Assembly: GCA_036169835.1 (NCBI GenBank)
Contig: JAVHOD010000052.1
Location: forward strand, 1 to 34,603
Reading direction: 5' to 3'
Source of the DNA: Minisyncoccota bacterium
Lineage (GTDB): Bacteria > Patescibacteriota > Minisyncoccia > UBA6257 > MFKM01
DNA length: 34,603 bases
In this document: in pieces, positions 1 through 34,603 of the stretch
How the letters are laid out: the number at the start of each line of letters is the position of its first letter
How positions within the stretch are numbered: the first letter of the stretch is position 1
The notes under the pieces: generated by a model
Told to the model about the DNA's origin: nothing
Databases searched by the model: none
What the model saw: the letters and a program-made list of their open reading frames with translations, nothing else
Program-made: the position numbers and the translations under genes

Positions 1-186
1 GCCATTGATAAATTTAAAATATTCAAAGTTTTTTTGTTTGCCTTTCTCGATCAGAGTCATCATCCCGGCCGCCGTTTTCATAAGAAAATTTATCGCTAAG
101 TGGCCCACATTATGATAAGTCGGGGCGTATTGAGCGGCGGGATTGCCTAAACCGACAATAAGACGGTATTTATTTTTTTTATCCAT
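1..186 (-). CDS. pth: Peptidyl-tRNA hydrolase, N-terminal part (gene runs off window start)
   Basis: Reverse translation from ATG (rc of 184-186) reads MDKKNKYRLIVGLGNPAAQYAPTYHNVGHLAINFL..., matching the LIVGLGNPG..Y..T.HN.G Pth N-terminal signature. It is absent from the ORF track because there is no stop inside the window. Confidence 0.8.
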   Translation of the reverse strand, partial: MDKKNKYRLIVGLGNPAAQYAPTYHNVGHLAINFLMKTAAGMMTLIEKGKQKNFEYFKFING

Positions 187-203
187 AATTATTTAGATAA
201 GGG

Positions 204-390
204 CTTGCCCAGTTAACTCAACTCCGAATAAGTAAAAATTTATTGAGATAAATTTTTACTTGAATTGTGCTCCGCTAATCTCTTTCTATTATATTATTGG
301 TATGATCTACATAATATTCTCTATTTCTTTGAACTTAACAATATAAGTAAAGTATAGAAGAATATCATCGGAGTTGAGTTACTGGGCTTG
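204..390. repeat. Inverted-repeat-bounded intergenic element, copy 1 (179 bp core 208-386, flanked by CTTG/CTTG)
   Basis: cccagttaactcaactccga (208-227) is the near-perfect complement of tcggagttgagttactggg (368-386). CTTG lies at 204-207 and again at 387-390. An internal 13-bp hairpin spans 230-261. Confidence 0.75.
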
Positions 391-438
391 ATTTTCGGCT
401 TTTTAACATTATAATATAACAGATATTAATATACTATT

Positions 439-981
439 ATGCGGAAATTTTTTTGGTCATTCTTGGAGATTTTGGAAGTCGTAGCCATTTCCGTTTTTGC
501 CGTTTTTATTATCAGGACTTTTTTGTTTCAGCCCTTTTTGGTCAGCGGCGCCAGCATGGAGCCGACTTTTTCCAACGGGAATTATATTTTAGTTGATGAA
601 GTAAGCTACCGATTCCGCGAGCCCCAGCGGGGCGAAGTGATAGTTTTCGAACCTCCGGTCGGGGGCAGTTATTTCATTAAAAGGATTATCGGGTTGCCTA
701 ATGAAAAAGTGAAAATTCAAGACGGCGAAATTATTATTTTTGATCCAGGGGGCAATAAAATTTTGCTTAAAGAAAGCTATATTCCGGCTGATATCAAAAC
801 CTTCGGGGACTTAGAGGCGGTTTTGAAGCCGGACCAATATTTTGTTTTGGGCGATAACCGCAATTACAGTTTTGATTCCCGCGCCTGGGGCTTTTTAGCC
901 AAAGACAAAATTATCGGCTTGGTGAAATTGAGAATCTGGCCGATTACCTCCGTTATGGCCTTTGGAACGCCGAATTATTAA
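439..981 (+). CDS. lepB: Signal peptidase I
   Basis: 180 aa with an N-terminal TM helix. SGASMEPT Ser box and GDNRNYSFDSR box E are S26 family signatures. Confidence 0.9.
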   Translation: MRKFFWSFLEILEVVAISVFAVFIIRTFLFQPFLVSGASMEPTFSNGNYILVDEVSYRFREPQRGEVIVFEPPVGGSYFIKRIIGLPNEKVKIQDGEIIIFDPGGNKILLKESYIPADIKTFGDLEAVLKPDQYFVLGDNRNYSFDSRAWGFLAKDKIIGLVKLRIWPITSVMAFGTPNY

Positions 982-984
982 ATA

Positions 985-1148
985 TATGCCCAGTGACTCA
1001 ACTCCGATGGTCCATCTGAATTTTCGGAAGAAAATTCAGATGGACAGAAGTACTGGGCAAAGAGTAAGATTAATTAAATAAAACAAAATCATTAATTATC
1101 AACTTTGACATATCTGATAGAATGTCGGAGTTGAGTTAACTGGGTATG
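985..1148. repeat. Inverted-repeat-bounded intergenic element, copy 2 (156 bp core 989-1144, flanked by TATG/TATG)
   Basis: cccagtgactcaactccga (989-1007) pairs with tcggagttgagttaactggg (1125-1144). TATG lies at 985-988 and at 1145-1148; the latter contains the hisS ATG. A perfect 15-bp hairpin spans 1010-1045, and TGATAGAAT lies at 1115-1123. Confidence 0.8.
1115..1123 (+). promoter_or_regulatory. Extended -10-like box TGATAGAAT upstream of hisS, inside element copy 2
   Basis: TGnTAGAAT motif 22 nt upstream of the hisS ATG. The same TGATAGAAT occurs upstream of nrdD (rc of 9959-9967), and TAGAAT occurs upstream of the NYN gene. Confidence 0.4.
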
Positions 1149-2459
1149 GAAGGCGCTAAAAATAAAAAGATCAAAAAAAACAAACAAATTTTTCAGGCGC
1201 CCAAAGGGATGCCCGACATCCTTCCCAGGGATCAGGTTTGGTGGGAAAGAATTTTTGAAGTCGGGAAAGAAGTCAGTTCTCTATATGATTTTTCTTTCAT
1301 TGAAACTCCGATTTTAGAATCGGCGGGGCTTTTTGAAGCGTCATTGGGCGAAGCCAGTGATGTCATTGAAAAGCAGATGTATGTTTTTAACACTAAAGGC
1401 GATCAGCGTCTGGCTCTGCGGCCCGAAGGCACCACTCCGATTTGTCGGGCTTATTTGGAAAACCACATGGGCTATTACGCTCATCCCTTGAAGGTGTTCT
1501 ATCACGGGCCGATGCTCCGTTACGAGCAGCCCCAGGCGGGTCGCTACCGCCAGCATCATCAATGGGGATTTGAGATTATGGGGGATAATCATCCGGTTTA
1601 TGACGCCCAGATAATTTTTGCCATTCACCGTTTTTTGAATCTGTTAAAAATAAAAGGCATCAATTTTCGGATTAATACCATCGGTTGCCGGGTTTGCCGA
1701 CCCAATTACCGGAGAAAACTTTTGGAATATTATCAGCCTCTTAAAAAAGAACTTTGCGAGGATTGCCAGCGCCGGCTGGAGGTTAATCCATTGCGGTTGC
1801 TTGACTGTAAAAACGGAAATTGCCTGGCCTTAAGATCTTCGGCTCCGGTGATTCTTAACCACCTTTGTCAGAATTGCAATAATCATTTGCGGGGTGTTTT
1901 GGAATTCGTTGAAGATAATGATCTGGCTTATATTTCCGACCCTTTTTTGGTAAGGGGGTTGGATTATTACAATCGGACGGTTTTTGAGATAGACGTTCCT
2001 GAACTGAAAATGGCTTTGGCGGCCGGCGGCCGTTACGATTATCTTACGGAGATAATCGGAGGCCAAAGCGTGCCGGGCGTCGGCGGCTCAATCGGCCTTG
2101 AAAGAGTAATTGAGGTGATGAAGCAGCAGCAGATTGTTCCCGAATTAAAATCCAAGCCGCGAGTTTTTTTTATCGCGGTCGGGGACCAGGCGGAGAAATC
2201 GGGCTTGGTTTTGGTGGAAAATATGCGGCGGGCCGGCATTGCCGTCAGCGAAGCCCTGGGCCGAAAATCCCTTAAAGCGCAATTGAAAGCCGCCGACAAA
2301 AAAGGAGTTCCTTTGGTTTTAATTTTTGGCCAAAAAGAGGTTTTTGAAGAGACGATTATTCTCAGGGATATGAAATCCGGTGTTCAAGAAAATATGCTTT
2401 TAAGCAAATTAGTCGAAGAAATTAAAAAAAGATTACATCCGAATCATTCGACCAAATAG
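1146..2459 (+). CDS. hisS: Histidine--tRNA ligase
   Basis: 437 aa. Class II aaRS/HisRS motifs are present (APKGMPD, LRPEGT, GGRYD) plus a C-terminal anticodon-binding domain. Confidence 0.9.
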   Translation: MEGAKNKKIKKNKQIFQAPKGMPDILPRDQVWWERIFEVGKEVSSLYDFSFIETPILESAGLFEASLGEASDVIEKQMYVFNTKGDQRLALRPEGTTPICRAYLENHMGYYAHPLKVFYHGPMLRYEQPQAGRYRQHHQWGFEIMGDNHPVYDAQIIFAIHRFLNLLKIKGINFRINTIGCRVCRPNYRRKLLEYYQPLKKELCEDCQRRLEVNPLRLLDCKNGNCLALRSSAPVILNHLCQNCNNHLRGVLEFVEDNDLAYISDPFLVRGLDYYNRTVFEIDVPELKMALAAGGRYDYLTEIIGGQSVPGVGGSIGLERVIEVMKQQQIVPELKSKPRVFFIAVGDQAEKSGLVLVENMRRAGIAVSEALGRKSLKAQLKAADKKGVPLVLIFGQKEVFEETIILRDMKSGVQENMLLSKLVEEIKKRLHPNHSTK

Positions 2460-2469
2460 ATTAATTCGC

Positions 2470-2892
2470 ATGGATTGTTTATTTTGTAAAATAATAAAAA
2501 AAGAAATACCGGCTGAGATTATTTATGAAGACGAGAACGCTTTAGCTATTTTAGATATTAATCCCCGAGCCCCGGGTCACACGATGGTCCTCTCTAAAGT
2601 TCATAGCGAGACAATCCTGGATTTGCCGGAAAATGAAGTCGGGCCGCTTTTTTCAGCCGTCAAAAAAATTACCCGATTAATCCAAAAAAGCTTGAATCCC
2701 GAAGGGTTTACTATTGGAATCAATCACGGTAAAATAAGCGGCCAGGTCATTGACCATCTGCATATTCACATTATTCCCAGATTTAAAAATGACGAGGGGA
2801 GTTCAATTCACAGCGTGGTCAATAATCCGCCCAAAGAGTCGTTAAAAGAGATAAAGAATAAAATAAAATTACAAAGCGATTATGGAAATTAG
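2470..2892 (+). CDS. HIT-family (histidine triad) nucleotide hydrolase
   Basis: 140 aa with the histidine triad HLHIHIIP. Confidence 0.9.
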   Translation: MDCLFCKIIKKEIPAEIIYEDENALAILDINPRAPGHTMVLSKVHSETILDLPENEVGPLFSAVKKITRLIQKSLNPEGFTIGINHGKISGQVIDHLHIHIIPRFKNDEGSSIHSVVNNPPKESLKEIKNKIKLQSDYGN

Positions 2893-3091
2893 AAAAAAAG
2901 AAAAAGAATCGGTTGCCGGTCTCCTTTACCGCTTCAGTTTAAAGATGAAACAAAGCGGGATACTTCGCGAAGTTAAGAAGCGGCGTTTTTATCATCGGCC
3001 GCCTAATCGCCGCAAAACTCGGATCGCGGCTGTTTATCGCGAAGGCAAAAAGAAAGAGCTGGAGAAAGCCAAAAAATTAGGCGAATTATGA
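2882..3091 (+). CDS. rpsU: 30S ribosomal protein bS21
   Basis: 69 aa, very basic, S21-like core (LLYRFSLKMKQSGILREVKKRRFYHRPPNRRK). It overlaps the HIT stop by 11 nt and the ybeY start by 4 nt. Confidence 0.75.
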   Translation: MEIRKKEKESVAGLLYRFSLKMKQSGILREVKKRRFYHRPPNRRKTRIAAVYREGKKKELEKAKKLGEL

Positions 3092-3492
3092 ACGAAATTT
3101 CGGTTGTCAGTCTGAATAATAAATACCGATTTTTAGAGAAAAAAATAAGAAGGATAACCCACAAATTCCTTCAATTGCTGAAAAAAGAAAATTGTCATTT
3201 AGGGATTTTTTTAGTTACCAGCCGGAAAATGAAATTTTTAAATAAGAAATTCAGAAATAAAGACAAGACGGCCGAAATTCTTACTTTTATTGAACCGAAA
3301 AAATATCCCCATCCGGAATCCAAGTTTAAATTTCTTGGGGAAATTTATTTAAATCCCGATTGTATCGCGCCGGAAAATATTAGCCGTCTGGCAGCCCACG
3401 GCCTGCTTCATTTATTCGGTTTTTTTCACAAGAAAAAAAGTGATAGAATAAGAATGGAGGCTAAAGAATATTTTTTAATTTCCCATGTCTAA
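3088..3492 (+). CDS. ybeY: rRNA maturation endoribonuclease YbeY
   Basis: 134 aa with the zinc motif HGLLHLFGFFH (H-x3-H-x5-H). Confidence 0.85.
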   Translation: MNEISVVSLNNKYRFLEKKIRRITHKFLQLLKKENCHLGIFLVTSRKMKFLNKKFRNKDKTAEILTFIEPKKYPHPESKFKFLGEIYLNPDCIAPENISRLAAHGLLHLFGFFHKKKSDRIRMEAKEYFLISHV

Positions 3493-4708
3493 TATCATTA
3501 CCGGTCTTGATATCGGGTCAAGCAGCATCAAAGTCGTAGTTTCGGAAATCAAAAACAACGGCCGTTTTCTGGTTTTAGGAGCTTTCAAACGGCCTTCGGT
3601 CGGATTCAGAAAAGGGGTTTTATCCGATTTTGAAGACGCTACGGTTTCTTTGAGAAACATTATCAGTGATCTTAAGGGATTAAGCCCTAAAGCGCTTAAA
3701 AATGTTTATGTCAATGTTAATGGCGCCAATATTAAATCTTGTCTTTCAAAAGGCGTAGCCGGCGTGGCGCGGGCTGACAGCGAGATTCGCCGTGATGACG
3801 TTGAGAAGGCCATCCAAGCCTCCCGAGCCGTGAATTTGTCTTCAAATTACGTCGTGCTTCACAATATCACCCGCGAATTTTTCGTTGACGGCATCGGAGG
3901 GATTCAAGACCCTTTGGGGATGACTGGTACCAGGTTGGAAGTGAATAGCTTGGTGGTTGGGGCGTTTAGCCCCATAGTTAACGATCTGACCAAATGCCTG
4001 GAGCGGAACGGGATAACAACTGTCAGCGGCTTGATTTTCGGTCCTTTGGCGGCCAGTGAAGCGGTTTTATCAAAACAGCAAAAGGATTTGGGGGTTTTAG
4101 TGTTGGATATCGGGTTTGGCACTTCCAGTTTAGCCGTTTATGAAGAAAATAAAATTCTTAAAACTTTAAGTTTGCCGATAGGAGCCGGTAATATTACCAA
4201 CGACATTGCCGTTGGCTTGAGAATTCCGGTTGGAGCGGCGGAGAAAATAAAATTAAGTTATGGCTTCGCTTTTGCCAAAGAGACGCCGCGGCGCGAAGTT
4301 TTTAATTTACAGGAAATTGATAATTCATTAAAAGGCGAAATATCCAAACGTTTTCTTTCCGAAATTATTGAGGCGCGACTTGCCGAAATCTTTGAAATCA
4401 TAAATAATGAAATTAAGAGTTTGGACCCCAAGATCAATTTTCCGGCGGGCGTGGTTATCACCGGCGGGGGGGCTAAGTTGCCCGGAATAGTTGACCTGGC
4501 TAAGCAAGATTTAAAATTGCCGGTCCAGATTGGGCTTCCCGAGTTGACTAATTTTGATATCAAAGATTACGATTGTCAGGAGCTAATCAGCGATCCGGAA
4601 TTCGCCACGGCCGTAGGGTTGGCTATCTATGGGCTTAATCATCAGGAAGGAAACTCGCGCTCCTCAATTTTTAATTTGAAAAAATTTTTGCAGAATTTGA
4701 TACCATAA
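3485..4708 (+). CDS. ftsA: Cell division protein FtsA
   Basis: 407 aa actin-like ATPase. It has ITGLDIGSSSIKVVV phosphate-1 and VITGGGAKLPG motifs, and sits immediately upstream of ftsZ. Confidence 0.9.
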   Translation: MSNIITGLDIGSSSIKVVVSEIKNNGRFLVLGAFKRPSVGFRKGVLSDFEDATVSLRNIISDLKGLSPKALKNVYVNVNGANIKSCLSKGVAGVARADSEIRRDDVEKAIQASRAVNLSSNYVVLHNITREFFVDGIGGIQDPLGMTGTRLEVNSLVVGAFSPIVNDLTKCLERNGITTVSGLIFGPLAASEAVLSKQQKDLGVLVLDIGFGTSSLAVYEENKILKTLSLPIGAGNITNDIAVGLRIPVGAAEKIKLSYGFAFAKETPRREVFNLQEIDNSLKGEISKRFLSEIIEARLAEIFEIINNEIKSLDPKINFPAGVVITGGGAKLPGIVDLAKQDLKLPVQIGLPELTNFDIKDYDCQELISDPEFATAVGLAIYGLNHQEGNSRSSIFNLKKFLQNLIP

Positions 4709-4711
4709 GAG

Positions 4712-4956
4712 TATGCCCAGTAACTCAACTCCGATGGTATTCTTCTGTGATAATGCGTTGTAGGATAAAAAGATGAAGTTTATTTTATTGGTTATATCTA
4801 AAGAACCTAACAAAACAAACAGAAGAATACATCGGGACAAAAATCATTAAACCAAGATATATGAAAAATAAAAAACAAAACAAGTTAGTCGAATTAATAT
4901 CAATCAACTCCAAGATGAGAGATTTTTGTCTTTCGGAGTTGAGTTAACTGGGTATG
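4712..4956. repeat. Inverted-repeat-bounded intergenic element, copy 3 (237 bp core 4716-4952, flanked by TATG/TATG)
   Basis: cccagtaactcaactccga (4716-4734) pairs with tcggagttgagttaactggg (4933-4952). TATG lies at 4712-4715 and at 4953-4956; the latter contains the ftsZ ATG. A nested 17-bp stem pairs 4731-4748 with 4819-4835. Confidence 0.8.
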
Positions 4957-6087
4957 ACAAAAAATAAAAAATCCAAAGCTTTTAATCTGGCTCATATTAA
5001 AGTGGTGGGCGTGGGCGGCGCCGGCGGCCATATTATTACCCGAATGGCCCAGAAAGAAGGCATTAAAAACGTGGAATTTATTGCCATTAATACCGATGCC
5101 CAGGATTTGGAATACACTCAAGCTCGCAAGAAAATTTATATCGGCAAGACTTTAACAAGAGGGATGGGAGCCGGAATGAATCCGGAATTAGGCAGGCAGG
5201 CGGCCGAGGAAAATCGTTCCGAAATCAGCGAAGCGCTTCAAGGAGCCGATATTGTTTTTATTACGGCGGGTTTGGGCGGGGGGACCGGCTCTTTGGGGGC
5301 AGGCGTGGTGGCTGACATCGCCCGCGAGATCGGCGCTTTGACCATCGCTGTCGTCACCAAGCCGTTTTCTTTTGAAGGTGCCCAGCGGATGCGAATCGCC
5401 CAGGAGGCCTTAGCTCAAATTAAAACCAAAGTTGACACTTTGGTCGTTATTCCCAATGACCGGATTTTCAATATCATCAATAAAGATACCTCGCTTATTA
5501 AGGCCTTTGAATTTGTTGACGACATTTTAAAAAATGCGGTTCAAGCCATTACCGAACTGATTGTTTCTCCGGGGCTTATTAACTTGGATTTTGCCGATAT
5601 TAAAGCCGTAATGAAAGACGCCGGTTCGGCGATTATCGGCATCGGGGTGACCGCGGGAGCGGAGAGGGCGGCTAACGCGGTAAATATGGCTGTCAATTCA
5701 CCCTTATTGGAAAACTCAATTGATGGCGCTAAAGGCGTTCTTTTCAGTATTTCCGGCGGCCGGGACCTTAAAATGAGCGAAATCCAAATTATCGCCAAAA
5801 GTATTTCTGATTCCGTTGATCCCGGGGCTAAAGTTATATTCGGCGCTTATTACGACCGCCGGCTTCCCGCGAAACACATCAAAGTGACGATTATCGCCAC
5901 CGGATTCAGTTTCGGCAATACGCCTCAAATTATAAAGTCGGGTTCTTTGTTCACCCCTTTATACCAAGACGAGGCTGCGGAAATCGCCGACTTAGACAAT
6001 AAAAGAGAGAAACCGGTTGAAGAAAAAAATAAAGTTGAAGAAAAAACAGAAATTCCGTCTTTCCTGCGCCGCAAAAAACATCGGTAA
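4954..6087 (+). CDS. ftsZ: Cell division protein FtsZ
   Basis: 377 aa with VGVGGAGG and the GGGTGS tubulin signature. The C-terminal peptide is IPSFLRRK. Confidence 0.95.
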   Translation: MTKNKKSKAFNLAHIKVVGVGGAGGHIITRMAQKEGIKNVEFIAINTDAQDLEYTQARKKIYIGKTLTRGMGAGMNPELGRQAAEENRSEISEALQGADIVFITAGLGGGTGSLGAGVVADIAREIGALTIAVVTKPFSFEGAQRMRIAQEALAQIKTKVDTLVVIPNDRIFNIINKDTSLIKAFEFVDDILKNAVQAITELIVSPGLINLDFADIKAVMKDAGSAIIGIGVTAGAERAANAVNMAVNSPLLENSIDGAKGVLFSISGGRDLKMSEIQIIAKSISDSVDPGAKVIFGAYYDRRLPAKHIKVTIIATGFSFGNTPQIIKSGSLFTPLYQDEAAEIADLDNKREKPVEEKNKVEEKTEIPSFLRRKKHR

Positions 6088-6103
6088 ATAAATCTCAAAA
6101 ATC
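6074..6103 (+). repeat. Direct repeat DR1 (covers the last ftsZ codons, the stop and 16 nt downstream)
   Basis: aaaaacatcggtaaataaatctcaaaaatc is repeated at 6909-6935 as aaaaacaccggtaaaatctcaaaaatc, with one substitution and a 3-nt gap. Confidence 0.8.
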
Positions 6104-6151
6104 CGTTTCAGCCTGATTTCAAAGCCAGAGCCTCAATTTTTATTTATAAAT

Positions 6152-6157
6152 TAGAAT
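6152..6157 (+). promoter_or_regulatory. -10-like TAGAAT 5 nt upstream of the NYN gene ATG (possible leaderless transcript)
   Basis: Sequence reads tagaat-caaat-ATG, with no Shine-Dalgarno between the box and the start. Confidence 0.3.
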
Positions 6158-6162
6158 CAAAT

Positions 6163-6663
6163 ATGGCAAACAATGCGGCTTTTATAGATAGTAATAATCT
6201 TTATAAGGCAATGGAGATGATAGGCTGGAAGTTGGATAACGCCAAGTTCAGGACATTTCTTTCAGATAAGTATGATGTTTTGAAAGCTTATTTGTGCATC
6301 GGGTATGTACCGCAAAATCAGGCGATGTACACTAAACTGCAACAAAAAGGTTATATTCTGGTTTTCAAACCAATTCTTACGCTAAAAGACGGAACGACAA
6401 AGGGCAATTGCGACGCCGATCTTGTTTTGAGGGCGATGATTGAATATCCTAATTACGATAAAGCAGTCATTGTCGCCGGAGACGGGGATTATTATTCTTT
6501 GATTGATTACCTGAAATCGCAGAATAAATTAGAGCAAGTTCTTGTTCCCGATGAGGAGAGATATTCCGCGTTGCTTAAAAAGGTGAATGATGAGCATTTG
6601 AAATATATTTCCTTCATCAGTCGGATGAAAAATAAATTAGAATATTTATCGAAGAAGCCCTAA
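6163..6663 (+). CDS. NYN/LabA-like (PIN-related) nuclease-domain protein
   Basis: 166 aa with motifs FIDSNNLY, KGNCDADLV and VAGDGDYYSL, typical of the NYN (DUF88/LabA) domain. Confidence 0.7.
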   Translation: MANNAAFIDSNNLYKAMEMIGWKLDNAKFRTFLSDKYDVLKAYLCIGYVPQNQAMYTKLQQKGYILVFKPILTLKDGTTKGNCDADLVLRAMIEYPNYDKAVIVAGDGDYYSLIDYLKSQNKLEQVLVPDEERYSALLKKVNDEHLKYISFISRMKNKLEYLSKKP

Positions 6664-6908
6664 AAATGAAAAGGGCCCCAGAAGGACGGAACCTTAAGGG
6701 AGCCTTTTCGTGATGATACCTCAATATACTACACTAAGCTCCCGTAAAAGTAAACTGTGCATATCTAACGGGGCGAAAATAACCAATAAACCGCACCACT
6801 CGAGTTAAGGATTGAACTCGTACTGCCGCTGTCGAGGGTTGTCATAGTGGCGAAAGTCGAGAACTAATATTAATATTTGTTTGCGCGATTACGAGCTACG
6901 CGATAAAT
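6664..6908 (+). other. Unassigned, relatively GC-rich noncoding segment with several local stems (candidate structured RNA or decayed gene)
   Basis: No ORF of 60 aa or more on either strand. Stems seen: GGGAGC 6698-6703 / GCTCCC 6738-6743; CGAGTT 6801-6806 / AACTCG 6815-6820; GCCGC 6825-6829 / GTGGC 6847-6851. It lies inside the DR1/DR2-bounded cassette. The strand is not established. Confidence 0.3.
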
Positions 6909-6935
6909 AAAAACACCGGTAAAATCTCAAAAATC
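6909..6935 (+). repeat. Direct repeat DR2 (copy of the ftsZ 3' end)
   Basis: See DR1. It lies about 830 bp downstream in the same orientation. Confidence 0.8.
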
Positions 6936-7056
6936 AAATTTTATTAAGATTTGATACCACATTTTTTAGATATAATTTACTTAGTGACCCAAATAGTATA
7001 TATTTAGGTTAGTATAATAACCTAAACAACATATATGTCAGTTATAAGACGTATTC

Positions 7057-7084
7057 AAAAAGACGGTTGAATACCCGTCTTTTT
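7057..7084 (-). terminator. Rho-independent terminator downstream of nrdG (bidirectional shape)
   Basis: aaaaagacgg-ttgaatac-ccgtcttttt: a 6-bp GC-containing stem flanked by A5/T5 runs, 5 nt after the nrdG stop. Confidence 0.75.
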
Positions 7085-7088
7085 GATT

Positions 7089-7817
7089 TTAAAGATTTCT
7101 TAACTCGGTAGGCAGATATTTATTGCATTTTTTTTGAATGGTTTCTAACTGCTTTTGTCCGAAGGGTTTGTATTTTTTATATTTCGGGTTGATTGTCTTT
7201 TCGGGTTTGAATTGCTGAAGAAAATATTTTTTAGCGCCTTTTAATTGTTTGGCTATATCTACAATATCTTTTAGTTGGTGTAGTTTCGGTATGATTGTGG
7301 TTCTGAATTCATAATTAATTCCGGATTTTTTGATTATCTCAATGCTTTTTTTAATTTTTTCTAAATTAACTTTCGTCCCCGCCACTTCGTCATATTTTGA
7401 AAATTGGGAATTGGAAATTGGAAATTGCGCCAAAGGCGCCTTTATGTCCATAGCCACATAATCTATGAGTTTTTCATCAATTAAGTTTTTTAACATTTCG
7501 GGATTTGAGCCGTTGGTGTCAAGCTTCACCGCATATCCAAGTTTTTTTATTTTTTTTATAAAATCCGGTAGGTTTTTATTTATGGTAGGTTCTCCGCCGC
7601 AGATTGCCACGCCATCCAATAGTCCTTTTCTTTGTTTTAAAAAATCAAAAAAATCTTTTTCGGAAATTTTAGCGTGTTTGTTAATATCTTCGGCTAAAAC
7701 CAATTCGGGATTATAGCACCAGGGACAGGAAAAATTACAGCCAACTAAAAAAACCGTGGCCGCGATTTTGCCCGGATAATCAATAAGGGTAAGTTTTTGG
7801 AGACCGCCTATCAGCAC
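7089..7817 (-). CDS. nrdG: Anaerobic ribonucleoside-triphosphate reductase activating protein (radical SAM)
   Basis: 242 aa with the CNFSCPWCYN radical-SAM cluster motif and GGEPT. It follows nrdD with a 1-nt gap. Confidence 0.85.
   Translation of the reverse strand: MLIGGLQKLTLIDYPGKIAATVFLVGCNFSCPWCYNPELVLAEDINKHAKISEKDFFDFLKQRKGLLDGVAICGGEPTINKNLPDFIKKIKKLGYAVKLDTNGSNPEMLKNLIDEKLIDYVAMDIKAPLAQFPISNSQFSKYDEVAGTKVNLEKIKKSIEIIKKSGINYEFRTTIIPKLHQLKDIVDIAKQLKGAKKYFLQQFKPEKTINPKYKKYKPFGQKQLETIQKKCNKYLPTELRNL
7399..7439. repeat. Heptamer tandem repeat plus GC hairpin inside the nrdG CDS
   Basis: On the coding strand, aatttcc aatttcc aattccc aatttt encodes QFPISNSQFS. It is preceded by the hairpin gcgcc-aaa-ggcgc (7427-7439), which encodes APLA. 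Confidence 0.7.
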
Positions 7818-7818
7818 G

Positions 7819-9927
7819 TTATTTGACAGCAGTTGTGGATTTTATTTTAAAAGTTTTTCTCTCTTTAAATTCCTCTTGTTTACCCAAATTCCACTGCGAT
7901 ACCGGTCTTAAATACCCAACAATCCTTGAATAAACCTCGCAGGGCTGTTTGATGGCGCATTTCGGACAGAGGAAATGTTCTCCGGTTAAATAACCGTGAG
8001 TGGGGCAGATGGAGAAGGTGGGCGTTAAAGTGACATAAGGCAGATGAAAATTTTCAAAAACTTTTTTAATCAGATTTTTGGCGGTTTGGACGTCGGAAAT
8101 TTTTTCTCCCAGTAAAAGATGCAGAACAGTGCCGCCGGTGTATTTGGCTTGAATTTCGTCTTGCAGTTTTAAGGCCTCAAAAATATCATCAGTGTGATTA
8201 ACCGGCAATTGGGTAGAGTTGGTATAATAAGGTGTTTTTTTTGTGCCAGCCGAAATAATTTCGGGATATTTTTCTTTGTCTTTTTGTGCCAGCCGATAAG
8301 CGGTTGATTCCGCCGGGGTGGCTTCTAAGTTATATAAATATCTGGTCTCTTCTTGGTATCGGATTAATCGTTCTCTCATGAAATCCAAAACTTCCAAGGT
8401 GAATTTTTTTCCGCTTTTGGAAGATATGTCTTCATTCATAAAATTCAACAGGGCTTCATTCATTCCAACCAAGCCAATAGTGGAAAAATGATTGGCATAA
8501 TAAGCGTTTCTCATTTTTTTTACTCCGGAAAGATAATATTTTGAATAAGGGTACAGACCTTTTTCAATGAAATTTTCAACGGCTTTTCTTTTGATTTCCA
8601 AGCTTTCTTTGGCCAAATCCATGACTTCGGCTAACCTCTTAAAAAATTCTTTTTTGGTTTTAGAAAGATAACCGAGCCGGGGCAAATTGACGGTGACGAC
8701 TCCGATAGAACCGGTCAGGGGATTGGAGCCGAATAAACCGCCGCCCCGCTTGTAAAGCTCGGCATTACTCAAACGCAAACGGCAACACATACTCCGGACG
8801 TCTTCGGGTTTCATATCGGATAGGATGAAATTTGAAAAGTAATTTACTCCATATTTGGCCGTGGCTTCCCACATTGGTTTTAAAGCCGGGCTATCCCAGG
8901 GAAAATCCTTGGTGATATTAATGGTCGGGATGGGGAAAGTAAAAGGCCGGCCCTTGGCGTCTCCTTCCATCAGGACTTCGTAAAATGCCCGGATTAAAAC
9001 GTTCATTTCTTCCTGGAAATCCTTATAAGTTTCCTTTTGCGGTTTGCCGCCGATAATCACTGATTGATTGGCCAGGGCCGCTGACGGGGAGACGTCCAAA
9101 GTGATATTAGTGAAAGGATTCTGGAAACCAACCCGGGTAGGAATGGCGCAATTGAAAATAAATTCTTGGAGTGCCTGTTTGACTTGCTGATAGTTTAAAT
9201 TATCGTATCTGATAAAAGGGGCGAGCAGGGTGTCAAAATTAGAAACGGCTTGAGCGCCGGCTGATTCTCCCTGGAGGGTATAAAAGAAATTAACCAGCTG
9301 GCCCAAAGCGCTTCGGAAATGCTTGGCTGGCCCAGCTTCCACTTTACTCGCCACGCCGCCGAAGCCCTTTACTAAAAGGTCATACAAATCCCAACCGCAA
9401 CAATAAGTGGCTAAAGAATCCAAATTATGAATATGAAGGTCGCCGCTTTCCGCCGCTTGCCGGATTTTTTCGGGATAAATTTTATTAAGCCAATATTTTT
9501 TGGTGACGGCGGAAGTGACGTAATGATTTAACCCCTGGAGAGAATAAGCCATATTGGCGTTTTCCTTGACCTGCCAATCCAATTCGGAAATATACTGGTC
9601 AACCATTTCCACCGCTTCATTAATGGCGGTGGAGGCCTCTCTTATTTTCCGGCGTTGTTCCCGGTACAAGATATATGCCTTGGCGGTTTCGGCAAAGCCC
9701 TCTAAAATTAAAACTTCTTCCACGATGTCCTGGATTTCTTCAACGGTGGGAATTTCCGTTTTTTTGAAACGACGTTGCATTAAAGAGGCGACTTTGTCGG
9801 AAATTTGTTTGGCCTTTTTGCCGTCGCCTTGGTCGCTGGCGGTCAGCGCTTTAACGATGGCTTGCGTGATTTTTTCTTGCTCAAATTTTACTATCCGGCC
9901 GTCTCTCTTTTTGATTTCGTTGGACAT
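7819..9927 (-). CDS. nrdD: Anaerobic ribonucleoside-triphosphate reductase (class III)
   Basis: It has an ATP-cone N-terminus (KRDGRIVKFEQEKI) and the RSMCCRLRL thiyl loop. The C-terminus has a Zn ribbon (CPTHG..CPKC) and the glycyl-radical motif RIVGYLRP. The start is placed at ATG 9927 (MSNEIKK) instead of the ORF-track start at 9990. Confidence 0.9.
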   Translation of the reverse strand: MSNEIKKRDGRIVKFEQEKITQAIVKALTASDQGDGKKAKQISDKVASLMQRRFKKTEIPTVEEIQDIVEEVLILEGFAETAKAYILYREQRRKIREASTAINEAVEMVDQYISELDWQVKENANMAYSLQGLNHYVTSAVTKKYWLNKIYPEKIRQAAESGDLHIHNLDSLATYCCGWDLYDLLVKGFGGVASKVEAGPAKHFRSALGQLVNFFYTLQGESAGAQAVSNFDTLLAPFIRYDNLNYQQVKQALQEFIFNCAIPTRVGFQNPFTNITLDVSPSAALANQSVIIGGKPQKETYKDFQEEMNVLIRAFYEVLMEGDAKGRPFTFPIPTINITKDFPWDSPALKPMWEATAKYGVNYFSNFILSDMKPEDVRSMCCRLRLSNAELYKRGGGLFGSNPLTGSIGVVTVNLPRLGYLSKTKKEFFKRLAEVMDLAKESLEIKRKAVENFIEKGLYPYSKYYLSGVKKMRNAYYANHFSTIGLVGMNEALLNFMNEDISSKSGKKFTLEVLDFMRERLIRYQEETRYLYNLEATPAESTAYRLAQKDKEKYPEIISAGTKKTPYYTNSTQLPVNHTDDIFEALKLQDEIQAKYTGGTVLHLLLGEKISDVQTAKNLIKKVFENFHLPYVTLTPTFSICPTHGYLTGEHFLCPKCAIKQPCEVYSRIVGYLRPVSQWNLGKQEEFKERKTFKIKSTTAVK

Positions 9928-9958
9928 GATTTTTGATAAGTGATTTAGATTTAAAAAT

Positions 9959-9967
9959 ATTCTATCA
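9959..9967 (-). promoter_or_regulatory. Extended -10-like box TGATAGAAT upstream of nrdD
   Basis: The rc of attctatca, about 32 nt upstream of the nrdD ATG. The 9-mer is identical to the one upstream of hisS. Confidence 0.4.
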
Positions 9968-10056
9968 CAGGCAATTACCGAAAACAACAAATTTAATAGC
10001 TGATTTTAATAATATTTTATGCTATAATTATAAAAATATTTGTTCTTTGTAAATAG

Positions 10057-10180
10057 GACTGCCGTCGTCTAACCAGGAAGGACGTCTTCGGAAAAAGCCA
10101 CAAGGGTTTATTGATCGGAGAGGCGCCTCTCTTAAGGCATTTTCAGAAGAAAGAGCGGGTTCAAATCCTTGCCGGCGGTC
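10057..10180 (+). ncRNA. tRNA-like structured element without a canonical anticodon loop, in the leader of the hotdog gene
   Basis: Acceptor-like stem: GACTGCCG 10057-10064 / CGGCGGTC 10173-10180 (8 bp, one G-U). D-arm-like: CGTC 10066-10069 / GACG 10081-10084, with a GG-containing loop. Third stem: TCTTC 10085-10089 / GAAGA 10146-10150. T-arm-like: GCGGG-TTCAAAT-CCTTGC (10155-10172). A 56-nt insert sits where the anticodon loop should be. A TGCTATAAT -10-like box lies at 10020-10028. Confidence 0.45.
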
Positions 10181-10206
10181 TTTAATAAAAATAAGGAGGT
10201 GAAGCG

Positions 10207-10656
10207 ATGGCTAATCTTTTACAAGAAAGAATTTTAGAAAAGGAAGAAATTGAAGAATTTATTCCTCATCGGGGAAAGTGGTTGCTTTTGGATAAAGTTA
10301 CGGAAATCCAGGAAAAATCCATTGTCGCCATAAAAACATTTACCGCGGAAGAATGCGAAGGGCATTTTGGGATAGTCCCCGGACATTTAATTTGTGAAGC
10401 TTTAGCTCAAGCCGGCGCCGTTTTGGTTGGTTACCGTTGTGCTTCTTCTGGAAATAAAAAAATTCCGCTTTTAAGGCATGTTACTGACGCAAAATTTATT
10501 TCTGTGGTGAGACCCGGTGAACGAGTGACGCTTGAAGTGGAATTAATAAATTCAAAAGAGGATGTTTTCTTGTTAAGAGGGATGGCCTTGATCAGCCTGA
10601 AAAAAGTTGTCAGCTGGGAAGGAACGGGCTTTGCTACGGATGAATTGAAATTTTAA
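10207..10656 (+). CDS. FabZ/FabA-like hotdog-fold dehydratase family protein
   Basis: 149 aa with motifs IPHRGKWLLLD and HFGIVPGHLICEALAQ. A strong SD aaggaggtg lies at 10193-10201. Confidence 0.7.
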   Translation: MANLLQERILEKEEIEEFIPHRGKWLLLDKVTEIQEKSIVAIKTFTAEECEGHFGIVPGHLICEALAQAGAVLVGYRCASSGNKKIPLLRHVTDAKFISVVRPGERVTLEVELINSKEDVFLLRGMALISLKKVVSWEGTGFATDELKF

Positions 10657-10662
10657 GATTTT

Positions 10663-10696
10663 GCCCTCCGACATTTTGTCAGAGGGCTTTTTATTT
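10663..10696 (+). terminator. Rho-independent terminator after the hotdog gene
   Basis: gccctccgaca-tttt-gtcagagggc followed by tttttatttt. Confidence 0.8.
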
Positions 10697-10700
10697 TATC

Positions 10701-10729
10701 TTGACGTTTTGATGCTTCAATTTTATTAT
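10701..10729 (+). promoter_or_regulatory. Sigma-70-like promoter for iorAB (TTGACG - 17 nt - TATTAT)
   Basis: -35 TTGACG at 10701-10706 and -10 TATTAT at 10724-10729, with a 17-nt spacer. It lies 22 nt upstream of the iorA ATG. Confidence 0.55.
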
Positions 10730-10751
10730 GCTTTAATAAAAGAACAGTCAT

Positions 10752-12437
10752 ATGCAAAGCGAAATTCTAAAAAATAAAGGCGATAAAGTCGTTTTACTTG
10801 GGAACGAAGGAATTATCCGGGGCGCTTTAGAGGCGGGGGTTCAATTTATTTCTTCTTATCCGGGCACGCCGGCTTCGGAAATCGGCAATATTTTTTATCA
10901 GTTTTTTAAGTCAAAGAAATTACCCAAGGATGTTTATTTTGAGTTTTCCGTAAACGAAAAGATAGCCATGGAGGCGGCGGCTGGGGCATCTTTTTGCGGT
11001 TTGCGGAGTTTGGTGGCGATGAAAAATTTCGGCCTTAATGTCGCTTCTGATTTTCTGTACCCCTTGGTTTATTCCGGGGTTAAAGGGGGTATGGTTATTG
11101 TGGTGGCGGACGACCCTTCCTGCTGGAGTTCGGCTCAATCGGAAGATAACAGCCGGGGCCACGTTATCAAGGCGCATATTCCCACTCTGGAACCGTCAAC
11201 GCCGCAAGAATGCAAGGATTTTACAAAACTGGCTTTTGAGTTTTCGGAAAAATTCGAAATTCCGGTAATGATTCGGGAAACGACCCGGGTGGCTCTTCAG
11301 GCCGGGCTGGTCAAGCTTGATGAAATAAAAGAGGGGAAGAGGAAGGCCAAATTTATAAAAAATCCGCGCCAGTTCGTAACTATGCCCCCCCGGGTTTTGG
11401 AAATGCACCGGGAACTTTTAGAGAAGATTGAAAAAATTAGAGAATTTTCCGAGAAGTCAGAAATTAACAGAATTGTCCCGCTAGGCGGGATCCCGCTAAG
11501 CGGGAAAAATTGTCAGGTGGGCATCATCGCTTCCGGAGTTTGTTATTTATACGCCAAAGAAGCACTTCGGGAATTGAATATTAAATTGCCTGTTTTGAAA
11601 TTAGGATTTTTCTATCCGTTGCCGGATGAAATGATTAAAAATTTCATCAAGAATTTGGATGAAGTTTTGATAATTGAAGAATTGGAGCCATATCTGGAAA
11701 AAGAAATAGAAAGATTAGCCAAAGACGCCAACCCTAAATTGAAAATCAACGGCAAAAATCTTTTGCCTGAAGTCGGGGAAATAAAACCCGAATATGTGAT
11801 TTTGGCTGTTTCAAAGCTTAGCGGAGCGAAGGCCGCTTTTTCTCTTGAAAAGCACCGGAAAGAATTTAAAAATATAAAAGCGCCGGAAAGAAATCCCCGA
11901 TTTTGCCCGGGTTGTCCCTATAATTTCGTTTATTCGGTAATCAAAAAAATAGCTCCAAAGAATGCCATCTTCGGAGGCGAGATCGGCTGTTATATGCTGG
12001 CCCACTATCCGCCCCATGAAATGCAGGATTATCTTTATTGCATGGGTTCGGATATTTCAATAGCTCACGGGATCAAAAAAGCCATTAAGCAATCGGGAGG
12101 CGATGAATTCAACCAGAAAATTATCGCTTTTGTCGGCGACTCTTCTTTTTTTCACGCCAGCATTCCTCCGTTGCTTAACGCCGTTTTCAATAAATCCAAT
12201 CCTTTAATAGTCATTTTGGAGAATAAAACTACGGCCATGACCGGCCATCAGCCGCACCCCGGCATTAAGGGAGATATTAAAATCGAGGAAATCGTTAAGG
12301 CCTGCGGCGTAAAAAATGTGAAAACAGTCGACCCGGTTAAAGTGAGGGAATTCGAGAGCGTCATCAAAGATTTTCTGAAGAAAAAAGAAATCTCGGTGAT
12401 TATCGCCAAACATCCCTGTTTATTCGTAGAAAATTAA
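10752..12437 (+). CDS. iorA: Indolepyruvate/2-oxoacid:ferredoxin oxidoreductase, alpha subunit
   Basis: 561 aa. It has LLGNEGIIRGALEAGV..SSYPGTPASEI at the N-terminus and the TPP-binding region GDSSFFH. It ends at KHPCLFVEN, with no visible C-terminal CxxCxxCxxxCP ferredoxin-type domain. Confidence 0.8.
   Translation: MQSEILKNKGDKVVLLGNEGIIRGALEAGVQFISSYPGTPASEIGNIFYQFFKSKKLPKDVYFEFSVNEKIAMEAAAGASFCGLRSLVAMKNFGLNVASDFLYPLVYSGVKGGMVIVVADDPSCWSSAQSEDNSRGHVIKAHIPTLEPSTPQECKDFTKLAFEFSEKFEIPVMIRETTRVALQAGLVKLDEIKEGKRKAKFIKNPRQFVTMPPRVLEMHRELLEKIEKIREFSEKSEINRIVPLGGIPLSGKNCQVGIIASGVCYLYAKEALRELNIKLPVLKLGFFYPLPDEMIKNFIKNLDEVLIIEELEPYLEKEIERLAKDANPKLKINGKNLLPEVGEIKPEYVILAVSKLSGAKAAFSLEKHRKEFKNIKAPERNPRFCPGCPYNFVYSVIKKIAPKNAIFGGEIGCYMLAHYPPHEMQDYLYCMGSDISIAHGIKKAIKQSGGDEFNQKIIAFVGDSSFFHASIPPLLNAVFNKSNPLIVILENKTTAMTGHQPHPGIKGDIKIEEIVKACGVKNVKTVDPVKVREFESVIKDFLKKKEISVIIAKHPCLFVEN
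11477..11504. repeat. Tandem double hairpin centred on GGGATCCC inside the iorA CDS
   Basis: cccgc-tag-gcggg AT cccgc-taa-gcggg, encoding PLGGIPLSG in-frame. Confidence 0.75.
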
Positions 12438-12439
12438 TC

Positions 12440-13039
12440 ATGCAAAAAAAATTCAGCGGCATAATAGTGGGTACCGGCGGGCAAGGACAAATTACCTTGC
12501 TTAATATTCTGATTAAAGCCGCTCAATTGGAAAATCTGGATGTTAAGACCTCCGAACTCCACGGTCTTTCCCAAAAAGGCGGATCAGTGGAGGCGCATTT
12601 TCGTTTCGGCAAAGATATTTTTTCGCCTCTAGTTGAAGAGGGCAAGGCCGATTTGATTTTCGCCCTGGAAATACAGGAAGCCGTGAAGGCCTGCTACTAC
12701 GCTTCGAAAGAAGCCAAAACAGTATTTTTGGTCAATGATTTGTCGCTGGCGATTCCCGGCCAGAAACCTTTGACCAAAGAAGAAATTTTTAAAACTTTAA
12801 ATAATTTTTCCGCGAAAGCGATTTTTATTCCCGCCGCCGAAATTTGCCAAAAAGAATTAAACGCCGCCATCGGCGCTGGCGTCTTTCTGCTCGCTTTAGC
12901 CGCTTTTAAAAATTTATTAACCTTAAAACCCGCTTCCGTCAAAAAAGCCATCAGGGAAATCGTTAAGCCGGAATATCGCAATCTTAATTCAAAGATTTTT
13001 GAATTAGCCCGAAAGAAAGCGGAATATTTTGATTTTTAA
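12440..13039 (+). CDS. iorB: Indolepyruvate/2-oxoacid:ferredoxin oxidoreductase, beta (gamma-type) subunit
   Basis: 199 aa with the GTGGQGQITL motif. It starts 2 nt after the iorA stop. Confidence 0.8.
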   Translation: MQKKFSGIIVGTGGQGQITLLNILIKAAQLENLDVKTSELHGLSQKGGSVEAHFRFGKDIFSPLVEEGKADLIFALEIQEAVKACYYASKEAKTVFLVNDLSLAIPGQKPLTKEEIFKTLNNFSAKAIFIPAAEICQKELNAAIGAGVFLLALAAFKNLLTLKPASVKKAIREIVKPEYRNLNSKIFELARKKAEYFDF

Positions 13040-13118
13040 GATAGACTCTAATTACTCGTCGCCGTCCACAAGTAAATCAAATTTGTCCGAGAAAATATCC
13101 CGCGCCCCCCTGCCTAAA

Positions 13119-13263
13119 ACAAGGAAAGGAATTTCCTTGAAGCGAGGCTCGAGGAGCGAGCGGGCATGGTTTTCCGACGAAGTCGGAAAGAGCGAGCGAC
13201 GAAAGCCAGCGAGCGAGCACGCTGGGCGAGCGAGCGGTAGCAAAGGGAAATTCCTTTCCTTGT
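13119..13263. repeat. 18-bp perfect inverted repeat enclosing a GC-rich 109-nt core with reiterated GAGCGAGCG
   Basis: acaaggaaaggaatttcc (13119-13136) is the exact complement of ggaaattcctttccttgt (13246-13263). GAGCGAGCG occurs at 13154-13162, 13190-13198 and 13228-13236, and GAGCGAGC at 13211-13218. A central hairpin ttccgac-gaa-gtcggaa lies at about 13171-13187. Confidence 0.8.
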
Positions 13264-13268
13264 CGAAC

Positions 13269-14051
13269 CTATTCTATCTCGTATCTTAAAGTCATTGTTA
13301 CGGTAATTTCTTGAGAGCCCGCTTCAATAGTCGGAACGGTGGGAGCGGTTGCGCCTCCTACGCCAACGGACTTCATTGTTTCATAACCGTAATACACCGG
13401 CGTTGAACCTTCTTCAATTGAAAGAAGGCGCCCTAATTTGAATCCTCCGGCTTTAGCTACGGAAATTGCTCTTACTTTCGCTTTAGTAATAGCTTCATTT
13501 CGAGCCTGGTCTTGAACTAAAGTGGCATCATCAATCGTGAAAGAAAGCGAGGAAACTTCATTGGCGCCGTTTTTGACAACTCCCGCCAAAATATCGCCGA
13601 TCTTTTTAAAATCCTTTATTTTCACTGAAACCGTCTGGCTGACGGTGTAGCCGACAATGTCCGGCGGCGGACATGGCGTGGTGACACTGCTTTCGGGATG
13701 CGAGCAGTTATAGTATTGGTAGCGCGGGTCTAAGCTGTAATTCGTGGTTTTGATGTCTTTGGGATCAACGCCGTTGGATTTAACAAAATCAATAGCTTTG
13801 TTTACTTTTTCAGTATTCTGACTTTGTAAATCGCCGATATCTTTCCCGCCTTCGGTTTTGACGCCGAAAGTGAATTGGGCCACATCCGGCACCGCCACCA
13901 CTTTACCTTCGGCCGAAACCGAGAAGCTGCGGAATGAGGACGGCTGAATTGACCTGGAATAAGTTTTAACATAACTTACCGCCGCGTAGGCGATGAATAA
14001 TAAGACGACAATAACGGCGGCCCCCAAATAATTTTTTATTTTGTTGTTCAT
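13269..14051 (-). CDS. SIMPL/DUF541-like membrane-anchored protein
   Basis: The start is placed at ATG 14051 (MNNKIKNYLGAAVIVVLLFIAY, a TM anchor). The body resembles the 26-kDa periplasmic immunogenic protein (SIMPL) family. The ORF-track start at 14168 would overlap the Zn-ribbon gene. Confidence 0.6.
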   Translation of the reverse strand: MNNKIKNYLGAAVIVVLLFIAYAAVSYVKTYSRSIQPSSFRSFSVSAEGKVVAVPDVAQFTFGVKTEGGKDIGDLQSQNTEKVNKAIDFVKSNGVDPKDIKTTNYSLDPRYQYYNCSHPESSVTTPCPPPDIVGYTVSQTVSVKIKDFKKIGDILAGVVKNGANEVSSLSFTIDDATLVQDQARNEAITKAKVRAISVAKAGGFKLGRLLSIEEGSTPVYYGYETMKSVGVGGATAPTVPTIEAGSQEITVTMTLRYEIE

Positions 14052-14113
14052 AATCTTATTATAACAAAAAACCGCTCCGATAAAAATCAAAGCGGCTTTT
14101 TTTAATTTGCGTC

Positions 14114-14296
14114 TTACCGACGAAAATCTCTGCGAGGGGGTCTGCGTTTGGCATAGCATTCCCGGCAATAGACACTTGAACCATCACGAGGCTCAAATGG
14201 CAATTCGGTTATTGGAGTGCCACAATCGGCACATTTCCAATTTCCTTGAACCATCTGTCGCTTGAAGCCACCCTCTCTGTCGTTGTTGAAATCCAC
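14114..14296 (-). CDS. Small CxxC...CxxC zinc-ribbon protein with a basic tail
   Basis: 60 aa with a GTG start. It has CADC, then 18 residues, then CREC, followed by AKRRPPRRDFRR. It resembles the CxxC-x17-CxxC miniprotein family. Confidence 0.6.
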   Translation of the reverse strand: MDFNNDREGGFKRQMVQGNWKCADCGTPITELPFEPRDGSSVYCRECYAKRRPPRRDFRR

Positions 14297-14445
14297 GATA
14301 AATTAAATTAACAATTTTCAATTTAACTTAAATATCTTGAAAATATTCTATGTTAATTTCTACTTCTTGTTAATTACTAGGGTTTATATTATACGACCTT
14401 TTTTCTTTTATACACCCGATGTGATTTTTAGTCAACCTTTTTGTT

Positions 14446-16338
14446 TTATTTTTGGAGCGTTTGAGTGAAGACGCGCATTATTGAGCCTGATAAAGATTCC
14501 GGATTAATAGAACCGCTGGGCGGAGGAGTGGTATTTTCGGTTGGCGGCGGAGTTTGAGTTGGCGGGGGAGGAGTATTACCTGTTGGCGGTTGCTGATTTG
14601 CCGGCGGCATCATTCCCTCCGGCGGATTTGTCATTCCCTGCTGGGGTTGTTGAGGTTGTTGTCCTTGTGGTGGCATATTTTGTTGAGTCGGCGGCTGTTG
14701 GTTGCCGGTTGGCGGCTGCTGTTGTGTTCGCATTTGTCCTTGTTGTCTAGGCTGTCCGGGTTGATTAAGTTGACCGGGCTGATTTGGTTGACTTGGTTGA
14801 AAATTTTTACATTCCTCAGGATTAGAAGTGCAGTATTTTTGGCATTCTTCCGGCCCCTTGCAACCGCCTGGACCAGCCTGCTGTGGCATTTGTTGGCCGC
14901 CTGGATTTACAGTCCCTGATCCAGGTTGAAAATTTTTACATTCCTCAGGGGTTTTACACCCGCCCAGCTCTCCTTGTCCGCCAGCCGACATCATACCTCT
15001 GGCGTTTGATCCGCCTTGGTCTTGAGACCCGCTTTGCCCCTGGCCTTGGGTTCCGCCCTGGCCTTGTTGATTTTGTTGATTTGACTGACCAGGTTGATCT
15101 TGGCCTTGCTGATTTTGACCCGGCCTTCTTTCTTGCGTTCCAAATTTTTGAAAACACTGATTGATAGAATCACCAGATTGTCGCCCAATCACAGATCCAG
15201 TTTTCATTTTTTCAACAACATCAGCGCCTAAAGAAGACGATATACAATCCAAAACTTCAGGCGGTATTGAAGAAAAAGAGTCTTTCATTTTTTGCTGGCC
15301 CTCTTCCATCCTTTTTAGATCAGCCTCGGGAATCATTCCATTTTCTTTGCCAAACTGAAAACAAGTTTCTTGATTGTCGGGATTATTGCAAAAAGTATCG
15401 CATTCGTCTTTGTTTTTACAGCCGCCCGGCCCCTTGCCTCCGGTCTTACGAACCATAACCGCGTCTTCTTTGCTCATAAACCCGGCCGCTTCAGCGAAGC
15501 TGGTGCATTCTTCAAAATGAGCGTCTTGCGAGCAATAAGTATTGCATTCCTCTTTGCCTTTACAGGCCGGCGGTTTTATCCCTTGTTTTATAGCCGCCAG
15601 CATTTTTTGGGAGTCGGCTTTTTCTTGTTCGTTCATAAAACCGGCTTCAATGGCGAAATTTGTACAAACTTCCATATTATTAGGTTCGCCGCAGTATTGG
15701 TCGCACGCTTCTTTGCCTTTACAGGGCGGCGGTTTCACGCCTCTTTTTAGAGCCGCCAGCATTTTTTGAGAATCTTCAAGTTCTTTGCCCTGGATAAAAC
15801 CCGCTTCCACGCCGAAAGCCACGCATTTCTCCATATTATTCGGGTCCTCGCAATAAGAATCGCATTCTTTTTTATTTTTACAGGGCGGCGGTTTCACGCC
15901 TCTGGCGATGGCCGCTTGAACTTGTTTGGCTTCCGCCAAATCTTTCGCCGACATTAAATTATTTTTTTCCGCGAAAGAAACGCAATCATTGATGTTGTTG
16001 ATATCGTCGCAATATGTTTCGCAGGCGTCTTTGCCGGCGCAGCCGCCGGGCCCCTTGCTCCCTGACGCCACGAAATTTTTGGCCGTATTGACTTCATCTT
16101 TCGACATCAGGTTGTTTTTTTCGGCGAAATTAAGACAAGCAGTGTTATTGTCCGATTTGTCGCAATAGGTCTTGCAGGATGCCGCGTCTTGGCAATTGCC
16201 AAGCTCCTTTACCGGATATTGGAGATTTGCCGCGCCGGCTGTTTCTTGAGCCAAAGCCACTTTATTAAATAAACCAACCGAGCCGATTATTGCTATCGCG
16301 GAGATGATAATAAAACTTATGAGATATTTTGTTTTCAT
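14446..16338 (-). CDS. Secreted cysteine-repeat protein with a Q/P/G-rich C-terminal half
   Basis: The start is placed at ATG 16338 (MKTKYLISFIIISAIAIIGSVG..., a signal/anchor). It has six about 45-aa modules with C-x5-C-x3-C-x9-C spacing followed by F(A/G)(E/I/V).. helices, plus two partial modules, then long Q/P/G/N low-complexity sequence. Confidence 0.8.
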   Translation of the reverse strand: MKTKYLISFIIISAIAIIGSVGLFNKVALAQETAGAANLQYPVKELGNCQDAASCKTYCDKSDNNTACLNFAEKNNLMSKDEVNTAKNFVASGSKGPGGCAGKDACETYCDDINNINDCVSFAEKNNLMSAKDLAEAKQVQAAIARGVKPPPCKNKKECDSYCEDPNNMEKCVAFGVEAGFIQGKELEDSQKMLAALKRGVKPPPCKGKEACDQYCGEPNNMEVCTNFAIEAGFMNEQEKADSQKMLAAIKQGIKPPACKGKEECNTYCSQDAHFEECTSFAEAAGFMSKEDAVMVRKTGGKGPGGCKNKDECDTFCNNPDNQETCFQFGKENGMIPEADLKRMEEGQQKMKDSFSSIPPEVLDCISSSLGADVVEKMKTGSVIGRQSGDSINQCFQKFGTQERRPGQNQQGQDQPGQSNQQNQQGQGGTQGQGQSGSQDQGGSNARGMMSAGGQGELGGCKTPEECKNFQPGSGTVNPGGQQMPQQAGPGGCKGPEECQKYCTSNPEECKNFQPSQPNQPGQLNQPGQPRQQGQMRTQQQPPTGNQQPPTQQNMPPQGQQPQQPQQGMTNPPEGMMPPANQQPPTGNTPPPPTQTPPPTENTTPPPSGSINPESLSGSIMRVFTQTLQK

Positions 16339-16339
16339 A

Positions 16340-16639
16340 TTATTCAAAAGGATTAGTTTTAACATTTTTAAAGGGGTTAGCTTTGTCGGCCGGATTGACG
16401 TCGGGTTTGCTTTCTAGGGGGTTTGCCCCTACCGAGGGCAGGACGCCTTTGGTGGCGCTTTCGGTTATAGCTCCCGCCGCTTCGCTGGCATTTTCCAATG
16501 CTTGGGTAAAGGCCTGGGACTCGGTTGACTTAGGCGTTGTTTTGGACTTTTTCCAATTACTCCAGTAGAAATAACCGCCGACTCCCAGCCCAATTAATAA
16601 AACGACCGCTATTATTAATAAAAGAGTTTTTTTATTCAT
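16340..16639 (-). CDS. Small membrane-anchored hypothetical protein
   Basis: 99 aa with an N-terminal TM helix (LLLIIAVVLLIGLGVGGYFYW). Its stop lies 1 nt upstream of the Cys-repeat gene start. Confidence 0.6.
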   Translation of the reverse strand: MNKKTLLLIIAVVLLIGLGVGGYFYWSNWKKSKTTPKSTESQAFTQALENASEAAGAITESATKGVLPSVGANPLESKPDVNPADKANPFKNVKTNPFE

Positions 16640-16712
16640 ACTTATACTTATATTATATCATATTGAGATACTTTAGTTTAAAGATATAATTGATTTCAAG
16701 AAAGAAAAGCGC

Positions 16713-18629
16713 ATGAATCATAAAAAACACAATTACAATCATCATCAATCATCCACTTTTTCTTTAATAGAGCATTCTGCATTTTTTTGGTTTGATTTGG
16801 GTCTCATAGCGGCTTCTATTCTGATTTTGCTTTTGGATTTTTTCCATATTTCCAGGGGTTTTGGGGATATCGCTCTTTTGGAAATTGTTTCTTTGGTCGG
16901 CCTTCTGCCCGTATTTTTAAGCGCCTTGACAGCTTTAACCAAGAGGCGATTAAGTATTGACCTTTTAGCCAGCATCGCCTTGATTTTTTCTTTGCTTGCC
17001 CGTGAATGGCAATCGGCGGCTTTTATCACCTTAATGTTGGCTTCGGCCAGGTTGTTCGCCCGTTACACCGGAGCTCGGTCGCGAAGAGCCATTGAAAGCT
17101 TATTGAAATTAAGACCGGAAAAAGCTCATATTATTTTGTCTTCCGGAGTCGTCGAGGTTAATATAGACCAGCTTAAAGTCGGGGATTTGCTGGCTGTGGA
17201 ATCGGGAGAGCGGCTCGCGGTTGACGGAACCGTTGAATCCGGCGAAGCCGATATTGATCAGTCGTCTTTAACCGGGGAATCCGAGCCGGTCGTTAAAACT
17301 GTTGGCGATCGGGTTTTCAGTTCAACTTTGAATATCAGCGGTTCTTTGGTTGTAAGGGCGATGAAGGTTGGTGAAGATACTACTTTCTCAAAAATTTTGG
17401 ATTTGGTTGAAAAATCCCAAACAAACAAATCGCCGATTGCTTCAGTTGTTGATCGCTTTGCCGGTTGGTATATCTTTTTTAGCTTGGCGGGGGCCCTCTT
17501 GCTTTATTTTTTTACAAAAAACCTATCTTTAGTGCTTTCAATTCTTTTGGTTACCTGCGCTGACGACTTAGCCGTGGCCGTGCCCTTAGCTTTTACGGCT
17601 ACCATCGGCGCCGCCGCCAGACGCGGCATTATCATCAAAGGCGGCAGTTTTATTGAAGGTCTGCCTAAGACCAAAATAATGGTTTTTGATAAAACCGGCA
17701 CACTGACCGAGGGCCGGCCCGCGATCCGGAACGTCGCTGTTTTCAATCATTATTTAAAAGATGAATTTTTGTCTATGATCGGAGCGGCTGAAAGCGAGTC
17801 CGGTCATCCTGCGGCAAAAGCGATTGAAGATTTTGTAATTAAGCAAAACATTAAACTCCCTAAAATATCCGATGTCCACGAATCGCCGGGCTATGGAATC
17901 CAATGCGTCGTTAATCGGGAGCAGATGTTCGCCGGAAAAGTGAAGTTTCTGGAAGATAACGGGATAAAATTTTCTCAGGAAGAAGTCAGTTTAATTGAAG
18001 AAGAAAAAAACCAACACAGGACTGTTACTATATTGGGGATGAAAGGGAAGGTTGTGGGTTTTATTTCTCTTTCCGACGCTATTCGGCCGGCGGCTAAAAA
18101 AATCGTTGAAGAATTAAAGGCTTTGGGTATAGAAAGAACGATTATGCTTACCGGCGATAATGAAAAGATAGCCCAGAGTATCAGCCAGGAAGTTGGTATC
18201 TCCGAGTTCAGGGCCAATCTTTCGCCTGAAGATAAAATTAATTTCTTAAAAACCATTTTGAAGCCCGAATATAAAGTGGCCATGGCCGGAGACGGGGTTA
18301 ATGACGCCGCCGCGCTGGGGCTGGTTGATATTGGGATTTCTATGGGCGCAATCGGTTCTGACGCGGCCGTGGAATCCTCCGATGTCGTATTAATGAAAGA
18401 CGATCTTTCAAATATCCCGAAAGCGATAAAATTAAGCCGCTACGTCGTAAAAATAGTTAAGCAAGACCTTTGGATTTGGGGGGTAGTTAATGCTTTGGGC
18501 TTGATTCTGGTTTTTTCGGGATTAATAGGCCCGAGTGGCGCCGCCGCTTATAATTTTGTAACGGATTTCTTGCCGCTTTTGAATTCCCTGAAACTTTTTC
18601 GACTTCATCTGTCTATGGCAAATATCTGA
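16713..18629 (+). CDS. P-type (P1B-like) cation-transporting ATPase
   Basis: 638 aa with LTGESEP, DKTGTLTEG and GDGVNDAAAL motifs and four TM helices before the actuator domain. The N-terminus is His-rich (HKKHNYNHHQ). The CPC position reads TCADD. Confidence 0.85.
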   Translation: MNHKKHNYNHHQSSTFSLIEHSAFFWFDLGLIAASILILLLDFFHISRGFGDIALLEIVSLVGLLPVFLSALTALTKRRLSIDLLASIALIFSLLAREWQSAAFITLMLASARLFARYTGARSRRAIESLLKLRPEKAHIILSSGVVEVNIDQLKVGDLLAVESGERLAVDGTVESGEADIDQSSLTGESEPVVKTVGDRVFSSTLNISGSLVVRAMKVGEDTTFSKILDLVEKSQTNKSPIASVVDRFAGWYIFFSLAGALLLYFFTKNLSLVLSILLVTCADDLAVAVPLAFTATIGAAARRGIIIKGGSFIEGLPKTKIMVFDKTGTLTEGRPAIRNVAVFNHYLKDEFLSMIGAAESESGHPAAKAIEDFVIKQNIKLPKISDVHESPGYGIQCVVNREQMFAGKVKFLEDNGIKFSQEEVSLIEEEKNQHRTVTILGMKGKVVGFISLSDAIRPAAKKIVEELKALGIERTIMLTGDNEKIAQSISQEVGISEFRANLSPEDKINFLKTILKPEYKVAMAGDGVNDAAALGLVDIGISMGAIGSDAAVESSDVVLMKDDLSNIPKAIKLSRYVVKIVKQDLWIWGVVNALGLILVFSGLIGPSGAAAYNFVTDFLPLLNSLKLFRLHLSMANI

Positions 18630-18645
18630 TTCGTTTTATCAAACC

Positions 18646-19509
18646 TTACCCATTCAAATCTTTGACGAATTCATTGAAGTCATTGCTCGCCCTTATCACT
18701 TTTAAAGTAAAAAGGTCGTCTTTAGTGTTATAGACGCCTCTATAGAAACTTCTGGCCGCTTTATAGCCGGCTTCTTTGACTGCGTCAATAACGGCTTTGT
18801 TGTAATGGCCGAAAGGATAGGCGAAAAAATCTATTTTTTTCCCCAGCTGGCTTTCTATTATTTGTTTACTGCCGGCGATTTCTTCTATCAATCTTTGTTT
18901 GGCAGTGATTTTTAAAAGGTAAGGGTGCGATTTCGTGTGGCTGCCGATGGTCATTCCCGCGGCATCAAGATTTTTCACTTGTTCCCAGGTCAGGAAATGT
19001 TTATGGCCGATGGCGTTGGTGTAGATAAAAAATGTTGCCGTGTCGCCGTATTTTTGAAGGAGGGGAAAGGCATTGGCGTATTGGCTTTGCCACCCGTCAT
19101 CGAAAGTGATGACAACGGGCTTGGGAGGCAAAGGCGTATTTTCTAAGAGTTGATTAACGAAGGCGTCAAACGATATCACGGTATAGCCGTTGGTTTTTAA
19201 ATATTGCAATTCTTTTTCAAAGACATCAGGAGTCGTGATGAATTGCCTGTTGTAAGCCGGTTCCAGTAAATGGAGTTGCCTGACTGAATGATATACCAAG
19301 ATTGGGACTTTGATTGTTTCGGGTTTTGGCGTTTCTTTCGGCGCTTGCTGCTGGAATTCTTTTTCGATGGCGTATTCTTCTGCGTGGCGCAAAAAGGACT
19401 GCAAACTGAAGCTGGGATAATATCTGTGGAAAAAAACAAAAGAAAAGCCGAGTAGAACCAGGCCGATGAGAACGGCAAAATAAATTAAGAATTTTATTTT
19501 GGGATTCAT
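18646..19509 (-). CDS. Polysaccharide deacetylase (NodB homology domain), membrane-anchored
   Basis: 287 aa with an N-terminal TM helix and the motifs ITFDDGW and GSHTKSHP. Confidence 0.85.
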   Translation of the reverse strand: MNPKIKFLIYFAVLIGLVLLGFSFVFFHRYYPSFSLQSFLRHAEEYAIEKEFQQQAPKETPKPETIKVPILVYHSVRQLHLLEPAYNRQFITTPDVFEKELQYLKTNGYTVISFDAFVNQLLENTPLPPKPVVITFDDGWQSQYANAFPLLQKYGDTATFFIYTNAIGHKHFLTWEQVKNLDAAGMTIGSHTKSHPYLLKITAKQRLIEEIAGSKQIIESQLGKKIDFFAYPFGHYNKAVIDAVKEAGYKAARSFYRGVYNTKDDLFTLKVIRASNDFNEFVKDLNG

Positions 19510-19598
19510 AATTTCAATTATTCTATCAAAAAATCGTCAAGAAGACGGTTTCTGAGAGCCATTAAATTTGCAACACCCGGGTTGGCCTCTCTGACGAC

Positions 19599-20345
19599 TT
19601 ATATCTCAATTTTTGAAAACAAATAACTGCCGATTGCCATTATAATGGCCGCGATAACACTTAATATTAAAAAATCAGTAGCTAGCCCAAAATGAGAGCC
19701 GTTTATAAGCGTACCCCGAAGGCCGTCTACGCCGTAAGTCAGGGGATTAAAGCTTGTTATCGTAGCCATTACTTCAGGCAGGCCTTGCATCGGGAAGAGA
19801 GCGCCGGACAAAAAGAAAATCGGCATCACCAAAAAATTCATAATAAGCTGAAACCCCTGCATGTCTTGCAAGACCGAAGCGATAGCTATCCCCAAGGCCG
19901 TGAAAAGAATAGCGATAAGAATCATAAACACCAGTGCCAATAAAAGCATACCAACGCCTTGCAATCTGAAGCCGGTGAAAAAAGAAAGAATAAGCACAAT
20001 AATGCCCTGGATAACGGCAATAGTGGCTCCGCCCAAAGTTCGTCCCAGCATAATCTCAAAACGCGATATCGGCGCAACCAGGGTTTTTTTCAAAAAACCG
20101 AATTGCCGGTCCCAGATTATTTCAATGCCGCTAAAAATGGCAGTAAAAAGAATGCTCATCGCAATAATCCCGGGCACCAGGAATTCAATGTAATTGCCCT
20201 GGCCGGCTTTTTGGAAAATTGAACCGAACCCGAAACCCAAAGCCAGCAAAAAAAGCAGGGGTTGCCCCAGCGAGCCGATAATTCTCGGTGTTGAACGAAT
20301 ATACTTTTTTAATTGCCTGATCCAAAGAACGTAAATAACTTTCAT
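19599..20345 (-). CDS. ABC-2 type transporter permease
   Basis: 248 aa with six hydrophobic segments. It lies downstream of the cognate ATPase. Confidence 0.8.
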   Translation of the reverse strand: MKVIYVLWIRQLKKYIRSTPRIIGSLGQPLLFLLALGFGFGSIFQKAGQGNYIEFLVPGIIAMSILFTAIFSGIEIIWDRQFGFLKKTLVAPISRFEIMLGRTLGGATIAVIQGIIVLILSFFTGFRLQGVGMLLLALVFMILIAILFTALGIAIASVLQDMQGFQLIMNFLVMPIFFLSGALFPMQGLPEVMATITSFNPLTYGVDGLRGTLINGSHFGLATDFLILSVIAAIIMAIGSYLFSKIEI

Positions 20346-20501
20346 GCCAATGTTGTTTAAATTTACGAGCTCAATGCGAAGTAAATTTTACTATAACATT
20401 GAGCACCCGCCTAAGTTTTCGCTTTGCGAAAATTTTGGCGGGTAAAGGTTTTTTTACAAAATTTCCTTCGCCTATCGGCTCGGAAATTTTGAGAAAGCCC
20501 T
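20346..20501 (-). other. Structured 156-nt spacer with three strong hairpins between the ABC ATPase and permease genes
   Basis: Hairpin 1: gctcaatg 20369-20376 / cattgagc 20397-20404. Hairpin 2: cccgcc 20406-20411 / ggcggg 20447-20452, with an inner ttttcgc/gcgaaaa stem. Hairpin 3: aaatttcc / ggaaattt at about 20459-20490. Confidence 0.6.
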
Positions 20502-21293
20502 TTATCTTCTGTGCATTCGGCGGTGCATTCGCATGAGATCGGCGGCGCTTGATTTTTCTTCGCGAATCTCATGACCGGTAAAACTTAAAAATGCCTCCTC
20601 TAAAGATTTCGTATTGGTTTTTTGTTTTAATTCAGCGGGCGTTCCCTGGACAATGATTTTGCCGTGGTCAATAATGGCAATTTTTTGGGCGGCTCTTTCC
20701 GCTTCTTCCATATAATGAGTGGTAAAAAACAAAGTCACGCCTTCTTTTTCGTTTAAATTTTGAATATAACTCCAGATATGATTTCTGGTTTGGGGGTCAA
20801 GCCCCAAGGTTGGCTCATCTAAAAATAAAATTTTTGGGTGATGCAAAATACCGCAGGCGATTTCCAGCCGTCTTTTCATTCCTCCGGAAAAATATTTTAT
20901 CAGCGAATCCTTGCGGTCCCAAAGCTCAACGAATTTTAATAATTCTTCAATTCTGGTCCTGGCAATTTCTTTCGGCATCTTATAAAGGCCGCCGACAAGT
21001 TCCATATTTTCATAGGCTGTGAGATCGTCATCTAAACTTGGGTCTTGAAATACGATTCCGAGAGATCGCCGCACTTCATTCTGTTGTTTAACCGGGTCAA
21101 AGCCGTTGACTGTCATTTCGCCGCTAGTGGGATTAAGCATAGTTGTCAACATTTTAATGGTCGTGGTTTTGCCGGCTCCGTTCGGGCCTAAAAAACTGAA
21201 AATTTCTCCGGTTTTCACTTCAAAAGAGATATTGTCAACGGCGACAAAATCGCCAAAACTTTTCGTTAAATTTTTTACTTCAATAATGTTCAT
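20502..21293 (-). CDS. ABC transporter ATP-binding protein (DrrA/ABC-2 type)
   Basis: Walker A GPNGAGKTT, signature SGGMKRRL and Walker B ILFLDEPT. It overlaps the FTRc stop by 14 nt. Confidence 0.9.
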   Translation of the reverse strand: MNIIEVKNLTKSFGDFVAVDNISFEVKTGEIFSFLGPNGAGKTTTIKMLTTMLNPTSGEMTVNGFDPVKQQNEVRRSLGIVFQDPSLDDDLTAYENMELVGGLYKMPKEIARTRIEELLKFVELWDRKDSLIKYFSGGMKRRLEIACGILHHPKILFLDEPTLGLDPQTRNHIWSYIQNLNEKEGVTLFFTTHYMEEAERAAQKIAIIDHGKIIVQGTPAELKQKTNTKSLEEAFLSFTGHEIREEKSSAADLMRMHRRMHRR

Positions 21294-21657
21294 TTTTTAA
21301 TTTTATTCTTTCGCTCTTGTTCAATCTTCTTTCGGGAATCGGTTTGACCGCTTTTTTGTTTTCAAAAACATTTTTTGAAACATACAAGCCGCAATAACAA
21401 TTTTCATATTCCGCCACATCGGCGTCCCGGTAATTACAGGGGCAGATTATATCAAGGTCTTCTTCTTTATTTCCGCTTGCCAGACGGCAGGGGCAGGCCT
21501 GATAACCGTATCTTTGCTCGTTTCTAAGCAGGGCCTTAATAAGATTTTTAGCGGAATTTTCGTTCGGATTCAGGAAATAACCCCTTTTTTTGTTGCTCGC
21601 AAACAGTTCCGCGAATGAATAATCTATCTTATCTTTTGGTATTTCGTTATTTTCCAT
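21280..21657 (-). CDS. Ferredoxin:thioredoxin reductase catalytic-subunit-like protein
   Basis: 125 aa. CPCR..., ICPC... and CYCGLY form the FTRc-type Cys cluster pattern. Confidence 0.75.
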   Translation of the reverse strand: MENNEIPKDKIDYSFAELFASNKKRGYFLNPNENSAKNLIKALLRNEQRYGYQACPCRLASGNKEEDLDIICPCNYRDADVAEYENCYCGLYVSKNVFENKKAVKPIPERRLNKSERIKLKNEHY

Positions 21658-21946
21658 CAGCCAAATTTCTTATCTCGGTTTCGTCAAATCCGATGATGAC
21701 TTTCTCTCCGTTATTGACGACAACCGTGGGGAAAGAAGCGTTGGGATTGTATTTGGATATTTCATCAAAAGCTTCTTTCTGGGACTGGCCTTCCAAAAGG
21801 TCAAAATAAATATAATTGTATTCCAGATTAAGTTCGCTTAACAAATCCCTGGTTTTTTGACACCAAAAACAGGTGCTTAACGAAAAGACCATGATTTTTT
21901 TTACTTTTTTGCCGGAAATAATTTTATTTTGGTCTTTATAAGACAT
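21647..21946 (-). CDS. Glutaredoxin/NrdH-like thioredoxin-fold protein
   Basis: The start is placed at ATG 21946 (MSYKDQNK...). It has a CFWC redox motif after a beta strand (IMVFSLSTCFWC), and overlaps the FTRc start by 11 nt. Confidence 0.7.
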   Translation of the reverse strand: MSYKDQNKIISGKKVKKIMVFSLSTCFWCQKTRDLLSELNLEYNYIYFDLLEGQSQKEAFDEISKYNPNASFPTVVVNNGEKVIIGFDETEIRNLADGK

Positions 21947-21977
21947 TTTATTATTATAGCCGAAAAATTCGGAGAAT

Positions 21978-22214
21978 TTAAGTTTTAACGCTTGAATATG
22001 AAATTTCAATAATTTTGTTTTTGGAAGTATGTCCGGAAACGATATTTACTCGCGAAGGGGATATTTTGAAATATTCGGCCAGGGCTTTAATTATCGCGCG
22101 GTTGGCTTCGCCTTTTACCGGCGGCTCTTTTACGGAAACCAGGTAATGACTCTCGTCAATTTTCTGGATTTTTTCTTCCTTGACCCTGGGTTTTGCCTTA
22201 ACAAAAATTTTCAT
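21978..22214 (-). CDS. DUF167 (YggU-like) protein
   Basis: 78 aa; VKAKP....I.....HYLVSVKEPPVKGEANRAIIKALAEYF is typical of DUF167. Confidence 0.7.
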   Translation of the reverse strand: MKIFVKAKPRVKEEKIQKIDESHYLVSVKEPPVKGEANRAIIKALAEYFKISPSRVNIVSGHTSKNKIIEISYSSVKT

Positions 22215-22256
22215 GATTTGGATTTATTTTATCCCTTCGGCAAGCTCAGGGCAAGC

Positions 22257-22283
22257 AAAAAACCGCCTGTTCGGCGATTTTTT
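22257..22283 (-). terminator. Probable terminator after the efflux operon
   Basis: The minus strand reads aaaaaatcgcc-gaaca-ggcggtttttt. The stem is short (5 bp including one G-U) and is followed by a T6 run. Confidence 0.45.
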
Positions 22284-22310
22284 ACTGGCTTCACATCAAA
22301 ATATTCTTTA

Positions 22311-22733
22311 TTAATTTGCCGGCTTCGGCCTAATCTGGATTGACTGCGCGGTTACGCTTCCATCGGAATTTGGTTGGCCGCTCACGGTTATTGTTTCGCC
22401 GACTGCTAAATCACTAGCGGTTCCGCTCGTAAATTTACCGATCTGGGTCGCGTCCGAGTAGAAAATAATTTTGGAGCTGCCAGTTTGGAGCTTAACCGTA
22501 ATGCTTTTATCGTCTTTAGCGATAATATCGCCGTTGGCAAAATTTGCCGCCGCTCCGCCGTTTGTTCTTCCTATTCCGGCTGTTCCGGTAGCCATCGTCC
22601 TTCCGTTTCGAAACGCTGTTCCGGCCGCGCCTGTTTTTTGCGGCGTTTGGCTCTGGGCGTATTTCGTTCCGCCGTAAAAAGAGCCGCCAGCCACTACAAT
22701 AAAGGCGACAACTATCAGTAATATTTTTTTCAT
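22311..22733 (-). CDS. Secreted hypothetical protein; C-terminal domain paralogous to the 26534-27037 product
   Basis: 140 aa with a signal peptide. It shares the pattern DL.V.E.I.V.G.P...G...A..I with the other protein. Confidence 0.6.
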   Translation of the reverse strand: MKKILLIVVAFIVVAGGSFYGGTKYAQSQTPQKTGAAGTAFRNGRTMATGTAGIGRTNGGAAANFANGDIIAKDDKSITVKLQTGSSKIIFYSDATQIGKFTSGTASDLAVGETITVSGQPNSDGSVTAQSIQIRPKPAN

Positions 22734-22775
22734 TTCATTTTTATTTAAATTAATCGTTCGACTAAACGATTTTTA

Positions 22776-23999
22776 TTATTCATAACGCAATGCTTCGATG
22801 GGATTAAGATTGGCCGCTCTCCGGGCAGGATAGTAACCGAAAATAATCCCAATGGCCGCCGAAACGCCGAATGCCAATAAAACCGAGGAAAGAGAAACTT
22901 TGGTGGCAATACCGGCGAATTGGGTTACGCAGAAAGCCAGAATCCAGCCGAGAAAAACTCCGAACAATCCGCCCAAAAAAGTGAGCATTACCGATTCGGA
23001 CAAAAACTGCAAACTTATGTCTTTCTTTTTGGCGCCGATGGCTTTGCGTAAACCGATTTCCCGGGTGCGCTCGGTGACCGTGGTCAACATCATGTTCATA
23101 ATGCCGATGCCGCCGACAATTAAAGAAATGCCGGCGATGGAAGCCAAAAGAATAGCGAGGGTATTGGTGACCGAGGAAGCGGTTTGGGCGATATCTTGCT
23201 GGTTTAAAACCTGAAAATCAGCGAGCTGGACATTGGAAATATTGTGTCTTTGTAACAGGAGGTCGGTTATTTGTTGCTGAATAGTCGCCATGTCGTTTTG
23301 GTTGTCTGCTTCTACGCTGATAGTCGTAACGTAGGTGTTGCCTGCGAGAAAACGTTGAGCCGTGGAAAGGGGAACGAAAATCATGTCGTCCTGGCTGCCG
23401 AATCCCGTGCCTCCTTTCGTTTTAGTAATACCGATGATTTTAAAATTCACTTTATTAATGCGGATAGTTTGTCCGATAGCCTCGGTGCTTGAGCCGAAAA
23501 GATCATCTCTGGTAGTAGGGCCGAGCACGGCCACTTTTGATAGACTTGATACATTTTGGTCGGAGATAAAGGACCCGGTGTCAATTTGAACATTGCGCAC
23601 TTCGGGATATGCCGCCACCGTGCCCACGACTTGGGTGTTGGTATTTCTGCTTTTGGCGGTTACCTGATATCTTCTTGATATTTCCGGAGCTACGGCCTTG
23701 GCAAATAAGATGTCCGTTTTAATGGCATCAGCGTCGGCTTGGGTGAGTGTTTGAGCCGAACCGCGGCCGGAACTTACTTGGGTGCCGACCCCACTTTGAA
23801 ATCCCGGCATCACCAGCACCAGATTGGAGCCGATTGATTGGATACTGGCCTGAATTGAATTCTGCGCTCCCTGGCCGATGGAGATCATGGCGATAACTGA
23901 GCCGATGCCGATGACAATGCCTAGAATCGTCAGACCCGACCTGGCTTTATTGGAATTTATCGCCGAAAATGTTTCCTGGAATAAGTCGTTTATTTTCAT
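22776..23999 (-). CDS. MacB/FtsX-type ABC transporter permease
   Basis: 407 aa with an N-terminal TM, a large extracytoplasmic domain and a C-terminal FtsX 3-TM bundle. An ATGA overlap links it to the upstream ATPase. Confidence 0.85.
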   Translation of the reverse strand: MKINDLFQETFSAINSNKARSGLTILGIVIGIGSVIAMISIGQGAQNSIQASIQSIGSNLVLVMPGFQSGVGTQVSSGRGSAQTLTQADADAIKTDILFAKAVAPEISRRYQVTAKSRNTNTQVVGTVAAYPEVRNVQIDTGSFISDQNVSSLSKVAVLGPTTRDDLFGSSTEAIGQTIRINKVNFKIIGITKTKGGTGFGSQDDMIFVPLSTAQRFLAGNTYVTTISVEADNQNDMATIQQQITDLLLQRHNISNVQLADFQVLNQQDIAQTASSVTNTLAILLASIAGISLIVGGIGIMNMMLTTVTERTREIGLRKAIGAKKKDISLQFLSESVMLTFLGGLFGVFLGWILAFCVTQFAGIATKVSLSSVLLAFGVSAAIGIIFGYYPARRAANLNPIEALRYE

Positions 24000-24703
24000 G
24001 ATTTATGATTTAAGATACGGCGTTGAATATTTTTTTCATCTTCAACTATTTCTCCGTCAAGAATATGAAGAATGCGGCTGGCATGTTCCGCCACGTAACG
24101 TTCGTGAGTAATGAGAACAATAGTGCGTTTTTCTTTGGTATTGAGTTGCTGGAAAGTATCAAGCACGATTTCGCCGGTTTTGGTGTCAAGATTACCCGTC
24201 GGTTCGTCAGCCAGCACAATCGCCGGATTAGTGATAAGGGCTCGGGCGATTGCCACTCTTTGCATTTGGCCGCCGGAAAGCTGGTTTGAAAGATGATCCC
24301 AGTCTTTGGTCAGGCCGGCGGAAAGAAGCACTTGCTTGGCTTTCTCTTCCCGTTGCGCTCGCGGAATGCCGGCATAAACGAGCGGCAGCGCCACATTACG
24401 AAGTACGGTTGCCCGCGGCAAAAGATTGAACGATTGGAAAACAAATCCGATTTTGTTTTTCCTGATGTCGGCTAATTCATCATCCGACATTTTCGCCACG
24501 TCTTGGTTATCAAGAGAATAAGAGCCATTGGTGGGAGTATCAAGACAACCAAGAATGTGCATCAGAGTTGATTTGCCTGAGCCCGAGGGCCCCATAATTG
24601 CCACGAATTCGCCATCGGTGATTTTGAAAGAAACGTTCTTTAAAGCGGTTGTTTCCACGCTCCCGCTTTTATAAATTTTTGTGATATTTTTACACTCTAT
24701 CAT
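23996..24703 (-). CDS. MacB-type ABC transporter ATP-binding protein
   Basis: Walker [25 protein letters not shown] and [11 protein letters not shown]. The start is placed at ATG 24703 ([11 protein letters not shown]) rather than the TTG at 24733. Confidence 0.9.
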
Positions 24704-24846
24704 GCCAATGTGATTAAAATTTTCAATTACCAATTCTCAATTTTCAATCAATGACTAAATTTTCAATTTCCAAACGTTTGAAAATCAGTTCATTGAAAAT
24801 TTATTAGAAATTAGAAATTGGAAATTAGAAATTCAGACCAAGCCCT
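24704..24846. repeat. AT-rich repeat-laden imperfect palindrome between the adaptor and ATPase genes
   Basis: There are three direct aattttcaat copies on the left. The centre is the palindrome caaacgtttg. On the right are cattgaaaat and four (a/g)gaaatt units (tagaaattagaaattggaaattagaaatt). Confidence 0.7.
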
Positions 24847-26508
24847 TTACCTCCCGAATCCCCCTCCCAAACCTGGTATTCTGACTCCTCCTCCTGCTGA
24901 ACTTTGCGATTGAGTTTTAGTGGCGGCGGTGCTGGCAATAGTTTGAGTTATTATTTGATCGTTTTCTTTAAGGCCATTTATAATTTCTGTATTTGTGTCG
25001 TTTGAAATTCCGGTTTCAACGCTTTGCTGCTGAGGCGCGCCGTTAACTAGAATCTCCACATAATTGGAATTATTCTGTTGTTTAATTGCGGAACTTGAGA
25101 TAACCAGCACATTTTGTTTTGAGTCGGTAATTATGGCGGCACTGACGCTCATCCCGGGTTTTATCCGTTCGTCTTGGGTGTCAAAAATAATTTTTACGTT
25201 ATAAGTGACTACGCCTTGCGATACCGTTCCGATGGCGTCGATTGCCGCCACTTTGCCGGTAAGACTTAACCCATTAATCGCGTCGAAGGTTAGGGTAGCC
25301 TTTTGACCTAATTTAATTTTTGCCGCATCAACTTCATTAAGAGAAATTTCAGCCGTCTGCTGTTTTGTGATAATCGTGGCGACGGTAGTGCCGCTGGAAG
25401 CCGAATCTCCTTTCTCGACATCCACCTCGGCGATTATGCCGTCAAAAGGAGCGTAAACGTAATAATCAACAAGATTTGTTTTGGCGTCTACGAGTGTGCT
25501 TGCCGCTTGTTTTACCGCGGTTTCCTGGTCGGTGATAGTGTAGTCGGTTTCGATCAGAGCTTCTTTATTTGATTGAATCGTATCTTTTGCCGAAAGGAGA
25601 CCCGAAAGATAAGTGTTGGTCGTGCCGGTATAAGAATCAAGATTCGATTGATAAGTAGGAATCGTTGAGGGAATGCTGATATTACTTTTGTTCATAAGAT
25701 CATAAACAAAATCAATATAATTAATGGCTTTTTTAACCGTATCGGCTATAAGTTTTGTCGCCTCGTAGGTTTCGGAAATAAGCGATTCTATGGTTTGAGT
25801 ATCGGAGTTCCGGCTGGTGCTTTTATAATAGTTGAAAACTTCATCATATTTGTCTTTAGCCGTCTGGTAAGAAGAATTAAAGTCATTTTTATACGTAACG
25901 GCTTTTGATCCGCCCTCTAAAGCGCTGACCTGATCTACGTACCAGTCGGTATTTTGTTGATTTTTACTTAAAGTATTGCTGAAAAAAATAGTGTTAAACC
26001 CGTTCATTACGGTTGGCAGATTAAGAAAGGCATTGGAAACGGTATTGAACCCGTCTTCGTAAGATTTACTAAGGTCGTCTTCGGCTTTTTCTTTAATTCC
26101 TCTTAAAATTCCCGCTTCAGTGGTAAGGCCTTGCATTTTTTCAAGTTTGATTTTTGCTTGGTCGTAACTTGTCTGCGCGTTTGCTACTGTTTTTTGGGCG
26201 TCTGCGTCGTCAATTTTAACCAGAAGCGTTCCGCTTTTCACTTCTTGGCCGCTTTTTACTCCCACGTAAACTACGTAGCCCGAGGCTTTCGGTTTGAGGT
26301 CCATTTGGCTTGAAGCGGAGATTTGGCCGCTGCCGGAAACCGAAGAAATAAGCGTGCCTTTTTCCACGGCCGCGGTGACATAGCGGATGCTGTTTTTACT
26401 GCCGCTAAACGTTTTGTGTCCGTAATAACCCCCGACCGCCAACGCGATGATAATCACTCCGGCAATAATTTTATGACGCTTTATCAATTTTAAAATTTTT
26501 TGAAACAT
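24847..26508 (-). CDS. HlyD/MacA-family periplasmic adaptor protein
   Basis: 553 aa with an N-terminal anchor, a long coiled-coil insert between lipoyl-like halves, and a C-terminal beta-barrel region. It sits upstream of the MacB-type genes. Confidence 0.8.
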   Translation of the reverse strand: MFQKILKLIKRHKIIAGVIIIALAVGGYYGHKTFSGSKNSIRYVTAAVEKGTLISSVSGSGQISASSQMDLKPKASGYVVYVGVKSGQEVKSGTLLVKIDDADAQKTVANAQTSYDQAKIKLEKMQGLTTEAGILRGIKEKAEDDLSKSYEDGFNTVSNAFLNLPTVMNGFNTIFFSNTLSKNQQNTDWYVDQVSALEGGSKAVTYKNDFNSSYQTAKDKYDEVFNYYKSTSRNSDTQTIESLISETYEATKLIADTVKKAINYIDFVYDLMNKSNISIPSTIPTYQSNLDSYTGTTNTYLSGLLSAKDTIQSNKEALIETDYTITDQETAVKQAASTLVDAKTNLVDYYVYAPFDGIIAEVDVEKGDSASSGTTVATIITKQQTAEISLNEVDAAKIKLGQKATLTFDAINGLSLTGKVAAIDAIGTVSQGVVTYNVKIIFDTQDERIKPGMSVSAAIITDSKQNVLVISSSAIKQQNNSNYVEILVNGAPQQQSVETGISNDTNTEIINGLKENDQIITQTIASTAATKTQSQSSAGGGVRIPGLGGGFGR

Positions 26509-26533
26509 ATTTTTAATAAAAAATAAGATTAAA

Positions 26534-27037
26534 TTATCGCGGCCATCGCGACGGCACAGGAAAGGATAACGGGGGCATATTTGAAGCAGGGGGCGTTGGC
26601 ATTACCCTGATTAGTTTCGCCTCTATCTGGCCGGTGTCACTGGGCGAACCGATAACGACAATAAGTTCGTCAACTTTTAAATCGATTGGTCTAATGGTGT
26701 TCTGAAAGCGTTTGATAATAGTGTCGTTTTTCAATAAAATTATTTTTTCCGTGTCGTTTCGGTCTTTAATAATCAGAGTTGAACTGCTGATTTTAATAAT
26801 TGACCCGAAAACGCCGTTGGCTTCAATAAAATCTTTGCCGCCGAAATCTTCAAAAAATCCGGCGCGCGGCCCGGCAAAATTTTTATGATAATTTTCTCCC
26901 CAGCGATAGGAAAAACTGGCTTTTTTGAAACCAACCATTAAGCCGGTTTGAAAAACAATCAGAATAACGATAATCGCTCCGATTACCCAAAGCGTTATTT
27001 TCAGTGCTTTAGATTGTAAAAATTTGTTGAAATCCAT
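26534..27037 (-). CDS. Membrane-anchored hypothetical protein (domain shared with the 22311-22733 product)
   Basis: 167 aa with a TM helix at residues 15-35 approx. The C-terminal pattern is DLKVDELIVVIGSPSDTGQIEAKLIRV. Confidence 0.6.
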   Translation of the reverse strand: MDFNKFLQSKALKITLWVIGAIIVILIVFQTGLMVGFKKASFSYRWGENYHKNFAGPRAGFFEDFGGKDFIEANGVFGSIIKISSSTLIIKDRNDTEKIILLKNDTIIKRFQNTIRPIDLKVDELIVVIGSPSDTGQIEAKLIRVMPTPPASNMPPLSFPVPSRWPR

Positions 27038-27042
27038 AATCG

Positions 27043-27417
27043 TTAATGAGTGTTAACGGCCGCAAGAATAACTTTTGCGTCCCGGCTAAGAAATTTAAGC
27101 GACTGAAGAAAAACAAAAAGCACGGCAAGAAAGGCGATGACGCTCATTACCGGAAACGATTCCAAAATCGCGAAAAGAAAATTCTGCCAGTTGGCGAGCA
27201 CCGCGCCCAAATCGGAAAAAATAAGAGAAATAAAATTTAAAAATCCGGATTCGACCAGTCCTTTTTGAACCATATGCAAAGTCGGGACAAAAGCCGTCGC
27301 GGAAACTGCAAGGCCGAGCGAGAAAACGGCAATTCTTTGTTTTACGGCCGACCGGCGTTGCTCTTCCCCGATGCGAGTCATTATTTTATTAAAAAGTTTT
27401 TCGTAATTTGTGCTCAT
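27043..27417 (-). CDS. Putative anti-sigma factor / membrane protein
   Basis: 124 aa with a short cytoplasmic N-terminus followed by TM helices. It is the first gene after the ECF sigma gene. Confidence 0.45.
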   Translation of the reverse strand: MSTNYEKLFNKIMTRIGEEQRRSAVKQRIAVFSLGLAVSATAFVPTLHMVQKGLVESGFLNFISLIFSDLGAVLANWQNFLFAILESFPVMSVIAFLAVLFVFLQSLKFLSRDAKVILAAVNTH

Positions 27418-27493
27418 AGTTTTTTTGTTCTATTAAATAATACGAACAAGGGACGCCCTTGGGTGCGCCTCTTGTCGTTTAAAAATTTAATAC

Positions 27494-27532
27494 AAAAAAA
27501 CATTCCGACATTCTCAAGAATGTTGGAATGTT
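27494..27532 (-). terminator. Rho-independent terminator/attenuator after the sigma gene
   Basis: The minus strand reads aacattcc-a-acattc-ttga-gaatgt-c-ggaatgtt followed by a T7 run. Confidence 0.75.
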
Positions 27533-27563
27533 TTGATAATCTTTTCGCCGCTCCTATACAGGT

Positions 27564-28157
27564 TTAAGGTTTAATAAAAAGTTTTTTGAGCTGGATAACC
27601 GCGCGCCGGTGCCAACTTTTCACCGTGTTAATGGGTTTTCCCAAAGATTCGGCAATTTCTTCAAAAGTGAGTTGATTGTCGTGATGAAGTTTCAACACTT
27701 GCCGGTAATTTAAAGACAATTGTTCTATTTTTGAATTCAGAGTTTTGATACTGCTGGCGCGTTCGCAAACTTCGGCGGGAAGAGGAGAGGGGTCAATTAG
27801 TTTTTCAGCAAGAAAATTTTTTCCATCTGCGTTTTCTCCGCCAAAGGCGGATCCGCCGTAGGCGGAAAAATCTGAAAACGGCAGGGTTTTTTTCTTCCTG
27901 ATGAAATCAATAGCGGCATTTTTGGCGATGGCAAAAATCCAGGTTTTGAAATTTTTTGTCCGGTCGAATTTCTTGAGGTTGCGCCAGGTTTTGACAAAAA
28001 CTTCTTGGGTTATTTCCTCCGCGTCCTGTTTGTTTCTGACATATTGCCAGACGAAATTATGAATCGGTCTAAGATATTTTTTGACTAAAATCTCAAGAGA
28101 TTTTTTATCCCCTTTAAGATATTGCTTTATGAGTTTTTGGTCATTTTTTTCCGGCAT
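27564..28157 (-). CDS. ECF-type RNA polymerase sigma-70 family factor
   Basis: 197 aa. Region 2 reads EEITQEVFVKTWRNLKKF...WIFAIAKNAAIDFIRKK. The region 4 HTH reads LTFEEIAESLGKPINTVKSWHRRA. Confidence 0.85.
   Translation of the reverse strand: MPEKNDQKLIKQYLKGDKKSLEILVKKYLRPIHNFVWQYVRNKQDAEEITQEVFVKTWRNLKKFDRTKNFKTWIFAIAKNAAIDFIRKKKTLPFSDFSAYGGSAFGGENADGKNFLAEKLIDPSPLPAEVCERASSIKTLNSKIEQLSLNYRQVLKLHHDNQLTFEEIAESLGKPINTVKSWHRRAVIQLKKLFIKP
27838..27865. repeat. Tandem double hairpin centred on GGATCC inside the sigma-factor CDS
   Basis: ccgcc-aaa-ggcgg AT ccgcc-gta-ggcgg. On the coding strand it encodes (S)AYGG(S)AFGG in the region 2-region 4 linker. Confidence 0.75.
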
Positions 28158-28204
28158 ATTTAAAAGATAATTATAATATAGGTAAATAAATTTTACAATT
28201 TTTA

Positions 28205-28654
28205 TTATTTCCCCAAAAAGCGAAAGGTCATTTTATCTCCAATTTTTAAGCCGATTTTTTCCGCCGCGCCTCCGTTAATTTCCAAAACATATTTTGCGTT
28301 TTTATTGGGGATTATATAAAGACAAGGGGATTCTTCCGGGCAGGGCGGGGTGTTCTGGCTGATAAAGACCGCTTCTTTATTTTCGTTAATCCATATTATA
28401 TCCAGAGGGATTAAAGTATTTTTCATCCAAAAGGCATAATCTCCTTCTTTCTTAAAAACAAAAAGCATTCCTTTATTTGAATCCAGATTTTTTCTAAACA
28501 TCAACCCGCGGCTTTTTTCTTCGGCGGTTTTAGCCAGTTCAACATTAAAACAATGATTTTGAAAACAGACCCGGTCCAGTTTTCCCTTTGTTAAAATCGT
28601 CGTAGCTACCGCCACAATTGCCAAGAAAATAAGCAATAAAATTTTTATTTTCAT
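28205..28654 (-). CDS. DUF192 family protein
   Basis: The start is placed at ATG 28654 (MKIKILLLIFLAIVAVA, a signal/anchor). GLMFRKNL....GMLFVF and PLDIIWI are typical of DUF192. Confidence 0.7.
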   Translation of the reverse strand: MKIKILLLIFLAIVAVATTILTKGKLDRVCFQNHCFNVELAKTAEEKSRGLMFRKNLDSNKGMLFVFKKEGDYAFWMKNTLIPLDIIWINENKEAVFISQNTPPCPEESPCLYIIPNKNAKYVLEINGGAAEKIGLKIGDKMTFRFLGK

Positions 28655-28662
28655 ATCGTATT

Positions 28663-28692
28663 CTCTGCCAAGAAAAAACCCGAGTTTCTGGC
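28663..28692 (-). terminator. Rho-independent terminator after the hemerythrin gene
   Basis: The minus strand reads aaaaacccgg-gccagaaact-cgggtttttt. Confidence 0.65.
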
Positions 28693-28710
28693 CCGGGTTT
28701 TTATTTTGAT

Positions 28711-29127
28711 TTATTTTAATCCCTGTTCGTGGAAATATTTCGTGTATTTCCGATCCACTTCCAAAATGTGGCCGATCAGCCAATTGCCGGAATAAAAAGC
28801 GATTTTTTGAGCAAATTCGGAAGTGTCCACTCCTTCGCTCCGGATTTCGTCAAGATATTTTTTTATCGTTTCCCGGTATTGATTATGGGCGGCAATGTGG
28901 TCAACGGCGCTCGGATAATGGAATTTGTCAAAATATTTTTCTTCGGTGCCGAAATGATAAAAGGCGTAATCGCCGAGTTTTTCCAGAACCGCGAAAACCT
29001 CTTCTTTAGCCGGGGTTTTTTGAGTTAAATCAAGAACGCTATTTGCTATTTCAAAAAAATGCCGATGTTGTTCGTCGATCTTTTGGATCCCGACGCTATA
29101 CTTATTTTCCCAGATAATTTTTTCCAT
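28711..29127 (-). CDS. Hemerythrin-like (bacteriohemerythrin) protein
   Basis: 138 aa with IDEQHRHFFE, HFGTEEKYF, HIAAHNQY and NWLIGHILEVD His/Glu/Asp ligand motifs. Confidence 0.85.
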   Translation of the reverse strand: MEKIIWENKYSVGIQKIDEQHRHFFEIANSVLDLTQKTPAKEEVFAVLEKLGDYAFYHFGTEEKYFDKFHYPSAVDHIAAHNQYRETIKKYLDEIRSEGVDTSEFAQKIAFYSGNWLIGHILEVDRKYTKYFHEQGLK

Positions 29128-29253
29128 TTTTAAATTATATCATAAATACGTTGGTCTGTTGAAAATTGAAACCGGAGAATACCTTATTATATGACTTTTT
29201 GATATAATTATTAAAAGGTCAAATGATAAATTAATAAAATTAAATATAAATTC

Positions 29254-29892
29254 ATGAAATTCAACAAGAAACTGGTATTGCAGATAGTTGTGCTAATCGT
29301 CGGTTTGGCTCTGATAATTTCAGGCGTTATTAAAATCGTCGGCGGATTAAAGGGGTCAACAACCCCCGAAGTTATTAATAAATTTAATGAAATTTATGAC
29401 TTAGGAGGACAAATAGGGGATGAAATGAAAACAACCGGCGCTCTGTTAAATGGCATATCTGCCAAGGAGCAGGCGAAGGACTATGCTGGAGCGGTTAAGG
29501 ATACAAGCACGGCCATTTTAGGCATTGATAATGTAATTTCCGAGTTTAATGTTCTAAACATTAAAATTTCCGAGTTTAAGAAAATACTGAGGAATATTTC
29601 CGATTCAGCCGTGAAACAAAGCGGTTTGAAATTAGTCGGTTTATTGGAGCAAAGAAACGCTACTTCCCTAGACCTTATAAACAACACAAAACAGTTTGTT
29701 ATTTTATCTAAAACTTATTATGAAGAATTAGCAGCCGGAAAAACTGAAGTCAAAATTGACGAAACCCAAGCAAATAGTTTAATCCAGAAAATTACCCAAG
29801 CTGATAAAACCCTGTTGATATTGACACCTCAAGTCAACACTGCTACGCAGGATTTTGCCAAAACGGCCAACTTCCAACTGAAAACAAAATAA
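29254..29892 (+). CDS. Membrane-anchored hypothetical protein
   Basis: 212 aa with one N-terminal TM helix; the rest is predicted helical. No family was recognised. Confidence 0.55.
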   Translation: MKFNKKLVLQIVVLIVGLALIISGVIKIVGGLKGSTTPEVINKFNEIYDLGGQIGDEMKTTGALLNGISAKEQAKDYAGAVKDTSTAILGIDNVISEFNVLNIKISEFKKILRNISDSAVKQSGLKLVGLLEQRNATSLDLINNTKQFVILSKTYYEELAAGKTEVKIDETQANSLIQKITQADKTLLILTPQVNTATQDFAKTANFQLKTK

Positions 29893-29902
29893 ATTAATAA
29901 AA

Positions 29903-29933
29903 AATCAGTCCCGCTATAGCGGGCCTGATTTTT
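29903..29933 (+). terminator. Bidirectional rho-independent terminator between convergent genes
   Basis: aatcag-t-cccgc-tata-gcggg-c-ctgatt, flanked by A5 and T5 runs. The core cccgc-ta..-gcggg is the same hairpin type found in-frame in iorA. Confidence 0.8.
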
Positions 29934-29961
29934 CATATTATCTGTTTTACAGAATTAATTC

Positions 29962-30159
29962 TTAAATGCGAGTTACGTTTGTTGCGTTGGGTCCTTTCGG
30001 AGAATCAGTTTTGTCAAAAGACAATCTATCACCCTCTTTCAACTCTTCAAACTTCACGCCCTTAAGTTCATTGCCGTGAAAAAACAAATCTTTTTCTTCG
30101 CCGTCAACGGTAATAAATCCAAATCCTTTATCCGTAAGTTTTTTTATTATTCCTTCCAT
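29962..30159 (-). CDS. Cold-shock domain protein
   Basis: 65 aa with KGFGFI (RNP1) and LFFHGNEL (RNP2-like). Confidence 0.9.
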   Translation of the reverse strand: MEGIIKKLTDKGFGFITVDGEEKDLFFHGNELKGVKFEELKEGDRLSFDKTDSPKGPNATNVTRI

Positions 30160-30352
30160 GTATGATTGATTATTAGGTTAATTAATGTTTTAAGGTTTTA
30201 TCCTAAAGTTTAGTTTTCCGATGAAGCTCGACGAAATTTCACAGACAACTATCTTAGATAGAATGTTAACATATAAAAACAAATTAGTCAATTAAATGAT
30301 TCTTCGGGATTAATACTTGTAATTTTTTTCATGAGTTTAATGGGGGATCAAT

Positions 30353-31348
30353 TTATTTTTTGGCCGCCAACTGGCCGCAAGCGCCTTCAATGTCTTGGCC
30401 GAAACGATGTCTTTGAGTGACCGCCACGCCCTCTTTCTCTAAAATTTCTTTGAATTTTTTAATTTTTGAAGGAAGGGACGGCTCAAGGATTCCGGTTGGG
30501 TTGCAGGAAATCAGATTAACAAAACAAAGAGGTCTTTTCATCAATTTGGCTAATTTCTTGGCCTGATCTTCGGAATCGTTTGATTTTTTTATCATTATAT
30601 ATTCAAACATCACCCGCCGCCGGGTTTTCTTGATGTAATCGTCAGCCGCGGTTAAAATTTTTCTGATGGGATATTTTTTGTTAATCGGCATCAATTTTGA
30701 CCGGAGTTCGTCATCTGGCGCGTGGAGAGAAATAGCCAAATTTATTTGCAATCCTTCTTCGGCTAATTTTTCAATTCCTTCAACGATGCCAATCGTAGAG
30801 ATTGAAAAATGTCTGGCTCCCAAATTAAACCCCTCTTCATCATTGAGGATTCTAATCGCCGCTATCACATTTTCATAATTTAAAAACGGCTCTCCCATTC
30901 CCATAAAGACAACGTTGGATATCCTCTCTTTGGTATTTTTCAAATAACGGGCAAAAAATAAAACTTGCTCAACAATTTCCCAGACCTCAAGGTTTCTTTT
31001 AAATCCTATTTTTCCGGTGGCGCAGAAAGAACAATTCAAAAGGCAGCCGACCTGCGAAGAAACGCAAATGGTATTTCTTTTGTCTTTATGGCGCATTAAA
31101 ACGGTTTCAATTTTCAGATTATCTTCCAGAGTGATAAGGGCTTTTATCGCATTCCTATCTTTGGAAACTAATGTTTTTGCCGATATTTCAATCGGGCATT
31201 TTTTATTTAATTCTTCTCTCAGGATTAATGGCAGCGCCATCGCTTCCTGCCAGTTTTGGATTAAATCCTTGAAAAGGGCTTTTTGGGCTTGTTCCAAACG
31301 ATATTTCGGTTCTTTCTCAAATAATTTTTTAAATTGAATTAAATCCAT
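30353..31348 (-). CDS. rlmN: 23S rRNA/tRNA A2503-type radical SAM methyltransferase
   Basis: 331 aa with the CLLNCSFCATG radical-SAM motif, GMGEPFLNY, and a C-terminal catalytic Cys (GACGQL). Confidence 0.85.
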   Translation of the reverse strand: MDLIQFKKLFEKEPKYRLEQAQKALFKDLIQNWQEAMALPLILREELNKKCPIEISAKTLVSKDRNAIKALITLEDNLKIETVLMRHKDKRNTICVSSQVGCLLNCSFCATGKIGFKRNLEVWEIVEQVLFFARYLKNTKERISNVVFMGMGEPFLNYENVIAAIRILNDEEGFNLGARHFSISTIGIVEGIEKLAEEGLQINLAISLHAPDDELRSKLMPINKKYPIRKILTAADDYIKKTRRRVMFEYIMIKKSNDSEDQAKKLAKLMKRPLCFVNLISCNPTGILEPSLPSKIKKFKEILEKEGVAVTQRHRFGQDIEGACGQLAAKK

Positions 31349-31447
31349 AATGAGATTCTACTGCGTCCGTCCGAAGTCAACAAGACGAAGGAGGAACAAA
31401 AAATTTTGTTTGCCGACAGACAGACCTGTCTGACCGGTAGGCAGGTG

Positions 31448-31475
31448 CTATAAATTGAAAAATCCCCAATGAAGG
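31448..31475 (-). terminator. Rho-independent terminator after the RRM gene
   Basis: gaaaaatcccc-aatgaa-ggggatttttc; symmetric, with T/A runs on both sides. Confidence 0.8.
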
Positions 31476-31510
31476 GGATTTTTCAAAACGCTATTTAGCG
31501 TATTGCGAGA

Positions 31511-31825
31511 TTATCGTCCGTAGCCGCCGCGGCCTCCGCGATCGCGGTCAAATCCGCCTGTCCGAGGAGCGCGAGGTTCCATCGGGCGAGCTTCATTTAC
31601 CGTGACGGTCCGTCCGTCGAGCTCTTTGCCATTGAACATTTCAATCGCTTTTAAAGCTTCTTCGTCGGATGTCATTTCCACAAAACCGAATCCCTTTGAA
31701 CGTCCAGACATTCTGTCAATGATGACAGTCGCTGTTTCAACGGCTCCGGCTTTAGCAAATGTTTCTTTCAGAGTATCCGCAGTGGTGTCGTATGACAATC
31801 CACCTACATACAATTTTTTTGCCAT
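31511..31825 (-). CDS. RRM-type RNA-binding protein with an RGG tail
   Basis: 104 aa with KLYVGGLSY (RNP2) and KGFGFVEM (RNP1). The C-terminus reads GGFDRDRGGRGGYGR. Confidence 0.9.
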   Translation of the reverse strand: MAKKLYVGGLSYDTTADTLKETFAKAGAVETATVIIDRMSGRSKGFGFVEMTSDEEALKAIEMFNGKELDGRTVTVNEARPMEPRAPRTGGFDRDRGGRGGYGR

Positions 31826-31962
31826 AATATTTTCTTGTATTAAATTAATAATGAGTAAGTCGACCTAACTTCTTTACCTCTTGAACTTGCGCACTATTAC
31901 GTTATACAAGGAAAGAGAACCAGAAACTTACTTTTTCATACTACCTTATAATCTAAAATAAG

Positions 31963-33426
31963 TCAAGAGCGATAATGAAATCTATTTTTTGCCCGTTTGC
32001 CTTGCTTATTTTCCCGTTTGCGCGGGTTGTGAAGTGTTTCCCGACTATCAACTCGGCTTTCTGAAATAATTGTTCCTCCGCATAAACGAATGAACTGTTC
32101 GCGCATTGCGGTAATTTTGTTTTCTGTTATTTTGCCGAATGTGTCCATTGCCTGTTCCGATTGCGCGCGGAATTTTACGTCTTGAGCCAGCGCCTCCGGG
32201 TGTACTTTAAATGTATGTTCGTTCCAGCCGAGAAGATACAGGCCCGAAAGCCGCCTGACGCGCGAGAGCGCGACATAACCCTGCCCGAATTCAAAAACAG
32301 CGCTTAAATCCATCACTGCTTCGTCCAAGCTCATGCCCTGGCTTTTGTGCACTGTAATGGCCCAGGCCAGACGAAGCGGCAGTTGTGTAATCCGCGCGCG
32401 AATTTTTCCGTCTTCTTCTACCGCCCAGCTCATCGGTTCAACTTCAATTATTTTTCCGCTCCGCGTTTCCACAATCGGATTACCGGTGTACTCGCTGAAT
32501 TTTTTAACCAGGCCGAGCGTGCCGTTCATAAACCCTTCTTTCGGGCTGTTTTTTGTGAACATTATTGCCGCTCCGACTTTAAGATAAAGCGTTTCAGGCG
32601 AAAGACAACCTCTTTTAAGCGCGGAGGCAACGGCTTCCGGGCCCTGCGAGGACATATTAAATACCCGCGACACGCCGGAAAGTTTCGCGAGTATTTCGTT
32701 ATTAACGCGATCCACGTCGGCATTATGCGAAAAAAGTTTCAGTATGCCGTTGGGCGCGGCGTGATGCTCGATTTTTCTTGTTTCAATGTGCCGCAAGTGA
32801 TTATCATCAAACACATTGCGCCGCATTGCCGAAAGCAAGGCGAGAAATTTTTTATCGTCCTGCCGGTATTGCTCGGTGAGATAACAAACAGTCGGGTTCG
32901 CTCGTTCCCACGCCGGGGAATCATAAGCGAAACGGCATAACGGCTCTTCAATGAGCGTGGCTGGCGTGTTATTTTTTTCTTCCGTTTTCATAATCGGCGG
33001 CAACTGAAAAAAATCGCCGACCAAGATAATTTGGATGCCGCCGAACGGCTTCGGATTTTGTTTGATTTCGCGACAAACGGCATCAATCATGGAAAAAACA
33101 TTAGGAGAAAGCATGGACACTTCATCTATGATAAGAATTTTTGCGCGCTGAACGCGCTTCGCGACGAGTTTGTTTGACGCGATTTTACTAAGATCTGATT
33201 TACTCAAACTGGTTTTGATTCCGATGCCGCTCCAGGAGTGGATTGTTATCCCGCCAATGTGCGTCGCGGCAATGCCAGTTGAAGCCGTGATTGCCGGCTC
33301 AATGCCATGAGCGCGCAAATATTCCACGTACTCATTAATAGTATGCGTTTTGCCGGACCCCGGTTCGCCGGTTAAAAAAATATTCGCGCCGGTTTTCAAT
33401 ATTAATAGCGCTTGAGTTTGGGTCAT
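31963..33426 (-). CDS. Pif1/RecD-family (SF1B) ATP-dependent DNA helicase
   Basis: 487 aa with Walker A GEPGSGKTH and Walker B ILIIDEVSM, plus VGDFFQLPPI and the C-terminal ITVHKSQGMSLD motif. The tail is basic. Confidence 0.85.
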   Translation of the reverse strand: MTQTQALLILKTGANIFLTGEPGSGKTHTINEYVEYLRAHGIEPAITASTGIAATHIGGITIHSWSGIGIKTSLSKSDLSKIASNKLVAKRVQRAKILIIDEVSMLSPNVFSMIDAVCREIKQNPKPFGGIQIILVGDFFQLPPIMKTEEKNNTPATLIEEPLCRFAYDSPAWERANPTVCYLTEQYRQDDKKFLALLSAMRRNVFDDNHLRHIETRKIEHHAAPNGILKLFSHNADVDRVNNEILAKLSGVSRVFNMSSQGPEAVASALKRGCLSPETLYLKVGAAIMFTKNSPKEGFMNGTLGLVKKFSEYTGNPIVETRSGKIIEVEPMSWAVEEDGKIRARITQLPLRLAWAITVHKSQGMSLDEAVMDLSAVFEFGQGYVALSRVRRLSGLYLLGWNEHTFKVHPEALAQDVKFRAQSEQAMDTFGKITENKITAMREQFIRLCGGTIISESRVDSRETLHNPRKRENKQGKRAKNRFHYRS

Positions 33427-33499
33427 ATAAATTTTATCTGAACTATTCGCTTATTTTAGAGCATTATCGCAGAAAAATATACGCGAAAAAGTTTATTTA

Positions 33500-33566
33500 T
33501 CCCGATGGCGAAGTCCCGACGAAGTCGCGGATTCGCGATATAGTCGGAACCATCGTGGATCCTCGA
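33500..33566. repeat. GC-rich compound palindromic element (intergenic copy A)
   Basis: The sequence is tcccgatggc gaagtcccgacgaagtcgcggattcgcgat atagtcggaa ccatcgtggatcctcga. tcgcggattcgcgat pairs with atcgtggatcctcga (14 of 15 positions including wobbles). It shares its ends with copy B at 34528-34570. Confidence 0.75.
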
Positions 33567-33571
33567 TAAAT

Positions 33572-34603
33572 TTAATTCTTAAATTTATCGGGACAGCTTT
33601 TTCCGGCAATATAGCCGGTGCTCCAGCACATTTGCAGATTAAAGCCGCCGGTTTTTCCGTCAACATCAATAATTTCGCCCGCGAAAAACAGGTTATCAAT
33701 TATTTTTGATTGCATTGTTTTATGATCTATCTCCTTGAGAGATATTCCTCCGCTTGTAATTTTAGCTTCATCAAAACCCAAAATACTTTCTGCGGTAACT
33801 TCAAGATTTTTGAAAGTTTTTACTATTATTTTTTTCTCCGGGTTTGACAAGTTATTTGTCATTTTATTTTTATTTACGCCCGCGATGTTTAGTAAAACCT
33901 CGGCTAATTTTTCGGGCACGAAATCCGATAATGTGTTTTTAATATTTTTTTTCGGATATCTCTTGGAAGTTTCTTCGAGTTTTTTCCCAAGCTCTTCTTG
34001 GGTTAGCGACGGAAAAAAATCAAGGCCTATTTTTACGCCGTCTTTTTCCAACAGTTCTCTCACTTTGCCGCTGATGTTTAATACAGCCGGCCCGCTTATG
34101 CCAAAATGAGTAAACAGAATTTCTCCTTCTTCTGGAAATTGCTTTTTATTATCTTTTAAGATATTTATCTTAACGTCTTTTAAGCTTATTCCCTGTAGAT
34201 TTTTAACCCATTCTTCTTTCAATCTTATCGGAGACAAAGCGGGCATCGGTTTTATGATGGTATGCCCTAATTTTTCGGCCAATTTATAGCCCGAACCGTC
34301 AGAACCGGTTAAATGATAAGATTTCCCGCCGGTACAAAATATATATTTTTCAGCTGTAATTTCTCCGTTTTTTAAAATAAGCTTGGTGATTTTTTTATCT
34401 ACATGGCGAACAGACGCAACTTCAGAATTGAAAAGTATGTGCACTTTATTTTTTGCCAAATATTTATTTAACGCTTCCAAAACTTTTTCCGAGTCATCGC
34501 TTTTCGGGAAAACTCTTTTGCCGCTTTTCCCGATGGCTTTGCCATCGTGGATCCTCGACTCCGTCGGGACAATTTTAGTTTTTACTCCCAGTTTTTCAAA
34601 AAA
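33572..34603 (-). CDS. HI0933/aminoacetone-oxidase-family NAD(P)/FAD-dependent flavoprotein, C-terminal about 340 aa (5' end outside window)
   Basis: The frame is open from 34603 (FFEKLGVKTK...GKRVFPKSDDSEKVLEALNKYL...) to the stop at 33572. FFAGEIIDVDGKTGGFNLQMCWSTGYIAG is the typical family C-terminus. The ORF-track entry starts at an internal TTG. Confidence 0.85.
   Translation of the reverse strand, partial: FFEKLGVKTKIVPTESRIHDGKAIGKSGKRVFPKSDDSEKVLEALNKYLAKNKVHILFNSEVASVRHVDKKITKLILKNGEITAEKYIFCTGGKSYHLTGSDGSGYKLAEKLGHTIIKPMPALSPIRLKEEWVKNLQGISLKDVKINILKDNKKQFPEEGEILFTHFGISGPAVLNISGKVRELLEKDGVKIGLDFFPSLTQEELGKKLEETSKRYPKKNIKNTLSDFVPEKLAEVLLNIAGVNKNKMTNNLSNPEKKIIVKTFKNLEVTAESILGFDEAKITSGGISLKEIDHKTMQSKIIDNLFFAGEIIDVDGKTGGFNLQMCWSTGYIAGKSCPDKFKN
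34528..34570. repeat. GC-rich palindromic element copy B, in-frame inside the flavoprotein CDS
   Basis: tcccgatggc-tttg-ccatcgtggatcctcga-ctccgtcgggac. On the coding strand it encodes IVPTESRIHDGKAIG between KTK and KSGKRVFP. Confidence 0.7.

What the first reader, a model, noticed from the sequence alone, without database searches (positions are those of the whole stretch)
985..1148. Inverted-repeat-bounded 156-bp element sits exactly between the lepB stop and the hisS start, flanked by a TATG duplication that contains the start codon
- **Termini.** The whole lepB-hisS spacer is bounded by cccagtgactcaactccga (989-1007) and its near-complement tcggagttgagttaactggg (1125-1144).
- **Flanking duplication.** Immediately outside lie TATG (985-988) and TATG (1145-1148). 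The second supplies the hisS ATG.
- **Reconstructed empty site.** Deleting the element plus one TATG gives TAA-ata-tATG. That is a 4-nt stop/start junction, like the tight or overlapping junctions elsewhere in this operon.
- **Interpretation.** This is the footprint of a non-autonomous TIR element with a 4-bp target-site duplication that landed on a start codon without destroying it.
- **Internal layout.** The element has a perfect 15-bp hairpin (1010-1045), then an A-rich spacer, then TGATAGAAT (1115-1123) abutting the right terminus. It could act as a portable hairpin-plus-outward-promoter cassette.
- **No partner in view.** No transposase is present in the window.
Basis: partly seen in the sequence, partly recalled or inferred. 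Interest (0 to 1): 0.8.

Follow-up and report, generated by a model that had tools for sequence, protein, structure and literature searches.

The report
Mini transposon parked on start codons
The 156-bp lepB-hisS spacer is a recently inserted miniature transposon from an apparently undescribed family in Candidate Phyla Radiation bacteria; the family lands almost only on gene start codons, and its 315-bp full-length relatives encode only a tiny GIY-YIG nuclease.

Summary

- **Insertion shown.** The closest syntenic relative (about 92% nt identity) has a precise empty site, taaatTTATGgaagg. It lacks the element and one TATG.
- **Other copies.** The window holds two more copies, at 208-386 and 4716-4952. 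Public Parcubacteria genomes and metagenomes hold at least 85 distinct copies.
- **Duplications.** 78 of 84 copies have exact 3-5 bp target duplications, mostly TATG. Rare variants such as CAAG, CAGG and TAAA match on both sides.
- **Start-codon placement.** 75 of 81 copies place their TTAACTGGG end directly against the ATG of a long ORF, always in the same orientation. This covers 62 different genes, many of them ribosomal-protein genes.
- **Full-length members.** The 313-318 bp members carry one intact ORF, an 87-88 aa Slx1-like GIY-YIG nuclease (Pfam E=1e-17, dN/dS about 0.1). In most subfamilies it is in frame with the captured host ATG. Diverged homologues carry diverged termini whose two arms co-vary.
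- **No DDE transposase** with these termini was found.
- **Inferred, not shown.** The nuclease mobilises the family. The element takes over host initiation signals. wB carries an outward promoter.

I found no prior description.

The parts
985..988 (.). Left copy of the target-site duplication (TATG), 3 nt after the lepB stop codon
   Evidence: The empty site in L143 has a single TATG.
989..1007 (+). Left terminus of element wB (19 nt, CCCAGTGACTCAACTCCGA)
   Evidence: It never varies across 22 aligned B-type copies apart from position 995.
1010..1045 (+). Subterminal hairpin: 16-bp stem with a GGAA loop
   Evidence: Fold. Across 22 copies, 6 of 16 pairs change on both sides and 97.5% of cells stay paired.
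1046..1095 (+). A-rich interior conserved in the B-type subfamily. It includes an internal GTACTGGG (1050-1057) that resembles the right end.
   Evidence: Alignment A2.
1096..1123 (+). Outward-facing sigma-70-like promoter candidate: TTATCA (1096-1101), 16-nt spacer, TAGAAT (1118-1123), with TG at 1115-1116
   Evidence: Consensus scan. The position is conserved in B-type copies, where the final AAT is invariant. Function was not tested.
1125..1144 (+). Right terminus of wB (20 nt, TCGGAGTTGAGTTAACTGGG)
   Evidence: Invariant in 21 of 22 aligned copies.
1145..1148 (.). Right copy of the duplication (TATG). Its ATG (1146-1148) is the hisS start codon.
   Evidence: In L143 the hisS gene is called from the same ATG in the empty site.
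204..390 (-). Sister element wA (208-386, reverse orientation) with CTTG duplications at 204-207 and 387-390. It is a decayed, internally deleted GIY-YIG form.
   Evidence: Empty site gggCTTGattttcgg in L143. Homology to the full-length element. tblastn finds a remnant of the nuclease with stops, E=8e-6.
4712..4956 (+). Sister element wC (4716-4952) with TATG duplications at 4712-4715 and 4953-4956. The ATG at 4954 starts ftsZ. It is a decayed GIY-YIG form.
   Evidence: Empty ftsA-ftsZ junctions in L144 and L147. Alignment to full-length elements.

Best explanation
**Shown.**
- wB (989-1144) is a non-autonomous copy (MITE) of a mobile-element family of Parcubacteria (Jorgensenbacteria, Wolfebacteria and relatives).
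- It inserted into the TATG at the 4-nt lepB-stop/hisS-start junction and duplicated those 4 bp. The left copy stays behind lepB, and the right copy supplies the intact hisS ATG.
- The family is defined by asymmetric termini of about 20 nt: CCCAGT-AACTCAACTCCGA on the left and TCGGAGTTGAGTTAACTGGG on the right. It makes 3-5 bp target duplications.
- It has a nearly exclusive, orientation-fixed position, with its right end abutting a gene's start codon.
- Its longest members (313-318 bp) consist of the two termini around one intact 87-88 aa ORF. That ORF is a minimal Slx1/UPF0213-type GIY-YIG nuclease under purifying selection.
- wA and wC in this window are deletion or decay products of that form.
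- wB keeps only the termini and has a different interior: a hairpin plus an A-rich, promoter-like segment.

**Inferred.**
1. The GIY-YIG protein, supplied in trans, recognises the termini and mobilises both long and short forms. I put this at about 0.5.
2. Landing on an ATG lets the element take over the host gene's initiation signals. These are either a leaderless promoter with its 5' AUG, or a stop/start coupling site. The nuclease ORF is in frame with the left ATG copy in most subfamilies.
3. The host gene is then re-initiated from the duplicated ATG about 35 nt after the element's stop codon. This would be tolerated because many Parcubacteria lack the anti-Shine-Dalgarno motif, so no ribosome-binding site is displaced.
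4. For wB, hisS is expressed either by read-through from lepB or from the element's own outward promoter candidate at 1096-1123.
For: **Insertion.**
- L143 (about 92% nt identity; HisS 97% aa identity) has precise empty sites for wA and wB.
- L144 and L147 have empty ftsA-ftsZ junctions.

**Family and duplications.**
- There are 85 distinct copies. Duplications are exact in 78 of 84: 4 bp in 68, 5 bp in 8, 3 bp in 2.
- Variable flanks match on both sides: CATG, AATG, GATG, CGATG, CAAG, CAGG, CCTG, TAAA.

**Start-codon placement.**
- 81 of 85 copies have an ATG in the right flank. 75 of those 81 open an ORF of at least 60 codons or run off the contig. They cover 62 distinct genes.
- 27 of 28 ORF-less B-type copies also sit at gene starts.
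- A rough null from this window has 15 TATG start codons against 21 intergenic TATG/CATA sites. Observing 51 of 55 distinct sites at starts gives P of about 2e-15.

**Insertions at overlapping junctions keep both genes.**
- At the rpsU/ybeY ATGA overlap, a 5-bp TATGA duplication is seen in L054 and L026. The window and L143 are empty there.

**Nuclease.**
- Pfam GIY-YIG E=1e-17.
- Best PDB matches are the UPF0213 proteins 1ywl and 1zg2, then SLX1.
- dN/dS is 0.06-0.2 while dS is 0.3-2.2 between copies that share near-identical termini.

**Arms co-vary with the protein.** The subfamilies differ in the inner part of the termini, and both arms change together:
- L149: ATTCAACTTTAA / TTAAAGTTGAAT.
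- L156: ACAAAACTTCAC / GTGAAGTTATTGT.
- L166: ACACTACTTCAAA / TTTGAAGTAGAGT.
- L167: CCCCGTAGGAAAT / ATTTCCTACGGGG.
- Each has (T)ATG duplications and a gene starting at the right ATG.

**In-frame capture.** It is seen in the main family, L149, L156 (which has no ATG of its own) and L166. Gene callers report 94-101 aa products.

**Host context.**
- Target upstream regions are G-poor, with no Shine-Dalgarno motif.
- TANNNT ends at -7 in 14 of 73 sites, against 0-5 at neighbouring positions.
- The anti-SD motif was detected in only 48% of Parcubacteria (PMC9297842).

**Window copies.** wA and wC are homologous to the full-length form.
Against: - No GIY-YIG enzyme is known to carry out TIR/TSD transposition (my knowledge). 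An 87-aa domain with no DNA-binding module is a slim candidate for recognising 20-bp ends and a target.
- Intact copies were seen at only about 8 distinct sites, and they are well diverged from each other.
- One intact protein sequence found on many contigs turned out to be the same argS|smpB locus in many samples. It did not mark recent jumps.
- Purifying selection on the ORF could reflect a host-level role rather than a transposition role.
- In-frame capture is not universal. L028 and L167 are out of frame.
- wB's interior shows no similarity to the nuclease-bearing form, so only the termini link them.
A longer element with a conventional transposase and slightly different ends could have been missed.
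- The start-codon bias could owe something to selection. The null model is crude.
- No transcript data exist, so promoter use, leaderless starts and re-initiation are untested.
Confidence: 0.78

Rival explanations
1. wB is an ordinary MITE mobilised by a conventional transposase that has not been found, for example an IS1380/piggyBac-like or IS5/IS701-like DDE enzyme that makes 4-5 bp duplications. On this view the GIY-YIG ORF in the long forms is a passenger or an independent selfish gene nested between the ends.
For: - Duplications of 3-5 bp and 20-bp TIRs are the classic signature of DDE transposition (established knowledge).
- Ends beginning CCC...GGG with a 4-bp duplication recall piggyBac/IS1380. 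This is my recollection, not a test.
- Intact nuclease copies are few and old.
- Scans were exact-match and capped.
Against: - Across more than 140 loci that carry the termini, no terminus pair lies more than 318 bp apart, and no transposase was seen.
- In five diverged subfamilies the unit is always terminus-nuclease-terminus, and the termini diverge along with the protein.
- The ORF start sits at the inner edge of the left terminus, in frame with the captured ATG.
- A fixed orientation relative to an asymmetric target is unusual for two-fold symmetric DDE transpososomes (my knowledge).
Confidence: 0.25
2. The element was once mobile but is now a host-retained regulatory cassette. It would act as an internal promoter and 5' leader for hisS, or as a long double-stranded RNA stem that is processed (for example by RNase III) to uncouple hisS from lepB. 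On this view the termini are conserved for that role rather than for transposition.
For: - There is a promoter-like TTATCA-16-TAGAAT with TG next to the right end, and its position is conserved in B-type copies.
- A 20-25 bp perfect stem would form in read-through RNA.
- The hairpin is kept by compensatory changes.
- Copies sit in front of essential genes, including inside ribosomal-protein operons, so they cannot be strongly polar.
Against: - The closest relative lacks the element at hisS and at pth-lepB, so it is not needed.
- Occupancy of the five junctions in this operon differs among close relatives.
- The terminus sequence itself is invariant and shows no covariation within the family. 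That fits protein recognition better than a bare RNA stem.
- This reading does not explain the duplications or the nuclease-bearing relatives. It is compatible with the best explanation as a secondary effect.
Confidence: 0.15
3. The family spreads by homing rather than transposition. The nuclease would cut empty TATG start sites, and the break would be repaired by copying an occupied allele from another cell or strain. The flanking repeats would then be microhomology rather than true target duplications.
For: - GIY-YIG enzymes are classic homing endonucleases (PMC1564403).
- Presence and absence at orthologous sites is patchy among close relatives.
- The same start codon holds different element types in different genomes, in 8 of about 16 shared sites.
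Against: - There are 62 unrelated insertion sites, which share only (T)ATG.
- Rare non-ATG duplications (CAAG, CAGG, CCTG, TAAA) match on both sides. Copying from a TATG-flanked donor would not produce that.
- The protein lacks the DNA-binding modules of homing enzymes.
- Homing elements do not carry TIRs.
Confidence: 0.08
4. The spacer is an ancient conserved cis-regulatory RNA of hisS, such as a leader, T-box or attenuator, and not an insertion.
For: The fold is strong, and the spacer lies directly upstream of an aminoacyl-tRNA synthetase gene.
Against: - Rfam gave no match at gathering threshold, and nothing relevant at E up to 5.
- It is absent from hisS in L143, L144, L145, L147 and L026.
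- The same element sits upstream of 62 unrelated genes.
Confidence: 0.01

Closest known systems
Bacterial MITEs, especially Neisseria Correia repeat-enclosed elements
   Same: - Size of 100-250 bp, TIRs of about 20-26 bp and short target duplications.
- Many copies between and within operons, co-transcribed with neighbouring genes.
- Some Correia copies supply promoters, and their long RNA stems are RNase III substrates (my knowledge).
- Modular subtypes exist. Here they are L1/L2/L3 crossed with R1/R2/R3.
   Different: - No sequence relation.
- Correia elements duplicate TA and are not tied to start codons or to one orientation.
- Here 75 of 81 copies abut a gene's ATG, and long relatives encode a nuclease.
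piggyBac / IS1380-type DDE transposons
   Same: 4-bp (IS1380: 4-5 bp) duplications, ends that begin CCC and finish GGG, and clean empty sites. The comparison rests on my recollection of those families.
   Different: - Those elements encode DDE/DDD transposases of more than 400 aa, and piggyBac's TTAA target is palindromic.
- No such gene was found here.
- The target here is asymmetric and the orientation is fixed.
Free-standing and intron-encoded GIY-YIG homing endonuclease genes (T4 Seg/Mob, I-TevI)
   Same: GIY-YIG catalytic domain. They are small selfish ORFs wedged between conserved genes, with patchy presence among close relatives.
   Different: - Homing enzymes carry DNA-binding modules and recognise only the uninterrupted target, not their own ends (PMC1564403).
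- They have no TIRs or duplications, and each has a single cognate site.
- NCBIfam's group I intron endonuclease model scores 21.5 bits against a cut-off of 56.
Stand-alone bacterial Slx1-family / UPF0213 GIY-YIG proteins (EF2693 1ywl, BH0048 1zg2)
   Same: A minimal 85-100 aa GIY-YIG domain with no auxiliary domain. They are the best matches among solved structures, E of about 3e-6. PMC1564403 classes them as Slx1 family.
   Different: They are treated as vertically inherited genes of unknown function. In the literature I could search they are not described as bounded by TIRs and duplications or as sitting on start codons.
IS200/IS605 elements and REP/RAYT systems
   Same: Very small elements with subterminal hairpins that matter for mobility. 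They insert in one orientation next to a specific 4-5 nt target (my knowledge).
   Different: They have no TIRs and no target duplications, and they use a HUH tyrosine transposase. Here there are TIRs, duplications and a GIY-YIG ORF.

Membership tests
MITE (non-autonomous TIR transposon) | Terminal inverted repeats | tested here: met
   The 19/20-nt arms at 989-1007 and 1125-1144 are the same in all copies.
MITE (non-autonomous TIR transposon) | Target-site duplication flanking each copy | tested here: met
   78 of 84 are exact (3-5 bp). Rare variants match on both sides.
MITE (non-autonomous TIR transposon) | Small size with no coding capacity for a mobility enzyme | tested here: met
   wB is 156 bp. 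The reading frame from the left ATG is about 31 codons by my own translation, and 3-49 codons across the short forms. No protein similarity was found.
MITE (non-autonomous TIR transposon) | Multiple dispersed copies and presence/absence polymorphism | tested here: met
   There are 3 copies in the window and 85 distinct copies at 62 genes. Empty sites are seen in L143, L144 and L147.
MITE (non-autonomous TIR transposon) | Shares its ends with an autonomous element that encodes the transposase | tested here: inconclusive
   It shares its ends with 313-318 bp elements whose only ORF is a GIY-YIG nuclease. Whether that protein is the transposase is not shown.
DDE insertion sequences with 4-5 bp duplications (IS1380, IS5, IS701, ISH3; piggyBac) | DDE transposase gene bounded by the same TIRs | tested here: not met
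   No terminus pair lies more than 318 bp apart in more than 140 loci. No transposase domain was found in 30 window ORFs. The scans were capped, so absence is not proven.
GIY-YIG homing endonuclease genes | GIY-YIG catalytic domain | tested here: met
   PF01541 E=1e-17 for the long relatives. wB itself has none.
GIY-YIG homing endonuclease genes | Extra DNA-binding domain and a single cognate homing site, with no TIRs or duplications | tested here: not met
   The protein is 87-88 aa with the catalytic domain only. The family has TIRs, duplications and 62 unrelated sites.
Slx1 / UPF0213 stand-alone GIY-YIG proteins (for the partner ORF) | Minimal GIY-YIG domain of about 90 aa, closest to 1ywl/1zg2 | tested here: met
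   Sequence search of solved structures gave 1ywl at 2.4e-6, 1zg2 at 3.5e-6 and SLX1 at 0.034.
Slx1 / UPF0213 stand-alone GIY-YIG proteins (for the partner ORF) | Structure-specific cleavage of branched or hairpin DNA | not testable with these tools
   This needs biochemistry.
Known cis-regulatory RNA families (T-box, leaders, riboswitches) | Match to a curated covariance model and conservation at orthologous positions | tested here: not met
   No Rfam match. Orthologous spacers are empty.
IS200/IS605 or REP/RAYT | No TIRs and no duplications; HUH transposase | tested here: not met
   TIRs and duplications are present. No HUH gene was seen in the window ORFs scanned.

The most novel reading that the evidence does not exclude
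The 313-318 bp members are autonomous transposons, which to my knowledge would be the smallest known. Their only protein, an 87-aa Slx1-like GIY-YIG nuclease, would act as the transposase. It would recognise the 20-bp hairpin-forming ends and insert specifically at translation or transcription start points (T)ATG, so that the element captures the host gene's promoter and start codon while handing the gene a duplicate ATG. wB would be one of its MITEs. This would add a new enzyme class to TIR/TSD transposition and a new target logic, start-codon capture. It would be confined so far to Shine-Dalgarno-poor CPR bacteria.
Probability: 0.4. Interest if true: 0.95.

Novelty: new variant of a known kind. 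Interest (0 to 1): 0.85.

Why it matters
- **A new target logic.** Transposons that hit a functional landmark with base-pair precision are rare and have become useful tools. None is known to target start codons.
- **Tolerated in essential genes.** The same tiny element sits on the ATG of at least 62 different, mostly essential genes, including genes inside ribosomal-protein operons, and it disables none of them.
- **What that implies for the hosts.** Expression in these Shine-Dalgarno-poor, partly leaderless bacteria must tolerate 140-320 bp of structured DNA directly in front of the start codon. The element may live by borrowing the host's initiation signals.
- **A possible new transposase class.** If the 87-aa GIY-YIG protein is the mobility enzyme, this would be a new class of transposase. 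It would also answer the question raised in 2006 (PMC1564403) of whether stand-alone Slx1-like GIY-YIG genes can be molecular parasites.
- **Annotation.**
  - Spacers of this kind in CPR genomes are insertions, not regulatory leaders.
  - The '94-aa GIY-YIG proteins' start at a duplicated host ATG.
  - Contigs in these metagenomes often break at these repeats.

Tried and rejected
- **Rfam and tRNA scans.** Rfam at gathering threshold over the whole window, and at E up to 5 over 1-5200, gave nothing relevant. ARAGORN found no tRNA or tmRNA.
- **Viral contigs.** A scan with the terminus pattern gave 0 hits.
- **Search for an autonomous copy.** I paired every + terminus with the next - terminus up to 3 kb apart in all loci. 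The maximum distance was 302 nt core to core.
- **Solo termini.** They were mostly at contig ends or were chance hits in GC-rich, non-CPR contigs. The one internal solo terminus (L033) has a VanY-like gene beside it and no transposase.
- **Window Pfam scan.** 30 ORFs were scanned and none has a transposase domain.
- **Recent jumps of the intact element.** I used the last context look-up on an intact nuclease sequence present on 44 contigs. All 10 places were the same argS|smpB locus in different samples, so this gave no evidence of recent jumps.
- **One homologue** (P0218) was not on record.
- **Intrinsic terminator role for the hairpin.** Rejected: no T-run follows the stem on either strand.
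- **Shine-Dalgarno role for GGAG in the right terminus.** Considered unlikely. It lies 17-20 nt from the ATG, and the hosts' start regions are G-poor.
- **Literature.** Six searches found no description of TIR/TSD elements carrying Slx1-like GIY-YIG genes, or of start-codon-specific MITEs. The library lacks most subscription journals.
Full report
**1. The observation**

- The lepB stop is at 979-981 and TATG is at 985-988.
- The left terminus is at 989-1007 and the right terminus is at 1125-1144.
- TATG is at 1145-1148. Its ATG opens a 437-aa ORF that Pfam identifies as histidyl-tRNA synthetase. The upstream ORF is an S26 signal peptidase.

The hairpin at 1010-1045 has 16 pairs, not 15.

The termini are far beyond chance.
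- The 20-mer has 3 matches against 0.00 expected.
- The 12-nt core has 6 matches, three inverted pairs, against 0.09 expected.

The same termini therefore bound two further spacers in the window.
- wA (208-386) lies between pth and lepB in reverse orientation, flanked by CTTG/CTTG.
- wC (4716-4952) lies between ftsA and ftsZ, flanked by TATG/TATG. Its second ATG starts ftsZ.

All three spacers fold far better than shuffles, with z of -8.5, -7.6 and -5.9. Nothing matches Rfam, and there are no tRNAs.

**2. It is an insertion**

HisS homologues led to syntenic contigs.

The closest is L143 (GCA_030693325.1; about 92% nt identity, HisS 97%). It reads gggCTTGattttcgg between pth and lepB, and taaatTTATGgaagg between lepB and hisS. 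That is exactly the window sequence minus each element and one copy of the 4-mer.

L144 and L147 have empty ftsA-ftsZ junctions (taaaaTATGgca). More distant relatives have the same unoccupied sequence at the pth-lepB site. The empty state is therefore ancestral and not an excision footprint.

Occupancy differs at the five junctions of this one operon. A dash means that junction is not covered in that contig.

| Contig | pth\|lepB | lepB\|hisS | rpsU\|ybeY | ybeY\|ftsA | ftsA\|ftsZ |
|---|---|---|---|---|---|
| Window | occupied | occupied | empty | empty | occupied |
| L143 | empty | empty | empty | - | - |
| L054 | - | occupied | occupied | occupied | - |
| L026 | - | - | occupied | occupied | occupied |
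| L144 | empty | empty | empty | empty | empty |
| L145, L147 | empty | empty | empty | empty | empty |

For L144, L145 and L147 the rpsU|ybeY and ybeY|ftsA cells (and, for L145, ftsA|ftsZ) rest on the short gene spacings rather than on the junction sequence.

**3. The family**

Exact-pattern scans found paired termini in several genome bins.
- Candidatus Jorgensenbacteria (6 loci).
- Wolfebacteria.
- Parcubacteria and Patescibacteria bins.

After removing identical sequences, 85 copies of 135-318 bp remain.

Flanking duplications:

| Duplication | Copies |
|---|---|
| Exact, any length | 78 of 84 |
| 4 bp | 68 |
| 5 bp | 8 |
| 3 bp | 2 |
| TATG | 54 |
| TATGA | 6 |
| CATG | 5 |
| AATG | 4 |
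| ATG | 2 |
| CGATG | 2 |
| GATG, TAAA, CAGG, CCTG, CAAG | 1 each |

The six imperfect pairs differ at a single base.

Rare flanks match on both sides, so these are true target duplications and not part of the element.

The two ends are not equivalent. The left arm reads GTAAC and the right arm reads GTTAAC, and this one-base asymmetry is kept throughout the family.

**4. Start-codon placement**

I oriented every copy by that asymmetry.
- 81 of 85 have an ATG within the right flank.
- 75 of those 81 open an ORF of at least 60 codons or run off the contig.
- They fall in front of 62 different genes.

By N-terminal sequence, which is my reading and not a tool result, the downstream genes include these:
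- Ribosomal-protein genes: rplB, rplW, rplX, rplO, rplK, rpsH, rpmC.
- Translation and transcription factors: nusG, infB, prfB, greA, smpB.
- Replication and repair: ssb, dnaG, ruvC.
- Aminoacyl-tRNA synthetase: ileS.
- By Pfam in this window: hisS and ftsZ.

The search pattern contained no flanking sequence, so this placement is not built in.

No copy has the left end facing a gene start.

ORF-less B-type copies show the same placement, 27 of 28.

As a rough null, this window has 15 TATG start codons and 21 intergenic TATG/CATA sites. Seeing 51 of 55 distinct TATG-flanked sites at gene starts has P of about 2e-15 under that model. The model is crude, and selection surely contributes. Even so, an insertion that separates a gene from everything upstream should if anything be less tolerated than one elsewhere in a spacer.

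At overlapping junctions the duplication preserves both genes.
- In the rpsU/ybeY ATGA overlap, a 5-bp TATGA duplication leaves TGA for rpsU and ATG for ybeY.
- At ybeY|ftsA, the element's CCCAGTAA supplies a new in-frame stop for ybeY two codons on. I read this.

**5. The host context explains the tolerance**

The 12 nt upstream of targeted ATGs contain 4-10% G at -12 to -6 and no Shine-Dalgarno signal.

A -10-like TANNNT ends exactly at -7 in 14 of 73 sites, against 0-5 at neighbouring positions. That is the geometry of leaderless mRNAs that start at the A of the ATG. The remaining sites are stop/start junctions inside operons.

A published survey detected the anti-SD motif in only 48% of Parcubacteria 16S genes (PMC9297842). 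An element placed directly before the ATG therefore displaces no ribosome-binding site.

**6. The partner**

The eight longest copies (313-318 bp, at four different genes) carry an intact 87-88 aa ORF. Its ATG is the CTCCGATGG at the inner edge of the left terminus.
- It matches Pfam GIY-YIG at E=1e-17.
- Its best solved relatives are the UPF0213 proteins 1ywl and 1zg2, then SLX1. Dunin-Horkawicz et al. class these as minimal bacterial Slx1-family nucleases (PMC1564403).
- Between copies, dN/dS is 0.06-0.2 while dS reaches 0.3-2.2. The 20-nt termini of those same copies are identical or differ by one base. Both the ORF and the ends are therefore under purifying selection.

In most copies the left-flank ATG is in frame with the ORF through the terminus (MPSNSTP-MVFF...). 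That is why gene callers report 94-aa proteins.

Alignment shows wA and wC are derivatives of this form.
- wA keeps the first 140 nt or so and the last 12 nt. It has a clean deletion between an internal inverted repeat, GGCAAAAATTT / AAATTTTTGCC.
- tblastn recovers a stop-ridden N-terminal half of the nuclease in wA (E=8e-6), and a weaker trace in wC.

wB shares only the termini.

**7. Diverged relatives**

Homologues of the nuclease at 62-77% identity sit in the same architecture but with different termini. The two arms have changed together.

| Locus | Left flank and terminus | Right terminus and flank | Gene at the right ATG |
|---|---|---|---|
| L149 | TATG\|CCCAGTAATTCAACTTTAA | TTAAAGTTGAATTAACTGGG\|TATG | Phage_holin_4_2 family gene |
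| L156 | TATG\|CCCAGTAACAAAACTTCAC | GTGAAGTTATTGTTACTGGG\|TATG | T2SS-type ATPase (element lies after dnaA) |
| L166 | ATG\|CCCAGTAACACTACTTCAAA | TTTGAAGTAGAGTTAACTGGG\|ATG | ileS |
| L167 | TATG\|CCCCGTAGGAAAT | ATTTCCTACGGGG\|TATG | sigma-70/HARE-HTH domain gene |

In L156 the ORF has no ATG of its own and can only start at the captured one.

Two more distant homologues depart from the pattern.
- L171 splits an ORF6N gene.
- L158 has TAA/TAA flanks.

The start-codon habit therefore belongs to a clade and is not universal.

The joint divergence of the ends and the protein is the main argument that they are a cognate pair. It does not prove catalysis of transposition.

**8. What wB itself looks like**

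Twenty-two B-type copies align well.
- **Termini.** They never vary, which fits sequence-specific recognition.
- **Subterminal hairpin.** 6 of 16 pairs change on both sides and 97.5% of cells stay paired. No shuffle reaches these values. The structure is therefore selected, in DNA or in RNA.
- **Interior.** It holds a strongly conserved A-rich block ending in TTATCA-16-T(A/G)AAAT immediately before the right terminus. In the window this is 1096-1123, with a TG extension.
- **Predicted transcript.** A start about 7 nt downstream would give hisS a leader of about 18 nt lying wholly inside the right terminus.

No T-run follows the hairpin, so it is not an intrinsic terminator.

The interior of wB is 85% identical to a copy at another gene (L029). 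It is only 78% identical to the copy at the same hisS site in L054, which ranks 16th of 21. L143 is empty and lies closer to the window than L054 does. Together these points favour independent insertions at the same start codon, although conversion between copies is not excluded.

Different element types occupy the same start codon in 8 of about 16 sites seen in more than one genome. Left and right modules occur in several combinations, so recombination among copies is common.

**9. Mechanism: shown and inferred**

Shown:
- Insertion with a 3-5 bp duplication.
- Fixed orientation and start-codon position.
- Intact host ORFs.
- Selection on the ends, the hairpin and the nuclease ORF.

Inferred:
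- The nuclease mobilises the family.
- The element borrows the host's initiation site, and the host gene re-initiates at the duplicate ATG.
- wB also drives hisS from its own promoter.

How an 87-aa nuclease would make a 4-nt staggered cut and join DNA is unknown. Slx1-type enzymes cut branched DNA near the branch point. These elements can extrude a 20-bp stem with inner hairpins, which is a lead and not a result.

**10. Novelty**

Six full-text searches found no description of such elements. Two nearby remarks exist.
- GIY-YIG ORFs occur in non-intron insertions of CPR rRNA genes (PMC11270868).
- The 2006 question of whether other GIY-YIG families are molecular parasites (PMC1564403).

wB is a new MITE family member in kind. 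Its family's target logic and putative enzyme are not matched by any family I know.

Noticed in passing
window 204-390: Second copy (wA, 208-386, reverse orientation) between pth and lepB. Its CTTG duplication overlaps the TTGATT -35 hexamer (388-393) of the best promoter-like site for lepB, so the hexamer is regenerated. The copy holds a stop-ridden N-terminal half of the GIY-YIG ORF and a clean deletion between an internal inverted repeat.
   Followed up: yes
window 4712-4956: Third copy (wC, 237 bp) exactly between the ftsA stop and the ftsZ ATG. It is a decayed form of the nuclease-bearing element. Relatives L144 and L147 have a 3-7 nt ftsA-ftsZ spacer instead.
   Followed up: yes
L054 7334-7492 and L026 2220-2375; empty site at window 3085-3092: Insertion into the 4-nt ATGA overlap of rpsU and ybeY with a 5-bp TATGA duplication, which keeps both the stop and the start codon. 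Six of the eight 5-bp duplications are TATGA.
   Followed up: yes
L054 7894-8032 versus L026 1584-1811; empty site at window 3482-3487: The same ftsA start codon (CATG) is occupied by a 139-bp B-type element in one genome and by a 235-bp nuclease-derived element in another. This happens at 8 of about 16 sites seen in more than one genome. It points to repeated insertion or to swapping of interiors between copies.
   Followed up: partly
All family copies: Interiors are mosaics of three left modules and three right modules in at least five combinations (L1R1, L2R1, L2R2, L3R2, L3R3). This suggests frequent recombination among copies.
   Followed up: partly
window 1050-1057: B-type interiors contain GTACTGGG followed by TAAAGG, which resembles a right end plus flank. 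The B type may be an older short element that captured about 75 nt of host promoter DNA behind a new right end.
   Followed up: no
window gene starts, e.g. 29127 (-), 31348 (-), 33426 (-), 6163 (+): Many genes have a TATAAT-like box 6-7 nt before the ATG and no Shine-Dalgarno sequence. This suggests that leaderless mRNAs are common in this organism.
   Followed up: partly
L171 1009-1845 and L158 1455-1760: More distant homologues of the nuclease sit differently. One splits an ORF6N-domain gene, with only CCCCGT/ACGGGG ends. The other has CCCAGTG/CACGGGG ends with TAA/TAA flanks after a long ORF. Other clades may therefore use other targets.
   Followed up: partly
L033 5946-5964: A solo left terminus about 40 nt upstream of the groES start, with no right partner within 1.3 kb. 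It is probably a truncated relic.
   Followed up: partly
window 14446-16365 (-), DNA repeats at 15374-16058: A 639-aa predicted secreted protein with about 53-aa Cys-rich modules (C..C..YC) encoded by 159-nt repeats, plus a Q/P-rich tail. It has no Pfam match.
   Followed up: no
window 7386-7435 and 24718-24842: GGAAATT-type short repeats occur in inverted orientation 17 kb apart (83% complementary over 41 nt).
   Followed up: no
Metagenome loci L035, L040-L042, L047, L048, L058, L060, L098, L100 and others: Many contigs end inside a terminus, so this repeat family breaks assemblies of these genomes.
   Followed up: no

Follow-up and report, generated by a model that had tools for sequence, protein, structure and literature searches.

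The window, a stretch of 34,603 nucleotides from a Minisyncoccota bacterium (contig JAVHOD010000052.1), carries the gene pairs lepB-hisS and ftsA-ftsZ. The identities of all four genes were confirmed with Pfam, the ftsZ ORF (4954-6087) matching both Tubulin and FtsZ_C. The two genes of each pair are separated by a spacer whose ends are complementary. At ftsA-ftsZ, reading the sequence as RNA, 5'-UAUG CCCAGUAACUCAACUCCGA (4712-4734) pairs with UCGGAGUUGAGUUAACUGGG UAUG (4933-4956), giving 19 Watson-Crick pairs with one bulged A (4946/4947), to which the flanking UAUG copies add four more pairs (U-G, A-U, U-A and G-U). The lepB-hisS helix (985-1007 with 1125-1148) is of the same kind, and either helix consists of 23 pairs, two of them G-U, with a single bulged A. 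The start codons of ftsZ (4954-4956) and hisS (1146-1148) both lie within the paired region. The 5' strand begins at the fourth nucleotide past the ftsA stop (4706-4708), and at 985 after a lepB stop at 979-981. An earlier note on this DNA had described such a long-range helix of approximately 30 bp. Its account of the helix, of the coordinates and of an AUG buried by pairing proved correct, including the participation of the flanking TATG (4712-4721 with 4947-4956, two G-U wobbles) and a left strand set 4 nt after the ftsA stop (4706-4708, with the helix starting at 4712), but the length had to be corrected to 23 bp.

The terminal helix, which the earlier note had expected to dominate the fold, was present in both the MFE and the centroid structures of the two spacers. 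RNA folding of 4700-4965 gave -69.4 kcal/mol (z = -6.5), with 0 of 200 shuffles as good, and that of 972-1160 gave -66.8 kcal/mol (z = -9.4). The same fold was observed for a third copy on the minus strand (204-390, z = -8.7), and the 19-nt arm motif occurs six times in the window against 0.01 expected. A search of window positions 1-6200 against Rfam 15 returned no match with E <= 1. The features of the three copies, together with two empty target sites, are collected in Table 1.

Table 1. Element copies, their parts and the empty target sites in the window.
Feature	Position	Strand	Remarks
Third copy	204..390	-	Element 208-386; duplication flanks CAAG/CAAG
lepB-hisS copy, left TATG duplication	985..988	+	lepB stop at 979-981
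Type-A non-autonomous copy, 156 bp	989..1144	+	lepB-hisS
Left TIR of the type-A copy	989..1010	+	
Hairpin of the type-A copy	1010..1045	+	
Promoter-like site of the type-A copy	1096..1123	+	
Mini-ORF of the type-A copy	1122..1139	+	ATG TCG GAG TTG AGT TAA
Right TIR of the type-A copy	1125..1144	+	
Right TATG duplication	1145..1148	+	ATG 1146-1148 is the hisS start codon
Empty target site TATGA	3087..3091	+	ybeY start overlapping the upstream stop; filled in L054 and L026
Empty target site CATG	3484..3487	+	ftsA start
ftsA stop codon TAA	4706..4708	+	3 nt before the helix; ORF 3485-4708; Pfam FtsA, SHS2_FTSA
Left target-site duplication TATG	4712..4715	+	Direct repeat of 4953-4956
ATG in the left TATG	4713..4715	+	Original position of the ftsZ start codon
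Vestigial nuclease ORF MPSNSTPMVFFCDNAL*	4713..4763	+	From the left ATG, through the 5' arm
Left TIR CCCAGTAACTCAACTCCGATGG, helix 5' arm	4716..4737	+	Encodes the nuclease N-terminus PSNSTPM in intact elements
Helix P2, 5' strand	4737..4748	+	M-V-F-F codon remnant; partner ~4819-4830; fold
Helix P3, 5' strand GGGACAAAAATC	4834..4845	+	Partner 4921-4932; fold, consensus fold, intact element
Small ORF MKNKKQNKLVELISINSKMRDFCLSELS*, 28 codons	4861..4947	+	Conserved; runs through the 3' arm
Right TIR TCGGAGTTGAGTTAACTGGG, helix 3' arm	4933..4952	+	
Right target-site duplication TATG	4953..4956	+	ATG 4954-4956 is the ftsZ start; ORF 4954-6087

On Patescibacteria contigs we identified 88 distinct copies bounded by terminal inverted repeats (TIRs), 135-318 bp long and occupying ~69 independent sites. 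As is characteristic of MITEs, they are shorter than 500 bp, are present in many copies, end in TIRs of 19-20 nt and are accompanied by a target-site duplication. The duplications measure 3-5 bp and include ATG at 65 of the 69 sites, the insertion motif being NATG and usually TATG. At the right junction an ATG was found in 65 of 69 site clusters, and a confirmed long ORF begins there in at least 57. The insertion site is almost always the start codon of a host gene, and a single orientation was observed for every ATG-flanked copy as well as for ~30 half-copies at contig ends. Since the paired flanks co-vary (CATG/CATG, AATG/AATG, CAAG/CAAG), the duplication is real. Filled and empty versions of an orthologous junction were found at ~9 sites, at five of which the duplicated 4-5 bp occurs cleanly just once in the empty form. 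The window itself provides two empty sites with one NATG each (3087-3091 and 3484-3487, compared with L054 and L026), and further examples come from the pairs L136/L120, L088/L052 and L119/L016; site 3484-3487 is filled by a 139-bp type-A copy in L054 and by a 235-bp type-B copy in L026. The two arms also co-vary, with 17-19 of 20 pairs kept among six subfamilies whose arms differ at 5-8 of 20 positions. It is quite probable that the helix strands are the TIRs of a decayed, non-autonomous miniature mobile element of Patescibacteria, an assessment that applies to our best explanation as a whole, including the nuclease-coding form, insertion at start codons, and the inferred capture and relay that are described below.

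Copies at separate sites within one genome are 95-97% identical, and a nearest-neighbour analysis of the copies likewise indicated recent transposition. Between elements at orthologous sites, identity is 78-96% in the interiors (78-88% for seven of the nine pairs) and ~100% in the TIRs; at four-fold codon sites of the flanking genes it is 39-81% (39-69% for eight of the nine pairs). One site can, however, hold different subtypes in different genomes, and an element's closest relative is not the one at the corresponding position of another genome, so that no argument can be built on conservation in place. Selection in place, as it might be read from the orthologous-site comparison, was set aside on account of the recent transposition and the differing subtypes. 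A preference for TATG combined with the loss of intragenic insertions was also considered and found insufficient to account for the positions: of the 33 TATG at non-coding or start-codon sites in the window, only 15 coincide with start codons, and the 76 non-coding TATA sites go unused, TATA never being a flank. The genes that host copies include the essential genes ftsZ, ftsA, hisS, rplB, rpsH, smpB, infB and ileS.

A coding form shares its ends with the MITE copies, and its product is a GIY-YIG nuclease and not a known transposase. In copies of 313 bp the sole ORF begins with the left copy of the duplicated ATG, continues across the left arm and encodes 94 aa. The protein matches Pfam GIY-YIG (PF01541) with E = 2.5e-17, above the curated cut-off, over residues 11-80 of 94 and with no other domain; its best PDB sequence matches are the UPF0213 proteins 1zg2 (E = 4e-8) and 1ywl (E = 1.4e-7). 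Homologues of 85-100 aa number 537 in Patescibacteria. About half of the 120 inspected begin with MPS, MPG or MPR, that is, with ATG followed by the left TIR, and in several subfamilies this is the sole in-frame start. Within the nuclease ORF, variation is greatest at third codon positions. Of 16 intact ORFs for which DNA was fetched, 14 share one architecture (ATG followed by CCC[A/G]G..., with 17-19 of 20 arm positions paired). The ORF of the intact form stops 5-54 nt ahead of the host ATG, and in L171, L172, L175 and L179 it runs into the right arm.

Remnants of this coding form are present in the window. The vestigial ORF at 4713-4763 can be aligned to the intact element and is identical to the GIY-YIG protein at 11 of 11 residues by tblastn, and helix P2 recurs in a consensus fold of 25 copies and in the intact element. 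The third copy precedes the start of pth (186, minus strand) by 17 nt and holds a decayed GIY-YIG gene fragment running from 386 to 246, recognised by tblastn (E = 4e-9, with in-frame stops) and by alignment. No autonomous copy is present within the window; judged by these sequence comparisons, all three of its copies are decayed derivatives of the nuclease-coding element.

We propose that the arms are conserved and co-vary as the ends of an element and not for an RNA function. The nuclease probably recognises these ends as a single-stranded DNA stem, by analogy with the Ssn nucleases and their hairpin repeats. After insertion the left ATG opens the nuclease ORF and the right ATG serves as the start of the host gene. 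Insertion would thereby amount to the capture of a start codon, the host initiation context being used to express the element's nuclease. Capture for expression would explain both the orientation and the position of the element. It explains the targeting incompletely, since non-autonomous copies also lie at start codons and have no need for the nuclease. As GIY-YIG enzymes are hydrolases, joining would need host functions.

No transposase-bearing parent or other longer element with the same ends was found: the 110 paired ends among 142 loci all enclose 318 bp or less, the unpaired ends sit at contig ends, with the sole internal one (L033) being a degenerate copy of ~115 bp, and the viral collection contained no match to the element ends. 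These results weigh against an ordinary MITE moved in trans by a DDE transposase, for which the GIY-YIG gene would be a passenger and the helix and start-codon position incidental. TIRs with short target duplications are a hallmark of DDE elements, and the 4-5 bp duplication and "CC" ends presumably resemble those of some IS families (ISfinder family tables), which would favour such an origin. Against it, the nuclease alone is encoded in the 313-bp unit, nuclease and arm sequences diverge together over at least seven subfamilies, and the nuclease ORF starts in the flank, which means that the gene is built into the ends. We regard this origin as very improbable.

The type-B small ORF is open in frame, with a length that is a multiple of three, in 25 of 25 copies; it starts with ATG in 22, GTG in two and ATA in one, and its third codon positions are the most variable. 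Its C-terminus DFCLSELS* lies in the frame of the nuclease C-terminus NFCLLK* (L179). In the ftsA-ftsZ copy its UAA (4945-4947) includes the bulged A and is located ~6-7 nt ahead of the ftsZ AUG, which is the geometry of termination-reinitiation, an upstream ORF stopping a few nucleotides before the downstream AUG. Type-A copies, including 989-1144, have only a mini-ORF of five codons, present in about three-quarters of copies. Genes of the host organism mostly lack Shine-Dalgarno motifs.

These observations bear on the earlier note's proposal of a coupling device, in which the AUG of the downstream gene is released when a ribosome terminating on ftsA or lepB unwinds the 5' arm. The geometry suits this at both loci, the stop preceding the helix by 3 nt and the AUG falling among its last four pairs; at 29 of 69 sites the left arm follows the end of a same-strand upstream ORF at a distance of 0-20 nt; and in genes free of Shine-Dalgarno motifs a buried AUG would need help. 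A ribosome on the ftsA or lepB stop could in fact unwind the helix at its base. However, a nearby upstream gene is missing at 40 of the 69 sites, and with an upstream ORF ending within 20 nt at only 29 of them, upstream termination is not a general mechanism. The terminating ribosome would, moreover, meet the left AUG copy first, 4 nt downstream, and what is conserved is the ORFs inside the element and not the distance to the upstream stop. The recurrence at lepB-hisS of the arrangement seen at ftsA-ftsZ, to which the note had drawn attention, is genuine; it follows automatically when an element that duplicates its target enters a start codon 4-5 nt past an upstream stop in a packed operon, and is thus a by-product of start-codon insertion and no evidence for a designed coupling device. 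We consider coupling by the upstream gene unlikely as the explanation of the helix.

Translational coupling as such is plausible, with element-internal ORFs a likelier route than termination on the upstream gene. In a read-through mRNA the arms would pair and bury both AUGs, and ribosomes on the element-internal ORFs would then rescue host translation. Under this relay, a ribosome ending ftsA would start again at the left AUG, 4 nt further along, and translate the 16-codon vestigial ORF (4713-4763), opening the 5' arm; the 28-codon small ORF (4861-4947) would then be translated across the 3' arm, and the ribosome stopping ~6-7 nt short of the ftsZ AUG could re-initiate there. In intact elements the nuclease ORF itself would take this role. 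Strand-specific selection on the helices at the RNA level was not supported: with flank-derived pairs and one U-G column excluded, helices P1-P3 contain eight G-U against five A-C mismatches in type A and six against eight in type B, with no excess of G-U, the single column being an exception.

A further possibility is that the TIR helix serves chiefly for processing by RNase III, either to divide the upstream from the downstream cistron or to govern how stable the mRNA is. A near-perfect helix of 23 bp approaches a minimal RNase III substrate, TIR hairpins of the Neisseria Correia elements are cut by RNase III in mRNAs (PMC10969869, PMC2649163), and CPR rRNA genes contain non-intron insertions with GIY-YIG ORFs, for which RNase III-type excision is usual (PMC11270868). 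A cut inside the helix would nevertheless fall within the host AUG or beside it; 1.07 Mb of related sequence, itself a fragmentary sample, yielded no ERLEFLGD-like signature of RNase III; and the helix has no Rfam match within 1-6200. Taken together, these points make a processing role decidedly improbable.

The type-A copy at lepB-hisS could instead carry an outward internal promoter giving a hisS leader of ~15 nt, so that the two arms would never share a functional mRNA and the helix would be irrelevant. This copy contains TTATCA-16-TAGAAT with a TG extension at 1096-1123; 19 of 41 type-A copies have TTATCA-16-TAAAAT at a constant 22 nt upstream of the host ATG, and a promoter-like match arises in only 19% of shuffles. 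On the other side, the site is a mere consensus match within AT-rich sequence, its spacing falls outside 16-18 nt in half of the copies, and no such site is present in type B or type C, the ftsA-ftsZ copy included. The -10 also overlaps the ATG of the mini-ORF, which leaves the promoter signal ambiguous. This explanation of the type-A copy appears doubtful to us.

Among published systems, the closest is that of the Ssn nucleases with their NTS hairpin repeats. Ssn nucleases are ssDNA-specific proteins of 94 aa whose genes are flanked by hairpin repeats in an "IS-like" arrangement, and repeat and protein were reported to co-evolve (PMC11893778). The present element resembles them (Chenal et al. 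2025, PMC11893778) in its single-domain GIY-YIG protein of ~94 aa, and in a gene bracketed by structured inverted-repeat DNA of which extra copies are scattered around genes. It differs in that NTS/SRM are local hairpins of 20-50 nt on each side, whereas here two arms form one long-range inverted repeat; local hairpin repeats (SRM) on both sides of the gene were absent, as was any NTS-like palindrome. Target duplications, empty sites and start-codon targeting are unreported for Ssn, and Patescibacteria were not covered.

Correia/NEMIS of Neisseria, ERIC and RUP are likewise short, TIR-bounded, multi-copy and intergenic, and elements of the Correia type are co-transcribed with their neighbours and form a TIR hairpin in mRNA, which in our case is a predicted fold. 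RNase III cleaves the Correia TIR hairpin, and some copies create promoters (PMC10969869, PMC2649163). Correia elements duplicate TA, have no such coding parent and lie at varied distances from genes, whereas the element described here has NATG at the start codon, a fixed orientation, ends of CCCAGT... and a parent encoding a GIY-YIG nuclease. The free-standing and intron-borne homing endonuclease genes of T4-like phages (PMC2988022), of the GIY-YIG or HNH type, are also small and inserted amid conserved genes, and their expression is kept low by RNA hairpins that cover the initiation site and by coupling to an upstream ORF, as in the mobE overlap UAAUGA (PMC2988022). Unlike our element, they spread by double-strand-break repair between alleles, lack TIRs and target duplications, possess DNA-binding domains, and neither share nor duplicate a host start codon. 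Spread to a cognate allele by homing alone does not fit the ~69 unrelated sites, the TIRs and the duplications.

Rickettsia palindromic elements (RPE) are palindromic mobile repeats whose survivors are compatible with host coding sequence. They lie in frame inside genes and add peptide segments, whereas the element described here separates the start codon of a host gene from its initiation context, with no change to the host protein. IS200/IS605 and REP/RAYT are comparable in being very small with many non-autonomous derivatives, in their strand- and orientation-specific relation to a short target, and in having ends that are recognised as folded single-stranded DNA. They also figure in the discussion of PMC11893778. 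They differ in their HUH tyrosine transposases, in having subterminal hairpins and not TIRs, and in the lack of a target duplication. In the literature that we searched, neither TIR-bounded GIY-YIG elements nor MITEs placed at start codons were described, and the words "start codon" are absent from a 2024 review of prokaryotic MITEs.

The chances are about even that we are dealing with an undescribed minimal class of DNA transposon, ~313 bp long and made up of two ends and a 94-aa GIY-YIG nuclease, which borrows the host ATG and returns a duplicate of it while a translation relay keeps the host gene expressed. MITE-like offspring would then be copies that retain the ends, one subfamily also keeping the small relay ORF, and their presence before essential genes in the streamlined genomes of Patescibacteria would be accounted for. 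Should the nuclease mobilise the element, this would be a GIY-YIG-based class of bacterial transposon, among the smallest autonomous elements known, and its insertion strategy, in which a start codon is entered, borrowed and given back, would be new. It would also explain how repeats are tolerated ahead of essential genes in genome-reduced candidate-phyla bacteria. Such a class would provide a setting for the numerous mini-genes for a "GIY-YIG nuclease family protein" in Patescibacteria that have lacked an explanation, and would bear on the open role of Ssn-type nucleases and their repeats. The insertion sites may offer a natural case for Shine-Dalgarno-independent initiation, re-initiation and the unwinding of helices by ribosomes. 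For annotation, gene callers will yield spurious small ORFs (MPSNSTP...) and mis-set starts at insertion sites.

The arms between ftsA and ftsZ pair through 19 Watson-Crick pairs with one bulged A, and four further pairs, two of them G-U, join the UAUG copies. The earlier note had proposed a helix of approximately 30 bp here; the pairing holds, while the length counted from the sequence is 23 bp. The ftsZ AUG does lie within the helix, and the matching arrangement between lepB and hisS was likewise borne out. RNA folding predicted the terminal helix in the MFE structure and in the centroid alike, with z = -6.5 (ftsA-ftsZ) and -9.4 (lepB-hisS). Flanking gene identities at these loci are backed by Pfam. 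A third, inverted copy was observed upstream of pth, and the arm motif occurs six times in the window against 0.01 expected. The three copies have only their ends in common, and are bounded by 4-bp direct repeats (TATG, TATG and CAAG).

Coordinates of features in the window and in related Patescibacteria loci (L-numbers)
Feature	Position	Detail
Copy upstream of pth	204-390	inverted
lepB stop	979-981	
lepB-hisS arrangement	985-1148	
lepB-hisS copy, type A	989-1144	156 bp
Type-A interior segment	1049-1062	GTACTGGG, complementary to left-arm tip CCCAGTAC
Mini-ORF, type A	1122-1139	5 codons
hisS AUG	1146	
ybeY start, empty	3087-3091	...gaatTATGAACG...; L054: ...gaatTATGA[159 bp]TATGAAC...
ftsA start, empty	3484-3487	...ttcccATGTCT...; L054: ...ttcCCATG[139 bp]CATGTCT...
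ftsA stop	4706-4708	
ftsA-ftsZ left arm	4712-4734	UAUG + CCCAGUAACUCAACUCCGA
Left-ATG ORF, ftsA-ftsZ copy	4713-4763	16 codons, MPSNSTPMVFFCDNAL then stop
Small ORF, type B	4861-4947	
ftsA-ftsZ right arm	4933-4956	UCGGAGUUGAGUUAACUGGG + UAUG
ftsZ AUG	4954-4956	
Short repeats	7386-7435	GGAAATTGGAAATT-type
Gene with Shine-Dalgarno motif	10207	AAGGAGG
639-aa ORF	14446-16365	minus strand
Tandem repeats in 639-aa ORF	~15374-16058	159 nt (53 aa), diverged
Short repeats	24718-24842	GGAAATTGGAAATT-type
L054 copy at ftsA	7894-8032	type A, 139 bp
L026 copy at ftsA	5876-6110 (oriented)	type B, 235 bp
L175-L178 mini-gene	~1201-1476	inverted ends ACCCCGTTAGACC / GGTCTAATGGGGT, 13 nt

These arms are the terminal inverted repeats (TIRs) of an element that is spread by transposition with target-site duplication of 3-5 bp. 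Scans with the end motif recovered paired ends in genomes of Candidatus Jorgensenbacteria, Wolfebacteria and other Patescibacteria, and in 120 metagenome contigs; pairing of ends and removal of duplicates left 88 distinct copies of 135-318 bp. The related sequences are metagenome assemblies throughout, and site clusters and ORF calls were made with our own simple scripts. Orthologous junctions were occupied in one genome and empty in another, the empty site carrying the duplicated bases exactly once. This was observed at the ybeY and ftsA starts, empty in the window and occupied in the syntenic relatives L054 and L026, and additional filled/empty pairs behaved in the same way. The window therefore holds occupied and unoccupied targets within 5 kb. 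Copies at separate sites within a genome are 95-97% identical.

Several side observations concern the copies themselves. The target at ybeY, TATGA, shares bases with the stop codon of an upstream ORF of 75 codons; at ftsA the target is CATG. This one ftsA start codon, with one CATG duplication, carries a type A copy in L054 and a type B copy in L026 (both are short non-autonomous subfamilies, type B including the ftsA-ftsZ copy); L067 and L132 differ in the same way, as do L119 and L106. Either insertion recurs at the same 4 bp or one copy is replaced by inter-copy conversion. Where the N of NATG is not shared by the two flanks, T always stands on the right and another base on the left (6 cases versus 0 among 88 copies). 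This bias hints at a right N that the element brings along from its donor site, and integration of an excised form carrying the donor NATG would fit it. In alignments of related loci, type-A and type-B copies alike vary in whether they carry a 21-nt hairpin module (CAAAGCTGAGCTTAGCTCATG; columns 27-47) at one fixed position just 3' of the left TIR. The module may have arisen as a nested mini-insertion or been swapped between subfamilies.

Translation from the left-flank ATG gives short ORFs in small copies and a 94-aa ORF in the 313-bp copies, which matches Pfam GIY-YIG with E = 2.5e-17, passing the curated cut-off. GIY-YIG enzymes are hydrolytic. The window copies align with the 5' portion of this nuclease gene, that upstream of pth giving a tblastn match (E = 4e-9) with in-frame stops. 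A database search returned 537 homologues of 85-100 aa, the named ones being "GIY-YIG nuclease family protein" of Patescibacteria; around half of the 120 inspected begin with MPS, MPG or MPR, the translation of ATG followed by CCC/CCG-AG. Seven diverged subfamilies share a common build, namely NATG, a CCCAGT-type left end, the nuclease ORF, a right end and a host [N]ATG on the same strand, 5-54 nt beyond the nuclease stop. Their host genes include smpB, infB, ileS, hepT, a NUDIX gene and a peptidase M50 gene, and in some (L145 and L171 among them) the flank ATG is the sole in-frame start. In a tblastn census covering all the fetched DNA, 14 of 16 intact ORFs had this build. Since third codon positions vary most, the protein is under selection. 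No transposase-bearing relative sharing these ends was found among the related loci or in a viral collection, using paired and unpaired ends.

The element follows an unusual insertion rule, centred on start codons. The copies group by host gene into about 69 independent sites, of which 65 have an ATG at the right junction and only four lack one; at no fewer than 57 sites this ATG opens a long ORF (rplB, rpsH, ftsA, ftsZ, hisS, ybeY and smpB, for example). TATG flanks the element at most sites, other flanks being CATG, AATG, GATG, ATG, CGATG and TATGA, the last found where start and upstream stop overlapped, as ATGA. Orientation is constant across copies, including some 30 half-copies at contig ends, and non-autonomous copies too lie almost exclusively at start codons. 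A preference for TATG combined with loss of intragenic insertions was considered and rejected: start codons make up only 15 of the 33 eligible TATG sites in the window, and TATA is never used, though 76 non-coding TATA sites occur there.

Arm sequences of six subfamilies diverge at 5-8 of 20 positions, yet 17-19 Watson-Crick pairs are retained in each pair of arms. The inverted repeat is therefore under selection, a pattern that does not distinguish the DNA from the RNA level. The helices hardly vary inside either of the two large subfamilies, and G-U pairs are about as frequent as A-C mismatches, so that nothing points specifically to sense RNA. As single-stranded DNA, the intact element is predicted to adopt the three-helix junction of the small copies (P1, formed by the ends, P2 and P3; z = -7.5), and P2 and P3 carry a few compensatory changes. 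Among published systems the nearest is the Ssn family of 94-aa single-domain GIY-YIG enzymes, which bind and cut only single-stranded DNA at sites adjoining hairpin repeats that flank their own genes, an arrangement its authors term IS-like (PMC11893778); Patescibacteria, target duplications and start-codon targeting are all absent from that paper's coverage. On these grounds we favour DNA-level recognition of the ends as the main explanation for the inverted repeat.

The helix would still be carried on read-through transcripts. A Shine-Dalgarno motif is absent from almost all of the approximately 34 window genes examined, so a 23-bp helix over the AUG would be expected to prevent de novo initiation. 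Upstream regions are A/T-rich instead, the sole clear motif being AAGGAGG at the gene at 10207. The ORFs crossing the arms suggest that translation through them would relieve the block. The left ATG, keeping its native upstream context, would open an ORF across the 5' arm: the nuclease ORF in intact copies, a short one in the ftsA-ftsZ copy. The nuclease ORF of compact subfamilies extends into the right arm, its stop lying 5-13 nt short of the host AUG. All 25 type-B copies carry a small ORF of 26-28 codons (81, 84 or 87 nt; starts ATG in 22, GTG in two, ATA in one), with no in-frame stops against 2-6 in the +1 frame and with variability peaking at the third codon position. It crosses the 3' arm, the bulged A creating its UAA 6 nt before the host AUG, and its C-terminus, DFCLSELS, shares its frame with the L179 subfamily's nuclease tail, NFCLLK, each directly before the stop. 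Type A has only the mini-ORF, with the same UAA end, in about three-quarters of copies. A promoter-like TTATCA-16-TAAAAT/TAGAAT is present in 19 of 41 type-A copies versus 19% of shuffles. Variants of the type-A interior segment in other copies keep their pairing with the left-arm tip, in part via G-U; this alternative pairing could free the right arm and host AUG.

That translation opens the helix, as the earlier note proposed, is a reasonable idea, and phage endonuclease genes controlled by RNA hairpins and coupling offer a precedent (PMC2988022). The structure behind its coupling model stands. Its spacing of stop, 4 nt and helix is no evidence for a dedicated device: this follows from the element landing at start codons and is missing from most sites, a same-strand upstream ORF ending within 20 nt at only 29 of the 69. 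ORFs inside the element are better supported as drivers than upstream termination. The suggested RNase III cleavage would be an analogy to Correia elements; a motif search of 1.07 Mb of related sequence, a fragmentary sample, revealed no rnc signature.

Literature searches turned up neither TIR-bounded GIY-YIG elements nor start-codon-targeted MITEs. The helix itself falls in a familiar class, the MITE TIR hairpin in mRNA, and the element behind it may turn out to represent a new transposon class. GIY-YIG ORFs occur in non-intron insertions of CPR rRNA genes (PMC11270868), and these may be relatives. A more distant GIY-YIG mini-gene (L175-L178) separates the two genes of a toxin-antitoxin pair, the antitoxin (MNT) from the toxin (HepT), and the mini-gene's ATG overlaps the antitoxin stop as ATGA. 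Elsewhere in the window, the 639-aa ORF containing tandem repeats has no Pfam match, and two intergenic regions carry GGAAATTGGAAATT-type repeats, one direct and one inverted (41 nt, 83% complementary).

Follow-up and report, generated by a model that had tools for sequence, protein, structure and literature searches.

A MITE-like insertion at the ftsZ start codon and its nuclease-encoding relatives in Parcubacteria

What occupies the junction between ftsA and ftsZ, and how does ftsZ keep its start codon there? In the window (the whole 34,603-nucleotide stretch of Minisyncoccota DNA that was analysed), the two genes are separated by a 241-bp insertion. The element itself (4716–4952), which we call c3, is 237 bp long, and its terminal inverted repeats of 19 and 20 nt are perfect except for one bulged T (Table 1). 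The initial annotation had described a copy of a mobile element, bounded by inverted termini, whose 4-bp target duplication regenerates the ftsZ start codon, and we confirm this description: the termini and the TATG flanks, the second of which carries the ftsZ ATG, lie where they had been placed, and the 21 nt upstream of the ftsZ ATG are exactly those upstream of the hisS ATG. Its long left end also recurs, 4715–4746 matching the reverse complement of the copy-1 arm (356–387) over 32 nt at 97%. The 20-mer terminus has three matches in the window and none in 100 shuffles, and folding of 4700–4970 gives z = -7.0 as RNA and z = -5.7 as DNA, values that speak against a chance origin.

Table 1 Coordinates of c3, of its neighbours and of other occupied and unoccupied sites in the window
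Feature	Position	Strand	Remarks
FtsA gene	ORF 3485-4708		Pfam match
ftsA stop codon TAA	4706..4708	+	Read from sequence; 4 nt upstream of the left duplicated ATG
Left target-site duplication TATG	4712..4715	+	ATG 4713-4715 opens relic ORF MPSNSTPMVFFCDNAL (then stop)
Left terminal inverted repeat (end A), 19 nt, cccagtaactcaactccga	4716..4734	+	
Helix H2, left arm GGTATTCTTCTGT	4736..4748	+	Nuclease codons MVFF
Helix H2, right arm acagaagaatacatcgg	4819..4835	+	Intact-gene codons ..LEEH..; the 'internal inverted copy' of the initial annotation
Helix H3, left arm GACAAAAATC	4836..4845	+	Equivalent in the 313-bp class is GGCAAAAATTT
ORF2, 28 codons, MKNKKQNKLVELISINSKMRDFCLSELS (then stop)	4861..4947	+	Stop TAA 4945-4947 within end B
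Terminus-like motif tcaactccaagatg	4904..4917	+	Can base-pair with end B (inner half)
Helix H3, right arm GATTTTTGTC	4921..4930	+	
Right terminal inverted repeat (end B), 20 nt, tcggagttgagttaactggg	4933..4952	+	Extra T makes TAA
Right target-site duplication TATG	4953..4956	+	Includes the ftsZ start codon 4954-4956
Copy c1	204..390	-	CTTG, 179-bp element 208-386 in opposite orientation, CTTG
Copy c2	985..1148	+	TATG, reduced 156-bp element 989-1144, TATG with the hisS ATG (1146)
Unoccupied target TATGA, ybeY start	3087..3091	+	Filled in L054 and L026, with TATGA duplicated
Unoccupied target CATG, ftsA start	3484..3487	+	Filled in L054, with CATG duplicated

Comparison with sister genomes establishes that c3 is a real insertion. 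The ftsA–ftsZ spacers of four relatives (FtsZ identity 80–91%) measure only 26, 3, 25 and 7 nt, in agreement with the empty site TAA-gagt-ATG that had been reconstructed by excision in silico. A further related genome, L026, has a 237-bp-class copy at the same junction. The identity of c3 to this positional counterpart is only 83%, compared with 92% to a copy at another locus (L014); on these identities, the history of the site could be one of re-insertion, conversion or replacement. The concern that an insertion here might disturb the ftsA/ftsZ ratio was reasonable, but the family to which c3 belongs is specialised for exactly such stop/start junctions.

As had been proposed, c3 and the copies upstream of hisS and beside lepB form one family. 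In copy c2, end A is followed by a hairpin and end B is preceded by a TG-extended -10-like box (TGATAGAAT), and the related genome L054 has a copy at the equivalent hisS site. Copy c1 is a truncated nuclease pseudogene (tblastn against the nuclease discussed below: 52% identity over 48 aligned positions, query amino acids 2–46, E 1e-8); its end B points towards the pth start, 21 nt distant. A scan of the window for further inverted repeats abutting start codons found none besides c2 and c3; one inverted-repeat match, within a radical-SAM gene, arose by chance and was discarded. The family moves: the ybeY and ftsA starts provide exact filled and empty alleles between L054 and the window, as does the ybeY start between L026 and the window. 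L026 carries a related element at its own ftsA start.

The terminal similarity extends well beyond the window, to other genomes and metagenomes: among the matches listed, which include at least 120 metagenome loci, there are at least 100 paired copies, at least 77 of them unique. The family has 19/20-nt terminal inverted repeats and a target duplication of 3–5 bp, mostly TATG (among the matches listed, TATG 50, TATGA 7, AATG 5, CATG 4, ATG 2, CGATG 1 and non-ATG 3). At least 16 unique copies at different genes of related Parcubacteria form a 237-bp class (230–245 bp) with a common internal layout. Searching 143 sources (the window plus 142 loci, among the matches listed) for repeat pairs 400–6000 bp apart with at most 3 mismatches revealed no larger element; the single pair returned was artefactual. 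With its terminal repeats, target duplication and dispersed copies, and with no intact enzyme gene, c3 resembles a MITE.

The targets of the family are unusually specific. An ATG forms the right flank of 74 of the 77 copies among the matches listed, and orientation is identical in all 74. About 68 of these ATGs open reading frames of at least 60 codons or frames that run off the contig, and the remaining 6 open frames that are short or cut at the contig end. In the window, TATG occurs 16 times at starts and 24 times at other intergenic positions, so that about 40% of copies would be expected at starts if gene disruption were all that had been purged. The genes downstream are unrelated (for example hisS, ybeY, smpB and ileS), and all seven 5-bp TATGA duplications fall on ATGA stop/start overlaps. 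Beyond what control start codons show, the target-site logo contains nothing except T at -1 and A at +4. As a separate observation, almost no Shine–Dalgarno sites are apparent in the lineage of the window.

Copies of 313–318 bp, which have both termini in common with c3, encode a protein: a 94-amino-acid ORF begins at the flanking ATG and reads through the left repeat. The intact element comprises about 295–320 bp, with one gene between 19/20-nt inverted repeats. End A lacks the extra T of end B, so the frame ATG CCC AGT AAC stays open, and in most coding copies examined the repeats flank the ORF closely and are partly coding. The nuclease stop codon lies 33 nt upstream of the host ATG. By sequence and modelled fold, the protein is a GIY-YIG nuclease of the Slx1/UPF0213 type. 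It matches Pfam GIY-YIG (PF01541) at E 1e-17 and 64 bits (cut-off 22.6), and among 23 homologues the catalytic residues Y25, G27, R35, H39 and E59 are invariant and Y12/Y14 at least 90% conserved. A structure model (pLDDT 89) has BH0048 and Slx1 as its top fold matches. UPF0213 proteins and Slx1 are also the nearest relatives of solved structure, with 1YWL at E 9e-8 and the Slx1 chain 7cq3_A at rmsd 1.6 Å over 76 columns. The dN/dS ratio is 0.08–0.21 in 26 of 27 informative pairs, the exception being the near-identical pair L138/L036 (0.76). Six more distant copies (L143, L144, L145, L159, L032 and L156) have the same architecture with other repeats; one of them, L145, has a nuclease stop that overlaps the ATG of the host gene. 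A change of repeat goes along with a change of nuclease lineage, and P0109 and P0117 have CCC(G/C)GTGCTACAACTTCGA in common. A search for recent transposition of a coding copy, by looking for the identical nuclease P0001 at more than one locus, gave 10 places, and 10 of 10 are the argS/smpB/infC locus in different samples.

Against these relatives, the parts of c3 become legible. The ATG of its left flank corresponds to the nuclease start codon of the intact elements, end A codes for PSNSTP, the N terminus of the nuclease, and similarity to the nuclease is limited to the first 11 residues. What remains of the gene is about 125 nt of its 5' part and about 35 nt of its 3' part; the catalytic core is gone. 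Three helices are kept in 16 diverged copies, and where the 313-bp and 237-bp classes differ in the helices, the changes compensate each other, as in H2. Within the 237-bp class, covariation is almost nil (one compensatory pair). The tcaactccaagatg motif is kept across this class, and in L144 and L101 its equivalent changes in step with the repeat. Either DNA or RNA could be the form in which the stems act.

We consider it probable that c3 derives by decay from a very small mobile element of Parcubacteria and is non-autonomous. The intact element, which would have no start codon of its own, would insert in sense orientation at the NATG of a host start and duplicate those bases, the left ATG copy then starting the nuclease and the right copy restoring the host start codon. 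Because its catalytic core is lost, c3 could move only with nuclease supplied in trans. The nuclease would mobilize the family by recognizing the folded ends, a three-helix junction of the terminal repeats and two internal stems, and by making staggered cuts at element ends and NATG targets. A hydrolytic nuclease by itself is unable to join DNA, and host ligation or repair would finish the move. More tentatively, with confidence slightly short of even, we propose that the coding relatives are a new class of autonomous transposon, in which a bare Slx1-like GIY-YIG nuclease is the mobilizing enzyme. In such 'start-codon capture', a promoterless element would borrow the initiation signals of the host and return a regenerated ATG; its folded three-helix DNA would serve as the nuclease substrate, and the non-palindromic 4-nt NATG cohesive ends would set the orientation of insertion.

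A consensus scan of the + strand found no sigma-70-like site or terminator inside c3, which leaves an internal ftsZ promoter unsupported; such a site was found in c2 only (TTATCA-16-TAGAAT with TG). A tRNA scan found nothing. We propose that ftsA and ftsZ would be co-transcribed through c3, and ftsZ would be translated by termination–reinitiation after the 28-codon ORF2, the TAA of which is in frame with the ftsZ ATG and 6 nt upstream of it. In 16 of 16 copies ORF2 is uninterrupted by stops, and its variation is greatest at third codon positions (entropy 0.48, 0.55 and 0.82 by codon position). Coupled small ORFs form a complete series between the left ATG and that of the host gene in 12 of 73 copies, c3 included, where 4.2 are expected; we discarded such a relay as a general mechanism, as it is enriched yet far from universal. 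Given this fraction and the 33-nt gap that follows the nuclease stop, re-initiation is not the whole story. That a 241-bp insertion is tolerated between ratio-sensitive division genes points to robust re-use of start codons in this lineage, through re-initiation or leaderless-type translation.

Other readings of c3 have to be weighed against a single decayed element. The initial annotation saw two generations of the same element, nested or abutted, and the signs that it relied on are present: an inverted subterminal copy (4819–4835) and a terminus-like fragment (4904–4917) lie inside c3, its interior folds as two adjacent hairpin modules within the terminal stem, and halves are recombined in other size classes, as in the ACAAAGCT left module, which occurs with either right module. 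However, 237 bp is a standard size class, the layout of which is repeated at at least 16 different genes, and c3 has neither a complete internal terminus nor an internal target duplication. Its internal motif runs on after ..ATCGG as GACAAAAATC rather than as the terminal repeat, and both motifs fall within the intact 313-bp ORF, as codons ..LEEH.. and ..KRLRN... Both are conserved stem partners that come from the coding element; c3 is therefore a single element minus the middle of its nuclease gene, and a composite origin is scarcely credible. We also regard it as quite unlikely that c3 is kept as a host RNA element, whether a processed stem (for example, by RNase III) or a coupling tuner, that sets the FtsA:FtsZ ratio. 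The 19-bp terminal duplex does span exactly the distance from ftsA stop to ftsZ start, the window and L026 agree perfectly in repeats and stems, whole-element identity in that comparison is 83% versus 57% at ftsA third codon positions, and ORF2 stays open; but recent re-insertion or conversion could also yield such conservation. Rfam models matched neither the window at the gathering threshold nor 4650–5010 at E ≤ 1, there is hardly any covariation, the same element precedes genes as unrelated as hisS, ybeY, smpB and ileS, and a spacer of 3–26 nt suffices in close relatives.

Two further readings accept that c3 is mobile but assign the movement differently. It might be an ordinary MITE moved in trans by a conventional (for example, DDE-type) transposase with its gene at another place, with the GIY-YIG gene as a passenger or stabilizing selfish gene. 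Inverted repeats with 3–5-bp duplications are a hallmark of DDE transposition, strand transfer, on what is established for GIY-YIG enzymes, cannot be catalysed by a nuclease alone, and a partner could lie beyond the at least 120 metagenome loci listed. We think this unlikely, however, given that no repeat pair 400–6000 bp apart was found in the 143 sources among the matches listed, that in most of the coding copies examined the repeats lie directly against the nuclease ORF and partly code, and that repeats and nuclease lineages shift jointly; the reading frame of the nuclease accounts for the one-base asymmetry of the ends, and a strict sense orientation would be odd for a symmetric DDE reaction. 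Homing-like spread, in which the nuclease breaks an empty allele, recombinational repair copies the element and the flanking repeats are microhomologies, has precedent in that GIY-YIG enzymes, free-standing or intron-borne, are classic homing endonucleases, such as the T4 Seg proteins and I-TevI (PMC2988022). It would accommodate different members at one site (the window and L026 at the ftsZ start, c1 and the L054 element, and L016 and L106), the closer similarity of c3 to an other-locus copy than to its positional counterpart, and the five mismatched duplications, in all of which the right copy is TATG. Yet homing depends on extended homology in the flanks and on a long recognition site, whereas the targets are dozens of unrelated genes with NATG alone in common; the variable first base is faithfully duplicated (AATG/AATG, CATG/CATG and CGATG/CGATG, with TATGA likewise copied faithfully elsewhere in the family), and the fold is Slx1/UPF0213-like, without an I-TevI-type DNA-binding domain. 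We give it little credence.

The preferred reading, a small element mobilized by its own nuclease, has partial parallels. Like the Neisseria Correia, enterobacterial ERIC and Rickettsia palindromic elements (RPEs) among bacterial MITEs, the family is short, with inverted termini, a short duplication and many copies. Those elements are about 100–250 bp, form a long mRNA hairpin, lie adjacent to genes and are co-transcribed; some of them bear promoters or processing sites, and RPEs tolerate translation. Unlike them, the family here is confined to start codons in a fixed sense orientation, and whereas their parents, where known, are DDE insertion sequences, its own coding relatives encode a GIY-YIG nuclease with translation starting at the host ATG. 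GIY-YIG homing genes are similarly selfish, with a nuclease as the sole product, and lie between or before host genes. Homing enzymes, however, bind DNA through a domain of its own, recognize a long site, copy themselves into the cognate allele only and leave no inverted repeats or target duplication, whereas the nuclease here is a bare catalytic domain of about 85 amino acids with many unrelated targets, repeats and duplications; the family shows neither the confinement to a cognate allele nor the long site, nor the lack of duplication, that characterize a homing endonuclease gene.

The best sequence and fold matches of the nuclease are Slx1/UPF0213 proteins (BH0048 and EF2693). Slx1 cleaves branched DNA, in keeping with an element whose fold is a three-helix junction, but it is a host repair enzyme with an Slx4 partner and a RING domain, unlike the family nuclease. 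To our knowledge, UPF0213 proteins have no assigned function, and we know of no Slx1/UPF0213 protein that is mobile or bounded by inverted repeats. In minimal size, use of one small enzyme, strand- and orientation-specific insertion near a short target and possession of many non-coding derivatives, the family resembles IS200/IS605 elements and PATEs. IS200/IS605 elements are the smallest known autonomous insertion sequences, at about 600–700 bp or more. They use an HUH Y1 transposase and subterminal hairpins, with no terminal inverted repeats and no duplication, whereas the family here is about half that size and makes duplications of variable sequence; its true terminal repeats, and duplications that vary in sequence and length, likewise set it apart from PATEs, which insert 3' of a fixed tetranucleotide. 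Closest in setting are non-intron insertions in CPR rRNA genes (PMC11270868), which come from the same bacterial radiation and are likewise small and GIY-YIG-coding, but inverted repeats, target duplications and the use of start codons are not among their reported features.

In the literature searched, we found no description of an approximately 300-bp start-codon element. Nor do we know of any insertion-sequence family with a GIY-YIG nuclease, such a small size or targeting of start codons in one orientation. If the coding relatives are indeed mobilized by their nuclease, they would be the smallest self-mobilizing elements known, and possibly represent a new class of transposition enzyme. The family shows the persistence of selfish elements within an extremely compact genome: its position provides free expression, and imprecise loss would kill an essential gene. 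For annotation, the copies break assemblies, yield spurious small ORFs and lead to mis-called nuclease starts. A 94-amino-acid nuclease directed by structure or by NATG might serve as a laboratory tool.

The 237-bp copy between ftsA and ftsZ (c3) is one of three in the window and belongs to a family of ultra-small, start-codon-capturing elements associated with a GIY-YIG nuclease. The copies (Table) lie among the genes pth (minus strand), lepB, hisS, a HIT protein gene, ybeY, ftsA, ftsZ and an NYN protein gene, the last followed on the minus strand by genes for a radical-SAM protein and an NrdD-type reductase. The terminus matches three times in the window and in none of 100 shuffles. On re-reading the sequence, all coordinates that the initial annotation gave for the repeats, flanks and internal motifs of c3 proved correct, and exactly 21 nt before the ftsZ and hisS ATGs are identical, as it had reported. 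The left and right terminal inverted repeats can be told apart: end A reads CCCAGTRACTC and end B reads CCCAGTTAACTC, with one T more.

Table. Element copies, internal motifs of c3 and reading frames around ftsZ in the window
Feature	Position	Size or distance to next start	Flanks, start or stop	Remark
c1	208-386	179 bp	CTTG / CTTG	opposite orientation
c2	989-1144	156 bp	TATG / TATG	before hisS
c3	4716-4952	237 bp	TATG / TATG	before ftsZ
c3 left repeat	4716-4734
c3 right repeat	4933-4952
c3 flanking TATG	4712-4715 and 4953-4956			second copy contains ftsZ ATG
acagaagaatacatcgg	4819-4835			internal motif of c3
tcaactccaagatg	4904-4917			internal motif of c3
MFFY and I/LEEH stem	4736-4748 and 4819-4830
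ftsA	3485 to 4708	4 nt	stop TAA 4706-4708
ORF1a	4713 to 4763	9 nt	start ATG 4713, stop TAG 4761-4763
ORF1b	4773 to 4850	10 nt	start ATG 4773, stop TAA 4848-4850
ORF2	4861 to 4947	6 nt	start ATG 4861, stop TAA 4945-4947
ftsZ	from 4954		start ATG 4954

Terminal similarity reaches far beyond the window. Pattern scans placed paired termini in metagenome-assembled genomes (MAGs) of Candidatus Jorgensenbacteria (six copies) and Wolfebacteria, and at at least 120 metagenome loci; from the MAGs and the metagenome matches listed, at least 100 paired elements were extracted, at least 77 of them unique. Among the matches listed, the target duplication is TATG in 50 copies, TATGA in 7, AATG in 5, CATG in 4, ATG in 2 and CGATG, CAAG, CAGG or CCTG in one each, and five copies have mismatched flank pairs. 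Because the variable bases are duplicated too, the flanks are true target duplications.

Filled and empty sites can be compared directly in two window-like relatives, L054 and L026, whose contigs are syntenic with the window. Elements are present in L054/L026 and absent from the window at the start codons of ybeY (window, AATTATGAACG; L054, AATTATGA–element–TATGAAC) and ftsA (window, TTCCCATGTCT; L054, TTCCCATG–element–CATGTCT). That c3 is an insertion, with a reconstructed empty junction of 4 nt, is borne out by ftsA–ftsZ spacers of 26, 3, 25 and 7 nt in four relatives (FtsZ 80-91% identical); among the junctions compared, only the window and L026 carry the 237-bp element there. In L054 (9251-9472), despite synteny elsewhere, ftsA is followed by recR and not ftsZ, so the ftsA–ftsZ linkage is not fixed in the group. 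The lepB–hisS interval, which holds the short element alone in the window and L054, contains about 3 kb including an 804-aa ORF in L026 (4400-7533).

Among the matches listed, (N)ATG directly follows end B in 74 of the 77 unique copies; about 68 of these ATGs begin a reading frame that is 60 or more codons long or runs off the contig, and the other 6 ORFs are short or cut at the contig end. Host genes include hisS, ftsZ, ftsA, ybeY, smpB, ileS, a lexA-like gene and a pilT-like gene. Orientation is the same in all 74, with end A upstream and end B adjoining the gene. A same-strand upstream gene is present at 57 sites in this set, its stop lying within 15 nt of the ATG in 38 and overlapping it in 11. 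All seven 5-bp TATGA duplications listed fall on ATGA overlaps, so that the left copy preserves the upstream stop and the right copy the ATG. At most of the remaining sites the ATG is preceded, at a distance of 6-7 nt, by a TATAAT-like box, an arrangement known from leaderless genes. Shine–Dalgarno motifs are missing from almost all window genes, and many genes, both in the window and at the sites of fetched loci L001-L142, show either such a box at that distance or a stop within a few nucleotides; translation in this lineage seems to depend on leaderless starts and on coupling between stop and start codons.

Purging of gene-disrupting insertions would be expected to leave about 40% of copies at starts, given a window census of TATG (16 at start codons, 138 within genes and 24 elsewhere between genes); the share observed among the matches listed is about 90%, and the orientation bias comes on top of this. 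Beyond the ATG itself, sites are enriched only for T at -1 (78% versus 44% in controls) and A at +4 (60% versus 38%).

Members of the 313-318-bp size class carry a 94-aa ORF (MPSNSTPMVFFYTYVLLSLNDGEYYVGYTNNLRKRLEEHNSGKNFSTKPRRPLRLIYFEACLNEDDAKQRERYFKSTIGRRYLSKRLRNWRKTS) that opens at the ATG of the left flank and encodes a GIY-YIG domain (PF01541, E = 1e-17). No ATG stands at the beginning of the element body; the nuclease begins at the left copy of the duplicated host ATG, and its codons 2-7 fall in end A. This accounts for the one-base asymmetry of the ends, because the extra T in end A would give ATG CCC AGT TAA; in end B this T gives a TAA that lies 6 nt upstream of the host ATG and in the same frame. 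Close homologues of the nuclease in CPR bacteria number 158, many of them starting MPSN.., that is, encoded by repeat variants; the wider family comprises 8463 clusters (50% identity, E ≤ 1e-3). Several lines of evidence argue that the nuclease is functional: dN/dS is 0.08-0.21 in 26 of 27 informative pairs among eight intact copies (0.76 for the nearly identical pair L138/L036), catalytic residues are invariant in the homologue alignment, and the closest solved proteins are Slx1 and the UPF0213 proteins EF2693 and BH0048. A confident predicted model (pLDDT 89) overlays Slx1 at 1.6 Å over 76 columns, whereas I-TevI and UvrC match it only weakly. No larger element bounded by the same repeats occurs among the matches listed. 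The nuclease may well have a role in the mobility of the family.

Aligned with these coding copies, c3 is a decayed form that shares ~125 nt at the beginning and ~35 nt at the end of the element and is missing the catalytic core. Copy c1 and the fetched locus L091 represent another deletion form, a pseudogene of the N-terminal half of the nuclease (52% identity over 48 aligned positions, query residues 2-46, E = 1e-8), and c2 is still more reduced. Among the matches listed, the 237-bp class comprises 16 copies of 68-98% pairwise identity that keep three helices: H1 (end A with end B), H2 (GGTATTCTTC with GAAGAATAC) and H3 (GACAAAAATC with GATTTTTGTC). The coding class has GGTGTTCTTCT/AGAAGAACAC for H2, encoding MVFF and LEEH in mutually reverse-complementary codons, and GGCAAAAATTT/AAATTTTTGCC for H3. 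The codons for MFFY (ATG TTC TTC TAC) and I/LEEH (xTA GAA GAA CAT) are likewise reverse-complementary (L101, a fetched locus, 760-850, and equivalents); the stem is thus written into two conserved protein motifs, and it persists in copies that no longer code. Stem differences between the two classes are compensatory; covariation within the 237-bp class is almost nil, so the stems may act at the DNA or the RNA level.

The initial annotation had read c3 as two generations of one element, nested or abutted. Its mobile element at a start codon stands; the nesting does not. The 'internal inverted copy' is present and is the right arm of H2, and the 'terminus-like fragment', also present, is conserved: it can base-pair with end B over the inner half of that repeat, and intact nuclease ORFs contain counterparts of it. 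Since both motifs are conserved stem parts with counterparts in coding copies, a composite origin is unsupported.

A scan of c3 found no promoter-like or terminator-like site on the plus strand, which makes co-transcription with ftsA the simplest reading. Three short ORFs bridge the two genes. The ORF2 frame is stop-free in 16 of 16 copies (the other two frames have 0-2 and 2-6 stops), its third codon positions vary most (entropy 0.48, 0.55 and 0.82 by position), and its tail, ..DFCLSELS*, resembles the C-terminal ..NFCLLK* of some intact nucleases. We favour a mechanism in which ftsZ would be translated by termination–reinitiation after ORF2. The full short-ORF relay, however, occurs in only 12 of 73 copies among the matches listed, against 4.2 expected; alternatively, upstream translation may open the terminal stem, or the stem may be processed.

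At the ftsA–ftsZ junction, c3 and the L026 copy share 83% identity; ftsA of the two genomes is 79% identical overall and 57% at third codon positions. The identity rises to 92% between c3 and L014, which sits at another gene in a Jorgensenbacteria MAG. In L054 (~4523-4655, equivalent to window 204-390, the pth/lepB spacer), the CTTG site that holds c1 in the window is occupied by an element whose repeats differ (CCCCGTTAGAAACC...GGTTTCTAACGGGG), in flanking spacer ~93% identical as estimated by eye. Sites thus seem to be re-used, or elements replaced.

Distant nuclease homologues share the architecture with different repeats. Junctions read TATG/CCCGGTGCTACAACTTCGAT and ATCGAAGTTGTAGCACCGGG/TATG in L143, with the stop within the right repeat; L144 has an ATG duplication and ends of CCCAGTAAC / CCCAGTTAAC type; in L145 the nuclease ends in an ATGA overlap with the host start; L159 has TATG on both sides and its stop in the repeat; and L032 has CATG on both sides and 23-bp repeats. 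One pilT-like start codon in Wolfebacteria (L156, JACQNN010000040, 780-1230) carries two different inverted-repeat elements in tandem, one GIY-YIG-coding and one non-coding of ~130 bp, each flanked by (A)TGGA(T); the coding copy couples its nuclease ORF to a mini-ORF via a TAATG overlap. A GIY-YIG element of 60% identity (L160, Logan SRR28386827, 500-810; TCTA / TCTA duplication, 11-bp repeats CCCTGTGTAAT) is inserted in a GxxExxY-type ORF, which it interrupts, and supplies its own ATG, so the wider family is not bound to start codons.

In its repeats, target duplication, many copies and empty alleles, c3 resembles a MITE. Its coding relatives match no insertion-sequence type known to us, and differ from homing endonuclease genes in their many unrelated targets and target duplications. 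The literature searched held no description of ultra-small start-codon elements with a GIY-YIG nuclease, and such a family would surprise a specialist. For the GIY-YIG-encoding non-intron insertions in CPR rRNA genes, neither repeats nor start-codon behaviour are reported (PMC11270868).

Other repeats in the window include three to four direct copies with a period of 159 nt (15374-16058, 60-77% identity) within a 639-aa minus-strand ORF (14446-16365), probably a repeat-domain protein. Runs of GGAAATT/GAAATTG-like heptamers at 7386-7435 and 24718-24842 are mutually inverted (41 nt, 83% complementary).

Follow-up and report, generated by a model that had tools for sequence, protein, structure and literature searches.

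A small cassette appears to have been acquired recently by an uncultured bacterium of the Minisyncoccota, between ftsZ and its usual neighbour nrdG, and its functional core is best read, from the sequence, as a self-contained pair of genes: one for a leaderless NYN ribonuclease and the other, convergent with it, for a small RNA of ~59 nt that would be antisense to the 3' end of the NYN mRNA. By comparison with sister genomes the insertion itself (~805 nt, positions 6104–6908 of the window, meaning the whole stretch of 34,603 nucleotides analysed) is genuine and lineage-specific. Taken as a whole, the explanation proposed here, which combines an insertion cassette, a microhomology-associated arrival and a toxin–antitoxin-like function, has in our estimate a probability of about 0.6.

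The NYN–small RNA pair is found across many bacterial phyla and has the look of a selfish module of toxin–antitoxin type. It would provide an RNA partner for a protein family, NYN/LabA, listed as 'function unknown', almost every member of the subfamily having a predicted, dedicated convergent small RNA, and with it a testable frame in which the nuclease is held in check by RNA. The small RNA would represent an RNA family that has not been annotated and is missing from Rfam 15, and the pair is a candidate for an RNA-antitoxin system in which the toxin has a new fold. Moreover, the recent insertions, with their empty-site comparators and long target duplications, would form a record, rare in nature, of how ultra-small genomes gain DNA without dedicated recombinases.

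An insertion at the 3' end of ftsZ

The features of the locus, by position in the window, are:

4954–6087, plus strand: ftsZ, an open reading frame whose close homologues carry Pfam Tubulin/FtsZ_C; the target gene, with its 3' end duplicated
6074–6103: DR1, the last 4 ftsZ codons, the stop and 16 nt
6094–6153, plus strand: remnant of a PMT-family glycosyltransferase gene, comprising its last 20 codons (80% identity over 20 aa by tblastn, E 1.5e-5; nucleotide alignment)
6095–6791: donor-collinear block of 697 nt, aligning with 2077–2784 of locus L097 (PMT end, NYN, small RNA and most of the NYN–ychF spacer)
6152–6157, plus strand: −10-like box TAGAAT, from the sequence, 5 nt before the NYN ATG
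6163–6663, plus strand: predicted NYN/LabA-like PIN-fold nuclease, 166 aa (Pfam, PDB, AF2, Foldseek, residue conservation)
6662–6720, minus strand: predicted ~59-nt antisense small RNA, converging on the NYN 3' end (covariance model, fold, covariation, terminator-like site)
6726–6754, minus strand: putative small-RNA promoter, −35 TTTACT (reverse complement of 6749–6754), 17-nt spacer, −10 TAGTAT (reverse complement of 6726–6731)
6792–6908: filler, 117 nt between the donor block and DR2
6909–6935: DR2, the ftsZ 3' end repeated, plus 12 nt downstream, with the CAC codon found in relatives
7055–7086: perfect 12-bp hairpin TCAAAAAGACGG/CCGTCTTTTTGA, a bidirectional terminator-like site ahead of the nrdG stop
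7089–7817, minus strand: nrdG-like radical-SAM activase, an open reading frame that comes directly after ftsZ in sister genomes

The empty-site comparison suggested by the original prediction gave a clear result: nrdG comes 35 nt (L092) or 2 nt (L096) after ftsZ in sister genomes, with no insert, and such empty junctions were found in genomes with 91% and 85% FtsZ identity, while synteny with the sisters is preserved on either side of the insert. In 0 of 80 genome loci (L006–L085) does ftsZ adjoin NYN; the upstream neighbours of NYN differ among the four close relatives examined. The repeat flanking the insert, as that prediction had it, is a duplication of the insertion target, the ftsZ 3' end. 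DR1 (AAAAACATCGGTAAATAAATCTCAAAAATC) and DR2 (AAAAACACCGGTAAAATCTCAAAAATC) differ by one transition and one 3-nt indel, and their Smith–Waterman score of 40 exceeds all values (21.0 ± 2.5, maximum 34) from 1000 first-order Markov (dinucleotide-frequency) resamplings of the downstream segment; the single comparable repeat pair in the window lies within a coding tandem repeat. DR2 restores K-H-R-stop with His as CAC, the codon of ftsZ in three relatives, whereas the His codon of DR1 is unlike both. A longer, decayed duplication of ftsZ was sought upstream of DR2 and not found.

What lies between the repeats is more than the NYN gene and the 245-nt ORF-free segment first described. The gene is there, but it is preceded by the PMT remnant, which is non-functional in the window and corresponds to the upstream neighbour of NYN in the relative L097, and the 245-nt stretch is a composite of a predicted minus-strand small-RNA gene with its promoter (6662–6754), ~37 nt of donor spacer reaching 6791, and the filler. 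That stretch had also been called comparatively GC-rich; it is richer than its surroundings, but mildly so (0.39–0.45 vs 0.24–0.31). In a comparison with L097 by 40-nt blocks, identity is 55–82% in the six blocks with the flanks and the 5' end of NYN, and 85–97% in the other twelve; NYN lies upstream of ychF in L086, L089 and L098 as well. At the left junction, donor and target have in common a 9-nt microhomology, TCAAAAA(T/C)C, which in the window forms the last 9 nt of DR1 (TCAAAAATC). Neither the filler nor the spacer after DR2 matched anything within the window or any fetched locus, and an Rfam search of the filler region gave no match of note. The filler was also considered as a remnant of the ychF 5' end and rejected, with alignment scores within those of shuffles and no frame resembling the YchF N-terminus.

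Repeats are not confined to this copy: ten further NYN loci are flanked by duplications of 24–184 nt, in differing host sequences and with variable junctions. Flanking-repeat scores of at least 40 occur at 9 of 128 NYN loci against 3 of 345 shifted controls (Fisher p = 6e-4), a roughly 8-fold enrichment. The duplicated targets include the 3' end of the upstream gene (L024, L063, L143) and the 5' end of trpS (L105). Distances from junction to core, counted by hand from the junction sequences, run from 11 to 119 nt on the left and from −5 to 257 nt on the right, a spread series starting at the functional minimum. In 6 of the 11 repeat-flanked loci the insert is 582–622 nt long, near the minimal cassette, a clustering that could also reflect defined element ends. 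Every retained insertion has kept the small-RNA gene; tandem copies exist, as does an orphan copy of the RNA.

From the anatomy of the junctions alone we infer the following mechanism. A 697-nt piece of a PMT–NYN–ychF locus resembling that of a close relative would have been copied in by a process associated with microhomology rather than with a specific site, for which replication template switching or other illegitimate recombination would fit. During insertion 117 nt of filler would have been added and 27–30 nt of the target re-copied, giving rise to the direct repeat, and like events with target duplications of 24–184 nt would have carried the cassette to different sites in further genomes. 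The diversity of targets, repeat lengths and junctions is in keeping with an insertion that is not site-specific, is associated with microhomology and duplicates its target.

The original prediction favoured site-specific, att-like insertion, with the repeat as an attL/attR core and either an integrase supplied in trans or NYN plus its RNA as the agent. A genuine flanking repeat that restores the ftsZ end, the enrichment of such repeats, inserts that in six of eleven cases are almost exactly the conserved cassette, and a DR1 His codon such as an element-borne replacement end might bring would all suit a discrete mobile element of this kind. We nevertheless regard it as improbable: the window block ends in a truncated donor neighbour gene on one side and a cut donor spacer on the other, followed by unmatched filler; synteny on both sides is that of the sisters; targets, repeat lengths (24–184 nt) and junctions vary among loci, some junctions cutting N-terminal codons of NYN or the −35 box of the RNA; and five close relatives share upstream sequence only from the NYN start codon, with no common left end. 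As had been noted from the outset, the insert contains neither an integrase nor a transposase; none occurs among the ORFs scanned in the window either, and a role for the NYN nuclease as mobiliser, then the sole candidate, gained no support. A related idea, in which NYN and its antisense RNA are a minimal selfish element promoting its own copying into new sites, is likewise a long shot, kept in view because the inserts cluster in length and the repeats are enriched; the nuclease, which the RNA might direct or restrain, would make breaks or nicks, and template-switch repair would insert the cassette with a 24–184-nt target duplication, with no conventional transposase or integrase involved. Barely credible is an RNA-mediated route, in which a read-through transcript from the leaderless NYN gene would be copied into DNA at a nick in the target, much as target-primed reverse transcription works. 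The long and variable target duplications would suit it, as would left junctions at or near the ATG, the predicted transcript start, in L143 and L024; yet neither cassette nor window holds a reverse transcriptase, there is no A-tail, the other left junctions lie 11–119 nt from the core by hand count, and the insert boundaries in the window do not coincide with predicted transcript ends, the block beginning 68 nt upstream of the ATG within the neighbouring gene.

The NYN nuclease and its predicted antisense RNA

The 166-aa protein is a predicted PIN-like nuclease of alpha/beta fold and a member of the NYN/LabA family. The profile search proposed for it matched PF01936 at 50.4 bits (curated cut-off 24.2; E 4e-13), its sequence profile matches PDB 2qip (E 1e-13), and its AF2 model (pLDDT 89.8) has as best Foldseek matches 2qip (TM 0.73) and the MARF1 NYN domains 5yaa and 6fdl. 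Three acidic residues, D84, D107 and D109, do not vary among 37 NYN sequences, and a fourth, D9, is at least 90% conserved. PADLOC returned a weak, partial match to its generic 'NYN' model and nothing more. The subfamily is large and highly conserved, with most of its thousands of members coming from Patescibacteria; the titles of source records extend it to Omnitrophota, Nitrospirota, Dehalococcoidia, Bacteroidia and Deltaproteobacteria, and, by the titles of genome matches, homologues with at least 50% identity are found in several phyla besides Patescibacteria. The TAGAAT box 5 nt before the ATG predicts a leaderless NYN mRNA, and the gene, as originally proposed, is probably leaderless: in ~20 of 80 homologous loci, read by eye, a TATAAT-like box stands 5–10 nt ahead of the ATG with no Shine–Dalgarno sequence.

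An RNA from the adjacent segment had been envisaged as a possible companion of the nuclease. An RNA partner is indeed predicted, yet it is not a 245-nt plus-strand transcript but one of ~59 nt from the minus strand, occupying the first quarter of the segment. Its ends are predicted from the promoter and the U-tract, and it would comprise a 5' tail (GG)UAUCAUCACG, a hairpin (6668–6709) with loop UUCCGU, and the U-tract. Across the family the recurring features are a promoter of the type TTGACA-N17-TATAAT, an AUCAC tail at the 5' end, a hairpin that covaries and has the loop UUYCGU, and a U-tract. The covariance model matches the window with 76.7 bits (E 4e-14), the RNA folds at −20.5 kcal/mol (z −3.9), and all 16 hairpin pairs show compensatory changes (165 cells), which none of 500 shuffles equalled. 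The hairpin carries 82 G–U pairs read on the minus strand as against 32 on the plus strand, and a terminator-like call with a U-tract is obtained on the minus strand only. Of 78 genome loci the model finds the element at the 3' end of NYN in 73, and of 71 independent metagenome loci in 65; all but one of the loci that it misses have a variant. At least 147 of 149 NYN homologues, in Patescibacteria and other phyla, have the predicted small-RNA gene. A promoter with at least 9 of 12 consensus matches stands at the fixed place in 60 of the 72 sites of the family, compared with 2.7% of control windows; that of the window, with 8 of 12, is weaker than the consensus, and a generic promoter scan of the window did not include it in its output.

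In the window the overlap of the small RNA with NYN is confined to the stop codon and 3' UTR and spares the coding body, while in relatives the NYN stop lies mostly 20–40 nt inside the element. The gene is a single hairpin unit, with no repeats within 6660–6935. Its tail and loop are kept between loci whose NYN proteins are 50–55% identical; conservation of these parts across phyla exceeds what cis-antisense pairing alone would require, and a conserved primary sequence is compatible with recognition by a protein.

Other identities for the segment were considered and set aside. Rfam gave no match in the window at gathering thresholds, and in 6050–7100 only chance-level matches at E ≤ 10; the small RNA has no match in Rfam 15, and a search of the window for tRNA and tmRNA found none. 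A snoRNA identity for 6664–6908, suggested by a C-box-like GUGAUGA, was rejected, the matches being at chance level and the motif reading GUGGUGA in most relatives, as was a single long structured RNA, the whole 276-nt segment folding at z −1.6 (plus) and −1.0 (minus). A resemblance to the hammerhead core has the elements in the wrong order, and the likeness to the 16S 3' end (AUCACC) amounts to merely 5–6 conserved nt. The small-RNA loop could pair with GACGGAAC at 6388–6395 in the NYN coding sequence, a match set aside as coincidence, since it is not conserved in relatives.

What the cassette may do

The toxin/antitoxin-like module that the original prediction had listed as an alternative is the function best supported by these features, as judged from sequence. 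The small RNA would hold the nuclease in check through pairing with the 3' end of its mRNA, as in type I systems, through binding to the protein, as in type III, or through both, and the pair would act as a toxin–antitoxin-like addiction or defence module, persisting wherever a complete copy lands. That the protein would be toxic without the RNA has indirect support from the intact active site of its predicted PIN fold and from the retention of the RNA gene at each insertion. Full-text literature searches turned up no account of such a pair.

Unlikely, although it carries the most weight among the other readings, is that NYN is an ordinary enzyme of RNA processing or turnover, the small RNA merely its cis-regulator, and the move beside ftsZ an ordinary rearrangement with nothing selfish about it. 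Identity of 50–90% across phyla is unusually high for a toxin; neighbours such as ychF, dnaB and ftsZ are housekeeping genes; plasmid and phage collections gave no tblastn match to the family at 1e-10, and viral contigs matched by it number only 2. Bacterial NYN/LabA members (PF01936, COG1432), an abundant group, are classed as 'function unknown' in a 2017 survey of the PIN superfamily and have been linked by gene context to tRNA and rRNA processing (PMC5499597). Against this stand the absence of ftsZ beside NYN at all 80 genome loci and the different upstream neighbours in four close relatives, homologues of at least 50% identity in several phyla (by record titles), the tandem copies and orphan RNA, the recurrence of recent insertions, and a self-contained two-promoter architecture that is atypical of core RNA-processing genes. 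Very improbable is the view that there is no separate small RNA, the hairpin being a plus-strand 3' terminator or stability element of the NYN mRNA and the minus-strand promoter fortuitous. The hairpin does form on the plus strand too (81% of cells pairing), lies where a NYN terminator would be expected and yields weak plus-strand covariance-model matches at the same places, but the G–U bias and the U-tract both favour the minus strand, a TTGAC(A/T) with a TATAAT-like box recurs at a fixed minus-strand distance, as counted above, and the −35 box is kept in every repeat-flanked insertion.

Relation to known systems

Among known modules, the predicted NYN–small RNA pair invites comparison with type I toxin–antitoxin systems, defined by an antisense RNA gene that overlaps the toxin gene or mRNA and has its own promoter and terminator, a description that the prediction matches. 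In bsrG/SR4 and txpA/RatA of Bacillus subtilis, convergent antisense RNAs overlap their toxin genes at the 3' ends. The cassette has in common with this type the convergent protein and small-RNA genes, the 3'-end overlap, an RNA with its own promoter and terminator hairpin, and a compact, self-contained and horizontally mobile layout. It departs from it in that NYN is a 166-aa soluble PIN-fold nuclease and not a small (<60 aa) hydrophobic peptide, SymE and RalR being enzyme exceptions among type I toxins, and in that the RNA is only ~59 nt long, with tail and loop conserved across phyla. In type III systems (ToxIN; AvcID, PMC10511110) the toxin, an RNase or other enzyme, likewise has a small non-coding RNA as its partner, but theirs lies upstream in the same transcript and is made of tandem repeats that the toxin processes, whereas the RNA here lacks tandem repeats and is downstream and antisense. 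VapBC and other PIN-domain type II systems resemble the cassette in having a PIN-like metal-dependent RNase fold as candidate toxin and a patchy distribution; the cassette, unlike them, has no protein antitoxin gene, and its domain is that of NYN (PF01936) and not of the VapC branch. With LabA/COG1432 NYN proteins (PF01936; 2qip; MARF1 NYN) it shares sequence, fold and conserved acidic active-site residues; LabA itself is a cyanobacterial clock-output factor, and the predicted RNA partner sets the cassette apart from that family, for which none has been described.

As to its arrival, the cassette recalls att-duplicating integrative elements, where a direct repeat restores the 3' end of the target gene and relatives have empty sites, but it has no recombinase, its ends are imprecise, it carries a donor gene fragment and filler, and its targets and repeat lengths differ elsewhere. 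FoSTeS/MMBIR template-switch insertions, described mostly in eukaryotes, offer a parallel in junction microhomology, filler DNA and a target duplicated on both sides of the copied segment, the process in Patescibacteria being one that we infer here from anatomy only.

The ftsZ–nrdG interval and its empty counterparts

The interval between ftsZ and nrdG in the window holds an NYN/LabA-like nuclease cassette that is a recent insertion accompanied by target duplication. The 3' end of ftsZ recurs in direct orientation exactly where originally claimed, the two copies (DR1 and DR2) being one transition and a 3-nt indel apart, with a local alignment score of 40. Resampled 1000 times under a first-order Markov (dinucleotide-frequency) model, the downstream segment gave only 21.0 ± 2.5 (maximum 34). 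The sole comparable repeat pair elsewhere in the window lies within a coding tandem repeat.

3485–4708: ftsA
4954–6087: ftsZ
6074–6103: DR1, ftsZ 3' end
6163–6663, plus strand: NYN ORF, 166 aa
6662–6720, minus strand: predicted small-RNA gene
6792–6908: filler
6909–6935: DR2, second copy of the ftsZ 3' end
7089–7817: nrdG, convergent, with nrdD next

The search for an empty site in sister genomes succeeded. L092 and L096 (FtsZ 91% and 85% identical, respectively) retain the entire neighbourhood in the order of the window (S26 peptidase, hisS, HIT, S21, ybeY, ftsA, ftsZ, nrdG, nrdD, fabA-like, POR), with nrdG following ftsZ and no insert, so that ftsZ stop and nrdG stop are separated by 35 nt in L092 and 2 nt in L096 versus 1001 nt in the window; the small-RNA element is absent from these empty-site loci by covariance model. 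The ftsZ end of relatives reads AAAAAACACC..., with the His codon CAC, as in DR2; in DR1 it is CAT. The source records of the window's nearest annotated NYN and FtsZ homologues are titled Patescibacteria group bacterium. The insertion history as a whole we consider highly probable.

Several other features of the window were recorded. The spacer after DR2 (6936–7088), for which the sister genomes have no counterpart, holds a 24-nt palindrome (7003–7026), a perfect 12-bp terminator-like hairpin (7055–7086), promoter-like sites on both strands and a sub-threshold Rfam match (trpB motif, E 0.19). A MITE-like element occurs three times (209–386, 989–1143 and 4716–4951), bounded by a 19-nt terminal inverted repeat, CCCAGT(A)AACTCAACTCCGA (6 matches versus 0.01 expected); its third copy occupies the ftsA–ftsZ spacer (245 nt, versus 26 nt in L092) and has TATG on both sides, the right one including the ftsZ start codon. 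The only other strong direct repeat stems from a 639-aa ORF (14446–16365, minus strand) whose coding sequence repeats in tandem with a unit of 159 nt (53 aa); it seems to be rich in Cys.

Donor of the inserted DNA and junctions at other loci

In none of the 80 genome loci with an NYN homologue does ftsZ adjoin NYN. The closest NYN genes (86–92% identity) lie upstream of ychF in L086, L089 and L098, and a further relative, L097, has the order PMT glycosyltransferase–NYN–ychF. Window positions 6095–6791 align end to end with L097 2077–2784, a block comprising the end of the PMT gene, NYN, the RNA element and most of the pre-ychF spacer; in the window the last 20 PMT codons (tblastn 80% identity, E 1.5e-5) survive as a non-coding relic, and homology ends 16 nt short of the ychF start. 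Cut as it is inside a neighbouring gene, the inserted block is, judged by this alignment, a slice of relative-type chromosome and not an element with ends of its own. At the left junction, TCAAAAA(T/C)C is common to donor (…ATCAAAAACCC…) and target (…ATCTCAAAAATCAAA…). The 117-nt filler has no match in the window or the fetched loci, and its reading as a ychF remnant was not supported on testing. A single reading frame spans ftsZ, PMT remnant and NYN (4954–6663), the ftsZ TAA (6085–6087) being the sole stop before the NYN ATG. An exact 12-nt repeat, ATAAATTAGAAT, at 6146–6157 and 6632–6643, holds the NYN -10-like box in its first copy, while its second codes for N-K-L-E-Y, a conserved stretch close to the C-terminus of NYN; the repeat may be due to chance or be a relic of an earlier tandem cassette junction.

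When the 400 nt upstream of each NYN cassette were compared with the 500 nt downstream, scores of at least 40 were obtained in 5/73 loci of the genome set versus 2/256 shifted control segments, and in 4/55 loci of an independent metagenome set versus 1/89 controls (both sets combined, Fisher p = 6e-4). Repeats are enriched around NYN cassettes; they consist of host sequence, different each time, and a constant core was not found.

Direct repeats flanking NYN cassettes at other loci
L024: 133 nt, 3' end of upstream ORF plus spacer
L063: 81 nt, 3' end of upstream ORF plus spacer
L143: 184 nt, 97% identity, 2314–2497 and 3086–3269
L105: 39 nt, 2446–2484, 5' end of downstream trpS
L010, L061, L008, L009, L111, L178: shorter repeats

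The inserts measure 582, 588, 592, 608, 614, 622, 657, 658, 705, 805 (window) and 915 nt. Counted manually from the junction sequences, the left junction lies 11, 15, 15, 31, 37, 55, 70, 74, 75, 113 and 119 nt from the conserved A-F-I-D codons, and the RNA -35 box lies -5, -2, 0, 17, 17, 18, 26, 43, 56, 157 and 257 nt from the right repeat. Some insertion events truncated N-terminal NYN codons: in L143 and L024 the start codon is supplied by duplicated host sequence reading on into NYN, and in L105 the duplicated trpS 5' end contributes its first 12 codons in frame with NYN, unless NYN starts at a GTG within the insert. Other junctions cut the RNA -35 hexamer, rebuilt from matching host GTCAA, and microhomology is common at the joints.

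The att-like, site-specific insertion first proposed fails on three counts: neither the insert nor the ORFs scanned in the window include a recombinase, and core and ends alike vary from one insertion to the next. We read the one-sided, spread-out distance distributions as the trace of breakpoints that fell at random and were retained where the cassette was complete. A dedicated insertion mechanism may nevertheless lie behind the spread of the cassette, six inserts clustering within 40 nt of the minimum length, and there is a small chance that the cassette is self-copying yet recombinase-free. Replication template switching, in which synthesis departs the target, copies the donor and returns behind the departure point, would produce such anatomy.

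A predicted small-RNA gene antisense to the NYN 3' end

In a nhmmer search with 6661–6940, most loci gave a match at their NYN 3' end, confined to the first ~60–100 nt of the query. The minus strand presents, in order, TTGAC(A/T), a 16–18-nt spacer, a TATAAT-like box (in many cases with TG in front of it), ~7–10 nt, AUCAC(C/G)A(C/U)G, a long hairpin whose loop region GGUUYCGUCC is near-invariant, and a U-tract. The promoter matches at least 9 of 12 sigma-70 consensus positions at a fixed place in 60/72 sites, versus 2.7% of windows drawn at random from these loci. Double changes affect 12/16 hairpin pairs (81 cells) in the seed alignment, and 16/16 pairs (165 cells) in the independent metagenome alignment, which is model-aligned and hence leans towards the model; 0/500 shuffles equalled either. 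G-U pairs number 82 in the minus-strand reading versus 32 in the plus-strand one, and a terminator-like tail occurs on the minus strand only.

The covariance model, R1, places the element on the minus strand at the NYN 3' end in 73/78 genome and 65/71 metagenome loci; all but one of the loci missed carry a recognisable variant, AGAGGCAUUACC…GGGACGAAACCC…AUCGUGAU…TGTCAA. The element is present on both viral contigs as well. This variant subfamily (L012, L030, L071, L072, L116, L120, L156, L176, L099) scores low with R1 and would call for a separate model; most of its genome-set loci lie outside Patescibacteria by source record titles, and one is on a viral contig. The window's own promoter is weaker (TTTACT-17-TAGTAT, 8/12), and the predicted RNA (~6720 to ~6662, 59 nt; -20.5 kcal/mol, z -3.9) overlaps the stop codon of NYN and its 3' UTR; in the aligned relatives the stop lies mostly 20–40 nt within the element, and the coding end therefore overlaps the RNA gene. 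No Rfam 15 family matches the element, and a full-text literature search found no description of the pair.

By these comparative signals the element is conserved, structured, promoter-equipped and antisense to the NYN 3' end, and an antisense RNA is likely to exist. The RNA partner originally suspected in the noncoding segment is real as far as sequence comparison goes, albeit shorter than thought and on the opposite strand.

The nuclease and the putative function of the pair

The NYN ORF matches Pfam PF01936 (E 4e-13) and, by profile, PDB 2qip; its AF2 model (pLDDT 89.8) has 2qip and the MARF1 NYN domain as top structural matches, and the acidic residues D84, D107 and D109 are invariant. The modelled fold is intact. 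A survey of the PIN superfamily gives bacterial PF01936 proteins as of unknown function (PMC5499597). The suggestion of leaderless expression, based on a TAGAAT ending 5 nt upstream of the ATG, gains support from ~20/80 loci with a TATAAT-like box ending 5–10 nt before the ATG and no Shine-Dalgarno (printed upstream sequences read by eye).

Taken as a unit, the cassette is conserved among five close relatives from the NYN start codon to the RNA -35 box, and L083 and L085 each carry two NYN cassettes in tandem. An orphan small-RNA copy (44.6 bits) lies at L045 3886–3959, directly upstream of an intact cassette and without a preceding NYN remnant. Even where the proteins of two cassettes share only 50–55% identity, the RNA keeps its tail and loop; selection therefore bears on the RNA sequence itself, beyond complementarity.

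If made, the small RNA would limit the nuclease, and the pair would then act in addiction or defence. Such a module would account for the persistence of complete copies at every site where they have landed. The toxin/antitoxin-like alternative of the original prediction is the reading that fits best, and we propose a toxin–antitoxin-type function, taken on its own, tentatively. Insertion history, antisense RNA and this putative function combined, the finding would be a module of the RNA-antitoxin type whose nuclease is an NYN protein, at a probability of about 0.6. Limitation might proceed through a duplex with the 3' end of the NYN mRNA and its subsequent degradation by an RNase III-type activity, on the pattern of bsrG/SR4, or through direct binding of the protein by the RNA, on that of type III systems; conservation of loop and tail inclines us towards some protein recognition.

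Follow-up and report, generated by a model that had tools for sequence, protein, structure and literature searches.

Introduction

How do short DNA palindromes come to lie in frame within unrelated protein-coding genes? This question is raised by a contig of 34,603 nucleotides from a Minisyncoccota bacterium of the candidate phyla radiation, which was analysed over its whole length (the window). The original prediction, made from the letters of this window, had proposed palindromic in-frame insertions in four genes with close relatives in spacers, frame preservation by selection or a length constraint, and an active or recently active process of repeat propagation.

In-frame insertions and related elements in the window

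Homolog alignments confirmed four real insertions: the housekeeping genes iorA, ECF sigma, flavoprotein and nrdG each carry a lineage-specific in-frame insertion at an indel hot spot (Table 1). The added stretches (+30 nt in iorA and sigma, +42 nt in the flavoprotein gene, +21 to +36 nt in nrdG) all have multiple-of-three lengths. The four cases do not form a single element: iorA, sigma and flavoprotein share an architecture of two abutting hairpins, each delimited by 5′-TCC...GGA-3′. The window contains at least three stem types of a GC-rich double-hairpin module and a separate A/T-rich heptamer-array class, to which nrdG and the spacer 24704–24846 belong. Because the unit ends ...GGA and TCC... 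abut, the junction of the double-hairpin modules reads GGATCC, which is present in three of the four elements as predicted and forms the centre of all three, not of two. A mere joint of unit ends, it is neither enriched nor depleted in the window (5 observed, 7.9 ± 2.6 expected), and no restriction-modification gene was found among the genes of the window; the proposed interplay with restriction-modification is therefore unsupported. Also, no transposase or other candidate mobilising enzyme was found among these genes. GC-rich triloop hairpins with stems of at least 6 occur 7 times, compared to 2.1 ± 1.3 (maximum 6) in 200 dinucleotide shuffles of the window.

Table 1. Positions of insertions and related elements in the window
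Feature	Position	Strand	Basis
nrdG insert LAQFPISNSQFS	7398..7433	-	homolog comparison
nrdG hairpin GCGCC-AAA-GGCGC	7427..7439	-	sequence
iorA, 30-nt double-hairpin module, TCCCGC family	11476..11505	+	sequence, homolog alignment
145-nt long hairpin between convergent genes	13119..13263	.	fold z = -3.5
143-nt spacer between HlyD-like and ABC ATPase genes	24704..24846	.	fold unexceptional, z = -1.6
ECF sigma, canonical 30-nt double-hairpin module, TCCGCC family	27837..27866	-	sequence, homolog comparison
Terminator-like hairpin AAAAATCAG-T-CCCGC-TATA-GCGGG-C-CTGATTTTT	29900..29933	.	terminator-like on both strands
Non-coding/3′-end relative of flavoprotein module	33500..33593	-	fold z = -4.5, two adjacent hairpins
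HI0933-like flavoprotein gene, 42-nt double-hairpin module	34528..34569	-	sequence, homologs, fold z = -3.5

The sigma module consists of TCCGCC-AAA-GGCGGA joined to TCCGCC-GTA-GGCGGA and encodes SAYGGSAFGG (residues 97–106) in the sigma2–sigma4 linker, within a stretch of AlphaFold pLDDT < 50 (residues 92–126). This 10-aa insert is missing in the closest homolog P0122 (76% identity) and most others. One pair of empty and filled orthologs (L131, GAT TTC^GAA AAT; sigma, GAT TTT[30 nt]GAA AAC) differs by exactly 30 nt without target duplication. This codon is filled in several lineages that are scattered and have empty nearest relatives; occupied alleles fall at no fewer than six separate positions of the tree, each of them accompanied by empty relatives. 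Among orthologs of 55–61% identity, the insert DNA is almost identical and flanking codons differ at synonymous sites. A NrdG homolog of 69% identity (L128) likewise has nearly the same insert DNA, and at the level of sequence this sameness in diverged sigma and nrdG orthologs appears as conservation of nucleotides, not of protein.

The iorA module, TCCCGC-TAG-GCGGGA joined to TCCCGC-TAA-GCGGGA, lies between the POR_N and TPP_C domains with heptamer-like flanks (AGAATTG/AAAATTG) and reads (V)PLGGIPLSG(K) in phase 1. Its site is a hypervariable indel hot spot in the homolog alignment: L133 has a TCCGCC dimer there in place of the TCCCGC one, L132 has a nested hairpin, and other homologs show nothing but heptamers. 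The flavoprotein module, TCCCGAC-GGA-GTCGAGGA joined at GGATCC to TCCACGATGGC-AAA-GCCATCGGGA, yields the peptide VPTESRIHDGKAIG, and these 14 residues are missing in 38 of 38 aligned homologs, including P0432 (62% identity, identical flanks).

In nrdG, the insert comprises a hairpin followed by an A/T-rich array of heptamers, which read (AATTTCC)n on the coding strand ((TTGGAAA)x4.4 at 7397–7427). One hairpin arm falls on the DIKAP motif, being formed by its conserved Ala-Pro codons, and the second lies inside the insert; many NrdG homologs show the peptide pattern AP-x-G-A/L. The site, a variable loop within the radical-SAM domain, is again a hypervariable indel hot spot: homologs of 88–90% identity have no insert or a different one, and a 7-aa length difference between orthologs corresponds to three heptamer units.

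The predicted spacer relatives proved unequal. The relation of the flavoprotein module to 33500–33593 is strong, with identical outer stems (TCCCGA/TCGAGGATCCACGATGG/CCATCGGGA) and again a GGATCC joint; each hairpin loop of the latter is enlarged by further nested hairpins, and its unit A (33560–33593) holds the final codons and stop codon of the flavoprotein gene. These identical outer stems at 34528 and 33500 are copy events inside genomes and count for repeat propagation. The iorA unit shares solely a 5-bp CCCGC/GCGGG stem with 29900–29933, a weak relation, and the latter is an ordinary bidirectional intrinsic-terminator-like hairpin. For the sigma module, no spacer twin was found in the window. 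The spacer 24704–24846 contains two mutually inverted heptamer arrays (24718–24748 and 24803–24833), and its equivalent in the closest relative has ~30 nt. The nrdG array is 83% complementary and 75% identical to the spacer stretches 24718–24758 and 24799–24842, both loci being members of the same heptamer repeat class. The long hairpin at 13119–13263 (17 bp outer stem, (GAGC)n inside) encloses a single TCCGAC-GAA-GTCGGA unit at 13173–13187, whose core CCGACGAAGTCG occurs again at 33516 and, allowing one mismatch, at 34556. At up to one mismatch, this core has 4 matches in the window compared to 0.1 expected; the match in nrdD is probably incidental.

Module family across genomes and metagenomes

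The canonical 30-mers (TCCGCC-N3-GGCGGA)x2 and (TCCCGC-N3-GCGGGA)x2 were scanned in two public collections, and each was found at at least 120 loci in unrelated genes and spacers, which substantiates the proposed repeat propagation. For the TCCCGC family present in iorA, at least 120 metagenome loci were obtained. All 120 listed matches of the genome collection are MAGs, with 63 from Patescibacteria and the remainder from Omnitrophota, PVC, Ignavibacteria, Chloroflexota and others; among the matches listed, identical stems extend over more than 10 phyla. Host genes encode DnaG, AspRS/AsnRS-type synthetases, PheT, UvrB, Mfd, CysRS, E2 acyltransferase, PolX and Mur ligases, and some copies lie outside any long ORF. 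We counted 130 dimers and 20 single units, most of the latter being what remains of a dimer after decay; runs of three or more units were absent. Loops vary while stems are invariant, and all stem families have the same TCC/GGA ends and GATC centre; the few degenerate copies include 4 compensated stem pairs. Some genomes have several copies per locus, part of them in duplicated genes or larger repeats. The contigs stem from independent projects, are of different kinds and include multi-hundred-kb and Mb-scale ones. No description of double-hairpin modules was found in the searchable literature.

Insertion sites and codon phase

Across ~240 copies, modules favour TTY^RAA, a T-rich^A-rich junction with near flanks TTT/AAA; beyond ±3 nt the flanks are random, and microhomology is only ~3 nt at most sites. 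The polarity of upstream T-run and downstream A-run makes no terminator on either strand. A quarter (25%) of the TCCCGC modules lie in phase inside heptamer arrays, almost always extended and seldom bare 7+7; this association was counted against a transposition-type reading.

In genes, module DNA occurs in each of the three reading phases, and further copies lie outside genes. Copies deep inside genes show a phase distribution of 43:2:2, the dominant phase giving Ser-Ala-x-Gly-Gly twice, while TTY^RAA sites are distributed 101:28:98, another phase being equally rich in target sites. Modules are depleted from gene interiors (37%, compared to 58% for random positions). Of the two predicted causes of frame keeping, both apply: a built-in 3n length (30 nt, 42 nt in the flavoprotein) and strong codon-phase selection. 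Gains and losses become visible at about 70–90% protein identity. Within populations, no filled/empty polymorphism was seen, inserts being fixed inside clusters of at least 90% protein identity, and the "recently active" propagation of the original prediction is not borne out.

Origin of the modules

As the best reading, we regard the modules as selfish palindromic repeats of a REP/RPE-like family, with selection on the peptide as a filter; they behave like miniature selfish DNA which persists only where the extra peptide does no harm. That the in-frame features are copies of such selfish repeats, short, structured and widespread in Patescibacteria and a number of other uncultivated phyla, we consider moderately probable. 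A main-class module consists of two head-to-tail units, each 5′-TCC, a 3–8 nt stem, a 3-nt loop, the complementary stem and GGA-3′; canonical modules have 30 nt and stems TCCGCC/GGCGGA or TCCCGC/GCGGGA. In the one empty/filled ortholog pair, insertion added exactly one module and left the target site unduplicated; T-rich^A-rich junctions (TTY^RAA) are preferred. Some modules lie in phase inside A/T-rich 7-nt tandem arrays, which are themselves a second insert class. As module length is 3n, every insertion leaves the frame intact. Selection would then purge most genic copies, survivors lying in disordered linkers or loops and mostly in the Ser-Ala-x-Gly-Gly-twice phase. Copying may occur in trans, through a single-strand DNA mechanism that recognises hairpins like those of REP/RAYT or IS200/IS605, and the modules are presumably without function for host proteins. 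Against transposition stands that 30 bp is, to our knowledge, far below the size of any element shown to transpose. A 30-bp module is also too short to hold both the guide and the cleavage sequences of IS200/IS605, and a preference on both flanks is unlike the single-sided target of those elements.

A doubtful but possible alternative involves no mobile element: replication errors at A/T-rich sites and existing palindromes, i.e. slippage and template switching within a strand or between copies, would make and spread hairpins and arrays. With an existing copy elsewhere as template (copy-choice), transposase and target duplication become unnecessary, in agreement with their absence from the window and from the one ortholog pair, respectively. 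For the nrdG hairpin, with its one arm from conserved host codons and one new arm, and for the nested "Russian-doll" hairpins, local replication errors are no worse an explanation than transposition. Arrays of heptamers are typical of slippage, as illustrated by the three-unit difference between nrdG orthologs, such arrays, almost always extended ones, surround a quarter of the TCCCGC modules, and compensated stems fit hairpin-templated correction. However, a purely local origin cannot account for 24 identical stem bases at more than 240 unrelated loci, spread over more than 10 phyla, slippage of 15 nt would give one, two, three or more copies and not dimers without longer runs, and the ~3 nt of microhomology at most sites is short.

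It is unlikely that the modules are functional cis-elements under selection, spread by recruitment and not by selfishness, even when the candidates (dimeric-protein binding site, GGATCC/GATC methylation or restriction site, ribosome-slowing mRNA structure at domain boundaries) are taken jointly. Invariant ends and centre, stems kept with some compensatory changes, and the location of the iorA and sigma inserts at a domain boundary or linker and of nrdG in its variable loop would suit such a role. Hosts and positions are arbitrary, though, close relatives manage without the module, genes are depleted of it, GGATCC is not enriched in the window, and the flank polarity forms no terminator.

Very improbable is the counter-reading named in the original prediction, namely that the coding copies are conserved flexible Gly/Ser/Ala linkers with incidental palindromy. 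The peptides are indeed rich in small residues and located in linkers, and SAxGGSAxGG recurs at one sigma position; yet this reading is contradicted by the use of all three phases, the non-coding copies, synonymous positions that stay fixed while neighbouring codons drift, empty closest homologs and the scattered tree distribution. A sequencing or assembly artefact, e.g. a linker-like palindrome from library preparation, is extremely improbable: the listed genome-collection matches are MAGs throughout and the module centre resembles BamHI linker sequences, but the copies come from independent projects and varied, partly very long contigs, deep-gene copies are nearly all in the benign-peptide phase, and orthologs obtained in different studies have the same codon filled by modules whose loops have diverged.

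Comparison with known systems

Like the modules, IS200/IS605-type elements, which move by single-strand transposition, and their hairpin-only derivatives have hairpins at both ends, no terminal inverted repeats beyond them and no target-site duplication, and insert beside a short preferred sequence. Their cleavage-site recognition needs sequences outside the hairpin foot, and insertion occurs 3′ of a one-sided tetra- or pentanucleotide. In the modules, by contrast, hairpins directly touch the flanks and the preference is two-sided (T-rich/A-rich). Mobile GC clusters of yeast mitochondria are also 30–50-nt GC-rich palindromic hairpins dispersed in an A/T-rich genome and occasionally present within coding sequence. 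They are organellar, and some are skipped in translation, of which the modules give no sign.

PARCEL elements share with the modules coding repeats with dyad symmetry, similar peptides from either strand and a punctate cross-clade distribution suggesting horizontal spread (PMC2996958). They form long tandem tracts of 25-residue units in surface proteins of unknown function (PMC2996958), whereas the modules occur singly, as 10-residue insertions into housekeeping enzymes.

Intragenic REP elements and REP dimers are GTAG- or CGTC-tagged palindromic repeats (Di Nocera et al. 2013, PMC3733652). Both REPs and modules are short (20–40 bp), GC-rich, palindromic and often paired, lie mainly outside genes yet also within known genes, lengthen the protein by a few to about 30 amino acids but leave the gene functional, and are thought to be non-autonomous mobile DNA (PMC3733652). 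In contrast to REPs, the modules have neither tag but TCC...GGA ends, units of only 15 nt abutted without linker (GGATCC), and no linked RAYT; about a third of the copies lie deep inside genes, and the sequence is common to more than 10 phyla, whereas REPs are species-specific. RPEs are likewise palindromic repeats in frame in unrelated housekeeping genes, with an added peptide that is considered compatible with the structure of the protein and the same element also in non-coding DNA (PMC10969869). They measure about 100–150 bp and are confined to Rickettsia (PMC10969869), while the modules comprise 30–42 bp, add 10–14 residues and occur across phyla.

Features of the window

The window is a housekeeping stretch with lepB, hisS, ftsA, ftsZ, nrdDG, iorAB, a P-type ATPase gene, an ECF sigma-MacAB-type operon and the genes for a PIF1 helicase and for an HI0933-like flavoprotein. 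Its best protein matches are labelled as Patescibacteria (Parcubacteria/Paceibacterota-like). Within these 34.6 kb, no gene for a transposase, a RAYT (HUH Y1 transposase), a restriction-modification system, a tRNA or tmRNA was detected. GC-rich triloop hairpins are enriched (7 vs 2.1 +/- 1.3 in shuffled sequences). There was no Rfam match at the gathering threshold in the window, and a known RNA family or tRNA fragment was rejected as the identity of the modules due to lacking Rfam and tRNA matches.

Coordinates and structures of repeat features in the window
Feature	Position	Structure
iorA module	11476-11505	TCCCGC-TAG-GCGGGA + TCCCGC-TAA-GCGGGA, tandem 15-nt hairpin units
Sigma module	27837-27866	TCCGCC-AAA-GGCGGA + TCCGCC-GTA-GGCGGA
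Flavoprotein module	34528-34569	Two adjacent hairpins, TCCCGAC-GGA-GTCGAGGA + TCCACGATGGC-AAA-GCCATCGGGA
nrdG feature		(TTGGAAA)x4.4 on + strand, 7-nt tandem array adjoining hairpin GCGCC-AAA-GGCGC
Heptamer arrays	7397-7427; 24718-24748; 24803-24833	Tandem repeats detected by TRF
Spacer relative of flavoprotein module	33500-33593	Two units with expanded loops
iorB-SIMPL spacer hairpin	13119-13263	145 nt, perfect 17-bp outer stem, (GAGC)n-rich interior
Bidirectional terminator	29900-29933	Spacer hairpin
HlyD-like protein C-terminus	24847-24900	Gly-rich tail SSAGGGVRIPGLGGGFGR
~20-nt motif, four copies	188-237; 356-387; 4715-4746; 4923-4972	GGAGTTGAGTTA(A)CTGGG, both orientations
A/T-rich spacer hairpins	1010-1045; 27497-27534; 31455-31486	Long, near-perfect, 13-17 bp stems
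ORF with tandem repeats	14446-16365	- strand, 639 aa, 159-nt (53-aa) repeats
nrdD hairpin-like match	9789-9800	Probably incidental coding sequence, rejected as family copy

The predicted peptides across the insert junctions are SAxGGSAxGG, VPLGGIPLSGK and VPTESRIHDGKAIG. In nrdG, the conserved codons for Ala-Pro in the DIKAP motif form one arm of the hairpin.

According to the original prediction, GGATCC within these features could reflect interplay with a restriction-modification specificity. This idea had to be given up: the hexamer is not enriched (5 occurrences vs 7.9 +/- 2.6 in shuffled sequences), four of the five occurrences are unit joints, and the window carries no restriction-modification gene. 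Since every hairpin of the iorA, sigma and flavoprotein modules is closed by TCC...GGA, GGATCC is simply the joint between two units. Restriction-modification effects are a poorly supported explanation of the modules.

Three further kinds of features were observed. The ~20-nt motif lies in spacers upstream of lepB and on both sides of the ftsA-ftsZ junction and may be an operator or represent a further small repeat; two of its copies are 97% complementary to each other across 32 nt. The three A/T-rich spacer hairpins, which have no sequence relationship to the GC modules, are probably terminators. The 639-aa ORF has no Pfam match, and its repeats (TRF period 159; families D1, D2 and D5) contain recurring Cys-rich motifs.

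The coding features are insertions

Comparison with homologous proteins confirmed that all four coding features are insertions, as homologs lacking the sigma and flavoprotein inserts exist and the IorA and NrdG sites vary in length. The sigma insert SAYGGSAFGG sits in a linker between regions 2 and 4 that AlphaFold predicts to be disordered (residues 92-126, pLDDT below 50). Most homologs lack it, the closest one (76% identity) among them, and this pair allows the empty and the filled site to be aligned directly: GAT TTC^GAA AAT in the relative corresponds to GAT TTT[30 nt]GAA AAC in the window, i.e. an exact addition of 30 nt with no target duplication. In the flavoprotein, the 14-aa (42-nt) insert is missing in 38 of 38 aligned homologs, one of which has identical flanks at 62% identity.

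In Patescibacteria, both the IorA and the NrdG site are indel hot spots that hold between zero and about 50 residues, with peptides derived from hairpins or heptamers, e.g. RGRVSA, GRDPTSA, KLEIRNWKL and KSQIPNSKFQI. NrdG homologs at 88-90% identity lack the insert of the window or carry another one in its place, and nearly the same insert DNA is present in a homolog of 69% identity. Another IorA protein (P0097) has a second hairpin-like low-complexity insert, SSSARASAFGRRSRLRPTKSAG, at residues ~437-458 in the TPP-binding domain, a site different from that in the window.

Structure of the module family

The sigma-type (TCCGCC) family follows the consensus (T)TT-TCCGCC-RRA-GGCGGA-TCCGCC-TYY-GGCGGA-AA(A), with invariant stems, variable loops and flanks that are random past three bases. 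In the listed loci, 130 copies are dimers and 20 are single units, mostly the survivor of a decayed dimer, and there are no trimers or longer runs; slippage of the 15-nt unit was rejected on this basis. The 30-mer is not a perfect palindrome as a rule, since the RRA and TYY loops are usually not complementary and only 24 of 124 copies are fully palindromic. Palindromic target sites were rejected as well, because the left and right flanks are independent and co-vary only through separate preferences for T and A. A 7-bp target duplication was likewise dismissed; it is absent in the sigma empty/filled pair, and flanking 7-mers almost always belong to longer arrays.

Degenerate copies are few, with four compensated stem pairs among them, and carrier genomes have further decayed copies at a density of about one per 60 kb. 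Several genomes have two or three copies within 8 kb, some of them in duplicated genes or larger repeated segments. In some genomes (L125, positions 6186 and 7179; L193, positions 3760 and 3913) the 30-nt module lies inside a bigger repeated palindromic segment such as CCCCCTTT[module]GACAAGGGGG, of which two copies with the same rare loop sequences are present within 1 kb.

Distribution across genomes

Scanning one genome per GTDB species for TCCGCC-N3-GGCGGA-TCCGCC-N3-GGCGGA yielded at least 120 loci, and a metagenome scan for the TCCCGC-N3-GCGGGA dimer (iorA type) also yielded at least 120. All listed matches from the genome collection come from MAGs, on contigs of up to 1.6 Mb and with a locus GC of 0.33 to 0.70. 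As labelled in the records, the matches listed comprise 63 Patescibacteria, 12 PVC, 10 Omnitrophota, 11 'Gammaproteobacteria', 5 Ignavibacteria/Bacteroidota, 2 Chloroflexota, 2 Firmicutes, 4 single records of other groups and 11 unclassified 'bacterium' entries. A phage origin was rejected, as among 2.9 million viral contigs only 2 and 0 matches to the modules were obtained.

The host genes are unrelated and many are essential, including those for DnaG, class II aminoacyl-tRNA synthetases, PheT, UvrB, Mfd, CysRS, an E2 acyltransferase, PolX, Mur ligases and others. A Campbellbacteria PheT gene (L020, 4444-6939) contains two separate TCCGCC modules; its product also has an NlpC/P60 domain as an insertion separating B3/4 from B5. 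In 1.7 Mb of loci, only the two families and their single-base variants were found, with no GGATCC-centred double hairpins having other stems, and co-occurrence of both families was seen nowhere outside the window.

Codon phase and recurrent occupancy

The predicted preservation of the reading frame is real and has two components: the frame is kept by the 3n length of the modules, while the phase that survives is set by selection on the peptide. Of the TCCGCC copies deep inside long ORFs of the listed loci, 43 of 47 read Ser-Ala-x-Gly-Gly twice, with two copies in each other phase. A bias of the target was rejected as the cause, because potential TTY^RAA sites in these ORFs occur equally often in phase 0 (101) and phase 2 (98). 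The TCCCGC family in the listed loci follows the same trend more weakly (25:8:6), and the iorA copy of the window belongs to a minority phase giving (V)PxxGIPxxG(K). Compared with random positions, gene-interior copies in the listed loci are depleted (37% vs 58%; 32% vs 47%); modules are enriched where no long ORF is present, and about a third still lie deep in long ORFs.

On a neighbour-joining tree, insert-bearing sigma orthologs occupy at least six separate places, each beside empty relatives. Their insert DNA is nearly identical and the neighbouring codons differ at synonymous sites. At one IorA site, a TCCCGC dimer in the window corresponds to a TCCGCC dimer within heptamers in one locus (L133), to a nested 17-bp hairpin around a TCCGCC core in another (L132), and to heptamers alone in others. 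Gain or loss between strains was not borne out: within protein clusters of at least 90% identity the inserts are fixed and the length differences seen are C-terminal, which places turnover between species rather than between strains.

Heptamer arrays and relatives in spacers

Each coding feature had been assigned a close relative in a spacer, which holds only in part. The relationship is clear for the flavoprotein module, whose outer stems and GGATCC joint recur in its spacer relative, where both loops are expanded by nested hairpins and one unit includes the stop codon of the flavoprotein gene itself. The HlyD-ABC spacer, which measures 143 nt in the window vs about 30 nt in the closest relative, has two arms that both resemble the nrdG array (83% complementary, 75% identical). 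The pairing of the iorA module with the terminator is weak, as this ordinary bidirectional terminator shares with it just a 5-bp stem. A TCCGAC-GAA-GTCGGA unit lies within the iorB-SIMPL hairpin, and its core occurs again at 33516 and 34556. This hairpin separates two convergent genes, has a fold z-score of -3.5 and gave no Rfam match.

NrdG orthologs vary in length. In-phase embedding in A/T-rich 7-nt tandem arrays was found for a quarter of the TCCCGC copies and about 7% of the TCCGCC copies in the listed loci. The array units are locus-specific, e.g. GGAAATT, CAAATTC or AAAAGTC, and arrays flanking modules are nearly always extended, a bare 7+7 repeat being rare. Downstream of position 351 in L233, a (CCTAAAA)n array of at least six units directly follows a TCCCGC module embedded in AATATCC heptamers. 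The heptamer arrays may be either landing pads or by-products of the modules. The Gly-rich tail of the HlyD-like protein adjoins the heptamer spacer.

Origin of the modules

The modules fit best as a REP/RPE-like selfish palindromic repeat family, and our leading guess is that they would be copied by a hairpin-specific single-strand DNA mechanism. A serious rival is transposase-free template switching between copies, which could well be the source of both the heptamer arrays and the nested hairpins. Three other explanations are each poorly supported: incidental protein motifs, functional cis-elements, and sequencing or assembly artefacts.

Taking copying by hairpin-specific machinery further, we put forward a tentative proposal that we consider rather less probable than its negation: the 30-bp double-hairpin modules would represent a smaller autonomous-looking unit of mobile DNA than any seen so far, a cross-phylum family (Patescibacteria, Omnitrophota, PVC, Ignavibacteria, Chloroflexota and others) pasted precisely without target duplication, with A/T-rich heptamer arrays as landing pads or by-products, and routinely remodelling loops of essential proteins in reduced genomes. 

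Independently of this proposal, the finding of the modules would partly explain the length variation and low-complexity loops in conserved proteins of the candidate phyla radiation, and would show selfish DNA inside essential genes even in streamlined genomes. A fixed 30-bp palindrome, inserted in more than ten phyla without target duplication, calls for an undescribed mobilising or copying mechanism, and the module sets a minimum size for elements able to propagate. For annotation and phylogenetics, the inserts create false indels, spurious small ORFs and odd peptides in MAGs (SAxGGSAxGG, SRxAGSRxAG, NFQFPIS-like). The exact sequence signature of the module makes it straightforward to take a census, to compare its phylogenetic profile with those of candidate enzymes, and to check proteomes.

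Comparison with known repeat classes

No prior description of these modules in Patescibacteria/CPR was found in the searchable literature. Simple tandem repeats, arranged head-to-tail in variable copy number, match the heptamer class only and not the 15-nt hairpin unit. Intrinsic terminators have a hairpin followed by a T-run, an order found only in the spacer hairpin at 29900-29933, whereas the coding modules are reversed on both strands (T-run 5', A-run 3'). MITEs have terminal inverted repeats with a target-site duplication and a length of about 50-500 bp derived from a parent IS; in contrast, the modules are 30-42 nt long, no parent element was seen, and the sigma pair differs by exactly 30 nt without duplication. 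REP superfamilies share the short, imperfect and repeated palindrome (20-40 bp, here 15-nt units in 30-nt modules), although the GTAG/CGTC end tag is absent from both ends in both module families. With the Rickettsia palindromic elements (RPEs), the modules have in common an in-frame palindromic repeat in unrelated genes; those elements are much longer (about 100-150 bp) and encode a family-specific conserved peptide, while the modules occur across phyla, in Patescibacteria and others. The closest described cases are intragenic REP dimers and in-frame RPEs (PMC3733652, PMC10969869).

Follow-up and report, generated by a model that had tools for sequence, protein, structure and literature searches.

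A conserved tRNA-like cloverleaf in the 5' leader of a FabZ-like gene of CPR bacteria, with a possible role as a t-element-like processing signal

In Arabidopsis mitochondria, non-canonical tRNA-like structures designated t-elements have been shown to direct cleavage by RNase P and RNase Z at mRNA ends, and the motif GGTTCRANYCC was used to find them (PMC1920247). In Haloferax, t-elements were likewise identified to be processed by both RNase P and RNase Z (PMC4326828). For RNase Z, it was shown that the cut is made just past the discriminator, and that cytidines located directly downstream suppress cleavage (PMC7479834). tRNA mimics inside bacterial mRNAs are uncommon. Other RNAs, like YrlA (a bacterial Y RNA module), the mascRNA of MALAT1 and the viral tRNA-like structures, mimic the L shape of tRNA to engage tRNA-binding factors. 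MascRNA and the viral tRNA-like structures are located at 3' ends, and YrlA is circularly permuted relative to the element described here, with its ends on the anticodon side.

This paper describes a tRNA-like RNA of 124 bases, located at positions 10057-10180 (+ strand) of the window, which is the whole stretch of 34,603 nucleotides that was analysed. The host is an uncultured groundwater bacterium, and the window has the look of a Patescibacteria (CPR) genome. The RNA lies in the leader of a FabZ-like gene and folds into a cloverleaf of four arms, with an 8-bp closing helix, a D-like arm, a rod-like third arm of 66 nt and a T-like arm. It had been proposed in an earlier reading of the DNA, referred to here as the original prediction, and was confirmed to be real as described there, with two details corrected, namely the register of the D-like arm and the interior of the third arm. 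The element and its relatives are a previously uncatalogued structured-RNA family of a known kind, the tRNA-mimic elements in transcripts, with an unusual body plan.

With the t-elements, which lie beside mRNAs or rRNAs in the mitochondria of plants (PMC1920247) and in Haloferax volcanii (PMC4326828), the element shares a non-canonical cloverleaf and a T arm of the tRNA type. It likewise lies inside a longer transcript beside a coding region, has no decoding role, and has its ends at the would-be mRNA ends. In contrast to the t-elements, for which cleavage has been demonstrated, it is bacterial (CPR), and its cleavage is a prediction. It has a rod of 47-70 nt in the place of the anticodon arm and acceptor and T stems of 8 and 6 bp, and it forms a conserved family at a single locus, whereas t-elements are dispersed copies derived from tRNAs. 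Compared to canonical tRNA genes which are cotranscribed with mRNAs, the order of the arms, U8, the 4-bp D stem, the T-loop motif and the G-C pair at the acceptor end are the same. However, an anticodon loop and an encoded CCA are both missing, and the acceptor/T stack comprises 14 bp instead of 12 bp. The tRNA-like domain of tmRNA is similar in that an acceptor helix and a T arm are joined to a long helix replacing the anticodon arm, and in that decoding does not run through an anticodon; in contrast to tmRNA, the element is only about 125 nt long, contains neither a tag reading frame nor pseudoknots, and has a proper D stem. A conserved tRNA-like body with a rod for the anticodon arm has no entry in Rfam.

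The features of the locus, in the order of the transcript, are the following:

10000-10005, + strand: weak -35-like sequence CTGATT, read from the sequence
10020..10028, + strand: extended -10 box TGCTATAAT, promoter of the element and the FabZ-like gene, read from the sequence
10036..10055, + strand: single-stranded 5' leader AUAUUUGUUCUUUGUAAAUA, conserved, also in relatives without the element
10057..10064, + strand: 5' strand of the closing helix P1, GACUGCCG, forming 8 bp with 10173-10180
10065..10066, + strand: two-nt linker, with an invariant U (like tRNA U8) and a variable second base
10067..10083, + strand: D-like arm with a GUCU/GGAC stem and a 9-nt loop, AACCAGGAA, paired in 28/28 cells
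10084..10084, + strand: junction purine, like tRNA position 26, G in 6/7 sequences and A in L006
10085..10150, + strand: long third arm replacing the anticodon arm, from the MFE fold, with homologous arms in relatives
10085-10089 / 10146-10150, + strand: base stem of the third arm, from the MFE fold
10091-10095 / 10140-10144 and 10097-10099 / 10136-10138, + strand: helices of the third arm, from the MFE fold
10117-10122 / 10127-10132, + strand: apical hairpin of the third arm with a GCGC loop, from the MFE fold
10151..10154, + strand: AAGA linker at the place of the tRNA variable loop (AAGA in 5/7, AAGC in L010, AAAA in L016)
10155..10172, + strand: T-like arm GCGGG / UUCAAAU / CCU(U)GC, paired in 38/40 cells
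10173..10180, + strand: CGGCGGUC, the 3' strand of P1, with the invariant U10181 directly after it, from sequence and alignment
10193..10201, + strand: ribosome-binding site aaggaggtg, read from the sequence
10207..10656, + strand: FabZ-like hotdog-fold gene of 149 aa with its ATG at 10207 (Pfam FabA-like, E = 2e-11)
10663..10687, + strand: terminator-like hairpin GCCCTCCGACA/TGTCAGAGGGC followed by a T run, from an inverted-repeat search and the sequence
10701-10729, + strand: promoter-like site for the pyruvate:ferredoxin oxidoreductase (POR) genes, separate from the promoter of the FabZ-like unit

The minimum free energy (MFE) fold of positions 10050-10190 is exactly the proposed cloverleaf, with -44.3 kcal/mol. 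The stability of this fold corresponds to z = -2.44, and 2 of 200 shuffled sequences folded equally well. Both the sequence and the fold contain the predicted acceptor-like helix, in which GACUGCCG pairs with CGGCGGUC over 8 bp including one U-G. Reading of the sequence also agreed with the original prediction on the third stem (UCUUC at 10085-10089 with GAAGA at 10146-10150) and its AAGA linker, on the T-like arm GCGGG-UUCAAAU-CCU(U)GC, on the palindrome GAGAGGCGCCUCUC at 10118-10131, on the TGCTATAAT box upstream of the element, and on the aaggaggtg of the FabZ-like gene, which starts 13 nt past the element. A D-like arm is present as well, but not in the register CGUC/GACG with an 11-nt loop in which it had been drawn; comparative data give a stem of GUCU (10067-10070) and GGAC (10080-10083). 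In this conserved register the D loop has 9 nt, and a U-N linker precedes the D stem, comparable to positions 8-9 of tRNA. The second correction concerns the supposed 56-nt loop closed by the third stem, which is a continued helix with GAAAA (10091-10095) paired to UUUUC (10140-10144), GCC (10097-10099) paired to GGC (10136-10138), and a hairpin at 10117-10122/10127-10132. As had been noted before, no 7-nt anticodon loop with U33 and a purine at position 37 can be constructed, the third stem running on as a helix.

To find relatives of the locus, 17 homologues of the FabZ-like protein were collected, and the surrounding DNA was fetched for 12 of them. The element was identified at the same place in L006, L007 (= L015), L008, L010 (= L011, L014), L016 and L018. 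It is absent from L003 (= L019), L009, L012 and L017, in which promoter, leader and ribosome-binding site are still joined, and it is truncated in L005, where the T hairpin and the 3' strand only are present. This gives seven distinct versions of about 105-130 nt, one from the window and six from metagenomes. Every copy precedes the same FabZ-like gene and is flanked upstream by a sigma-70-type promoter and downstream by the gene's ribosome-binding site; the carriers belong to a small clade of Jorgensenbacteria-like CPR bacteria. A promoter with TTGACT or TTGCTT, a spacing of 16-17 nt and a TATAAT-like box was identified at the same place in L006, L007, L008, L009, L010, L017 and L018. The order of promoter, leader, element and ribosome-binding site is constant in the seven lineages.

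In a neighbour-joining tree of the proteins, carriers occur in both main clades, and L017, L003/L019, L009 and L005 are nested among carriers. This distribution is most simply explained by a single gain, three later losses and one truncation. Since the gene and the promoter were kept in the three lineages with a loss and in the fourth with a truncation, the role of the element is dispensable. When a genome collection was scanned with a profile of the FabZ-like protein, only two loci were obtained, both without the element; the closest species genome with the FabZ-like gene is a Candidatus Jorgensenbacteria assembly. A scan of metagenome DNA with a pattern of the T arm and the 3' strand returned the same locus twice (L014, L015) and a chance match in a coding region (L013), and the same pattern had no match in viral contigs. 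A covariance model built from the seven sequences yielded no second copy, neither in the window nor in any of the fetched loci. This makes the family a narrow one, confined to one locus. Of the identities originally suggested, a new small RNA class is thus borne out in so far as a conserved family absent from Rfam 15 was found, but one that is narrow and tied to a single locus.

In a model-based alignment of the seven sequences, 92.2% of the cells pair, compared to 45-57% for the slid controls; in five pairs both partners have changed. An unguided run of RNAalifold gave the closing helix and the D stem, and of the T stem its inner 3 bp. The counts per stem were taken from a hand alignment of the seven sequences. 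In it, pairing is intact in 55 of the 56 cells of the closing helix, three pairs change on both sides, and the closing pair G10057-C10180 is invariant; in 6/7 sequences G10056-U10181 can add a ninth pair. The D stem, paired in every cell, has the consensus GUSU/GSAC after an invariant U and one variable base, with a third pair that switches from C-G to G-C, and its loop begins and ends with A in 6/7 sequences. The T stem comprises 6 bp in most members, while the window and L006 are without the third 5' base and hence have 5 bp and, at 10170, a bulged U. The T loop follows the consensus U-U-Y-R-A-R-Y and is 7 nt long in 6/7 sequences and 8 nt long in L016.

The third arms of the relatives are homologous, 47-70 nt long and diverged in sequence, and they always form a rod with small internal loops. 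A compensatory change was identified at A10119-U10130, which is G-C in L006, and between L007 and L008 the adjacent pairs U-A and A-U are changed to C-G and G-C. By eye, no convincing K-turn or SRP-like motif was found in the long arm. The core of the RNA is 74-94% identical among the seven sequences; the four-fold codon sites of the adjacent gene are 31-69% identical, and the encoded proteins 50-85%. Judged from these sequence comparisons, the element is evidently under purifying selection. Conservation of the paired positions in relatives, on which the original prediction had made the structure depend, was found, together with compensatory changes.

In the window, the element is located between divergent genes, with nrdD (7819-9927) and nrdG on the minus strand and the FabZ-like gene on the plus strand, which also carries the POR genes further downstream. 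The promoter of nrdD, TGATAGAAT, is the reverse complement of 9959-9967 and falls between nrdD and the element, without reaching the latter. Hence, the plus-strand transcript starting after TGCTATAAT is the only one to contain the element. Its start would lie near 10035. The terminator-like hairpin at 10663-10687 suggests a transcription unit with a single gene. With this hairpin of its own and the separate promoter-like site of the POR genes, the unit consists of promoter, leader of about 21 nt, element, ribosome-binding site, one gene and terminator. For the encoded protein, the FabZ models of NCBIfam match below their cut-offs, and the closest solved structures are FabZ dehydratases. Positions 10038-10048 of the leader form one arm of an inverted repeat which has its partner at 9982-9992 and flanks the promoter; this share in a DNA inverted repeat around the promoter suggests an operator.

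The stretch from the element to the FabZ-like gene contains no terminator. The reading frames across the element are all short, start with TTG and have no support, and a coding region at this place was rejected, since no credible reading frame crosses it. An origin on the opposite strand or as a leader of nrdD is contradicted by the G-U content and the promoter positions. The plus strand fits the structure, as many G-U pairs are present and A-C mismatches are isolated, namely a single C·A and a single A·C in L016.

The features which tRNA uses for its own fold are in part kept. In the T loop, U54, U55, R57 and A58 are present in 7/7 sequences, and position 56 is C in two and U in five. The T arm of the window, GGTTCAAATCC, fits the t-element motif GGTTCRANYCC exactly, as the original prediction had stated for the G53-T54-T55-C56-R57-A58..C61-type pattern. 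The conserved unpaired bases as a whole are those used by tRNA for folding, namely the U8-like base, the A's at the ends of the D loop (6/7), purine 26, U54, U55, R57 and A58. The D loop and the T loop may form an elbow contact of the tRNA type. The candidate pair 19-56, taken as the third-from-last base of the D loop with T-loop position 56, is G-C, G-C, A-U, G-U, A-U, A-U and A-U in the seven sequences, a pattern that rests on one or two evolutionary events. Three of the seven D loops have kept the GG corresponding to G18-G19, and A/A stands where tRNA has its 15-48 pair. With relaxed thresholds, ARAGORN drew a cloverleaf for 6/7 sequences. The stack of acceptor and T stems has 14 bp (8+6), compared to 12 bp (7+5) in tRNA, and the acceptor can reach 9-10 bp. 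No CCA is encoded after the closing helix, and the trailer starts with the invariant U.

With ARAGORN at default settings (tRNA and tmRNA), no gene was detected in the window, and none in the seven elements with or without introns; the tmRNA mode (-m) also gave none in the seven elements. Rfam 15 had no match in the window at the gathering score. The tRNA model RF00005 did not match the window region or the six relatives at E <= 10, and at the same limit nothing overlapped the element except a chance match to SNORA33 (E = 0.58) in its 5' part, with no match in the six relatives. In these searches, which the original prediction had proposed, no known family or covariance model claims the region. 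A working tRNA was rejected on the basis of the 8+6 stems, the lack of a 7-nt anticodon loop and of CCA, and the failure of ARAGORN and Rfam to detect one. Likewise, tmRNA was rejected, with no ARAGORN or Rfam match and no plausible tag reading frame, as was a Y-RNA module or any other Rfam family, with no Rfam match in the window and the six relatives.

It is tentatively proposed that the element is a tRNA-mimic t-element of the 5' untranslated region (UTR), which would be recognised by RNase P and RNase Z and would serve to release the FabZ-like mRNA from both the leader and the element. This reading is considered possible rather than probable. It is favoured by the tRNA-type junction and T loop, by the terminal G-C pair followed by a U without CCA, and by the position ahead of an mRNA. 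Among the identities originally suggested was a leader that mimics tRNA and serves as a signal for RNase P/Z processing or for regulation, and position, strand, architecture and conservation are consistent with it, the cleavage itself being predicted. The cloverleaf would fold into a tRNA-like L shape and in this form be recognised by the enzymes processing tRNA ends. The predicted cuts lie on either side of the closing helix, that of RNase P 5' of it near 10056/10057 and that of RNase Z 3' of it near 10180-10182. They would free the FabZ-like mRNA of the conserved 21-nt leader and of the RNA itself, and would create a new 5' end about 12 nt before the ribosome-binding site, which may set the stability or translatability of the mRNA, while a stable tRNA-shaped by-product would be released. 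The U-started trailers without CCA would fit RNase Z cleavage. The 14-bp stack, together with the usual pairing of 10056 with 10181, could hinder or shift the cleavage by RNase P.

A processing signal leaves unexplained why a long, variable and always helical third arm with a G-rich apex has been retained, and the partial conservation of G18-G19, the A/A in place of the 15-48 pair, the lack of a match to the Rfam tRNA model and the repeated loss of the element count against a processing signal. If the element is cut by RNase P and RNase Z, the formation of mRNA ends at t-elements, as in organelles and archaea, would extend to CPR bacteria, in which gene regulation is almost unknown. The 14-bp acceptor/T stack also bears on how RNase P and RNase Z measure their substrates. 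With seven sequences only, one gene and repeated loss, the biological reach of the family is probably limited.

The element might instead be a cis-regulatory leader, in which a ligand or a protein binds the cloverleaf and alters the access to the ribosome-binding site 13 nt downstream; we consider this rather doubtful. In a variant, the closure of P1 could bring the CUCUUU of the pyrimidine-rich leader beside the AAGGAG of the ribosome-binding site and allow them to pair. Such a role would suit a structured domain that is always found in the 5' UTR of one gene family, in seven lineages. When the full UTR is folded, the leader and the region of the ribosome-binding site pair on the flanks of P1 in L006, L010 and L018, and the probability of the ribosome-binding site to be unpaired is low (0.01-0.54). 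The duplex of leader and ribosome-binding site has -5.6 to -10.3 kcal/mol in 7/7 sequences, but in 6/7 it is no better than with shuffled leaders (fraction at least as good 0.10-0.32; 0.04 in L018). Moreover, the 5' leader is equally conserved in relatives without the element and forms half of the inverted repeat at the promoter, which points to an operator instead. A terminator-like expression platform is missing, the conserved unpaired bases are the tRNA's own folding bases and leave no obvious new pocket, and the family is very narrow and easily lost.

A role as a 5' stabiliser is unlikely. Here, a compact GC-rich structure, perhaps with an apex that is G-rich like a ribosome-binding site, would protect a short mRNA from decay that depends on the 5' end. 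With -44 kcal/mol over its 124 nt, the element indeed exceeds in stability any other structure of the AT-rich UTR and belongs to a single-gene transcription unit with its own terminator, and a G-rich motif near the apex was identified in 7/7 sequences (GGAGAGG, GGGGAGG, GGGAG, GGGAA, AGGGG, GAAGG and UGGGG). However, this motif is base-paired in the MFE fold of the window, and the structure starts behind about 21 single-stranded nt, a poor arrangement for protecting a 5' end. For this purpose, a hairpin alone would also suffice, so that the tRNA-like junction, the T loop and the linker bases would be left unexplained.

It is quite improbable that the element acts as a free-standing, tRNA-shaped RNA without an anticodon, which would be excised, receive CCA and be charged for use outside the ribosome, or would serve as a decoy or sensor. 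As a sensor, it would couple the capacity for tRNA processing or charging to the expression of the FabZ-like gene. The invariant G10057-C10180 pair, the 8-bp stem and the invariant U that follows recall tRNA-His, and HisRS can charge substrates without an anticodon; the rod-like third arm, in turn, would bar decoding. However, the pair following the G-C cap is A-U or G-U and not G-C, an encoded CCA is missing, and chargeable tRNAs have neither a 6-bp T stem nor a 14-bp stack. The HisRS gene is 8 kb away and shows no linkage, and the repeated loss of the element argues against a core function. If this reading were true, the element would be a tRNA mimic of a new functional class, in bacteria whose genomes are minimal.

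That the element is a decaying tRNA pseudogene without a present function is very improbable. Its wiring is tRNA-like with defects in every arm, and it is absent or truncated in several relatives, as might be seen for a pseudogene. However, the identity of 74-94% in its core, while the four-fold sites are near saturation, and the compensatory changes, which affect the long arm as well as the closing helix and the D and T stems, are both in conflict with decay. A functional tRNA gene with an intron in the anticodon arm is hardly credible at all, since the tRNA calls obtained for 6/7 sequences with ARAGORN relaxed to 80% thresholds and with introns allowed vanish at default thresholds and are discordant in identity (Glu, Lys, Phe, Phe, Glu and Gly, which are four amino acids with six different anticodons) and in the position and length (10-55 nt) of the introns, while the stretch taken as an intron continues the stem as a covarying helix (window compared to L006; L007 compared to L008), no U33/purine-37 loop can be built, and the acceptor and T stems have 8 and 6 bp.

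The further suggestion of a tRNA gene invaded by one of the GC hairpin modules did not hold: the palindrome has no other copy in the window, homologous arms are present in all relatives, and no consistent anticodon was found. Since all relatives carry a homologous, covarying long arm, the arm is ancestral and does not go back to a recent hairpin invasion. An ancient origin of the element from a tRNA gene is possible.

Between the divergently transcribed nrdD gene and the FabZ-like hotdog gene, the promoter region carries the following features:

9959-9967, minus strand, nrdD extended -10 box TGATAGAAT
9982-9992 AAACAACAAAT and 10038-10048 ATTTGTTCTTT, 11-nt inverted repeat flanking the hotdog-gene promoter

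In most relatives, the nrdD -10 box is kept and reads TATCAYAGG on the plus strand; its position implies that nrdD transcription starts outside the tRNA-shaped RNA element. Both arms of the inverted repeat are kept across the relatives, including those devoid of the element. The repeat may be a DNA operator common to the divergent nrdD and hotdog promoters, and such a role would account for the conservation of the 5' leader.

The element itself varies among the hotdog-gene loci of relatives. In L005 (2940-2990), a deletion variant was identified of which only the T-arm hairpin and the 3' strand GGCGGTTC are left. This remnant directly abuts the conserved leader, its T-arm stem is now a perfect GCGGG/CCCGC, and a new hairpin, AAATTACGAAATACGCGTTTCGTAATT, is present upstream of the -10 box. 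In two element-less loci, a purine-rich stretch of 11 bases is placed between the leader and the A-run preceding the ribosome-binding site (ATAAAGAGAAT in L009, 1105-1160; AGAAAGGGGAT in L017, 330-367). Deletion of the element may have left these bases behind from its arm and linker region. An additional hairpin, UGCCU-ACCGGC-AGGCA, follows the element, ahead of the ribosome-binding site, in L007 (1737-1765), L008 (570-600) and L015 (identical to L007); the window does not have it.

At the tip of the long third arm (10117-10132), the GC-only palindrome GGCGCC is found, as in L006 and L010, and L018 has the GC-only palindrome GGGGCCCC. In L007 and L008, an ACGGGAR loop takes its place. Through self-complementary tip loops, loop-loop dimers could be formed.

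Four RNA-related genes are present in the window, none of which adjoins the element:

1146-2459, histidyl-tRNA synthetase
3088-3492, YbeY endoribonuclease
6163-6663, NYN-domain protein, with the nuclease fold that protein-only RNase P also has
31511-31825, RRM-domain protein

Four sizeable reading frames of 639, 167, 124 and 212 aa (14446-16365, 26534-27417, 29254-29892) gave no Pfam match.

Downstream of the hotdog gene, two further sites were identified:

10663-10695, terminator-like hairpin followed by a T run
10701-10729, promoter-like site TTGACG-17-TATTAT ahead of the pyruvate:ferredoxin oxidoreductase genes, distinct from the hotdog promoter

Since a terminator-like hairpin follows the hotdog gene and the oxidoreductase genes have a promoter-like site of their own, transcription of the hotdog gene probably includes no other gene.
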